Assembly (NCBI GenBank): GCA_964304625.1
Contig: OZ199840.1
Span: 273,509-321,711, forward strand
Direction: 5' to 3'
Source: Kudoa neothunni
Taxonomy: Eukaryota; Animalia; Cnidaria
DNA length: 48,203 nt
The notes below the pieces were generated by a model. That model was not told the DNA's origin. It did not search any database and worked only from the letters and a program-made list of their open reading frames with translations. The translations under genes and the position numbers were made by a program. Shown here piece after piece: positions 1 through 48,203 of this stretch; the first letter of the stretch is position 1; each line of letters starts with the position of its first letter.

Positions 1-454
1 ATTTCACCACCAATAGAAAACAAAAGTCTCAACAATATAATCCAGGAAAAACTTAATTAATTCATTTAAAAATATTTTATTTATATTCATAATGCTCAAG
101 TAAATGTTTTTAAATAGTTCGAGAAATAAATATCTTATTATAATCTTTTGTAAACGTTAATTTTGTAATATTTCCTCAAATTACGAACTCCACGTCACCC
201 ACTGTAATAAAAATTATATCTAGAATTAGGTCACAAAGAATTAATTCGAAGTCAATGTAAGACGGACAAAAATCTTTTGAACTCACATAAGTTTATAAAA
301 ATAACCATCGGATACCCTATTTTCTCTCTAAAGTCACATGTAAATTTCAAAAAACAATAAATTTAACCAATGATTTGAAATATCAAATAATGTTACGTGA
401 TCGAAAAATTTCTATCTTAAATACTACCCATAAACTTAGTGAACGAAAGCTAAT

Positions 455-3434
455 TTAATCTCTTTTCTTCTTCAATACCACGATGCCAACTATTGCAATA
501 ACCACAACCACAGCAACACATGCAATAATGATTCTAAAATCAGTTAATTCAAATATCAGCACTTAAAAATGTTTACATAAGTTTTGTTTTATCCCTAAAA
601 AATGTTAAATTAAAGAAATCAGTTTACTAAGCTCACCCTGAACTACTCTTTGCTCCTACGATTATAACATTAAATTACATTGTGAACAAATAATATACCT
701 TGTTGTATGTCAGCACCGCCAAAAATTGTATCATCTTCAACACTGTAAACAGTCAAATAATAGTTATTTCCATCAGGTAAATTATTTATTTTGAATTCTT
801 TACAGGTCACAAAGGCAGTACATCTGTCTACGTTTCTTCTCATGCAAGATTTTACTACCGCATTTGACTTGACACTGCTGTTACGTAACTCCCATTTGCA
901 TTTTGATTTATCGTTCATGGTGGCTGGAAGTGTGGTGGTTACAATGAAACTGTTCCCATCACGTGTAATGACGACTGATATCAATTTTGAGGAGTCAGTT
1001 GGGTTTAATTGTGGTGCAGCTAATACAAGTTTCGTTTAAAAAATTCTTAATAGAGACATTAATTGTAATACTTGATTCTATAATATGCTCTTGTTGTGAA
1101 GATTTTCCGATAGCTGTGACTAAAATTTTGTATGTATTTGCTGCTTCATACTCGGGAAATGTTATGGAACTGCAAAAGGGATTTGAAGAACATGTGTTTG
1201 TGCTGCTAGCGGCCTCAGCAAGCTGTGTATCTAAAGATTTCGCTGCTGGCATTAGACCACCATCTGCTACCATTGGCACAGCAATTCTAGCTATGTTGAG
1301 ATCTGCGGAACTTAAACTGGGAGGAGCAGCTGAAGGGGGTGTTGGTGCTACCGGGGCGGTAACAGGTGTCGTTACTTTCGGCACCACTGGACATGTGTAA
1401 TAATCTATGTAATCGTTACCAGTTTTCTTCTTTACGATATAACTGCATGTTGCAGTTGGATCAACGGAATTTAATCTTGCCTTCAATGACAAACCATCCA
1501 AGGTGATCTTGTGTGTTATCGTTAACGTTGTTAATGCTATTAAAAATTTAAAGAGTAAATTATAACTTCAATAACCTGTTCGTATATCTGTGTAATCTTT
1601 TATACCGTAATCCTTATGTGCAATCACCCTGATGTCATAAGGTTTGTTTGGCTCAAGGTCTTCTATCGTAACTTGTTCACTGCAAATTCCTCTACATGGG
1701 GTGTTGCCATTACATTTCGCGTGGAAAAAGCTGTCCAATCCAGCCGGACTCACCAAATATTCACAGGTAGGTTCATTTTTCTTTTGTGCAGATTCAGTCG
1801 TGGTAGCAACCGTAGCTGTAAGAGAGACTGTTGTATCTGTCTTTGTAGGATCAGTTGTTCCATACTCTTTACCTGTTCCCTTTGCTATATATAATTCGTT
1901 ATTTTATACAATAAATACGTTAGAATTTACTTGTTCTTATGAATATATTTTCAGTGAAACTATTTGGATCACTAACTCCCCCAAATGTGATGTCAAGTAT
2001 GTAAGCTTTTCCTGCTGCAAGTCCTTTAATCACTAATGGTGTACAATCAGTTTTGCATCTATTTTCATTGGATCCTCCCCTTTTACTGCCAGTGTCGCAT
2101 GTTGATTCAGTTGGCGAACCTGATGCGATTGTGTCCGCCAAAAAATGTTTAAGAGTACATGAAGTAATTTGTGGACTAGTAGTTCCTTTAAATGAGGTAC
2201 CACCAAACGTAACACCATCCTTAGTATACGCCGAAAGCAAACCTTCACCTGATTCATTAATGGCTAATGAAAATAATACAAAATGAATATTAATCAAAGG
2301 ATTACCAAATTTAATTTGTTCGTAACCTTTTAAATCACCATCAGTGGCTTCTATATCGTGATGCCTTGTTTTGATTAAAATTTTATAAATATTTTTTTCC
2401 GCAGTGCCATTTAGTTCGACGTACTTACAAGGTGCGTAACAACTCTTGTCGGTTCTGCCACAAACGGACGTATATTTTTCAGTATTTCCTGCACTTTGAC
2501 CATTTTTAAGACTAAACAAGCATATTTCAGATGATAACGAATTAGTGAATCTAATTCCGATTTTGCCTTCAGTTTTGTATACAATATAAAACTGAGGCTT
2601 ATAAATGGCTATGTTTTTCTTCATATATTGGTTGGGCATTATATAAAAGAAACTGGGATATTTTCCGCATCTCACTTCGTAATGAGGTAACAATAAATCA
2701 AAATCAACTTTGTTTGTTGAACTCGCAGTATTACAATTTTCCCCCTTGGAACCATCTGCATATTTAGTATCTTTATAATAAATAGGGCAATCTACAGACG
2801 TGCAAGTTTTTGTTTCAAATTTCAGCTGTTCAGTGTCTGTAGACACGGTAATTTGTGGATTAGCCAACAATGCTAAATTTGGTTTATTTTGATACCAAAT
2901 TAAACAAAATTACGTATTGAATATCCGAATACTTTTGATCCTGCTCCATTAACTTTTTCTTTAATAGTAGCTGTGTCAGTGCCAACGTAGACATATATGT
3001 ATTTGGTTCTTGGTGATAGTTTTTCATAGGTGATTGTATTTAAATTACTACCACAGTCGACAACACATTTATTAGGAGCGTTAGTAGTGTCAGTAGCAGT
3101 GCAACCTTGGATATCTGCAAACGCAGCTGGTATTTCTGAATTAGCTGCAATTTCTGCCTCGTTAGATCGTCTTAAAAGGCACTTATTTCCTTCTTGATAT
3201 TCGGAGCCTCCGAGATTGATTTTAATTTTGTCTGGGTCATTATTTGAACCTTTCACAATCTGATATTTCAGCGTTTTTGTCGGAGCTGTGGGTGCAGGTG
3301 AAGCTGCATCTGGTGGGTTTGAAGTTCCATTAGCAATGGCTTTTCTTGATATTAAAACACCTAAACCTACATTAGCATTCAAAATAACTCAGGAAGATAC
3401 CTAAAACAAGGTAGAGAAATCCAGCTATTTTCAT
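455..3434 (-). CDS. Paralogue A: ~863-aa type I membrane protein with tandem 4-Cys FN3-like modules (10 exons)
   Basis: Hand-spliced exons (minus): 3434-3401, 3360-2914, 2872-2306, 2263-1931, 1884-1576, 1536-1072, 1019-699, 655-637, 594-577, 533-455. All introns are GT-AG, 39-52 nt. Total 2592 nt with an open frame. Signal peptide MKIAGFLYLVLGVLISRKAIA; FN3-like motifs such as ITYEKLSPRTKYIYVYV and VTIEDLEPNKPYDIRVIA; C-terminal LIIIIACVAVVVVIAIVGIVVL-KKKRD*. Joins ORFs 2900-3382, 1920-2870, 1568-1756, 995-1501 and 670-984. Confidence 0.88.
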
Positions 3435-3463
3435 GGTTGACAATTAAATGACCTACTAATTGA

Positions 3464-3494
3464 TGGTTCGGAATACAATTGACCCGAATTTCAC
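3464..3494 (-). promoter_or_regulatory. Conserved upstream motif of paralogue A
   Basis: Reverse complement GTGAAATTCGGGTCAATTGTATTCCGAACCA, ~30-60 nt before the ATG. Also present at 16807-16837 and 29271-29301. Confidence 0.5.
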
Positions 3495-4779
3495 TTATTT
3501 ATGGATATAATGATTCATTCATTGTCAGATGGCAATATTTAGACTAGGCAACAATTATCCAAGTTACTACAAAATTAATCTAAATCAATTTTTTGCAATC
3601 TAACTTAAATCGTTGTGGTATATTAATTATGACTTATAATGGAATTAAAATTTTCTCCATGATAAATTGTTTTTACGGAAATATCGAAGTATAATGTTAA
3701 GTTTTAGCAAAATAATGGTAATATTATTTATTATAGTGAGTATTCAATGGTAATGATGTGCTTACCGTTTACCAAAATTCGACATCATGTCGTGACTTTT
3801 TCCGAAGATATAGTTCATTCACTCTAAAAAGTTTCAGCAGACAAAAATAAATTAATTTTTTTGTTTTTAGTGTTCCTAAATTCGTTATCTTAATCCTCGG
3901 TGTTGGGCATTAATCTCTTTACAATAATATTTTGAGTATTGTTTTCCAGGTTTAACACATGTAAATAAACATTTTTGTCAACGTATTCTATCTAATTACT
4001 AAAAAATAATTTTTTAAACAAGCGGATTCCCTTTATTTGCAGATTTAATCAATTAAAAATGGGTAAGGAGACGGCTATTAAATTTCAACCGCTAAACTTC
4101 ATTTATTTTTGCCGATTCTCTCACGATAATTTTTTTACAATTCTACATGTTGGACAAAATCGTTCAATTCTCAAAAAATTTAGTTATAAAATTTAATAAA
4201 TCATCGGATTAATCTCCCAGTTGTGTTATTTAAGCCTGTATTATATATATTAGGATTTAAATTGTTATTTCCTACTTGTATCATGTATACTTCATAGTAT
4301 GCACTTTTCATTGTCCATAATGAATCAGATATTTTTTACCAAATGATCAGATGGAATAGTTCGCGTTAATAATGGTTAGATTCACAATTCGATGGTGTAA
4401 AACTAAGGTAACTCCCCGAACTGGTACTTTGTTTCGGGTTGGAATTTGTTTTATCATCCCCAAAACATAACAGTGAAGATGATATGTATGATTATTTACA
4501 ACTGGAACATGGATGAAACTATTCTATCCGCCTTTGAAAATACTAATGTAACCACAAGAACACCGGGCTATTGTTAAAAAATTAAGAATATTCGTGCGTT
4601 TAATGTTCATAAGCTTAAGCCTTTTGATGGTAAAAAGCATTTCATTCAAAATGAAAAAATAATCCTTCACGGAAAGCAGAAAAATTATTGGGTCGTTGGC
4701 CGGCACCTTATATGAATTTTTTTGAAAACTATGGCGTGCCAATTATTTATCATTTCATCAAATTATGTATCGCAGTAAC

Positions 4780-7334
4780 TGTAATGAGGGAGTATCCATC
4801 TCCAAAAATTCGGCATCTTCCCGTGCACGCGCATTCCAATTGTGTTATAATTTAATTTAACACATTTTTAAAATATTGAGTGATCACAAATCAGACCAAA
4901 ATTTTTATTCTGAAGAGTTACAAAAAATCTCACGTCGGCAACAATCGGACAGCGCGCAATGTAATGCACATACCTTTTCATAACCTTTTTCAGCCTAATT
5001 TGTCATAAATAATTCATGAAATTTATATTTCTAATTTTTATAATATTATCAAATATGTTCTGTGAATTATTAATGAAATTGGACCGGAAGGATATATGTC
5101 AGTTATTTATTGTGTTTTTTAACCTTAAGTTTTCATTTTTTACATTAACGACTCTTAATTGTTACTTATAAATTTATTATTTAGTTCATATATTTTTTTG
5201 GTGTATTAATATTAAATATATAACGGTATACCGAACAAACCATATTGAAGAAATTGAAAACCTTATGATATTAAAAACAATATAATGAATAATTCGTTAA
5301 CTATTTATAATTAGATTATAAACAAGTCCAAAATAAAATATTTAATGTTGATTTGTACAAATATATCAACTACTTTGAGGAACGATCCGTGATAACTATA
5401 ATTCATAATTAATGTATTGCATAATCGTGTTGATTATCAACACTGAGAAACAATTGTGAGTCAAAAATAAAAAATTTGTTTTTCTTAAAAAATTTCATAA
5501 TCTAATTTCATTTATAAGGAAAAATTATTTTTTCATTAATAAAGCCTTAACGGTAAATCATAAACATATATTTTAATTTATTATCATTAAACGAAAATAC
5601 GCGAGAAACCTCAAATATATTTATTGCAAATATAATTTTAATTTTTAGTTAATACTAATACGGTAAAATCTAAAGTTTTCTTAAGTTTTTTGACAAATAG
5701 CAGTATATAAAAGATGAAAGGAATCAAAACACAAATATTTTGTTTTACTAGCTATTATTTAATTAGTAAATAGTAGCGATCGCTGTTAAAATATATTCGA
5801 AGAAATTCCAATATCATTTATGAACGGAACGCGACCATGATTCATGTAGGTTGGAATCCAGCTGATTTCGTGGTACACCGCTCATTTTCCGAATGAGTTT
5901 TGTTTTGAGATGATGCCACACAACCTCGACCGTATTAGTATGGTAACCCTCTGGAGTGACGTACTCTTTAGAATGATTAACGGTTATATAGTTATAGCCG
6001 TAAATTCGGAGAGAGGTATACCCCAACCACTTGTCAGTATAGATTGTAGTCCCGTTTTCAACTTCCTGTAAGACGAGTTGGGTCAACGTTCGTTTATCCC
6101 TTTTTTGGACAATAAAAAATCTAGATTCTAACAATTTGCGTTTGTCATCATCTACAGAGCATTCGCAAATGCCAACAACCCAAGGGCCGTTTATTCTGTA
6201 ACCATACCATTCATTTCTCCGCTGACTTCTCAAAGGAGTCGCTTCACGGAATAACCTAATCCTTAAGAAATGGTTAGGGCTGGCCAACCATCTGTCCATG
6301 CTTAAAAATCTTCCCCGGTTATTTTTACGGCGACCCCTTAATAAACATTCGTCAATTTCGACGATTCGATTTTCTCCGCCCATTTGCTCGCGTCGTTGGA
6401 ACATTTTATAACAAATACTCCACAACGCTGAATACCAAAATGTAACGGTTTTCTCGGTTATTTGAGTTAATGCCACCACCTTGCATCTTTGCTCTTCAAT
6501 ACACCAAAGTTATATTAACTCAAATAGCTGAGACACTGTTAATTTGGATACATTCGTCCCCATCGCGTTATTGATGCCAAAGAAGGTAGAGGTCCTGGGT
6601 GAAAAATGCGTTCTACAGTCGCTCTTAAAAATAATATTTTAAAAACTATACATAAAATAAAAGTCCTTTGAACATGTATACGAGTATTTCTCAATATCAT
6701 CGTCACAAAGATCGATTGAAGTATTGTTTCTTTTTCTCGTTGTAACTTGGAGGCGTAGAGTGTTATACCTGTGGCAATTCTTGCACCGAGCAGGCGTTTT
6801 TTGTAATAGACCCTTATTCGCTAGGTAAGTAAATAGAGCACTCACGTTAAACAAAAGTTTATAAAATTGACGCTGAAGTGAAAATTCCGCCATCGAAAAA
6901 ACTTTTGTTAATCGGATTAAATTATAAAAACATAAATTTTTAAATTTAATGTGAGATAGCAATATATCAGTTACTATTACATCTATAATTATTGAAAATT
7001 CAAAACACCGCTAAATAAAATATCTCCTATCCTGTGTGATTCTTTAATCGCGAGAACATATTTGATAATATTATAAACATTAGAAATATAAATTTCATGA
7101 ATTATTTATGACAAATTAGGTTGAAAAAGGTTATGAAAAGGTATGAGCATTACATTGCGCGCTGTCCGATTGTTGCCGAAGTGAGATTTTTTGCAACTCT
7201 TTAGAATAAAAATTTTGGTCTGATTTGTGATTACTCAATATTTTAAAAATGTGTTAAATTAAATTATAACACAATTGGAATACGCGTGCAAGGGAAGATG
7301 CCGAATTTTTGGAACTGGATACTCCCTCATTACC
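4780..7334 (-). mobile_element. Merlin (IS1016/ISXO2-like) DNA transposon with ~280-bp terminal inverted repeats
   Basis: 4781-~5061 (GTAATGAGGGAGTATCC...AAATATGTTCT) is the near-perfect reverse complement of ~7053-7333 (...GGATACTCCCTCATTAC). The right terminus reads GG on the minus strand. Encloses an ISXO2-type transposase. No target-site duplication (TSD) recognised. Confidence 0.88.
5814..6893 (-). pseudogene. ISXO2/IS1595-family DDE transposase, disrupted
   Basis: ORF 5814-6479 has VEIDEC, WVVGICE, IYTDKWLGY, TVNHS and HTNTVEVVWHHLK motifs typical of DDE_Tnp_IS1595/Merlin. The upstream ORF 6639-6962 carries a CKNC zinc-ribbon-like piece. Stops and frameshifts lie between them. Confidence 0.85.
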
Positions 7335-8423
7335 GTGTCCTTTATGTTTAAAAGAGGGAAATTTCTGTTTTTAAGGTCCATACTCTACTTAGGACTTTAC
7401 CCATACTAACTATCGTACATTCTTGTAATAGAGCATACTTGTAAAATCAGATTTAATGTCCTCTAAAAAGCTCCTAAATTGCCTATATAAAAGGACTCTC
7501 GATCTTATCACATTAGCGGCACACTTTACAGGGTCCAAAACGTGCTTGAATTTCAATGAAGATTTACACAAGCTTTCTTGATGTTTAATACAATGAAAAG
7601 ACAAAATTTTGTGTGATGGGAAATTTTCATTGATTTTACCATTCATCAGTTTTATTAACCCGGAGTGTTTTCCAACGAGTGAAGGCCCTCCATCAGTAGT
7701 GACACTGGTGAGTTTGTCCAAGTTTAAACCAGAACAGTTCCAACTATTCATAACGCTATCAAAAAAATCTTGTCCAGTTGTTGTGTTCTTCAAGTATTCG
7801 AGTGATAAGCGCTCCTCGGTAGTTTCGAAATTATGGTCAATTCCTTTTACAAAAATGAGTAATTGAGTGGTATCGGCAGCATCTTCACGTTCGTTCAAAC
7901 CAATAGAATTGTACTCAAGGTTGGCAATTTTTTTGAACAAAATTTCTTGTGCATTTTGAGATATATTTTCAATCCGTCGAACAATTGTTCTTCGTGATAG
8001 AGGAATAGCTTCAATTTTTGTGATGACTTGAGGATATAAAACACTCATTAATAAACTCTCCATCCGAGAATGCCTTGTTATGTTTCGCAAAATTGTGGGA
8101 AAATATAAAGCTAGTCGTTACTGCATCACCTTGTATGGATGTTGCTTTTCAAAATGAATTTCGTTGGGGTTTTAAATTTTGTACCATATCAGATGACTTC
8201 TTTTTCAATTCTTCGTGGGACAAGTTGCAGCCAAAATTGGAATGCTTGGTTTGATAATGGCGTTTCAAGTTGTATTTTTTGTACACAGCGATTGTGTCTC
8301 AGCAAATCAAACATACATCCTATTATTGATGCTGGTGAAAAAGTACTTCTCAGTCCACTCATGACTGAAACTTTTACATTCATCTTCAATTCTTATTTTT
8401 GTAGATAGATTGAAACTAGCCAT
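7335..8423 (-). pseudogene. hAT (SPIN/Charlie/Buster, GTF2IRD2-like) transposase fragment, truncated at the Merlin element
   Basis: LSRRTIVRRI, DTTQLLIFVKG, TTDGGPSLVG, FHCIKHQESLC and VR*LSMGKVLSRV motifs. A frameshifted N-terminal zinc-finger-like part lies at 8189-8423. Confidence 0.85.
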
Positions 8424-9087
8424 TTTAACAAACTTTTAAAAACGAAGCTTTCATAATAAGTATAAATGGGGTAACCGATATTTATAATGTCATCTTTCGG
8501 CAGATTTATCACCTTTTTTTGAGAGTAGTTTGTTTTGTTAGTTTACATCACTTAATTATAGTAAAAAAATTTATCTCTGTGTATATAAAATCAGAAATAA
8601 TTCGAATAGAAAAATGCTCATTGATGAGTAGATCCATGAATACCGATTGGACGAAGTCTACATTACGATATAAAAAGTTGGAAGCCAATAATTTACAGTG
8701 ATCTTATTATATCACAATTAATCAGCTCCTTAGGACAAATAAGGAGAGATTTTCTAATTTTTATGACCGATGTTATCTATTAGATATTTGAGGTCATTAT
8801 TAATATATATAGTCCTTTTTTAGAAGACCCCTTTATAGATCAAATGTAAAAGTTAATATTTGGACATTACATTATGATATAAAACGATTTTTAATGAAAT
8901 TATTTCTTATTTTTTTAACTATATTCTCTCTTAGAATGATTGTTTGTAGCAATATTATAATTTTAATACTTCATTCACTTATGCATGACGTTTGTGATGA
9001 ATTATTTTAAACTATTAAATACAATGCACATTTAAGTTCTTTAAACTAAAATAAACATTTTAATTATGAGAATTAGGAACATAATTT

Positions 9088-10832
9088 TAAATTTATTAGA
9101 AACAAAAACAATAGATTAAGTATGATTACAAAATTTTGGTATCCGAAAAGTTTGCTCTTTGGAGATGCGAAGAAATATATCCAAGGGTTAGAAATTACAA
9201 CATAAAACTACGATGAAGCAATTTGTATGTTACACAACCGATACAACAACATTATGGGAATAAAATCAAATCATTATATGCTGATAAACAAGAACAAACC
9301 TGCAGTAAACAATATTAAATCCATTAATCAAACATTTAACGATATAGAAGTTAACGTCAGATCGTTGGAACCATGGGGAAGAAGACCAATTCACTACTAT
9401 TGGTATCCTTGATATTGAGAAAATTACTATACGAAATCACAAGCCAAATACTACTTGTTAACGATGGTAAAAAATTACAATTGAGACCTCAGGGAAGAAA
9501 ACATCGTCCACATTCTCCACCACAACAGAAAACCTGTGCCTATTGTCATGGTGGTCATTGGTCTGATGAATGTACATTGTACTCAACGCTAGATCTAGAA
9601 AAGAGAAACTAAATGATAAGTGTTTTAATTGCTTGAAAAGTGGACATAAAATACAACTTTGCTTGAAGAAAAAACCATGTTATCATTGTAAAAAAATCAA
9701 AGGTACACCATTCAAGCCGTTGTGAAATAAAATATCCGTCTACAGAAAATTCAGCCACATTGCTAAACACCAAGAAAAACACTCGCCCACAAATAGCAAA
9801 AATAACGCTAAGAAATCCTGAAAACCCGCATCTTAACGTTCCTGCCTCTGCTCTGTTTAGTACTGGTAGCGAACGAACGTTCATTACCCTAAGACTAGCG
9901 AAAATTTTAAACCTTAAAGTTTTAAAAAAAGAATCCATCCACCTGAACAAATTTTCTACCACCAAATCGCAAACGATAGAGAGCCAACTAATGGAATTCC
10001 TAATCGATACCAAAAAAGGTGCGAAACGCGTTCACGCTAATTCTACAAAGAAAATTACATATCCGGTATGTGACCAGCAAATTCCCACCGGTGTAATCAA
10101 ACAATTGGATTATAATGTTATACGGATTAATGCGAGCAAGTACCAAATGATTCATATAAATGTTCTCATCGGTATGGACTACTTTTGGGAAATTATGAGA
10201 TGTGTGACGGAGCAATTGGCACCGGGATTATATATACTTGATACTGATGTTGGTAACGTCTTAGTTGGCAGAATAAACCCCTCAGATTTAAAAAAGGAAA
10301 AACGCTCAACCATATTACTCTGTACAAACATTCACAATGAAACATATTCCATGGTATTTAATGAAGATTCTAATGATGATAAAAATGAATAATTTTGGGC
10401 TGTGGAATCGATCGGTATAAAAGACCTAGACGATAACGAACAGTATGACTTGGAAATCCAATTTGAACAGAATATCAAAAAAATGGGAAAAGATACACAG
10501 TATCACTTCATTGGAAAAAGGATAGTAAAATTCAACCAACCAACTTCAATCTATCGAAAGGTAGACTGATCAGTTTGATTAGAAGAATCAAGGGTCACAT
10601 GAAATTGATAAAATAATATGTGAATATTATCCAAACTCAATTAACAAAAGGTATTATTGAAAAGGTTTCAGACGAAAAGGCGTTGCCAAAAAACCCTCAT
10701 TATATCCCACATCACCATGTTTTCTCCAACAGCGACACTACAAAATTACGCATAGTTTTCGACTCTTCTGCCAGAGTCAATAACCCTATTTACAGTTTAA
10801 ACCAATGTCTGTACAAAGTTCTGATTGTCATA
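9088..10832 (+). mobile_element. BEL/Pao LTR retrotransposon remnant (gag, protease, start of RT)
   Basis: Gag motif GDAKKYIQGLEITT*NYDEAICMLHNRY, three Cys/His knuckles (CAYCHGGHWSDEC, CFNCLKSGH, CYHCKK), degenerate aspartyl protease ALFSTGSERTFIT, VLIGMDYFW, and RT start YIPHHHV...TTKLRIVFDSSA. Many stops and frameshifts. Confidence 0.88.
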
Positions 10833-11660
10833 GGGCATTTTTGTAAATCTCGATGTTTTAAAAATGTGCCTACTTTGCCAGTCGCTTACGAACATTCAAA
10901 AAAAGCTTGGATGAATGGAGTCATCTTTAGGAGATATCTGTTAAAATTGAATAGCTTTTTCAGGAATAAAGACAAAAAGTAACTCCTATTTGTCGACAAT
11001 GCAAGTTGCCATATTCATTCCGACCTAAGTAATATCACCATCGAGTATCTACCCAAGAATAGTACAAATGTGTTGCAGCCCTTGATCAAGGGATTATTCG
11101 TTCCTTTAAGGTTTCGAACGTTTCAAAATTGATACAAAGGAATATTGCGTACGTTGAAGCCAAAATGACTCCTAACCCTCCAGACCATCTAGATGCTTTG
11201 ATGATGATAAAAAATGCTTAACATGATGTTAATCAACGGACTGTCATTAACTGTTTTGAAAATGCTGGTTTCATCAAACAAGATACAAATATTTTAAATG
11301 TAGTCAATATCACTCAAGCAAATGAAAGTATAGAGCCTGAATTGTCTTTGGAAATCGACGAAATAATGAATGAGGAAGATCAGGAACAAACTAAAGCTGA
11401 TTTTGAAGATTTCGAACAATATTCTGATAAACCGGATAATAAATAAGATAAGGAGTTCCAACTCGAAGTTGAAGACAGCGTCACTTCAAAACGCGCACTA
11501 GAGTGTATAAATAAATTGGAAACCTATTTTAGAACTAATAGACTTTAACATTATCGACTTCTTGTGAATATTGAAGAAAACGTTGTTGGAAACATAAACA
11601 AAAATTTAGTTCAAACGAAAATAACAAACTTCTTCCCAAAAACATTGGATAAATCGTAGT
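10833..11660 (+). pseudogene. Tigger/pogo (DDE_1) transposase C-terminal fragment
   Basis: SKKAWMNGVIF, LFVDNASCH, YLPKNSTNVLQP-DQGII and NCFENAGF motifs, joined directly to the Pao RT within ORF 10620-10982. Confidence 0.8.
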
Positions 11661-11896
11661 ATAAATTTTTTTATTTTATGTATTTTTTGGAGATAATAAA
11701 TGTGATTTAAATGAGTATTTTCGAAGGTATATTTAATTAGCGAATTTCTCCGTTATTACATATTTCTGCAAGACAACATTTGTCACATTATTAGATGAAA
11801 ATCAATGTGATCATTCAAAAATTATGAAAGTGTTGGGTTTTATATTTTCATGTAATAAAATAGATAATAATACTTGCTGTTGGGATTAGCAAAGCT

Positions 11897-14068
11897 GACC
11901 CCCTTCGAACGATAACTATAAGACTGAAAAAACAGTTTTACTCATTTGATAAAAATTTATTTTATTAGTATAATAAAATATTTTCAAAAACATAGATTAA
12001 AATTGAGGAAAGTTTTAACATTAAGGCTCAAAACGAAAAAATGAACAATGATGCCATATGGCATCACTCGGCGGAGATCGATTAACTGTGGGAGAATGGT
12101 GACGGATGCTGATTTTATTATTAAAAAGAACAAATTCGGGAGGATGGTGAAACAGCCTATACTGCTTCCAGATCCTGACAAATCCGATGTCGAGAACGCG
12201 TCGGATGATGAAACTTTTCATAATTCTGTCAGTGATAACGACCTCTCTGAAAGCGAAAACGATACGGTAACTCCTGACGTTGATCCTAAGTGGATTCCAA
12301 ATGAATCTTTTGATGGTGAAAACTCGACTGCATCAAAATCTATTTTTACGGAAGTTGATGGTGATATTTTTGAATCGTTTTATTATTTCAATCAGTTTTT
12401 TACCGACGCCCTTTTTGAACTAATTTTGAATGAAACAAATAAATACGCATCAACATTAAATTCGTCGTTTAAAACTACAATTGAGGAAATCCGGTTATTA
12501 ATTGGTATTCTTATTCGAATGTCTGTCGTAAAACTGCCGCGATATAGGAATTATTGGTCAACAAAAATTAATTACAACACCATATCTGAAAGAATGACGA
12601 GAGATAGATTCGAGTCGTTATTAAGATATTTACATTTCTGCGACAATAACAATATTGTTTTGAATCCTAATAACGATGGTTACGACAGGTTTTTTAAGAT
12701 GAGACCTGTCCTTGACATAATACGGCAGGCTTGTTTAGTTATCGAGCCTGAATACCATCAATCCGTTGATGAGCAAATTATTCCCTTTAAGGGGAAATCG
12801 GCCTTAAAACGTTATTTACCGTTGAAACCTACTAAATGGGGTTTTAAAGTTTTTACGAGGAATGGGGCCGGTGGAATTATCCACGATTTTTACTTTGAAT
12901 CTGGAACTACTTTAAATGTTACAACATCTACGGGGAATAAGTCATCGGACATAGTGTTGAAACTGTGTGAAACTTTGAATAGTTCTAAATATCATATATA
13001 CTATGATAATTACTTTTCAAGTTTTAACTTGCACGCCAAACTTTTGGAGTTTGGTTACTTTTCTACCAGCACCATAAGAAAAACTCGCATGACAAAATGT
13101 CCTTTTAAAGCAGAAAAAGAATTTAAAAATCAACCTAGAGGAAGTTTTGAATATGGAATCTATTGTCTAAATAATTCAAAAATAAATATTGCACGATGGC
13201 TAGATGGATCTATTGTTAATGTATCATCCACTTTTTATTCTGGCTTTCCGATGTCTTCTGTACAAAGGTATGACAAAAAACATAAAAAATTTCTCAGTAT
13301 CAGCTATCCTCTAATCGTAAAAATGTATAACAAGTACATGGGTGGAGTCGATTTGTTCGATATGTTGATGGCATTGTATCGATTAGATCGCAAGTCAAAA
13401 GAGTGGTACACCAGAATATTTTGTTGGTGCTTAAATCTCTGCTTACTAAATGGATGGCTCATTTATCGCAGACAATGTAAACTAATGGATATAGACAGTA
13501 AAAATATTATGGATCTTCAAAACTGCATATTGGAGGTAAGTGAGCACCTAATGTTTTACTGCCAAAACATAGAACGTGTGCCAAAAAGGGGTAGACCATC
13601 ATCCACCGAAGTAACCGTCAACCAAAGTATTCCTAATCGCAAGCGAACGTCCGATGGAATGTTTCATTATCCAGAATCTAGAAATGAAAAAAGAGATGCA
13701 AATACTGTTCAATGTATTCTAGGATTTACTGCATAAAATGCAACGTCGCTCTGTGTCTTAACATCAGCAGAAATTGTTTTAAAGAATACCATACAATATA
13801 AAACTATATAAAAACACCATTTTTCGTTCTTATTTTCTTTATAAACAGCAATATTGTGTTTGGTTTTTAGAACCGCGCTTGCGCGTTAGTGGGTTTGAAA
13901 ATTTGGGGCGGCCGAGTGATGCCATATGGCATCATGCATGTAACTTTTTTATTTTAGAACAATCAAATCCAAAAATGTTACAAATGATTTATCTTATTTT
14001 AAAAATGTCATATATGTTATCAAATATTTTTTTTCACCCGTCAAAAAATTTCGGCGTCAAAGGGTTAA
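11897..14068 (+). mobile_element. piggyBac transposon (PGBD3-like), nearly intact
   Basis: Right end ...GGCGTCAAAGGG-TTAA at 14053-14068. Degenerate left end TGAC-CCCCTTCGAACG at ~11897 (uncertain). Perfect 25-bp subterminal inverted repeat at 12048-12072 and 13911-13935. Confidence 0.85.
12048..13801 (+). CDS. piggyBac transposase (DDE_Tnp_1_7); C-terminal Cys-rich domain out of frame by 1 nt
   Basis: SVDEQIIPFKG, KPTKWGFK, YYDNYFSS and YNKYMGGVDLFD give the DDD triad. RCKYC...CIKCNVALC...NCFKEYH continues in another frame to TAA 13799-13801 after the A6 run at 13687-13692. The true start is probably downstream of 12048. Confidence 0.9.
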
Positions 14069-14411
14069 ATTAAGTCAAATCGCGCATTAAGTTATTACAA
14101 TCTCGTCTCGAATATTCACATGATTTCCGCTCACTCTCAGTAATATTTGGAATTTTTAAATTAGACCTTCATCAGATAGTTACGATAATACATTGAAATG
14201 AACAAAATTTATGTATAAGGATAGAAAAAAACCAAGAATATAAATGAAGAAATTAATATATGCGTGCGCACAAAATACGTAAAATCCGTCAATCACTGTA
14301 TTGTTCGATAATATCCAATTAATTGTCTCTAAAAACCAACATGTACTTAAACGGCCGATATATTTAGATTCCTTCAGATCGAAGATCAGTTCGGCCAAAA
14401 AATTTAAAATT

Positions 14412-14502
14412 GTGATTTCGTTCGTGTTCGTTCGTTTTTACTTGTAACAATTTTTGTTCGTGTGAGCGAACACGAACGAAACTCACGAATTTGCCATCCC
14501 TG
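14412..14502 (-). mobile_element. hAT-like terminus with subterminal inverted repeats
   Basis: Ends AATTTGCCATCCCTG (CAGGGATGGCAAATT on minus). TTTCGTTCGTGTTCG pairs with CGAACACGAACGAAA. Confidence 0.45.
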
Positions 14503-14540
14503 ATTGACTTACTTGTAAATTATTAATACATTATTTTTTG

Positions 14541-16022
14541 CAGTGTTTTCGTACAAATTTTACAACTGTATCCCATCCTAATTTCTGCGTTCATTTCGCA
14601 TCCCCTCCTCCTTGTGAACGTCAAGACTCGATTATACTTTTTCTTTAAGTGCAAAAATAATAATACCTATGAAGAATGCCTTAAATCATATTTATATTAT
14701 TTTAGTTTATATTTTTATTTCAAATTTTCCCCAATTCTAAAATAAATTAAAACTAAAATGTTTTGGTTAACTCAATTTGCTATGTATAATTGAAGAAGGG
14801 TGAACATTGTCTTTTCACTCCTCATGACTCAACACCCAATGATTGGAGTCTTTATTCATTCCTGCTTATATACACCATTTTTATGTAAAGCAATAAATAA
14901 TTCTAATAAATTATGTTATTATAATTGTTCCAAAATATTAGACTAAAAAAATAAATAAAAGAGTAATACTAAACTATAAAAAATGTGGTCGCTTAATAAG
15001 TTTTGTACTTAAAGGTGAAAATTAAATAAACTAATAAAGATAACCAATCCGTATAGTTCACAAGAAACATTATTTCGAAATCAATTGTCATTTAGTATTT
15101 ATTTGATCTGGAGGCTCTCTTGTTCTCGCCGGGCTTTCATAAGTAATTCAATGCAGGACATTTTGTTGGATTATGAAACATGAAAATCGTTTCCGGGGCT
15201 TAATGAATTCCAATACTTATTATTTGTATATAACGAAGTCGATAAGCTTGTTTTATATGCTATCTAGTGCTGAATATATCTAGCGACTTCCATATTCTAT
15301 ATTGAGTCATATGTTAACTTAAATTTTGAAACAATGGGTTAATAAAAATTTAATATATTCAAAAAATATGTCTTCTAAATATAATTGAATAAAAATAACT
15401 AATATACATTGTTAAAACTGTCATTCATTTATTTATGTGTATAAATGAATACTTGTCCCTTGATTAACCTATATTCTAAAGAACAATTTCACTTAGATTT
15501 ATATCAGAGTAAAGATACAAATTCTAAAGTAAAACTTGAAACGTAACAATGAAAACTACACAATTAAATGATGGATCTCAAATTTAAACAGAAGACCAAG
15601 TTAAAATTACATCGTGATTTTATTTTCATGGATATAGATTATTTCTAAATAGATAAAAATGCTGAAAATCTAGTTATAGCTTAATCATATAAATATGTTA
15701 TTCTGAAAGATAACAAAGTTACGATTTTACATGAAAATAGCGATAGTTAGATTTTGTAAGCTGAACAGGCTTAATATAAACTAGTACCTTATTGTGCTAT
15801 TTCGTAAAATCAAACAGAATACGTTATACATTAAATAAATTATCATATCCCATTTTTTGAATCGAAACTAATTGATATCAAAACAACTAGAAATATTATT
15901 GTACGCATTACGTCCTTACATGATTTAAACGAGGACTAGCTAAAATTACGAAGTGAATAAATTAAGGTTAATTTTTAAATTTATTCCAAAATGACTCCCG
16001 CACCCCTTGTAGGGAAAACCTG
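14541..16022 (+). mobile_element. Non-autonomous hAT-like element, copy 1 (~1.48 kb, diverged)
   Basis: Starts CAGTGTTTTC and ends GGGAAAACCTG. Colinear with 22883-24323 (inverted) and 34423-35866, with many substitutions. No coding signal. Confidence 0.8.
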
Positions 16023-16806
16023 CTTTAATGGATGAGTAATATTTAAAAATACTTATTTAATGCCTTTAACGTTTTTATTTTATTTTAATTGAAACAAAAA
16101 AGAAAATCGACGCACTAATTTAGCAATATTGTGAATGTAAAACGTACGAATCGATAAAATTAATGTTTCAAAGTTTACTTGATTACTATGCTTCTAATAT
16201 TTTTGAATTCTTAATTATTTAAATCTATAAATTAAGTTTATTAGCTCTAATTTTTAATCTAGTTGGTTTAATTGATTTGATACTAGAGATTTAAAATATT
16301 GCGACAATAATTACCATTCGTTAGACATTTTCCAGCATCTAATACAGTATTTTAACCGGATATGTATTTATCTCCAATTGTAGTTAATAAAGAATCAATA
16401 AAAAAATTTAAAACTCGACCAATGAACACCTTAATAGCATCTACACAATTAGACTATGATTAAATAAATAAACTATGAATTTTATACTTGATAAAATTGT
16501 AATTCTTAATTATATTCATAAATGTAGTCAACATTGCGATTTTTGTGAATTATACAATAGAAAACGAATGGTTCGTAATCCCATTGTCGGCCCCAAAACT
16601 GATATATACTAAATCCTGCCATGGAAATCAGTTTCCTGTTTCACATTCACATTCGAATACAGATTCATTATTTGCTTATGCTCATATTATTTTCGTTTGA
16701 TCTTTTTACCCGGTTTTCGAAAAAAATTGTTTAATAACTTGAGTAATTAGTACCTAGTCTAAGTTTTGCTATCTGACAATGAATGAATCACTATTTCAAT
16801 AAATGG

Positions 16807-16837
16807 GTGAAATTCGGATCAATTGTATTCCGAACCA
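16807..16837 (+). promoter_or_regulatory. Conserved upstream motif of paralogue B
   Basis: GTGAAATTCGGATCAATTGTATTCCGAACCA, an imperfect dyad TTCGGA...CAATTG...TCCGAA, shared with A and C. Confidence 0.5.
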
Positions 16838-16866
16838 ACAATTGGTTGGCCATTTAATTGTCAACT

Positions 16867-19851
16867 ATGAAAATATCTGGATTTCTCTACCTTGTTCTAG
16901 GTATTTTCTGGGTTAATATAATATCAATGTAAGTTTAGGTGTTATAATATCAAGCATAACCAATGCTAATTCAAGTCCTCAAGCTACACCTGCAGCTCCA
17001 AGGAAGACGCTAAAATACCAGATTGTGAAAACTTCAGATGGTAACACAAACGTAATTAAACTCAATCTTGGAGGCTCTGATTACGGTGCCACCCAAAAGT
17101 GTCGTATAATGCGATCCAACGAGGCGGAAATTGCAGATGCTACTGGTGCTACACCAACAGCTGACTTTAAAGACATCAACAGCTGCACTGCTAATGACCC
17201 AAATACAGCTGCTAGTACTAAATGCGTGGTCGGTTGTAATACCGATGTTAACACTATTGAATACGATAAGCTGTCACCAAGAACCAAATACATTTACGTC
17301 TACGTAGGTGCTACCGTACAGGCTGTTACAGGGGAAGATAAAAAAATTGGGGGGAAAGTATTCGGATATTCAATACGTAATTTTATTTAATTTGATATCA
17401 AAATAAACCAAATTTAGCATTGTTGGCTAATCCACAAATTACCGTGTCTACAGACACTGAACAGCTGAAATTTGAAACAAAAACTTGCATATCCGTAGAT
17501 TGCCCTATTTATTATAAAGATACTAAATATGCAGATGGTTCCAAGGGAGAGAATTGTAATACTGCGAGTTCAGAAAACAAAGTTGATTTCGATTTATTGT
17601 TACCTCATTACGAAGTAAGATGCGGAAAATATCCCAGTTTCTTTTATAATATGCCCAATCAATATATGAAAAAAAGCATAGAAATTTATGAGCCTCAGTT
17701 TTATGTTGTTAAAAAAACTGAAAACAAAATGGGAATTAAGTTTACCAATTCCCCATCGTCTGAAATATGCCTATTCAGTATTAAAGATGGACAGGATTCA
17801 GCAAGTGGCGAATCATATACGTCTGCTTGTGGTGGTACTAATAAAATGTGTTATGCTCCTTGTAAGTATGTCGAAATCAATGGAAATGCGGAGAAAAAGT
17901 TTTTTAAAATTTTAATCCAAACAAGGCATCACGACATAAAAACTACTGGTAGTAATTTGGATGGTTACAAACAAACCAAATTTGGTAATCCTTTTAGTAA
18001 CACACATTTGTATTATTTTCTTCAGCATTTACTGAATCGGATGATGGATTGCTTTCTTTTTATACCAGTACCGGTGTTAAGTTTGATGGAAGCTCATTAA
18101 AAACAACAAGTTCGCCAATAATGACTACGTGCACTCTTCAGCGTTATTTTGCTGATAAACCGAAGCCAACCACATTAAACGATGCAAAATGTGACGCTAC
18201 TAGTACAGAGAATGACAAATGCAAAAATGATTGCACAAAATTGACAATTCAAGAACTTACAGAGGGGAAAGCGCATTTGTTTGTAATCACATTTACAACC
18301 TCCAATACTATCCCAACAGGTTTCAAGGAAAAGATATTCCTAAGAACAAGTAAATCATTATATTTATTTTAAAAAATAATTAATTATAAAGAAATCGGAA
18401 GTAGCAAAGCCTATGGGACTACTGATCCTACAAAGACAGATACAACACTCTCTCTTACAGCTATAGCTGCCATCACAACTGACCCTGAACAAAAGAAACA
18501 AGAACCTACCTGTGAGTATTTAATAAGTCCGACTGGATTAGATAGCTTTTTCCACGCGAAATGCAATGGCAACACCCCATGTAGAGGAATTTGCAGTGAA
18601 CAAGTTACGATAGAAGACCTCGAGCCAAACACTCCTTACGACATCAGAGTGATCGCACATAAGGATTACGGCATAAAAGATTACACAGATATACGAACGG
18701 GTTATTGTAGTTTTAATTTACTCTTTAAATTTTTAATAGCGTTAACAACGTTAACCATAACACACAAGATCACATTGGATGGTTTGTCATTGAGGGCACG
18801 ATTAAATTCCGTGGATCCAACTGCAACATGCAGTTATGTCGTACAAAAGAAGACTGGTGACGATTACACAGACTATTACACATGTCCTGTGGTATCGAAA
18901 GTAACGACACCTGTTACCGCCCCAGTGGTACCACCACCCGCTTCAGCTCCTACTTCCAGTTTAAGTTCCGCAGATCTCAACATAGCTAGAATTGCTGTGC
19001 CAATTGTAGCAGATGGTGGTCCAATGCCTGCAGCGAAATCTTCTGTTCCGGACACTTCAGATACACAGCTTTCTGAGGCCGCTAACAGCGCAAACACATG
19101 TTCTTCAAATCCCCTTTGCAGTTCCATAACATTTCCCGAGTATGAAGCAGCAAATACATACAAAATTTTAGTCACAGCTATTGGAAAATCTTCACAAAAA
19201 GAGCATATTATAGAATCAAGTACTACAATTAATTCTTCAATTAATGTCTCTATTAAGAATTGTTTAAACGAAACTTATATTAGGTGCACCACAATTAAAC
19301 CCAACTGACTCCTCAAAATTGATATCAGTCGTCATTACACGTGATGGGAACAGTTTCATTGTAACCACCACAGTTCCATCCAGTATGAACGATAAATCAA
19401 AATGCAAATGGGAGTTACGTAACAGCAGTGTCAAGTCAAATGCGGTAGTAAAATCTTGCATGGGAAGAAGCGTAGACAGATGTGCTGCCTTTGTGACCTG
19501 TAAAGAATTCAAAATAAATAATTTACCTGATGGAAATAATTATTATTTGACTGTTTACAGTGTTGAAGATGCTACAATTTTTGGCGGTGCTGACATACAA
19601 CAAGGTATATCATTTGTTCACAATGCGATTTAATGTTATATATATTATAGGAGCAAAGAGTAGTTCAGGGTGAGCTTAGTAAAATGATTTTTTTAATTTA
19701 ACACTTTTTAGGGATAAAACCAAACTTATGTAAACATTTTTAAATGTTAACATTTGAATTAACTGATTTTAGAATCATTATTGCATGCGTTGCTGTGGTT
19801 GTGGTTATTGCAATAGTTGGCATCGTGGTATTGAAGAAGAAAAGGGATTAA
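16867..19851 (+). CDS. Paralogue B: ~862-aa type I membrane protein with tandem 4-Cys FN3-like modules (10 exons)
   Basis: Exons 16867-16900, 16939-17376, 17418-17984, 18026-18349, 18392-18700, 18740-19219, 19284-19604, 19651-19669, 19712-19729, 19773-19851. Introns are GT-AG of 38, 41, 41, 42, 39, 64, 46, 42 and 43 nt. 2589 nt with an open frame. Signal peptide MKISGFLYLVLGVIISSITNA; TM helix plus KKKRD*. Confidence 0.9.
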
Positions 19852-20927
19852 ATTAATTTTTGTTAACTATAGTTTATAGATAATATTTATGATAGAAATT
19901 TTTCGATCACGTAACATTATTTTATATTTTGAATCATTATTTGAATTTATTTTTTTTTGAAATTTGCATGAGGCTTTTGAGAGAAAATAGGATATCCAAT
20001 GTTTATTTTTATATAATTATGTGAGTTCAATAGATTTTTCTCCATTATATATTAAATTTGAATTTGTTTTTTGTGACTTTAACTGTAGTTATAGTTTTTA
20101 TTAATTTGAAATCTGATCAAATTATGTTAATTGATTTCCAGGTTAAAATATTAATCTCTTGAGCTTGATTTTATTGGATAAAAATTATTAGAAAAAAATA
20201 AAATAATACAATCATGTAATCAAAATAAAATGGGTCTTTTTACGTAAAATTGCCTACGTTAATAAAATTAATGAATCTTCAAATAATCGCGATGAATTAA
20301 TTTACTAGCTTTTATGTTTTTAGCGATATTTTTACAATATTAAATGAAATTTTATAGAATTCTATAGTGAAAAATTTTGTTTTTATCTAGAAATTATGAA
20401 TCTTTAAACATTTATTTATATTCAAAAAAGATAATTGAGTGTTCACATTTTCAAACTTGTAACTGGTAATTGACTAATTAAAAATTTTCAATTTTTTATA
20501 TAATAATATATTTTATTTAAAATGTTCAAAATATATTTTGGTGTAATTTTACACACAATATGAAAATATTTATTGTTTATATAATGATAAGCTGGATATT
20601 ATTTCGTTAAATGTACGAATGAAATTAATATTATGTACGTTGTACCGAAACAAAAAAAACCACGAAAATTAAATATAAACTTTGTTAATTATATTTTTAT
20701 TAGATCGTACCCTCTTAATAAATGATTAAAAATTATATTCTACTAGCCGTAATACCTGGCTGAGCTCGGGGTGTTGAGAATATCTAATGTAGGAAAAAAA
20801 TTTTCATAAAAAAGTTTTAAATTATTTTTTAATATACTAAACATTTCAATATGTTAGTTGCATAACATCTGCCGAAAATTTATTTCGCAAAATAAACAGT
20901 CATAATCGAAACATAACAAAATTTTAC

Positions 20928-20968
20928 TTAACCCTCCCGGTTAGAACTGGGGTCATTTGTGACCCCAG
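20928..20968 (+). mobile_element. Orphan piggyBac-type terminus
   Basis: TTAA-CCCTCCCGG followed by the palindrome CTGGGGTCA-tttg-TGACCCCAG. No partner end found. Confidence 0.5.
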
Positions 20969-22882
20969 AGAGCTACTTTTCGTTTAACTCCAAAAGCTTT
21001 GATACCACAAATTAATACAATCAGGAATACCTAGAAAAAAATTAAGAATGTCGAATTGGAAATTATTTTCTCCATTTTACGTCTTTAAAAAATATCTATA
21101 CCACATTTTCTAGCGAGCAAAATTATTTTTTTTATCATGTTAAAACACAAAATCATTATTCTATCGATCAATACTTATTTAGAAAAACTATGAATTAAAT
21201 TTAAAATATATTATCTACTAGCGTAAAAGTCCCGCTTCGCGAAGGTTTCCTTTCCCAGCGAAGTAGGCTAAATCCTGTCGCAGACTAAAGCCTTGTTGAT
21301 TTTTAAGTAAACAGCGCCAATGCTCAGCTTTGCCTGGTACCGTGTGATGGAAAATTTTAACTTTTAGTTTTATGTCTGAATGGAGAAATTCTATGATTTA
21401 GTTAATTTAATTAGCACGTTGTACGCTGTAAATTTTATTTTTCTATTTTAGTGGTTATAATTTAAAGCTTGTCATTATTTTTATAATGCGACGATTTAGA
21501 AAAACAAAATTATGCGCACATTTTTCATTCAAATATAAATAGAGGTATTGAGCGAAATTAATGAATATTTTAAAGTTTATTTTAAAAATTATTGACCAAA
21601 AATATAATGACCTTAATTTTATGAGCAATTTAATTAACGACTAAAGTTCATTTATTTACTAAACAAAATCATTAAGCAATTTAAATAGGACTTTCAGTTG
21701 TATTCACAATCTTACGATAATAATTTATCCTTCTAGTTATAAAATGTATTATCAGTCTATAAACGATAAAAAAATAAAGTCAACCTAAGATGCATCAGAA
21801 TTAAAAATATTAATTGTTACTCCTTTTTTTTGCAATTTAATAAAGGATGTTACTGAGCGTTTAGAAAGGTGTGAGAGTTAGCGTGCGTATTCATTATTTT
21901 GGTGTAATTTCCCCCATTTTTTAATAAATGCAACCTTTCTCTTGTAACATTAATACTTATTGGTTCAAAAATATATAAATTTAATTATCAAAATATGATT
22001 AAATCAAAAATGTAAAGGTGTTTTGATTTGAAAAATTTCAGTAATGCTTTAACATCAACTGGTTTTCTTGAAGGAATGCCCCTTTTAAAAATAAACTTAC
22101 TGTTTGATTTCCCCCCAAAGATTTATTTGTATTGAACTATTCTATGATTAACGAAAACTTTGCGAATACATCGGTTGGATCGAATCGACCAATAATTTCT
22201 TATTAACTTACATGACACGTATTGAGAGTGGACTGTATTTTGTACAAAAGTAATTGTGAATAAAATTCTTATGCTAAGTATAGAATGCGACGTCGCATAT
22301 TTTCTTGCAGTGTTTATATCATAATGAATTATTATTATTTGCGAATAAAAATTATATATTGATTTCAATATTAACCTTAAGCAATGGGGGTATGGAATAA
22401 TTAGGTCACTAAGAACAAAAACATTATTTAAAAAATTGTCTTATCAAATTTAGAAACTTATCGAATTAGTTATTCCGACTGTTTTGTAAGAAAGTTTAGA
22501 AAAACCAACAAATGAGTAAAAACTTATCGAAACGACGAATATAGTTTCAATCTCAATCGATATATTTGATAAAAAGAAATTTTCACGTCTCAGGAATTCC
22601 AATGGAGCATAATTTTTTATTTAAGAAGTTATCACAAAAGTTTAATTATTTGAAAACTCTAAACACATCTTACATCGTTTTTAGAATGTGTATAGAGACC
22701 AAAATTATCCCAACATGTCAAAAACTTTAACCTCGTATTACGTGTTTTATTTAAGGTTGTCATAATCACTTTCGCTCAACTATACCCATAACGCTTGAAA
22801 ATTAAAAATACCTCCTAAATAATTTGGTTACGATTTAAATTTTAGGGGAAATGCTACATCTTTAGTAAATATGGCTTTAATG

Positions 22883-24323
22883 CTGTGTATCAGTACAGAG
22901 GGTGCGGGAGTCATTTTAGAGTAAATTTAAAAATTAATCTTAGCTTATTCATTTCGCAATTTTCGTTAGTCCCCGTTTAAATCATGTAAGGACGTAATGT
23001 ACAATAATATTTCTGATTGTTTTGATATTAGATTCGATGATTTATTCTGTTTGATTCTGCGAAATAGCGCAGTAAGGTAATAATTTATATTAAACCTGTT
23101 TTGCTAATAAAATCTAACTCTCGTTATTCTCATGTAAAATCGCAACTTTGTCTATCTTTCATAATAACATATTTATATGATTAAGCTGTAATTAGGTTGT
23201 CAACATTTTTGTCTACTTAGGAATAATCTAAATCCACGAAAATAAAACCACGATATACTTTAAATTTGTCTTCTGTCTAAATTTGAGATCCATCATTTAA
23301 ACGGTATAGTTTTTATTATTTTACGTTCAAAGTTTTACTTTCGAATTTGTAATTTTCTTCTGATGTAAATCTATGTTAATTTGTTCTTTAGGAGTATAAG
23401 GTAAAAACAAGGATCAAAGCATTCATTTATACACATAATTAAATGAATACCAATTTTAACAATACATATTAGTTATTTTTATTCAAGTATATTTAGAAGA
23501 CATATTTTTGGATCTACTGAATTTTTATTAACCCACAGCCTCAAAATTTAATTAACATATGAGTCAATATAGAATAAGGAAGCCGCTAGATTTATTTATC
23601 ACAGGATAACATATGAAACAAGTTTATCGACTTCATTAAATACAAATAATAAGTGTTGAAATTCATTAAACTCTGAAAACGATTTTCATGTTTCATAGTC
23701 CAACAAAAGGTCCTGCATTAAATTACTTATGAAAACCCCAGCGAGAGCAAGAGAACCGCCAGATCAAATAAATACTAAATAACATTGAATTTTTAAATAA
23801 TGTTTCATGTGAACTATACGAATAGGGTATTTTTGATTAGCTCATTTTATTTTCACCTTTAAGTACAGAACTTATTTATGTGACCATACTTTTTATAATT
23901 TAATATTACGTTTATATTTATTTTTTACGTCTAATATTTTGGAATAATTATAATGACTTAATTTATTATTTTACATAAAATAGTATATATAAGCAGGAAT
24001 AAATAATAGCCCTAATCATTGAATGTTAAATCAAGAGGAGTGAAAAGATAATGTTCATCCGTTTTCAATTATGCATAGAAAATTTAATTAGCCAAAACAT
24101 TTTGGTATTAATTTATTTTATAAGTATTTGGGAAAATTTGATGTTAAAATATAAACAAAAATAATAAAAATTTTAATTTTAAAACATTCTTCACTGGTAT
24201 TATTATTTTCGCATTTAAACAACAAGAATAATTAAGTCTTGGCATTCATATGGAGGAGGGGATGAGAAATGAACGCGGAAATTAGGATTGAGGTACGGGT
24301 GTAAAATTTGAAGGGAAACATTG
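22883..24323 (-). mobile_element. Non-autonomous hAT-like element, copy 2 (inverted)
   Basis: Reverse complement of 34423-35866, almost identical in the internal stretches compared. Termini CTGTGTATC and GGGAAACATTG. Confidence 0.85.
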
Positions 24324-24756
24324 CGTTAGACATACAAAACTCACAAACAAACAATTAATCTGTAAATAACGCTGCCTTTCGATAATTACCGACAGTTAAT
24401 ATCATAAGAAGATTGGCACTACAATCCGTGTCAGATTTTCATATTAAAGAACTTTTCGTTAGCGCCAAAAACAAACGAACGAAAGAGTAAGTATGAACTA
24501 ATCGGAACACGTGCTGATCATTTCAGGTCGCATGATGAGTTAAGTTTTTACTGTTTTCCGTCTTGAAATGTGCTACGTTACTCATAAAACAATAATATGT
24601 AACTTAATTCAATATAATATTTACAATAAATCAATATAAATCGAGTTCAAAAGTTAAATAACATTTTCTAACCTGAGGGTATCCTACGTGGCAAGGTTCC
24701 GCGTTTTCCAAATTAATCAAAAAAATTTTCATGACCCAAGGTTGGGGAACATTGAA

Positions 24757-27700
24757 CTAGGCGATGACGAACAATATGACTTGGAAATCCAATTAAAACA
24801 GAACATCAACAAAATGGGAAAAGATACACGGTATCACTTCTTGGAGAAAGGATAGTTAAATTCTTCCAACCAACTTCAATCTATCGAAAGGTAGATTGAT
24901 TAGTTTGATTTAAAGAATCAAGGGTGACAAGGAATTGATAAAACAATATGATGATATCATCCAAACTCGATTAACAGATGGTACTATTGAAAAGGTTTCG
25001 GACGAAAAGGCATTGCTACAAAACTCTCATTATATCTCACATCATCGTGTTTTCTCCAACAACGACACTACAAAATTACGCATAGTTTTCGACGATTCTG
25101 CCAGAGTCAATAACTTTACCTGTAGTTTAAAACGATGTCCCTACAAAAGTCCGATTGTCATTAGGGATATGTGTGGTATCTTACTACGATTTCGTCTCAG
25201 AAGAATAATATTCACAGCAGACATTGAAAAGGCGTATCATCAATTAGAACTCTCGACGGAGGATCGTGACTATACTCGCTTCTTATGGATACAGGATATA
25301 GTAAAGCCGATGATGGATCAACACATCGCTACATTCAGGTTCAAAGAGTACCATTTGACATCATCTGTTCATTATTCCTACTCCATGCCACAATTTCCCA
25401 CCATATTCGAAATCAACCCGATGATAATTTGGTCGAACTCCAACACTCGATATATGCTGATAATTTTCTACATGGTTGCAATAACGAAGATGAAGCATTG
25501 GAATTATATTACAAAGTTAAAGACCTATTTAATGATGCATCGCTAAATATGAGGAAATGGAATCCGAATTCAAACAAGATTCTATCTCAGATAACCCTTG
25601 TGAAATGAATGGAAGTAAGCATCTGAAAATACTTAGGTTGATTTGGAACACAACTGGTGACACAATAAGCATAAGATGCACATTCAGCGTGACGATGAGG
25701 AATCACCTAAATAAAAGAATTGTCTTACAAGATATGGCAAAAATATATGATCTATTTGGTTTCGTTACACCTGTAACTATTATCCTTAGAATGTATCTTC
25801 AGTCTTTGTGGAAAATGGAATTACAATTGGATACATCTCTAAGAAAAAGGACGCGTTGTTAAGTGGAATAATCTGGTAGAACAGTTCAACAAAATACCAG
25901 GTCTAAAGTTTAGTAGAACATTCATCACACATTCAGTAGATATCGAAACCGAACTGAATCTATTTTGTTTTCGTGATACCTCTCAAAATGCAGATGCATG
26001 TGTTGTTTACCTATTGTTGGAAAAGCATGCTACCAAGGAATCATTATTTATTCTCGCAAAGTCGAAATTAGCACCATTGAAAACAACGACTATTCCCAAA
26101 CATGAACTCATGGGAATGCTTCTTGGCGTAGAACTGTTAAAATATGTCTCAACGCTCACAAAACAACCAATTAAAAATGATAAATTTTTTGCGAGTTGAA
26201 ATGTGTATTGTATTCGGCAGAGAATGGTAAATATTCTTCAATCGCAGAAAACAAAATCATAGAAGAAATACGAGAAATGAACTATATTTCCCTAAATTAC
26301 ATTCCTTCAAATTTAAATCCAGCTGATGTGACAACGAGAGGAATTGACACAAATGACAACGAAATGTTAGAAAATTGGATGAATGGACCTCAATTTATCT
26401 TAGAAAAAAACACGGAAGACATGTTATAGCATTAATGCAACCTAGATCAAGTAACTCAATAAATGATAATGAAATTTTATGTTAAGGTATCGACGTGAAA
26501 AGATTTTCAAATTTTCACACTTTGATACGAACAGTAGCTTGTTGAAAAAGAATTATAACTCTGTGAAAGAAAATACCAACATCGCCAAACAAATTCACGA
26601 TAGAAGAAATTAAAGCAGCCAAACTATTAATTATAAGATGTCAAAAATCTTATTTCATGAAAACCTTCAACACAATAAGAAAGAAGGAAGGGGCTAAATT
26701 GTGCATTCAGTTTGGATTATTCATCAAAAGAAATGGGTTGCTTAAATGTGGTGGTAGATTCGGTTTGTCAAATTTGTCAGAGGATAAAATTCATCCATTA
26801 TAGCTATCTAAGAAAAGTCATGTAACTAAATTAATAATTATGCAAATACACCAAATGATTGGACATGGCGGAACGAATGCAACTCTAGCTCGACTAATGC
26901 AAATTTATTGGCCACAACATGCAAGATCTGTTGTATGGAAAACACTAAAATCATGTCATCAATGCAATGGTTTTAATAAACGACCATACAAATTACCATC
27001 GTTTCCAAACCTACCTGATTTCAGACTGAGAATCACCCAACCATTCAATTTTACAGGTATCAACTACGCTTGACCTTTTCAAATCTATTAACGAAACGAC
27101 ATATCAGAAGTATTGATCTGCCTGCTTACCTGCACTACTATCCGAGTTGTCCATCTGGAAATCACAAAATCTCTAAGTGGTGAAGAATTTCTAAATTATC
27201 TTAGAAGATTTATTGGTAAACGAGGATTACCTGAACTAATCATATCATATAATGCCAAACAATTCAAATTGATGTCGAAGGTATTATCAAAACTATAAAA
27301 ACAAAAGGAGATCACACCACCATCAATTGAGAACTACTCTAATCAAGGCTTGATCAAATGGAAATTCATCGTAGAGTTTTCTCCGTGGAGAGGGGAATTC
27401 TAAGAAAGGTTGATCGGTCTTGTCAAATTTTCTATGAAGAAGTTACTCTTATTCACAAAATATGATTACGAAAAATTTCCTACCTTAATTGTGGAGATAG
27501 AATCCATTATCAACATCTACCTGCTGATTTTTGTGGATCCAAATGTTCTAACAGCTTCACTAACTCCAACAAACATTCTTTGTCTAAACCTAAGATTCCT
27601 AAACACTGAAAATCTGGAGACCACTGAAGAAGAATTCATACCTAATCGTGCGTCAACATCACAGGAAATAATTATTCAAAACTGGAAAATAGGACAGAAC

Positions 27701-28000
27701 CTTCTAACGACACTTTGGAAATCATGGAAATAATGTTATCTCCTACATTTAGGAGAAAGATATAATTCCGAGCACGTACAACACAAAAGCCTTACTCCAA
27801 GATCCAAAAATCGGTGGAATTGTCCACATCATGGAACCAACAAAAAGAAATTGCTGGCGTATTGGACGTATATTACTCTTAAACCAAAATTCAATAAATC
27901 AACTAATTTCCGCACCTATCAAATGCTCCGACGGCAAAGAAATCAGGTGTTCCATCAAATTTCTTTGCAAATTTGAAAATGGCCCCTCGGAATGTTGTTG
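24757..28000 (+). mobile_element. BEL/Pao pol remnant (RT, RNase H region, integrase) ending at a probable 3' LTR start
   Basis: TTKLRIVFDDSA, ADIEKAYHQL, RDYTRFLW, YADN, AKSKLAPLKTTTIPKHEL, NPADVTTRG, HQMIGHGG...CHQC, VVHLEI and RRFIGKRG motifs. GGCCCCTCGGAA is followed by TGT at 27993. Heavily disrupted. Preceded by a hAT-like end GGTTGGGGAACATTG at ~24740-24754. Confidence 0.9.
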
Positions 28001-29270
28001 ATTAATGAATCAACAAACAACTAATTTTATTTTGAATTTATTCGGTTTTAAGATAGCCTAACTAAAAAAATAAGTGTTGTGTTCGTACACATTAGATAAA
28101 ATAAAGAATTATACAATATATGGCTTATTTATGCTAACTTAAATGTATTAAGAAAATGCGAGTTGGACTAAAATTATAATTTAAAAGAAATATATCCAGA
28201 CTCAAACTAGGTTATTATTTGAAAGTTCTCTATCGATTAGTGAGCGAAAACTTAAATGTTGAAGCATGCATATCGTAATTCCCTGGTACCGCTGACGCCC
28301 GAGCGCATGCTATTAGAAAATTGTTTAAAATAAACTTTTGTTAAATTTGTATTTGTGACCATATTAAAAATCATTATAAGTTGAGTCGTGTTTAAGCAGC
28401 TGGGAACTTTGGTTGGGCTCAACGAGCCGAATTTATGGGATTGGATACTTCTCCATTACCCAAGTTTCGTCTCAAAATGACATTATGATTTGAAATTATT
28501 GTAATTTTTAATTATAAATTTTAGATATTGATTCCGGATAAAATTTAGAATAATGATTGTCATTATTTTATGGTATTAATTTGATATTTTCTTTTTTAAA
28601 TGGTATTTTCTGGAATTTTATGCGTTTCGTCGATAGAAATATTTTAAGTTACATTTTAGTAGGCCCTGCTAGATGAATATTATTTAGTTACATCATAATT
28701 TTTTAATTATATCGTTAATAATACTCCCATTTAATATCAGAAAACGTAACAACGTGGTTATGGTCACACTTTTCTTGAAATGAAAGATATTTGACAATAG
28801 TGAAATGATAAGACGTCCGTTTCTAGTACGTTTTTTACATATTCAATATTTATTTGAATTAGATTTGTGGTCATTGCATAAAAATAACCATCATACAAGA
28901 ATTTATCCACTCCTATCTTCGTCCTTATAATGATATAACATTGTTGGGTTTTTATCTCCCATTAGAAAAGCAAAATGTCATTTTAAAATAAAAAGTAATC
29001 ACAATCTTAATATGAAATATAACAAGCCAAATACCCCAAAACCGCTTTACGAATTTGATGAGTCATGGCTACGCCCTGAATTTTTGTTGGGGTGTATCCG
29101 TAATAGACGGCGAAATTTCGTTATGCCAAAGTTCTAATTAATTTACCACATTGACATAAGCTAGATGGTAAAAAATTGGTTGAGATTAATTTTTTTATTA
29201 ATTTGAATAATTATTATCTGGTCTGAGTTTTGCTATTTGGCATTGAATGAATCGCTATATCAATAATTGA

Positions 29271-29301
29271 GTGAAATTCGGGTCAATTGTATTCCGAACC
29301 A
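29271..29301 (+). promoter_or_regulatory. Conserved upstream motif of paralogue C
   Basis: GTGAAATTCGGGTCAATTGTATTCCGAACCA, identical to A. Confidence 0.5.
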
Positions 29302-29330
29302 TCAATTGGTACTTCATTTAATTATCAACC

Positions 29331-32300
29331 ATGAAAATATCTGGATTTCTCTATTTTTTTTTAGGTAGCTCCTTGAGTTAATTTTAATGCTAATATAAGT
29401 TCAGGTGTTTTAATATCAACCACAGCCAATACTAATGAACGTCCAAATCCTCAAGCTGCACCTGTAGCCCCAACAAAAACGTTGGCATATGAAATTGAGA
29501 AAGGTGCGACTAGTAGCGCAGACCAAATTAAAATCAAACTTGGAGGCACTGAATATGGAACTGGCAAAAAATGCCTTATACGTCGATCTAACGAAGCAGA
29601 AATCGCGGCGACTACCTCTGGTCAGGTACCAGCAGCTGAGTTTAGAGACATCGACACTTGTGTTGCTAAAGTTAGTGATTCTGGTGTTAGTGATAAATGT
29701 GTTGTCGAATGTAATACTGACGCGAATAAAATCACCTACGATAAACTCTCACCAAGGACCAAATACATATATGTCTACGTAGGCACTGTTGCAACTGACA
29801 TTAAAGAGAAAACTAACGGACCAGGAGCAAAAGTATTCGGATATTCAATACGTAAATCAATTTAATTTAACATAAAAATAAATTGAATTTAGCATTGTTG
29901 GCTAATCCACAAATTAGCGTGTCTACGGTTACAAGCGATACCGACAAAAATAGGCTGAAATTCGCAGCAAAAACATGTGCACCTGTAGATTGTCCTATTT
30001 ATTATAAAGACATAAAATATGATGATGGTACCGCAGGGACCACTTGTGTTGAAGAAAATACCAAAAATACAGTTGATTATGATTTACTGTTACCGCATTA
30101 CGAAGTGAGGTGCGGAAATTATCCCAGTTTCTTTTACAATATGCCCAATCAATATATGAAGAAAACCATAGATATTTATAAGCCTCAGTTTTATATTGTA
30201 GAAAAAAATGAAGGAAAAATCGGAATTAAATTCACTAATTCTCCATCGTCTGAAATCTGTCTTTTCAGTCTTAAAAATGGTCAAAGTGCAGGAAATAATG
30301 AAAAATATACGTCCGTTTGTGGCGGAACTGACAAGAGTTGTTATGCTCCATGTAAGTACGTCGAACTCAATGGCATTGCGGGGAAAAAGATTTATAAAAT
30401 TTTAATCAAAACAAGACATCACGACATAGAAGCTACTAGTGGTGATTTCAAGGGTTACGAACAAACTAAATTTGGTAATCCTTAAATCAATATGCAGTTT
30501 GTATTATTTTTATTAGCTGTTACTGAACAAACTGGAGGACTCCTGTCAGTTTACACGGATCAGGGAGTGTCATTTGATAGTACCTTATTTAAAAGAGAGT
30601 CTGAACCAATAATCGATAAATGTACTCTAAAACACTACTCTGCAGACAAAATCAAACCAGACACCTTAACTACAACAACGTGTGATGGGACCAGCTCCAG
30701 TAGTTCCAATTGCAAAACTGATTGCTCAACGAAATTGGTGATTCAAACACTTACACCGGGGAAAGCGTACATGATTGAGATCGCGTTTGAAGCGAGTAAT
30801 TCTGCAAAGGATTTTAATGAACATATATTCATAAGAACAGGTAAATCATCATACTTATATTAAAAAATAATGAATTATAAAGCAAACGGAAATGGGAAAA
30901 CGTATGGAACTACTGATCCTACAAAAACAGATACAACACTCTCTCTTACAGCTATTGGTGGGAATTCCCCATCAGACAAGACAACTGAACCTACCTGTGA
31001 GTATTTAATAAGTCCGACTGGATTAGATAGCTTTTTCCACGCGAAATGCAATGGTAACGCCCCGTGCAGAGGAATTTGCAGCGAACAAGTTACGATAGAA
31101 GACCTTGAGCCAAACACACCTTATGACATCAGGGTGATCGCACATAAGGATTACGGCATAAAAGATTACACAGATATACGAACAGGTTATTGAAGTTATA
31201 ATTTATTCTGTAAATTTTTAATAGCATTAACAACATTAACGATAACACATAAAATCACCTTGGATGGTTTGTCATTGAAGGCACGATTAAATTCCGTGGA
31301 TCCAACTGCAATTTGTAGTTATGTGGTACAAAAGAAGACTGGTAACGATTACACAGATTATTACACATGTCCAGAGGTGCCGAAAGTAACGACACCTCTC
31401 ACCGCCCCAGTAGCACCAGCACCAGTACCCCCTTCAGCTGCTCCTCCCAGTTTAAGTTCAGCAGGTCTCAACATAGCTAGAATTGCTGTGCCAATTGTAG
31501 CAGATGGTGGCCCAATACTAGCAGCGAAATCTTCAGTTCCGGTCACTTCAGATACACAGCTTGCTGATGTCGCGAACAGCGCAAACACATGTTCTTCAAA
31601 CCCCTTTTGCAGTTCCATAACATTTCCCGAGTATGAAGCAGCAAATACATACAAAATATTAGTCACAGCTATCGGAAAATCTTCACAACAAGAGCATATC
31701 ATAGAATCAAGTATTACAATTAATGCTTCAATTAATGTCTCTATTAAGAATTGTTTAAACCAAACTTATATTAGGTGCACCACAATTAAACCCAACTGAC
31801 TCCTCAAAATTGATATCAGTCGTCATTACACGTGATGGGAACAGTTTCATTGTAACCACCACACTTCCAGCCACTATGAACGATAAATCAAAATGCAAAT
31901 GGGAGTTACGTAACAGCAGCGTCAAGTCAAATGCGGTAGTAAAATCTTGCATGGGAAGAAGCGTAGACAGATGTGCTGCCTTTGTGACCTGTAAAGAATT
32001 CAAAATAAATAATTTACCTGATGGAAATAATTATTATTTGACTGTTTACAGTGTTGAAGATGCTACAATTTTTGGCGGTGCTGACATACAACAAGGTATA
32101 TCATTTGTTCACAATGCGATTTAATGTTATATATATTATAGGAGCAAAGAGTAGTTCAGGGTGAGCTTAGTAAAAATGATTTTTTTTAATTTAACACTTT
32201 TTAGGGATAAAACCAAACTTATGTAAACATTTTTAAATGTTAACATTTGAATTAAACTGATTTTAGAATCATTATTGCATGCGTTGCTGTGGTTGTGGTT

Positions 32301-32351
32301 ATTGCAATAGTTGGCAATCGTGGTATTGAAGAAGAAAAGGGATTAAATTAA
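29331..32351 (+). CDS. Paralogue C: type I membrane protein with tandem 4-Cys FN3-like modules (10 exons); 1-nt insertion in the last exon changes the tail
   Basis: Exons 29331-29364, 29405-29851, 29893-30474, 30517-30840, 30883-31185, 31225-31710, 31775-32095, 32142-32160, 32205-32222, 32267-32351. All introns are GT-AG. An extra A at 32316-32317 (GGCAATCG vs GGCATCG) gives ...IAIVG-NRGIEEEKGLN*. Confidence 0.87.
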
Positions 32352-32508
32352 TTTTTGTTAACTATAGTTTATAGGTAATATTTATGATAGAAATTTTTCG
32401 ATCACGTAACATTATTTTATATTTTGAATCATTAGTTGAATTTATTTTTTTTTGAAATTTGCATGAGGCTTTTGAGAGGAAATATGATCTCCGATGTTTT
32501 TTTAATTA

Positions 32509-34334
32509 CAGTAAACAATCAATTTTCCGCAATCCTTGGGGACCATGGAAAAGTTACTGAAAATACATCGCTGACGCATTTTCAGTAACTTTCCTTGCGC
32601 GCCACAAATAAAAAAATAAACCAGTTTTAAAGAAATTCATTTCATTCATACAATCATCTACCTTTATTTAAACAATATGTTATTTTTATGTTATTTGTAA
32701 TTATATTTTTAAATGTGTATGTTGTAATTTTATGATGTAAATTCATTATTTCGTTCAGATAATCAATTCGTCTCTGTCGTATATTTTTTCTGCATGTTTA
32801 AACATTTAAACGAATCTTTTGATGATATAAATTCTACCACTCGTTCATCTTCATTATCAAAATATATAGATTCAATAATCAAAAGAGTAAGCTTATCAAA
32901 GTGTTTTGATGTAGGCATATTGATTTCCTCTTTAATAATCTCGGAATTTCCAGCTGAGAATTCTTTATTGCTAAAATTAATATTTGATGAACGCTCGCAT
33001 TAATGGGCTTCAGGAAACCCATATTTCCTGAAATAATTAAATACAATATACTTTGAAACACCGTCCCAAGGTTTTTTAATTACGAACAATGTTTTAAACG
33101 AATATTGGGAGGATGTATTTATATCACTGTCAATTACAGCAATATTGTTTTCTATTAAATTATTGTTATAATTTAATTGGAATGAGAAAATGATTCCATG
33201 GTCCTAATAGTTGCAGAACACTAGTTAAATTTTTTGTAAGTAATATAAGAGAGACATTGGACAAATGAATTTCGGCGTGGTAAGTAGCATTATTAAGAAA
33301 TAGCGAAACTTTCTTGTACTTCGTTTTGAATACATTGTCGAAATTAGAAGGATATTTGTTAAATATTTCCCAAATCATCCATTCTTTCCTGTTTGATTTT
33401 TATTTTACTATAAATATCTTTGAATTTTAAAACAACACGGTTTTTGTGATTTCCAATCACAAGAGATTCAATGAACCTCCAGGCATAGATGCATGCCGCT
33501 AATCAGTAATCATTTTTTCGATTTTTTTTCTATCGAAAAAACATGGCTTTAAAAATAATGGACCTCTATGTTGTTAATAAAATAATGCAGTTGCGTCAAG
33601 GTTATGGATACAGTCATCGTTGTTACCTTTGACTTAGTCATTCATTTTAGATTAGCAATTTCCTACAAAACATTAGCCCACATAAGCAGCATCACTATAG
33701 GTAGTGATATTCTTAAATTCCATCGTGATTTAAAACCAATAAATCAATTAGGGGTCATTACTATGCTTAGGTTCAATTCTTTTGTTAATTGGTTTTATTT
33801 ATGTATATCATGAGCAGATAGTTCAATTTTTTTTCTCTCAAGTTATTCACCCAGTTATATACTAAAGTATCAATGTCGTGATTTGAACATGTTTTAAATT
33901 TTTTCTCCCTGAAAAAGTCAAGCCAGTTTTATAAAAACTCTCTCTCTTCCAAATCAAGATGATATCTAGAGTAGAAATAGAAAGAAGCTTAAATTTACGA
34001 AAAGTATTTTTTTATAATACTGTTTAGTATATTTTAAAAAAATCAATAAATTTTATATTTTGGTATTATTATTTCCCCATTTTTAAATTTTCCCAATATT
34101 ATAAATGTAAAAAAAAGGCACATAACTAAATCCGCCCAAAGCTGAAAAGTTTTGGAAAATCGGTTAAGCGCTAATAATAGGAAAAAACCACTTTCCAATG
34201 TCCAATTTTTGAAATTTTTGAAAATTATAATTAAAACCAACCAACCAACCAATAAAATAAAATATATGGTTCAAAATATTAAAATAATATTTTAAGGGAA
34301 GTGTCTGAAATTACCGAAAATCGGTTACCTACTG
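32509..34334 (-). mobile_element. Decayed Tigger/pogo element
   Basis: TA-CAGTAAACAATCAATTTTCCG ... CCGAAAATCGGTTACCTACTG-TA gives imperfect terminal inverted repeats with TA flanks. The ORF fragment LFLNNATYH...LTKNLTSVLQLL (33166-33378) resembles DDE_1. Confidence 0.7.
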
Positions 34335-34422
34335 TATATACACATTTCTTTTTTGGGGAAATTTAGGATTAAGGGATTATGCATGGATTACGCAGGGTGC
34401 ATACCACCAGCACTGCCTAAAT

Positions 34423-35866
34423 TAATATTTCCTACAAATTTTACACCCGTATCTCCATCCTAATTTTCCGCGTTCATTTCTCATCCCCTCCTCCATATGA
34501 ATGCCAAGACTTAATTATTCTTGTTGTTTAAATGCGAAAATAATAATACCAGTGAAGAATGTTTTAAAATTAAAATTTTTATTATTTTTTGTTTATATTT
34601 TAACATCAAATTTTCCCAAATACTTATAAAATAATTTAATACCAAAATGTTTTGGCTAATTAAATTTTCTATGCATAATTGAAAACGGATGAACATTATC
34701 TTTTCAACTCCTCTTGATTTAACATTCAATGATTAGGGGCTATTATTTATTCCTGCTTATATATACTATTTTATGTAAAATAATAAATTAAGTCATTATA
34801 ATTATTCCAAAATATTAGACGTAAAAAATAAATATAAACGTAATATTAAATTATAAAAAGTATGGTCACATAAATAAGTTCTGTACTTAAAGGTGAAAAT
34901 AAAATGAGCTAATCAAAAAATATCCTATTCGTATAGTTCACATGAAACATTATTTAAAAATTCAATGTTATTTAGTATTTATTTGATCTGGCGGTTCTCT
35001 GCTCTCGCTGGGTTTTCATAAGTAATTTAATGCAGGACCTTTTGTTGGACTATGAAACATGAAAATCGTTTTCAGAGTTTAATGAATTTCAACACTTATT
35101 ATTTGTATTTAATGAAGTCGATAAACTTGTTTCATATGTTATCCTGTGATAAATAAATCTAGCGGCTTCCTTATTCTATATTGACTCATATGTTAATTAA
35201 ATTTTGAGGCTGTGGGTTAATAAAAATTCAGTAGATCCAAAAAATATGTCTTCTAAATATACTTGAATAAAAATAACTAATATGTATTGTTAAAATTGGT
35301 ATTCATTTAATTATGTGTATAAATGAATGCTTTGATCCTTGTTTTACCTATACTCTAAAGAACAAATTAACATAGATTTACATCAGAAGAAAATTACAAA
35401 TTCGAAAGTAAAACTTTGAACGTAAAATAATAAAAACTATACCGTTAAATGATGGATCTCAAATTTAGACAGAAGACAAATTTAAAGTATATCGTGGTTT
35501 TATTTTCGTGGATTTAGATTATTCCTAAGTAGACAAAAATGTTGACAAACCTAATTACAGCTTAATCATATAAATATGTTATTATATAAAGATAACAAAG
35601 TTGCGATTTTACATGAGAATAACGAGAGTTAGATTTTATTAGCAAAACAGGTTTAATATAAATTATTACCCTTACTGCGCTATTTCGCAGAATCAAACAG
35701 AATAAATCATCGAATCTAATATCAAAACAATCAGAAATATTATTGTACATTACGTCCTTACATGATTTAAAAACGGGGACCAACGGAAATTATGAAATGA
35801 ATAAGCTAAGATTAATTTTTAAATTTATTCTAGAATGACTCCCGCATCTCCCGTACTGAAACACTG
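34423..35866 (+). mobile_element. Non-autonomous hAT-like element, copy 3, with 8-bp TSD
   Basis: Ends GAAACACTG. Flanks are GCCTAAAT (34415-34422) and GCCTAAAG (35867-35874): a 7/8 TSD with central TA, typical of Buster/Charlie hATs. Confidence 0.85.
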
Positions 35867-36048
35867 GCCTAAAGTATTCTCATATTGTCGCGAAGAGGAG
35901 ATAAGCTCATAAAATAATTTGATATAGTCACTTCCACCCAAGTTAATTTAATATATGCAATAATCTGTCTGTCAGCTCTTTGTTTTTTCTTGTTATTATA
36001 ATTTCATACATTTTTGTTCCATTATGTATTTTAATGAAATCATTACAG

Positions 36049-37049
36049 ACTAAGCTGCAATTTGAGGCGATTCATGGGGACTATCGGAAGAAGCCGTATA
36101 TATATAATAAAATGTGCAAAATGCATTATTAATGAAAGTACCATTAATTAATTGTTTATATAGATATCATATTTTATGAAAAGTTTTAAAAATAAATTTT
36201 CGCGCGAAATAATCTGACAGGGAACAGCCTCTCAAATGGTTTCCATACAATTTGTGTAAATCTCATCCGTTCTTTTTAAATCGGTTTCATGTAAATTAAT
36301 TTCAAATTGGTAATCATTCAGAGAAAAATCTTCCTACTTATTCAAATCATCGAGCACATTTCCATAATATTCAGTATATTTTCTATCGTAGGTTAATCTC
36401 GACCGTATGTAATTTTCTGGATAATACTAGATATTTGTCAATTCCATCGACAATCCAACAAGATTAGCCGACTTAAATTCATCCTCGGAGCTATTGCTTC
36501 CTACAAATATAGGACCCATCATTTTTTGACAAACAAACTAGGAGAACCAATTTTCCATCGTGAGAGTTTAAGCGCTCTGAGTGAATTCCACAGATATATT
36601 TCATTCAATCAAGTAAAGGGTACTCTGAAACCGATACACAGTAGTCTATATATACATATGGATCGATTTAATAGTCTTTTCTCAATGATATTAAAATAAA
36701 TTAAGGCCAAGATCTGTTTTAATGATAAATGCTACTCTTTAAAAATTCCCCATTTCTGACAAAAATATTTTTTTTTTGCGAATGCTGAAAAGAACATGCA
36801 TGAATTGTATTTATTATTGTGATTGATCATATAAATATCTGATAAGCATTTATAATACTTTTTAAACTTTAGCTAGAGTTTTAGATTTTTTAACAAGTTG
36901 ATAAATTTTTTTAAAATTATTTTTCGATAAAAACAAGTCTTGTAATAACATAAGATCTATATTAACTAATGAAAACTCCATTTTTGAAACCGATTCGCGA
37001 TTTCTTTTGATAGTCCCCGATAAACCACCCAACTTGCAATTTAGCTACC
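36049..37049. mobile_element. ~1-kb non-autonomous inverted-repeat element, Merlin-like ends
   Basis: CTAAGCTGCAATTTG...GGGGACTATC at the left pairs imperfectly with GATAGTCCCC...CAACTTGCAATTTAG at the right. The right end reads GGTAG on the minus strand. CATTACAG occurs at both edges (36041-36048 and 37049-37056). Confidence 0.55.
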
Positions 37050-38114
37050 ATTACAGTTCGATTCCATTATTTTTTTCTATGTATGCGTTCGGATCAGTTG
37101 ATATATCTCTGTTCATTATTAGTTCGCCATGATGTCTTCGTCCATCAGTCGCAATAACAAACGTGAATGCAGTAAATAACAAACAGTAGATCACTAACTT
37201 AAAAGCTAACAAGGTTAACCCCCCGCCGAGTAAACTCCGTCCTCTGAATAGCCAAAACAAATGATTAACGACATTCACGATAATTATCACACGCCGTACT
37301 CAGATGAAATCTAATTTTTTAATCTGTTAGATTATTGTTTATAATTAGAGACCGTAATTTTCGACGACTATTTTTAAAAAAGTTGACGATTATTTTAAAC
37401 TAGCGCATGCGTGACATTAAACTTTGTTTATCGAGCTAAATCTCAATGAAATAAACATGAATATAATTTCCTATAAAATTTTTTCTCTTAGAATATAACA
37501 TTTAAAGTATTCCCATTCGTTTAAACGCTAGATTCACTGTATAACTTTTGAGAAAATGCTTAATTTTGATAAAATTCATTCCACGACTGTAGATGATGGC
37601 GATGTATGCACCGAATCTTGACCCACCCTAGATAATATGAAGTATTATCGATTTGTTAATTCTCTAAAAATCTAGGTCCCATCATTTTATCGTTTCAATA
37701 AAGTGAGAATTTTGACAACTCTTGCTGTGGAATTTCTCGTTGATCGATGTTACCAAATTTTGGTATAATTTTTTTAGATCAATTCTCTAATTTTAATCTG
37801 TTTATTCGCTCATATAATTGTCAATTCGTCCGCTTTTTCCTGTCCATAATAAAACGTAAAATGACAGACAAATTATCTCGATTGTAGCCGAACACAAAAA
37901 TATTTTTAAAAAACTCGACGCTTTTCAACGTTTATCGAATTTTAATCTAACGTTACGGCCTTTATGTATAACCCATATGAGAATTATAAATGTTCCTATA
38001 CTGCCCTTAGATAGTTTTACCAGTCTTAGTACATAGTTACGCGATATTTAGTGCAAAATAAAAAAAGAACGTCGCAAAAAATTGCTTCCATACTTCTGAT
38101 GACCCATGATATAG

Positions 38115-40446
38115 TTAACCTTCCAAATAAAATGGAGTAGAAATCTACCCCGCGTGATGTTCGAAGTCGTTTTTTTGAACTAATAAATAAAAGATCAATG
38201 TTTAAAATTCAGTCTAATCTTGTAACCTATTTTATAGTATAAATATAAGGAATAAATAGGTGTGCCAGTTAAATACAAAAAAAATTTTATTTCAACAATA
38301 CCTTCCAAGTAAAAATGGGATAGAAATCTACCCCAGCCTTTTTTTTAAAGTAGTTTGAAATATAATGTTATATAATATTTAATTAGTTTTTTATAAATTC
38401 TATCTAGTAGATATCAAGTAATTTCAAGAAACTTTATCATTAACTCACTGGGGCATATGCTCTCCTCTGGCTCACTGGGGCATATGCTCTCCTCTGGTTT
38501 TGTGTGTGATGAGTTCGTGCGAATTCACTGAAAATTGTTCAGACTCCGACTCATCGGGCACTTATTACGGTATTTGGATGAAGAATCTTCAAATAGATGA
38601 GATTTTTATATAAATATTCCAATCAACAATCTTATTGAAAAGAATGGGGCATTATGGGAGACTGAAGCTCCGTTATCTACTCGAACGCCAGCCGAAAACC
38701 CCTTGTATAATCGTTTCGGCATTGCAACCTTCATAAAACAGAATATTAACTCGATGGTCGATACATTTCGGACATTCTTCAATCAATAAATGTACGACCT
38801 GATTTTAAAATACACGAATCAATCTGGACCCCACATTTATGGTGATACGTATATAAACTAGACAAAATTGAACTAGATAAAATTGAACTAGACGCGTTTA
38901 TTTGTTGTTTGTTAGTGATGGGTGTCCACAAAAATAACCAAGAACCGTTAAAAGAATTGCTTAATCCTGAAGAGGGTAGAAAAGTATACCGTGATTTGTT
39001 TTCTCTCAATAGATTCTGTCAAATCATGCGTTCCCTTCATTACGATGACACAGAAACAAGAGAAATAAGGAAGGCTGCGGACTAACTTTGTCATATACAT
39101 GAGATTTGGGGAATTTGGATAGATTTATTTGCTTCAAGTTTCCGCCCATACGAGGATATTTGCATTGATGAGCAACTCGTTGCTTTTGGGGATTGTTGTA
39201 AATTCAAACAATATATGCCAATGAAACCCCCCAAGTGTGGGTTAAAATTTCTCTTGTTAGTGGATCATCTTCTATCGACTTATGTATCCAATATATGTCT
39301 ATATCCGGGGAAAGCGTAGTGGTGAAGCTGTAAGAGCTACAAATGCAGGCAAAGAAATCGTGTTACATTTGATAGAGCCCTTTCAAGGTTCGGGACGAAA
39401 TTTGATTTGCGATAATTTTTTTACGTCTGTAGGATTGACGGATGAATTGTTGACCCAACAAATTACATTGGTGGGAAAAATGGGCTCTAATAAACGAGAG
39501 ATTCCAACTTATTTGAGGCCCACTGGAGCAAACATCGTAAATTCTTCTCTTTTTGTTGTTAAAAACAAAAAGATGATATTGTGATATTTGACAAAGAAAA
39601 ACAAGCATATTTATATGCTCTGTACTTCTTCATCAAATACAAACATAGCTGATGAACCACCACATAAGCCAGAAGTTAAAACTAATAACAACTCACTCAA
39701 GGATGGAGTTGATACCATCACGAGAATGTTGACATCCTTTATTGTAAAAAGGACCACCAGACGTTGGTCTCATGTATTTTTCAACGCGTTAGAAATCTCG
39801 TTGATCAATGCTTTCTGTATTCATAAGGAAATATTTAATTCTGCGAATCTACTGAGGAGAGATTTTGTTAAAAAATGGCCGAAGAAATGATCTCCCCATG
39901 ATATCTAAGAATTGCCAATATGTGAATAATGTTCCACTAATTCGAAGAACAGGCACAATTAGTCAAACCAACCAAAATAATGGAAGATGTCAATTGCTTG
40001 GAAGCAACGACGGCATAAAAACTGTCAATGGATGTGATGTTTTCTCTGCGTTTTCCTGTAAAAAAAACATTTTTGACATGTTTCAAGAAATAACACCATT
40101 TTCTCGTCATATTTGTTGATTCTTGTGTAAATATTACATTTATTAGTGCGCGATAAACTGACAAAAAATATTTTGCGTTAAAAGAATATCTTCAAGTTAA
40201 ACAAGTAAATTTACTGTTGATAAGACAAGCGCGTACAGTGAAAAGCACTAAGTACTTTATAATTGGCGCACGGGGCTAATAATAATGTTGCTTGAATTAT
40301 TTGAAATCAATTCAATAGAATTTATTAAACTATTCGAGATTATATAACTTTATATTTAAAGCAATTTTAGCAACAAAAATGTTGGGTAGATTTCTACACC
40401 ATTTTTACTTGGAAGGTGTAAATTTTCGTGTGACTCAGAGGGTTAA
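38115..40446 (+). mobile_element. Decayed piggyBac (PGBD4-like) element
   Basis: TTAA-CCTTCC left end and AGAGGG-TTAA right end. A ~35-bp motif at 38119 and 38301 is inverted at 40384-40416. Transposase fragments IDEQLVAF, QYMPMKPPKCGLK, GRNLICDNFFTSV and GVD. Confidence 0.88.
38444..38497. repeat. Perfect 27-bp tandem duplication
   Basis: CTCACTGGGGCATATGCTCTCCTCTGG occurs twice. Confidence 0.9.
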
Positions 40447-40834
40447 TGTTGAAATGAACAAAAAAGTTAAGCTCTGATGTCTATGATATTGTGATATAAT
40501 TAGGGTTACGAATATCTAAAAAAATTCTGCTCCAAAAAGAATAAACCTGAAAGTGTGTTCACTACTACATTCCCAGTCATTTTGTAAGTATTTATCGATA
40601 CCTTCTTTCTCTTAATAGGATGGCCTTTTTCCAAAATGTTTTTTACCGCGATTAAATATTAATAATTAATTTTAAAAATATAGTATAGTATTTAATTCTT
40701 TATATGTTGTCGCATGTTTTTCTAAACGTTAGAATTAGTCGTATACATTGTTTTCGTGGTGGAATAAAATATAAAAATATAATGTGTGTAGTATCGTTAC
40801 TATGAGCATTATTGCAGGCGCTAACATTAGCGCA

Positions 40835-41484
40835 ATGGCGAATTTGAATCTTTTGGAGGGAAATGATGTGAACTCTTGGATGACCAAATTTGATATGGTC
40901 ATGCTCCATAGAAAGATTTCCAAGGAGAGATAGACGCTAGAGCTCCTTGTTTTATTGGCATCACCTGTCTTTTCAGTCATCCAGGTGACTGGTTTTGGTA
41001 TTCAAACTCCATATGAAACTATAAAAGAGTTTCTAAAAGGTATATATGGAACAATCAAAGATACATTTGTGTCCCAACGAGAATTCTACACATGTGTTCA
41101 AAATGAAACTCAGAGTTCAGTTGAGTTCGCGGAAGATATGTGAGGGAAGGAAAAGAGGCTTATCCAATGATACCTCATGTGCAGCTCGACGAAATACCAA
41201 AGAATCAATTTATTTACGGTTTAGCATCTGCAGAAACGAGGAAGAGCTTGTTGGTGACAGATCCGTCATGTTTAAACGAAACGATGGTTTTTGCTCAAAA
41301 GTTAGAATTGGCTGTAAAAAAAGTTGATATTATTGATGAAAAAAACTTGTGACTCAATTGGTATTTTTTTAAAAAGAACGATATGCTGAACAAAATATTG
41401 AGCGGATTGAAATCGTTGGAAAATAGAAAGAAACGAGATAAATGTTATAATTGTGGTAAGCTTCGTCATTGTAAACACAGCTGC
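40835..41484 (+). pseudogene. Ty3/Gypsy-like gag remnant
   Basis: Fragmented gag-like ORFs (QFIYGL...FAQKLE) ending in a CX2CX4HX4C knuckle CYNCGKLRHCKHSC at 41443-41484. Confidence 0.6.
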
Positions 41485-41925
41485 TATCAAATTTCCAAAA
41501 CAAGTATGCTCTAATAATTTGATTGATTGTTGTTTAGTTATTTGCTTTATAACATACAAAATTAATGGAAATAGAATTAATCTTACAATCTTTGCGCATG
41601 TACCATTGTTGTGGAATGAAACGCTATCATATTAATTCAGAATTATTACCTTAAAATGCTAAATAAAATAAATGATTGATATAATTTTGATTTTAAATAA
41701 TAAGTATAATGTTTTCGATCATTTCTGAAGCTCTTCTTAAGCTAAAATTACTACTGGATAATTTTCAGTCTTAATCGTTATTGGTTTTTAACAACAATAG
41801 ATGTACACGATTCATTGATAATGATAGTTCGAACCCGATTAAGAATTAATGAATAAAATTATTTACGAATTACCTAACACAGCTATAATCTACCTTTTAT
41901 ATTAAGAAATTAAATTAACCCGAGT

Positions 41926-43450
41926 ATGAAGTTTTACTTAACAATCTTCATCTATATTATTTTAACCTTCATACCTTTTTCTTCTCTAAATAGTAATTCA
42001 ACTTTATAAAAAATTCATTCTCAATAATTTTAGAAAGTACCAAATATGAATTTAGTAATGAAAAAAATTATAGAATACCGTTAAGATTATATCCTATAAG
42101 ATATTATCTTGATAAAACGACAGCTACATGCAAAAAATTTGAGTACAGAGGAGCTGGTGGGATTAACTTCAATAATTTTGCGTCACTAGAAGAATGCAAC
42201 AAAGAATGTACTCTTACACCTTATTATCTATATATATGATGAATTAGTTGAATATGACTATGCGAGCCGTGTTGATGTTTGCACAGATAGTAATACCTCT
42301 ACAGATGATCTTAGCAACAATGGGAACGAAGATTTCAACGTTTGTGAAAAAAGTCCCATCACCAGATATTATTTCAAAAAAGGCACTGGTATTGAGGCAG
42401 GAGAATGCAAAAATTATAACTATAAGGGATGTAATGAGCCTAAATATTCGTTTCCAAGTGAAGATGCATGCAAGGGCATGTGCACAAGTAATGTATTATT
42501 CATTTGTGGTATTTTTAATTTAAAATAGCGAAAGTATCACCCCTCCCAAAACCAAACAAGGTTGACTGCGAAGTGGGTGCGATTTTAACCTCAACTGCAA
42601 CGGGTGCTCAAAGAGAAATCAAGATCGTACGCGACAGTGAAAAGTCTACATGTGTCCATGCGATAGTAGACAAAACAAATGGATTACGTGGTGTCTTCGA
42701 GTCATTTTCTCAGTGCCAAAAGAAGTGTCACGGTAATAAAAATAAATTAATTAAATAAATAAGATTAATAAATGAATTTAGTTGGTGCCGTCGCAACTAA
42801 AAGATGCGAATCTTCCCCATACCAACCAACAACTGAAGGGCACATAACAACTAAATATTATTATAATTCAAAAAATAAATTCTGTATGCAAATGTTGGCG
42901 GTCGATATTGAAGTAGATTCAACCAAAAATTATTTCGATACTGCTGGAGAATGTATTAGTGCCTGTCCAGCTCGTATGTTTCTGTTATAACCTAAAATTA
43001 TATTATTTAATTTTTAAAGTTAACGACGATCCAACAGAAACCAATTTTCCCGATATATCCCCCGTATGCAGCGAACCAAAAGAATCTGGTAATGGAAATG
43101 AAGCAAGCACACTACCAAGATGGTACTATAATGATACACAAAAGGCGTGTAAACGATTTGCATATACTGGAATTGGTGGAAATGCGAACAACTTCGAAAG
43201 CGAAGCTCTTTGCAATTACATTTGCATCGAAGGATTGATTGAAGTTACTTTACCCGAACTAACAACTACCCCAGCACCTACAACTGAGACTATTACAACC
43301 TCTACAAGTGACGACGAATCTGAATCAACCTCTTCTGATACTCCTCCTGGCTCACCAGTGGCTGAAGATCTCGATAACCATGAAGATACAGCAAGTGAGC
43401 ACGATCCAGCTGAAGCAGCGGAGGAAATCGAACAGCCGGATGAAGAATAA
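41926..43450 (+). CDS. Secreted five-domain Kunitz/BPTI-like protein with Thr/Ser-rich and acidic tail (~435 aa, 6 exons)
   Basis: Exons 41926-41992, 42034-42207, 42248-42487, 42529-42732, 42782-42973, 43020-43450. Phase-1 GT-AG introns of 40-49 nt. Signal peptide MKFYLTIFIYIILTFIPFSSL. Kunitz motifs such as RWYYNDTQKACKRFAYTGIGGNANNFESEALCNYIC. AATAAA at ~43486. Confidence 0.9.
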
Positions 43451-44240
43451 CATACGATATAACCTTATGCAATTATTACATCTGAAATAAAATATATTAC
43501 AGAATATTTTTATTATTTTTATAATTTATTAGTAAACATATTATTTAATGATATATTAGTTATTATATTTATTGATAACGTTATTTTATAGTGTTAGAAT
43601 AGATCTAATTATTTTATCATTAAAATATCATCCATTTAATCAAACATTTCCTTAGAAATTTTAAGCTAAATTTATATTTTGAATACGTACATTTACTTTT
43701 TTATAATTCTTTGCAAAAAAGCCAGAAATGCTATAATGGAACTAATTTTATCAAATAATTACTAAAAAATAATTTCTTAATTTATAAAAATTTATTTTGT
43801 ATCCAATTATAAAAAACAAATTTCAATTATGTGTCGCCTTAATAATAATGAATAATCAAATTTGGCAGGGCACCTAGTTGACGCATGAGTTATAAAAGGT
43901 TGTACAATACCCTAGTTATTAGAATTTTCAACTTAATAATATAACTGCCTTATTATCATTAAAAGCTTATTTGTTTGAAATAACAAATTTGTCGTTACCT
44001 ATAAGTGCGTCAGAAATATACTGAGATTATATTTTTTAAGGTATATTTTCAGCTGCATCATAGTTACTTCTTATACTACATCGACTATTTTAAGCGGTGG
44101 TTTATTATTGTCAATTTATTGCGAAAAAGATGAATAATTAATCTAATGTCTTGAAAGGAGGAGAATTTTTAATTCTGACAAAATCTAAAATAAGGAGTAA
44201 AATCAATTTATTGGATTTTCTCATTTTAAAATTATTATAG

Positions 44241-45160
44241 CTATTGATCGATTCAATTCTACTCTACATTTGGTATTTATAGCGAATGATTATTCATGCA
44301 GAGTAGTCGTCAAACTTGATTCTTGTGAATCCGGAAGTTCAGTGTCAATTTTAGCGAAGATTCTTAGCCACGCTTCAATCATAGACATTGAGTTATACGA
44401 GAAGTTACCCTTGGACGAAGTTGAGTCTACCTCTTTTTATATATCTGCAGTATCAAAAGACACCAATATTGAAAAAGGAAAAAAATTGAATATGATTGAC
44501 TATAATAATTCCAAATACAAATAAGGCTATTATGAAGAGCCGTTATCTTTTCCTGGCGACGGATTCGGTCGTAAGGATTGTATAGCATATAAAACAGTCA
44601 AAAATTATAACCTTCTTGATTGTAATGTTGATTCCGAATAAATTGTAGAAAATAAACCCGACTATAATTAAAACTTGATTTATGTTACTGTAGATGGTTG
44701 TGTGATTTGTTGGAATAGTATATATAATAAAAACAAGAATATAATTATCGACACTTTGGACACCACCTCAACATCAGTTTATTTCTGCAGAAAAAGTGTA
44801 GATTCGCCTCAATCGTTATGGTTAGTAATTGGGACTAACGATGGCAGCATACGCTTCTTTTATATTGATGATATAACAAGAACAACTGAAAGATTCGATC
44901 AATCGGTTGTCACCCCCAGAACTGCTAGACATGAAGGGCGTGTATTTGGGCTGGTATATCACGCTGTTGAAGCATGCCCACATCGATTACATTATTGTGC
45001 AAGTGTTGGAGAGAATCGTTCTTATAATATGGAAACAATGTGAACAATAGCTTACAAATAAAAAAGTCTATTTTACATTATCAGGATTGTTTTCAATGGC
45101 GATTGGGCCTCATTATGATCACAATACAAAGACAGACAACAACGGTTATTGGGTAGGTGG
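44241..45160 (+). pseudogene. Degraded WD40-like gene
   Basis: One frame runs from 44243 to 45043 with three internal TAA. WD-like segments VTVDGCVICWN, LVIGTNDGSIRFF and RHEGRVFGL...CASVGEN. Preceded by a 44-nt GT-AG intron. May continue at 46045-46431. Confidence 0.5.
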
Positions 45161-45230
45161 ATATTGCGAATTTTTCGTTATGTATCATTATTTTATCGTT
45201 TTATAAGGTGCAGTTCTATGTTATAAGTCT

Positions 45231-45990
45231 TTAAGCTATTACGGAAACATTTTGAATTATTTATTAAAATAAATTTTTATATGCTGAAACTTTTTAGAGT
45301 GAATGAACTATATCTACGAAAAAATCGGCCAAAAAAAAGTCACGACATCATGCTGAATCTTGGTAGCCGGTAAGTACCCCATTACCCCCAAAAATATATC
45401 TAAGCAGTCAGTAAATCCTTATATTCTGTGTTGCATAAGCAGTAACACCTGGGGCTTTGTTCAAAATATTTTCTTTGCACACTTTCGATGTTTTTGGGGA
45501 CTTCAGTATTCCATATTACACCATTTTTGTCGGAGTATACATCAAGGGTTTCAATATCATTATCATCAGATTCGAAAGAATTAGAAGAGTTATCGCTATA
45601 CTGTTCCACAACAACGGATTCACTGCAGTAACTTTCAGAACTATCCGAATATAATAAGGTCTCTGTTATGTATTAGAGAAGGGACACGTATCCAAACCAA
45701 CAAATAATACAAATCACTAATAAGGTCCCGGGTTCACAACCGGGCGCCGCCATATCTAATAAGGAATTATAACAAACACTTTGTTTGTTATTTTCCCACA
45801 CACAACATTCTCGATATCCCGATGTTCGATATAGGATAGTCAACTTTTTTTTCAGATTCCTGTAACCAGCGTTGTAACCTTTTCGACGTATATAAACTTT
45901 TACTCTAGCGCTATACCCAAAAATACGAAATAACATTCAAAAAATGCATTTTTTGTAAAATTCAGGATCTTGCTGTCGGGCAGAGGTTAC
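45231..45990 (-). mobile_element. Internally deleted piggyBac-like insertion (boundaries approximate)
   Basis: ORF 45400-45609 (acidic stretch, then KNGVIWNTEVP) resembles KNGALWETEAP in the 38-40 kb element. An end-like sequence GGGCAGAGGTTA lies at ~45978-45989. Confidence 0.45.
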
Positions 45991-46926
45991 TTCAAATTTT
46001 GATCGGATTAATCAGCTAAATTACACATTCGAGCATTCGGTATTGTGAAAGAAGGAAGAAATTTTATTACAAAATTGGAACTATTAAATATTATGATTCA
46101 ATTACCTCAACCTAAAATGCCAAAAAGTTCCTCAATAGCGCCAGAGGATACCATGAATTCTGTTATTGTGAGTTTTATTCAAATTAAAATTAGTTATCCT
46201 TCTCTGAATAGAATTGTATCTAATAAATCTGATATAATGAACTTCAATGTTGCTCTCTCAGTAAAGGAATTACAAATAAAAATACATTTAACTTCAAATT
46301 GCGTTATATGTTTGGATTGTGCCAGAGCACCAAAAAAGGCAAATATTCTAGTGTTTTCAACACTGAGAAAGCAAAACTTTTTGCTGATGATCTTAAATCA
46401 CTGGTTTAAGTGGAACAAAAGGTTTCATTAAAAATTTAAAGATTCTCTGTTTTTTAAAAATTCACTCTTCCTGGAGAAGGGGGGGGGGGGGAAGTTGACG
46501 ATAATACTGTTACTGATTAAGTAACTAAATTTTATAAGGTAAAAAGTAGATATGAAATATAAAACATTAAATCTCGATGAGACCGCTTTTTTCCTACGAA
46601 CAATGCACTCAACGAACATATGATACAAAGAAAGAGTTGAATTAAAAGAAAATGAAACAATAAAAAATCATGAAATAGAATTATAATGTGCTTTATTTAT
46701 AGGAGTAAAATTTCCACATAGTGTCATCGGTAAATTTAACGAGACAACCTGTTTTAAAGGAATTTATGAACTTTCTGTTAAATATTAACGATCAAAAAAG
46801 TGGATGGATGTCTTCAACTATCTTCATGATATTACAAAAACTTTCGATGAAAAGTTCGTATATTATTAGATCGATGCCTTTCACTTCTTTAATTTAATAG
46901 TACAAATAAGATAGATCTTTTTCTGG

Positions 46927-46940
46927 TTGCGCATGCGCAA
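46927..46940. promoter_or_regulatory. Perfect palindrome containing the NRF1/EWG consensus
   Basis: TTGCGCATGCGCAA in a small CpG-rich patch. Confidence 0.35.
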
Positions 46941-47093
46941 TATCGAGACCTTACTGCATATATTGCCGGATGCGCTCACATCTACAGTCGTGCGATTCGG
47001 TAGTCCCCGCAGATGATCGTCGTTGTTTTCTCTTACTTTATTTGATAGTCTGTTTAATTTTAATAAGAAGTATATAATAATTTTTACAGTCGT

Positions 47094-47322
47094 TTAAACC
47101 AATAAAAACGTGGAGCCTAATAGGTCCCAAAAAGCACAAAGTGTATTAAGTTTACTTATTTCCCTTATAACATTAATATTTTTATAAAATAAAATAATAT
47201 CCATATGTTCCTTTTTAGAGAATACACCGGATATAAATCTTACCTGATTCCAATAAATATATAAAGTTAGTAACACAAAATGATTTGGGGTCTAATAGAC
47301 CCCAAAGCGCTCGTAAGGTTAA
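47094..47322. mobile_element. Short TTAA-flanked piggyBac-type miniature element
   Basis: Right end TTTGGGGTCTA-A-TAGACCCCAAA...AAGG-TTAA, with a degenerate copy of the palindrome near the left TTAA. Confidence 0.5.
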
Positions 47323-48203
47323 AACTTCGCAATTGTCATAATTGAAAGTCATGGATGTTATCTTCTACATCAATGACATCGTCAATGTTTTCTTCCGGTA
47401 AAATGACAACATTGATACAATCAGCAGGGCCAAATTCATCAATCTAATCGATATCATCGCTTGGTCTGACAAGTCTCTCGACATTCATGGTAGGAGATTA
47501 GAGAACCTCGTGGGTAAATAATAAAGACATAATATTGTGAAGCATTTCTTCATATAAAGAATGAAACAACTTTTTTAAATTTTACATAAAATAAACTTTA
47601 AGTTATTTAGAATATTTTTAAATAAAACGTATTATTATGATAAAATTTCTGTTTTTCTTATTAAGTCAATTACTAGTAAGAAAATTTGAAAATGTAAATA
47701 CTCACCTATCATCTAGTATGTATAAATTAATTTTTCATAATTGTTAATTGCTACATGAAAACCGTAAAATTTCGTCATTTCAAAATTTTTCTATAAATTT
47801 TCGCTAAATATTTAGAAAATATAGATAGAAACTTAGAAATTATTAAAATCAAGCATCACGATTATTTGAAGATTCATTAATTTTCGTGACGTAGACAATG
47901 TTATGTAAGAAACTTCATTTTATTTCGACTTTAATGTTATATTATTTTCAAATAATAAGAATTTTTTTATTTAACTTTTCTATAATAATTCTTTCCAATA
48001 AAGTCAAGCTCAAAATATTAATATTTTAATCTTGAAATTTATTAACATAATCAAATCACAAGAGCTTAAACTATAATTACAGTCATAACAAACTAATTCG
48101 GGATTAATATAAAATAGATGAAAATTTATGAAATCACATAATTAAAAAAAGCATCGGAGATCATATTTTCTCTCTAACGTCGCAAATAAAATTCAAAAAA
48201 CAA

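What the first reader, a model, noticed from the sequence alone, without database searches (positions are those of the whole stretch)
455..32351. Three-gene family of modular Cys-FN3 surface proteins hidden by tiny introns: candidate variant surface antigen or receptor system
Seen: about 20 apparently unrelated short ORFs splice with GT-AG introns into three ~860-aa genes with identical 10-exon structure, signal peptide, repeated ectodomain, one TM helix and no signalling tail. Divergence is polarised. The modules in exons 2 and 4 differ strongly between copies, with indels, while exons 5-10 are near-identical. Known: a variable distal part on a conserved membrane-proximal part, in multicopy genes within a transposon-rich region, is typical of host-interaction and recognition families. 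FN3-plus-anchor antigens exist in cestodes (EG95, 45W), but I do not recognise this multi-module Cys-rich form. Inference: a lineage-specific diversifying surface-protein system.
Basis: partly seen in the sequence, partly recalled or inferred. Interest (0 to 1): 0.9.

Follow-up and report, generated by a model that had tools for sequence, protein, structure and literature searches.

The report
Mosaic FN3 surface-protein gene family
Three related genes, hidden by 40-base introns, encode an undescribed family of membrane-anchored proteins built from stacked cysteine-bearing fibronectin-type-III domains that swap DNA segments with each other; its only relatives come from unnamed organisms in fish-associated samples, so it is probably a variable surface or adhesion protein of a fish parasite, though nothing yet shows antigenic switching.

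Summary
Three 10-exon genes (863, 862, 872 aa) have GT-AG introns of 38-64 nt, a signal peptide, phase-1 Cys-bearing modules, two micro-exons and a TM helix with a 5-residue tail. Copy C is frameshifted in its last exon. A fourth copy probably starts just past the window end. Relatives at about 30-50% identity occur in five unannotated assemblies and keep the exon layout; one lacks intron 2, which confirms that splice. FN3 is shown for exon 5 (Pfam) and variable exon 4 (AlphaFold/Foldseek), and inferred for exons 2, 6 and 7. dN/dS is 0.49 in exons 2+4 and 0.32 in exons 3+5+6, never above 1. The host is probably a fish parasite (myxozoan or acanthocephalan; unresolved). It is not EG95, Alr or VSP by their defining features. 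Verdict: a new variant of a known kind, a conversion-diversified FN3 surface family. Antigenic variation is untested.

The parts
455..3434 (-). Gene A, 10 exons (3434-3401, 3360-2914, 2872-2306, 2263-1931, 1884-1576, 1536-1072, 1019-699, 655-637, 594-577, 533-455), 863 aa, intact
16867..19851 (+). Gene B, 10 exons (16867-16900, 16939-17376, 17418-17984, 18026-18349, 18392-18700, 18740-19219, 19284-19604, 19651-19669, 19712-19729, 19773-19851), 862 aa, intact
29331..32351 (+). Gene C, 10 exons (29331-29364, 29405-29851, 29893-30474, 30517-30840, 30883-31185, 31225-31710, 31775-32095, 32142-32160, 32205-32222, 32267-32351), 872 aa; last exon frameshifted relative to A and B
16939..17376 (+). Exon 2 (gene B shown): distal 4-Cys module, 54-62% identical between copies, with indels; FN3-like by weak profile match to exon 4
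   Evidence: E 0.003; best reversed control 0.03
17418..17984 (+). Exon 3 (gene B shown): 188-aa family-signature region, 40-48% identical to distant relatives. The C-terminal half has the 4-Cys module pattern; the N-terminal half is unassigned. Contains a switch point between exchanged tracts
30517..30840 (+). Exon 4 (gene C shown): most variable module (44-52%); AlphaFold model pLDDT 77 is a beta-sandwich whose top Foldseek matches are FN3 domains
18392..18700 (+). Exon 5 (gene B shown): FN3 domain above the Pfam gathering score (26.6 bits vs 25), 4 conserved Cys
18740..19604 (+). Exons 6 and 7 (gene B shown): membrane-proximal 4-Cys modules, homologous to each other (94% probability). Exon 6 carries a Pro/Ala-rich insertion that is absent or short in relatives
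19651..19851 (+). Micro-exons 8 (19 nt) and 9 (18 nt) and TM exon 10 with a 5-residue basic tail (gene B shown)
16727..16866 (+). Conserved block of about 130-140 nt upstream of the start codon in all three copies (promoter or 5' UTR; function not tested)
32316..32317 (+). Site of the 1-nt insertion in gene C exon 10 relative to A and B
47522..48203 (-). Sequence matching the 3' flank of genes B (70% over 705 nt), A and C: probable downstream flank of a fourth copy lying just beyond the window end on the minus strand

Best explanation
An ancient multigene family of type-I surface proteins in an AT-rich, short-intron animal, most likely a fish parasite. Each gene gives a rod of about six Cys-bearing FN3-like domains, mostly one per phase-1 exon, plus one unassigned region, anchored by one TM helix with no signalling tail, so it can only act outside the cell as an adhesin or coat protein. 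The family diversifies by local duplication, by gain and loss of whole exon modules, and by segmental gene conversion or unequal crossing-over between copies. Exchange keeps the membrane-proximal part uniform and reshuffles parts of exon 3, while exons 2 and 4 escape exchange and accumulate substitutions and indels under weaker purifying selection. Shown: gene structure, FN3 fold of two modules, mosaic ancestry, dN/dS contrast, module loss in a relative. Inferred: expression, surface location, disulfide pairing, parasitic host, a host-facing role.
For: Gene models and layout conserved in relatives. FN3; modules related to each other (ex4-ex5 E 1.6e-5, ex6-ex7 1e-7, ex4-ex7 0.0016, ex2-ex4 0.003). 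Mosaicism: A and B differ by 4-6% over the 5' part of exon 3 while both differ from C by 24-30%; A and C are closest in the 3' part of exon 3; B and C differ by 0-4% from exon 7 into the 3' flank; longest shared runs P = 0.0002 (A-B, B-C) and 0.004 (A-C) by permutation. dN/dS 0.49 (0.37-0.66) in exons 2+4 against 0.32 (0.24-0.41) in exons 3+5+6, bootstrap P 0.013. Five different exon-5 paralogues, mostly 37-50% identical to each other, in one gut metagenome. L003 goes from exon 5 to the TM exon with no exon 6-7 match. Sample context: the label RIIS20-1 fits the codfish intestine study PMC7054092; SRR33849685 is 19 numbers from a skate WGS run.
Against: No transcript, protein or localisation data. 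dN/dS is nowhere above 1, and three sequences with partly saturated dS give little power. Only 3-4 copies are visible here. Taxon and sample identities are inferred: the accession was not found in the paper or its supplement. Copy C may be defective. The permutation test does not fully remove rate differences along the gene.
Confidence: 0.55

Rival explanations
1. An ordinary structural adhesion or coat protein under birth-and-death and concerted evolution. The variable exons are simply those that diverged too far to be converted, and the variation has no function.
For: dS tracks dN along the gene and dN/dS is below 1 throughout; non-coding 3' sequence is homogenised too; the copies lie among many transposons.
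Against: dN/dS is higher in exons 2 and 4 than in their neighbours. The conserved exon 3 sits between two variable exons, so divergence is not a simple gradient. Deeply diverged paralogues are kept in several species.
Confidence: 0.2
2. A self-recognition or cell-sorting system of the organism itself, working like Hydractinia Alr1/Alr2: homophilic binding through variable distal domains.
For: One domain per exon, single-pass topology, clustered paralogues and a short exon whose skipping would shift frame near the membrane are also reported for Alr genes (PMC9546547). If the source is a myxozoan it is a cnidarian.
Against: Alr proteins carry 1-3 V/I-set Ig domains and one FN3-like fold, and many have ITAM/ITIM tails. 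Here the modelled variable domain is FN3 and tails are 5-20 residues. No allelic data.
Confidence: 0.12
3. A true antigenic-variation repertoire: many genes, one expressed at a time, with switching or mosaic creation under host antibody pressure.
For: Conserved membrane-proximal end with a short tail, variable outer domains and conversion tracts match the layout of known variant antigens (established knowledge of VSP, VSG and msg families). Antigenic variation has been proposed for myxozoans (PMC8481699; 10.64898/2026.02.11.705288).
Against: Few copies seen; each has its own conserved upstream block and full exon set, with no sign of silent cassettes or an expression site; two of six modules carry most of the variation while the others stay 70-97% identical and would share epitopes.
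Confidence: 0.1
4. The three copies are assembly artefacts (haplotigs or collapsed repeats).
For: Near identity of the B and C 3' ends and a frameshift in C could include consensus errors.
Against: Exons 2 and 4 differ by 38-56% in protein sequence, and flanks diverge about 200 nt upstream and 250 nt downstream.
Confidence: 0.03

Closest known systems
Taeniid oncosphere antigens EG95 / 45W / TSOL18
   Same: Parasite multigene family; signal peptide, FN3 ectodomain, C-terminal anchor; host-facing (PMC2671473).
   Different: EG95 has three coding exons, one FN3 domain, a GPI anchor and introns of hundreds of bases. Here there are 10 exons, about six 4-Cys FN3-like modules and a TM helix with a basic tail. 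No such protein appeared among the search hits.
Hydractinia allorecognition family (Alr1, Alr2 and paralogues)
   Same: Clustered single-pass surface genes, one domain per exon, FN3-like fold with invariant cysteines, frame-shifting short exon near the tail (PMC9546547).
   Different: [quoted passage not shown] This family stacks FN3-like modules and has almost no tail.
Diplomonad and Sphaerospora molnari VSPs
   Same: Signal peptide, Cys-bearing ectodomain, single TM, short tail, multigene.
   Different: VSPs are over 10% Cys with more than five CXC or CXXC motifs. Here Cys is 2.5-4.3% per exon with no CxxC, and the fold is FN3.
Generic FN3-repeat receptors and adhesion proteins (RPTPs, NCAM, Dscam, cytokine receptors)
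   Same: Tandem FN3 domains in phase-1 exons; weak sequence and fold matches.
   Different: Matches cover only the last strands of exon 5 (at most 18 bits), and none of the ten long FN3 proteins found matches exons 2, 3, 4, 6 or 7. There is no phosphatase, kinase or signalling tail.

Membership tests
Fibronectin type III superfamily (domain level) | Pfam PF00041 score above the curated cut-off | tested here: met
   Exon 5: 25.8 and 26.6 bits against 25; 9 of 12 exon-5 family members match at E up to 0.1. The other exons tested do not match.
Fibronectin type III superfamily (domain level) | FN3 beta-sandwich fold in the variable modules | tested here: met
   Exon 4 model pLDDT 77; the top 50 Foldseek matches are mostly FN3 domains, best E 0.006, probability 1.0, TM 0.55-0.68. 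The alignment used included exon-5 rows, which could bias the model towards FN3.
Fibronectin type III superfamily (domain level) | Exons 2, 3, 6 and 7 also FN3 | tested here: inconclusive
   Profile links to exons 4-5 at E 0.002-0.01 for exons 2, 6 and 7; not above reversed controls for either half of exon 3. The single-sequence model of exons 2-3 failed (pLDDT 34).
EG95/45W oncosphere antigens | One FN3 domain in a three-exon gene (EG95, PMC2671473) | tested here: not met
   10 exons, about six modules.
EG95/45W oncosphere antigens | GPI anchor | tested here: inconclusive
   The hydrophobic helix is followed by a basic tail in A, B and relatives, which fits a TM helix; no GPI predictor was available.
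Hydractinia Alr family | 1-3 V/I-set Ig domains followed by a single FN3-like fold | tested here: not met
   No Ig V/I-set Pfam match in any exon tested; exons 4 and 5 are both FN3.
Hydractinia Alr family | Homophilic allele-specific binding and high allelic polymorphism | not testable with these tools
   Needs population sequencing and aggregation assays.
Variant-specific surface proteins (VSP) | Over 10% Cys and more than five CXC/CXXC motifs | tested here: not met
   2.5-4.3% Cys and no CxxC in any ectodomain exon; definition.
Antigenic-variation system (functional class) | Multigene repertoire with variable exposed and conserved membrane-proximal parts | tested here: met
   small repertoire as far as seen (3-4 copies here, at least 5 in one relative).
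Antigenic-variation system (functional class) | Recombination or conversion creating mosaics | tested here: met
Antigenic-variation system (functional class) | Positive selection on exposed sites | tested here: inconclusive
   Exon-wide dN/dS 0.48-0.50 in exons 2 and 4, upper bounds 0.72-0.74; site-level tests need more sequences.
Antigenic-variation system (functional class) | Mutually exclusive, switching expression | not testable with these tools
   No expression data.
Signalling receptor (RPTP, RTK, cytokine receptor) | Cytoplasmic catalytic domain or signalling motifs | tested here: not met
   Tail of 5 residues in A and B, and 7-19 residues after the hydrophobic stretch in four relatives.

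The most novel reading that the evidence does not exclude
This is a bona fide variant-antigen or host-recognition repertoire of an animal parasite of fish (myxozoan or acanthocephalan), built from FN3 scaffolds with variable loops, diversified by exon-module shuffling and segmental conversion, and expressed in an exclusive or stage-switching way.
Probability: 0.12. Interest if true: 0.85.

Novelty: new variant of a known kind. Interest (0 to 1): 0.5.

Why it matters
Fish parasites such as myxozoans and acanthocephalans have large numbers of orphan genes and few characterised surface proteins. This family has a recognisable fold, a conserved gene layout across very diverged species and direct evidence of sequence exchange between copies. 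It gives a concrete candidate for testing how such parasites attach to hosts or vary their surface, and the conserved membrane-proximal domains are natural diagnostic or vaccine candidates. It also shows how genes with 40-nt introns are missed by ORF-based annotation: no full-length member turned up among 1.84 billion representative proteins.

Tried and rejected
Pfam on exons 2, 3, 4, 6, 7: nothing above cut-off. PDB sequence search with the exon-3 profile: nothing. AlphaFold of L008 exons 2-3 without an alignment: pLDDT 34, discarded. JGI metagenome and GTDB scans with the exon-3 profile: no relatives; the exon-5 alignment was too diverse to scan. The ten long FN3 proteins were rejected as generic. 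Taxon identification failed: the URB1-like neighbour in L002 found no homologue, the Ufd2 fragment in L003 had no PDB match, window ORFs are not in the collection, the SAMEA and SRR31175926 accessions are not in the paper library. Dicyemids are disfavoured because their median intron is 27 nt. Rfam: no match. No further module copies inside the window. A literature search for myxozoa with fibronectin type III expansion returned no paper. VSP, EG95, Alr and signalling-receptor membership were rejected as listed.
Full report
Observation. Self-comparison of the window shows three copies of a 3.4-kb unit at 82-83% nucleotide identity, one inverted. Splice-site mapping gives three 10-exon genes: A 3434..455 on the minus strand, B 16867..19851 and C 29331..32351, of 863, 862 and 872 codons. 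All 27 introns are GT-AG and 38-64 nt long, exons contain no stops, and exons 2-7 begin and end in phase 1. Exons are 38-39% GC and introns 19-21%; each intron carries a stop or breaks frame in at least two copies. Exon 1 and the start of exon 2 look like a signal peptide (by eye). Exon 10 holds the only strongly hydrophobic stretch, followed in A and B by a five-residue basic tail. Copy C has one extra base at 32316-32317 relative to A and B, which changes the end of the protein. The last 680 bases of the window match the 3' flank of the three genes, so a fourth copy probably follows. The neighbouring Kunitz gene has introns of the same size.

Method limit. The joined protein was not searched or folded, so that step is left out.

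Relatives. An exon 3-4 ORF found one relative; an exon 5-6 ORF searched against 1.84 billion representatives found nine exon-sized relatives and ten generic FN3 proteins; an exon-5 profile added one more. None carries a name. Their contigs come from five assemblies: ERZ28624939 (six contigs), ERZ4740390, ERZ795007, SRR31175926 and SRR33849685, with GC from 21 to 38%. They carry the same exons in the same order at about 25-50% identity with short introns at the same places. L008 encodes exons 2 and 3 as one ORF, which independently confirms intron 2. Four loci end in small exons, a TM exon and a short tail. L003 has no exon 6-7 match and carries a long charged stretch before its exon-5 domain; L007 has a low-complexity insertion in the exon before exon 5. 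One sample holds five exon-5 paralogues, mostly 37-50% identical to each other, while the three window copies form their own well-supported group. The family is therefore old, multicopy in several species and modular, and the window shows a recent local expansion.

Organism. Not resolved. Kunitz domains, Bel/Pao, piggyBac and Merlin-type elements point to an animal (established knowledge). The label RIIS20-1 fits the codfish intestine metagenomes of PMC7054092, but the accession was not found in that paper. SRR33849685 is close in number to a skate genome run, which is only a hint. Myxozoa fit well: Kudoa neothunni has 30.4% genomic GC, 36.8% exonic GC and 49-nt introns (PMC12239612), against 31%, 38-39% and 42 nt here. 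Against that, LTR elements other than Gypsy/DIRS1 are reported as nearly absent in myxozoans, and the window has Bel/Pao remnants. Acanthocephala also fit: Pomphorhynchus laevis is 32.9% GC and repeat-rich (PMC7310846) and Echinorhynchus gadi is the commonest adult acanthocephalan of cod (PMC2503959). I put Myxozoa somewhat ahead; this is inference.

Domains. Exon 5 passes the Pfam FN3 cut-off. The most variable module, exon 4, gave an AlphaFold model of pLDDT 77 whose top Foldseek matches are FN3 domains; exon-5 rows were part of the alignment. Profile comparisons link exon 4 to 5 (E 1.6e-5), 6 to 7 (1e-7), 4 to 7 (0.0016), 2 to 4 (0.003) and 5 to 7 (0.007), against a best reversed control of 0.03. 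Exon 3 is the best-conserved part among distant relatives; its second half has the four-cysteine pattern and its first half is unassigned. The long FN3 hits match only the last strands of exon 5, so no orthology to a known receptor was found.

How the copies diverge. Protein identity between copies is 54-62% (exon 2), 70-80% (3), 44-52% (4), 82-87% (5), 87-89% (6) and 93-97% (7). dS follows the same course: 0.64, 0.48, 0.85, 0.32, 0.17, 0.03, and introns 7-9 are identical between B and C. Selection on the protein cannot homogenise silent sites, introns and flanks, so the 3' part has been exchanged recently. The closest pair changes along the gene: A with B from intron 2 through the 5' part of exon 3, A with C in the 3' part of exon 3, and B with C from exon 7 into the 3' flank, with shared runs longer than in permutations (P 0.0002, 0.004, 0.0002). 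dN/dS is 0.49 in exons 2+4 and 0.32 in exons 3+5+6 (bootstrap P 0.013), with upper bounds below 1. This shows weaker constraint or some diversifying sites in exons 2 and 4, and does not show positive selection.

Mechanism. The best reading (0.55) is a tailless, membrane-anchored FN3 rod acting at the cell surface as adhesin or coat protein, diversified by duplication, module gain and loss and segmental conversion. Shown: gene structure, fold of two modules, mosaicism, the dN/dS contrast, a shortened relative. Inferred: expression, surface location, parasitism, a host-facing role. Rivals are functionless concerted evolution of a structural protein (0.2), Alr-like self-recognition (0.12), true switching antigenic variation (0.1) and assembly artefact (0.03).

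Comparison with known systems. It works most like EG95/45W in being an FN3 surface multigene family, and like Alr in being a one-domain-per-exon clustered family, but fails defining features of both: EG95 has three exons, one FN3 and a GPI anchor; Alr has V/I-set Ig domains and often ITAM/ITIM tails. It is not a VSP, since Cys is 2.5-4.3% with no CxxC against more than 10%. The S. molnari genome preprint does not mention fibronectin, and a search for a myxozoan FN3 expansion found no paper; the library lacks most subscription journals, so prior description is not excluded.

Verdict. The finding is real and apparently undescribed, and the mosaic exchange is a solid addition. It is a new variant of a known kind of system.

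Noticed in passing
window 41926-43450 (+): Secreted multi-Kunitz-type gene with 41-49 nt introns and an acidic Thr/Ser-rich C-terminus; the last domain matches Pfam Kunitz_BPTI at E 1e-17.
   Followed up: partly
window 12048-13935 (+): piggyBac-type transposase ORF of 562 aa (PF13843) bounded by 25-nt perfect inverted repeats, the left one beginning at the ORF's first ATG.
   Followed up: partly
window 4778-7336: Merlin/IS1595-type element with 284-nt terminal inverted repeats at 96% and a broken transposase on the minus strand.
   Followed up: partly
window 38300-40417: Degenerate piggyBac-type element with terminal inverted repeats and a fragmented transposase.
   Followed up: partly
window 9760-10835 and 24754-27733: Bel/Pao LTR retrotransposon remnants (DUF1758, RVT_1, Peptidase_A17); relevant because such elements are reported as rare in myxozoans.
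   Followed up: partly
window 14540-16011, 22885-24322, 34424-35864: Unclassified 1.45-kb AT-rich repeat in three copies; two are 97% identical and inverted; no terminal inverted repeats found.
   Followed up: no
window 7410-8090 (-): ORF that looks like a hAT/SPIN-type transposase fragment by eye; no Pfam match at E 0.01.
   Followed up: no
window 44270-45043 (+): Fragmented ORFs with a WD40-like look by eye; no Pfam match.
   Followed up: no
window 47522-48203: Matches the 3' flank of genes A, B and C; a fourth family member probably lies just beyond the window.
   Followed up: partly
L003 241-1000: Short family member: exon 5 split by a long Glu/Lys/Gly-rich stretch, no match to exons 6-7, then a micro-exon and the TM exon.
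   Followed up: partly
L004 about 635-640: Relative with an in-frame stop inside exon 3 and an atypical downstream module; probably a pseudogene.
   Followed up: no
L002 3130-6069 (-) and L003 1467-2844 (+): Very diverged housekeeping neighbours (URB1/NopRA1-like, below cut-off; Ufd2/UBE4-like, above cut-off) with no close database relatives, consistent with a fast-evolving, unannotated lineage.
   Followed up: partly
window 16727-16866 and equivalents in A and C: Conserved upstream block containing a short inverted repeat about 60 nt before the start codon in all three copies.
   Followed up: no

What the first reader, a model, noticed from the sequence alone, without database searches (positions are those of the whole stretch)
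2306..2940. Paralogue A is a chimera: B-like then C-like within one exon, switching at conserved anchor sequences
Seen: the end of exon 2 in A resembles C (IKEKVNGAGSK vs IKEKTNGPGAK; B has VTGEDKKIGGK). From AAAGTATTCGGATATTCAATACGTAA, which is identical in all three copies, through intron 2 (2 differences A/B, many A/C) and the first half of exon 3, A is nearly identical to B. After MPNQYMKK, A matches C (FSLKNGQSAGNxEKYTSVCGxTDKSC; B has FSIKDGQDSASGESYTSACGGTNKMC). Downstream, intron 4, intron 6 and exon 7 mostly group B with C, except TTLPAT (A=C). Inference: segmental gene conversion or recombination swaps whole modules, using conserved inter-domain sequence as crossover sites.
Basis: partly seen in the sequence, partly recalled or inferred. 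Interest (0 to 1): 0.82.

Follow-up and report, generated by a model that had tools for sequence, protein, structure and literature searches.

The report
Mosaic surface-protein gene in Kudoa
One gene of a large, undescribed family of surface-protein genes in the tuna parasite Kudoa neothunni really is a patchwork copied from sister genes (gene conversion), a familiar way for parasites to diversify exposed proteins, though the idea that whole modules are swapped at fixed conserved "anchor" sites holds only weakly.

Summary
Gene A (window 455-3434, minus strand) carries a 293-bp stretch (2643-2935: conserved exon-2 end, intron 2, first half of exon 3) that is 96% identical to paralogue B, against 84% for the next best copy in the genome. 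The stretch after it is not specifically C-like. Its closest relative is a fourth copy, D, 108 kb away: 96.6% over 525 bp (2118-2642), against 89% for C. That tract runs through intron 3 and ends inside hypervariable exon 4, so it is not a whole-module swap.

Segment trees conflict strongly (AU p about 1e-4). Introns and synonymous sites switch partner together with the protein sequence, which excludes convergence.

All about 37 copies examined are fine-scale mosaics, with about 30 donor switches per gene. Switches are only 1.2-2.1 times enriched in conserved blocks.

The genome matches the published Kudoa neothunni assembly. The proteins are single-pass membrane proteins built from seven 4-cysteine FN3-like modules, with no Pfam family and no literature.

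Read-level confirmation was inconclusive.

The scan has already found and followed up the same phenomenon at other loci of this genome (s1-687414, s1-682521).

Verdict: ordinary mechanism, undescribed family, moderate interest.

The parts
455..3434 (-). Gene A: 9 exons, intact reading frame. E1 3434-3401, E2 3366-2914, E3 2872-2306, E4 2263-1931, E5 1884-1576, E6 1536-1072, E7 1019-699, E8 646-628, E9 about 533-455. It has a signal peptide, seven 4-Cys FN3-like modules, one transmembrane helix and a KKKRD tail.
   Evidence: Open frames and GT..AG borders. Exons E2-E7 are all multiples of 3 and phase 1-1. Same exon layout in B and C.
2910..2935 (-). 26-nt conserved 'anchor': the last 22 nt of exon 2 (encoding KVFGYSI) plus the GTAA splice donor. 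It holds the 5' junction of the A-B tract.
   Evidence: Identical in A, B and C. 15 exact copies and 33 copies within 2 mismatches genome-wide, 0 in the control. The last C-type site is 2936 and the first B-type site is 2909.
2643..2935 (-). A-B shared tract, 293 bp at 96.2% identity: exon-2 end, intron 2 (2873-2913) and the first FN3-like module of exon 3.
   Evidence: Copying-model painting. Genome-wide, B is 96% and the next best copy 84%. A+B clade has SH-aLRT 99.8; A+C and A+D are rejected at p about 1e-4.
2632..2642 (-). B-to-D switch interval, inside the conserved mid-exon-3 block (about 2602-2661, encoding YPSFFYxMPNQYMKK at the border between the two modules). It contains two substitutions unique to A (2641, 2640).
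   Evidence: Site patterns. Block identity 0.93. The block is also conserved in 40%-identical homologues from other data sets.
2118..2642 (-). A-D shared tract, 525 bp at 96.6% identity: second module of exon 3, intron 3 (2264-2305) and the first 48 codons of hypervariable exon 4. The partner D is G000 C3:384873-388143 (locus L033), 108 kb away in inverted orientation.
   Evidence: A+D clade SH-aLRT 100; A+B and A+C rejected. Intron 3 differs at 1 of 42 positions between A and D, against 8 for A/B. Exon 4 first part: 1 synonymous and 0 nonsynonymous differences.
16801..19906 (+). Paralogue B (locus L009). The counterpart of the A-B tract is at 17355-17647.
29270..32401 (+). Paralogue C (locus L011). 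It is 89-91% identical to A over 2306-2633 and belongs to the same sequence type as D, L004, L006 and L012 there, but it is not the nearest copy.
19235..19980 (+). B-C near-identical 3' tract (exon 7 to 3' flank, about 98.4%, including 254 identical bases). The counterpart in C is about 31727-32475.

Best explanation
Gene A is a genuine mosaic produced by interlocus (ectopic), non-crossover gene conversion among members of a family of at least 33-40 copies. The family encodes single-pass surface proteins made of FN3-like modules, in the myxozoan fish parasite Kudoa neothunni.

In the flagged region two tracts abut. A 293-bp tract is shared with B, which lies 13 kb away in inverted orientation. 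A 525-bp tract is shared with D, which lies 108 kb away, also inverted. Each tract is flanked by sequence of different ancestry. Each therefore looks like a short patch copied during homology-directed repair, not the product of a crossover.

Shown here:
- the mosaic pattern and its statistical support;
- its extension to introns and silent sites;
- its generality across the family;
- that the recent tracts found all join copies within the cluster near one end of contig C3.

Inferred:
- the repair mechanism;
- that the process serves to diversify the membrane-distal modules.

The direction of transfer is unknown.

The conserved blocks are conserved because the protein needs them; they persist in 40%-identical homologues. 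They give only a mild preference for tract ends. They are not dedicated crossover sites.
For: Sliding identity and triplet site runs, with permutation p < 5e-5 and 5e-5.

Genome-wide nearest copies per tract: B 96% against 84% for the next copy; D 95% against 89% for C.

Painting with 37 copies gives B over 2935-2643, then D over 2642-2118.

Maximum-likelihood trees per segment: the A+B clade (SH-aLRT 99.8) and the A+D clade (100) each reject the other's grouping, with AU p of about 1e-4.

Introns and synonymous sites follow the same switches. Intron 2 differs at 2 of 41 positions for A/B and 14 for A/D. Intron 3 differs at 1 of 42 for A/D and 8 for A/B. pS for A/B is 0.12 in the first part of exon 3 and 0.48 in the second.

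Family-wide evidence:
- about 30 donor segments per gene;
- distance matrices of adjacent 60-bp windows correlate only about 0.2;
- a PHI-like test gives p <= 0.001, and the share of site pairs failing the four-gamete test (a sign of recombination) rises from 0.32 to 0.41 within 50 bp;
- other recent tracts of 120-520 bp at 98-100% identity all join copies within C3:186-460 kb.

A and B, and A and D, are in inverted orientation, so a single crossover would invert the DNA between them rather than leave a patch.
Against: No single read or contig was shown to span both junctions together with unique flanks. The Logan contigs of the source sample break exactly at the shared anchors. The 'variant letters' they show turned out to be the B and D paralogue paths.

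The assembly comes from low-coverage HiFi data (k-mer coverage about 7; PMC12239612). Some family copies carry obvious consensus errors.

The tracts are 3.4-3.8% diverged, so the events are not very recent, or a closer donor is missing from the assembly.

Only one genome is available, so the polarity and non-reciprocity of transfer cannot be tested.
Confidence: 0.85

Rival explanations
1. Assembly or consensus artefact. The low-coverage hifiasm-meta assembly mixed reads from paralogous loci, so A's mosaic does not exist on any one DNA molecule.
For: Coverage of the parasite was low (PMC12239612). Copies D, L023, L013, L017 and L041 carry many private +1 homopolymer insertions typical of poor consensus. 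Read laying could not bridge the junctions.
Against: The patches are 300-500 bp long and sit inside a 3-kb gene whose flanks are unique. HiFi reads span whole genes. A differs from B at about 13 sites and from D at about 18 sites inside the tracts, so neither tract is a copy of the other locus's reads. A itself has no private insertions and an intact frame. The same mosaicism is seen in about 37 copies on three chromosomes.
Confidence: 0.04
2. Relict ancestry rather than transfer into A. A-B and A-D similarity are what remains of older duplications. The other segments were overwritten or diverged, or the mosaics arose by reciprocal crossovers during expansion of the gene array.
For: Polarity cannot be determined from one genome. 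A+D is not rejected in exon 2 (p-AU 0.32) and is weakly favoured downstream (SH-aLRT 86), so A and D may share some deeper kinship.
Against: A cannot be sister to both B and D by simple duplication; segments S1 and S2 reject each other's clade. This reading still needs conversion to overwrite the remaining segments, so it differs in bookkeeping, not in mechanism. The inverted orientation of the partners argues against simple unequal crossover.
Confidence: 0.09
3. Convergent or parallel selection made the same protein segments alike without any DNA exchange.
For: The modules are under structural constraint. dN/dS is 0.25-0.66.
Against: Introns 2 and 3 and synonymous sites show the same partner switches as replacement sites.
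Confidence: 0.01

Closest known systems
Pneumocystis jirovecii msg (major surface glycoprotein) families
   Same: Large families of surface-protein genes clustered near chromosome ends. The genes are mosaics of fragments shared with other members. Short conserved sequences (the 33-bp CRJE, conserved recombination junction element) have been proposed as recombination sites (PMC10622565, PMC5676039).
   Different: Those are fungal genes without this exon-per-module structure. They have one expression site fed through the CRJE. Here no expression site is known, and the conserved blocks are only weakly enriched for breakpoints. The protein fold is different.
Segmental gene conversion in variant-antigen families of protozoan and bacterial pathogens (Trypanosoma brucei VSG mosaics, Plasmodium falciparum var, Anaplasma msp2, Borrelia vlsE).
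   Same: Short tracts are copied between diverged paralogues, giving patchwork genes. The membrane-distal part is variable and the membrane-proximal part conserved. Many copies lie near chromosome ends.
   Different: In those systems conversion into an expressed copy during infection and mutually exclusive expression have been demonstrated. Here only germline-level mosaicism in one assembly is shown. The host organism is an animal (a cnidarian), and the genes have introns that take part in the tracts.
Hydractinia allorecognition (Alr) gene family, another cnidarian system
   Same: A cnidarian cluster of single-pass membrane proteins with tandem beta-sandwich ectodomains, a hypervariable distal domain, and chimeric alleles attributed to recombination (PMC3342096; bioRxiv 10.1101/2022.03.25.485889).
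   Different: Alr proteins have Ig-like domains and signalling tails. These have 4-Cys FN3-like modules and a 5-residue tail. No sequence relationship was detected or tested. The function there is self/non-self recognition in a colonial free-living animal.
Candidate variant surface families reported in the myxozoan Sphaerospora molnari (VSP-like, RIFIN/STEVOR-like)
   Same: Expanded membrane-protein families in a myxozoan, proposed to underlie antigenic variation whose mechanism is unknown (bioRxiv 10.64898/2026.02.11.705288).
   Different: They are different protein types (CXXC-rich VSP-like, RIFIN-like). That paper does not mention gene conversion (0 occurrences).

Membership tests
Interlocus gene-conversion mosaic | Adjacent segments of one gene have significantly different nearest relatives (phylogenetic incongruence). 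| tested here: met
   A+B SH-aLRT 99.8 in 2935-2643 and A+D 100 in 2642-2118. The alternative clades are rejected with AU p of about 1e-4. Permutation p < 5e-5 and 5e-5. The segments were chosen after seeing the data.
Interlocus gene-conversion mosaic | Similarity extends to silent sites and introns, so it is not convergence. | tested here: met
   Intron 2 A/B 2 of 41 against 11-14 for the others. Intron 3 A/D 1 of 42 against 6-8. pS follows the same switches.
Interlocus gene-conversion mosaic | Short patch bounded on both sides by sequence of other ancestry, with the partner locus intact elsewhere. | tested here: met
   Tracts of 293 bp and 525 bp. The partners lie 13 kb and 108 kb away in inverted orientation.
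Interlocus gene-conversion mosaic | Non-reciprocity and polarity (donor unchanged, recipient changed). | not testable with these tools
   This needs other isolates or an outgroup locus. Only one genome is available.
Interlocus gene-conversion mosaic | The mosaic is present on single sequenced molecules. | tested here: inconclusive
   The Logan contigs of the source sample break at the anchors. The raw-read run X9 held no parasite reads.
Fibronectin type III (FN3) domain proteins | Pfam fn3 (PF00041) match above the gathering score. | tested here: not met
   Best match is exon 5: 23.8 bits against a cut-off of 25, E 5e-5. The other exons have no match.
Fibronectin type III (FN3) domain proteins | Seven-strand beta-sandwich fold superposable on solved FN3 domains. 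| tested here: inconclusive
   The exon-5 model (pLDDT 86.9) hits FN3 domains and monobodies with probability 1.0 and TM 0.5-0.62, but E is about 1e-3. The exon-3 model is weak (pLDDT 63) and gives only weak hits to tandem FN3/Ig receptors. This is fold-level likeness, not proven family membership.
Variant surface antigen system (var/VSG/msg type) | Large family of secreted or membrane proteins with a variable distal part and a conserved proximal part. | tested here: met
   At least 33-40 copies. Exons 2 and 4 are 43-59% identical between window copies at the protein level, and exon 7 is 93-96%. The signal peptide and transmembrane helix were read from the translation.
Variant surface antigen system (var/VSG/msg type) | Clustering near chromosome ends. 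| tested here: inconclusive
   14 of the 29 closest copies lie in C3:186-460 kb of an 11.05-Mb contig. Others lie near the ends of C1 and C2, but many are internal.
Variant surface antigen system (var/VSG/msg type) | Mutually exclusive or switching expression during infection, with exposure to host immunity. | not testable with these tools
   No RNA run holds the gene. The genome paper reports that very few transcriptome reads map to the parasite.
Dedicated recombination junction element (CRJE-like) | Breakpoints concentrated at a short conserved element. | tested here: inconclusive
   Enrichment in conserved blocks is 1.2-2.1 times, p 0.02-0.13 depending on stringency. More than 85% of switches lie elsewhere. 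The A-D tract ends in variable sequence.

The most novel reading that the evidence does not exclude
This FN3-like family could be the variant-antigen repertoire of a myxozoan. Ongoing, possibly mitotic, segmental gene conversion within the cluster near one end of C3 would continually create new membrane-distal module combinations that let Kudoa persist in fish muscle. That would give the first molecular mechanism for antigenic variation in a parasitic animal of the phylum Cnidaria.
Probability: 0.15. Interest if true: 0.85.

Novelty: new member of a known kind. Interest (0 to 1): 0.45.

Why it matters
Myxozoans are economically important fish parasites. Antigenic variation has been reported in some of them, but the mechanism is unknown (bioRxiv 10.64898/2026.02.11.705288).

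A large family of single-pass proteins with a signal peptide, found only as 19 distant unnamed hits among 1.84 billion representative proteins, and shuffled by gene conversion, is a concrete candidate for that role. It is also a candidate for host-cell adhesion or recognition between parasites.

It would also be a clear animal example of intron-containing genes diversified by short-tract ectopic conversion.

For this particular finding the gain is modest. The mechanism is textbook, the same phenomenon has already been followed up twice elsewhere in this genome, and no expression or population data exist yet.

Tried and rejected
1. Pfam on each exon of A found no family. Only a sub-threshold fn3 hit appeared on exon 5.

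2. A profile of exon 3 searched against PDB sequences found nothing.

3. Foldseek with the exon-3 model (pLDDT 63) gave no significant match.

4. Read laying. The raw-read run X9 (host-labelled) had 0 reads on the stretch. The Logan contigs of the source sample are short and end at the shared anchors. I first read a 518-nt contig with 6 differences as a second allele of A. I rejected this because the variant letters are exactly D's alleles and differ between runs of the same sample. That pattern fits the contig builder choosing between paralogue paths.

5. I rejected the reading 'D is a pseudogene donor'. Its roughly 20 frame breaks are nearly all +1 homopolymer insertions, with no in-frame stop. 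Such insertions are confined to a few copies, which points to consensus errors.

6. Blanket positive selection was not found: dN/dS is 0.25-0.66 per exon.

7. 'Whole-module exchange at anchors' as a rule was rejected.

8. One look-up of encoding contigs failed because the machine did not answer. The other gave an unnamed 2.2-kb contig with no organism information.

All protein work was done exon by exon, by reference.
Full report
**What is in the window.**

A self-comparison finds three copies of a 3.1-kb unit:
- A at 401-3500 on the minus strand.
- B at 16801-19906 on the plus strand.
- C at 29270-32401 on the plus strand.

They are about 83% identical overall. Between A and B lie transposon remains: a piggyBac-type transposase, an IS1595-like transposase and a BEL/Pao-type peptidase.

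Gene A has nine exons with very short introns of 34-52 nt and an intact frame. Exons 2-7 are all phase 1-1 and multiples of three. Each encodes one or two modules with four cysteines. The product reads as a signal peptide, seven modules, a proline-rich spacer, one transmembrane helix and a five-residue tail. B and C have the same layout.

All protein searches and folds were done exon by exon, by reference.

**Whose genome.**

The assembly has 40,260,978 bases in four contigs: 17.15, 12.04 and 11.05 Mb, plus 18,219 bp.

An earlier follow-up note of this scan (s1-687414) named Kudoa neothunni. I checked that against the paper that published the assembly (PMC12239612). The paper reports 40.2 Mb, N50 12.0 Mb, three chromosomes, an 18,219-bp mitochondrial contig, 30.4% GC and 49-bp introns. 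The assembly was built from low-coverage HiFi reads of an infected yellowfin tuna. The match is exact where it can be exact.

That paper does not mention surface proteins, paralogues or this family (0 occurrences).

**Checking the observation.**

In a three-way alignment, identity to B jumps to 93-98% over A 2920-2640 while identity to C stays near 70%. From 2640 to 2380 A is 86-90% identical to C and 70-80% to B.

Counting sites where two copies agree against the third gives:
- 25 C-type against 8 B-type sites in 2941-3060.
- 54 B-type against 9 C-type sites in 2645-2940.
- 37 C-type against 7 B-type sites in 2380-2644.

Such runs were reached in none (B-run) or 1 (C-run) of 20,000 permutations of site order. 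The last C-type site before the B run is 2936 and the first B-type site is 2909. The first switch therefore lies inside the anchor.

**What the wider genome adds.**

The family has at least 33-40 copies. Fourteen of the 29 closest lie in C3:186-460 kb, the region that contains the window.

Searching the genome with each half separately gives two different answers.

For 2634-2935, B is 96% identical and the next best copy is 84%. B is a specific partner.

For 2306-2633, the best match is not C (89%). It is a copy at C3:385.7 kb, here called D, at 95%. C merely belongs to the same sequence type, along with several other copies.

With D and seven further copies added, a copying-model painting of A gives B for 2935-2643 (293 bp, 96.2%). 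This is followed directly by D for 2642-2118 (525 bp, 96.6%).

The D tract runs through the rest of exon 3, all of intron 3 and the first 48 codons of exon 4. It stops in one of the most variable parts of the gene, where family identity is 0.62.

**Statistical and evolutionary tests.**

Maximum-likelihood trees of the two tracts place A with B (SH-aLRT 99.8) and A with D (100) respectively. In each tract the other grouping, and A with C, is rejected by the AU test at p of about 1e-4. In exon 2, A+B (p 9e-5) and A+C (p 0.002) are both rejected. The segments were defined after seeing the data, but the likelihood differences of 50-190 log units are far beyond what that choice could create.

Silent sites tell the same story:
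- Intron 2 differs at 2 of 41 positions between A and B, against 14 for D and 11 for C.
- Intron 3 differs at 1 of 42 positions between A and D, against 8 for B and 6 for C.
- Synonymous divergence between A and B is 0.12 in the first half of exon 3 and 0.48 in the second.
- Synonymous divergence between A and D is 0.09 and 0.03 inside its tract.

Convergent selection is therefore excluded.

A and its two partners are in inverted orientation, 13 and 108 kb apart. Short patches bounded on both sides fit non-crossover gene conversion, not unequal crossing-over.

**The whole family is mosaic.**

Each of the 29 closest copies is painted from about 30 donor segments on average. Pairwise-distance matrices of adjacent, non-overlapping 60-bp windows correlate only about 0.2. 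The share of site pairs that fail the four-gamete test (a sign of recombination) rises from 0.32 at under 10 bp to 0.41 at 25-50 bp. A PHI-like statistic lies more than ten standard deviations below its permutation mean.

Ten other recent tracts in the variable half are 120-520 bp long and 98-100% identical. All of them join copies within the C3 cluster, and their ends do not coincide with exon borders.

**Are conserved anchors the crossover sites?**

The mid-exon block sits at the border between the two modules in the predicted structure. It is conserved even in 40%-identical homologues from other data sets, so it is conserved for protein reasons.

I spread each inferred switch over its uncertainty interval and compared the result with a uniform expectation. 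Conserved blocks are then enriched only 1.2-2.1 times (p 0.02-0.13), and most switches lie elsewhere. The third boundary of A's own mosaic (2118) is in variable sequence.

The anchor idea survives only as a mild homology preference, which any homology-dependent repair would show.

**What the proteins are.**

No Pfam family matches. Exon 5 just misses fn3, at 23.8 against 25 bits.

A model of the exon-5 module (pLDDT 86.9) superposes on FN3 domains with TM 0.5-0.62. The exon-3 model is weaker (pLDDT 63.4) but all-beta, with weak hits to tandem FN3/Ig receptor pairs.

A profile of exon 3 finds only 19 proteins among 1.84 billion representatives. The 13 best are short and those looked up are unnamed; the five weakest are 135-1,166 residues long, two of them named bacterial proteins. 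Two of the best hits are about 40% identical to A's exon 3.

Variation is concentrated in particular loops and in exons 2 and 4, which are 43-59% identical at the protein level between the window's copies. Exon 7 is 93-96% identical. dN/dS per exon is 0.25-0.66, highest in exons 2 and 4.

**Could it be an artefact?**

Read laying was not decisive. The host-labelled raw-read run held no parasite reads. The Logan contigs from the source sample end exactly at the shared anchors, as k-mer contigs must.

Variant letters that looked like a second allele are B's alleles within 2673-2905 and D's alleles within 2148-2412. They also differ between runs of the same sample, so they reflect paralogue paths.

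Against an artefact:
- The patches lie within a gene that single HiFi reads span.
- A differs from both partners inside the tracts.
- A has no private indels in exons and an intact frame.

I put an artefact at about 4%.

The assembly does have weak spots. D and a few other copies carry many +1 homopolymer insertions without stop codons. I read these as consensus errors rather than pseudogenisation.

**Comparison with known systems and novelty.**

The process is the one known from Pneumocystis msg genes (PMC10622565, PMC5676039). From general knowledge it is also the one known from VSG, var, msp2 and vlsE. The nearest cnidarian parallel is the Hydractinia Alr family, with its chimeric alleles (PMC3342096).

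None of the defining functional features of an antigenic-variation system could be tested. These are switching expression and exposure to host immunity.

Literature searches found no description of this family or of gene conversion in Myxozoa. A recent preprint states that the mechanism of myxozoan antigenic variation is unknown.

The finding is therefore a new member of a known kind. The scan had already reached the same conclusion at two other loci of this genome (s1-687414, s1-682521).

Noticed in passing
L033 (G000 C3:384873-388143); also L023, L013, L017, L041: A few family copies carry many private 1-bp insertions: 17 in D and 11 in L023. Nearly all extend a homopolymer, and there are no in-frame stops. 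Most copies have none. This looks like stretches of poor consensus in the low-coverage assembly rather than pseudogenes, so apparent frameshifts in this genome should not be taken at face value.
   Followed up: partly
window 3441-3500 and equivalents upstream of B and C: The 60-100 bp upstream of the start codon is 0.85-0.91 identical across the family, more conserved than exon 2. Homology between copies ends about 100 bp beyond each end of the gene. The repeated unit is therefore the gene plus a short shared putative promoter, not a larger segmental duplication.
   Followed up: partly
window introns 1-4 of gene A (3367-3400, 2873-2913, 2264-2305, 1885-1930): In the variable half of the gene the introns are less diverged between paralogues (JC distance 0.19-0.28) than synonymous sites of the neighbouring exons (dS 0.46-0.68). 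Possible causes are constraint on ultra-short introns, AT-rich composition, or more frequent homogenisation. This is unexplained.
   Followed up: no
window 5814-13736: The 13 kb between A and B is filled with transposon remains. There is an apparently intact piggyBac-type transposase ORF (12048-13736; Pfam DDE_Tnp_1_7, E 3e-71), an IS1595-like transposase fragment (5814-6479) and a BEL/Pao-type peptidase fragment (9760-10392).
   Followed up: partly
window 19235-19980 and 31727-32475: B and C are 98-100% identical from exon 7 through the 3' flank, while they are 60-75% identical in exons 2-4. This is a separate homogenising tract at the membrane-proximal end.
   Followed up: partly
G000 C3:1359876-1475088 and C3:3514531 (L037-L041): A second, more distant subfamily is about 69% identical to A at the DNA level. 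It has the same exon-3 layout and conserved cysteines, and it is clustered about 1.1-1.2 Mb beyond the window on C3.
   Followed up: no
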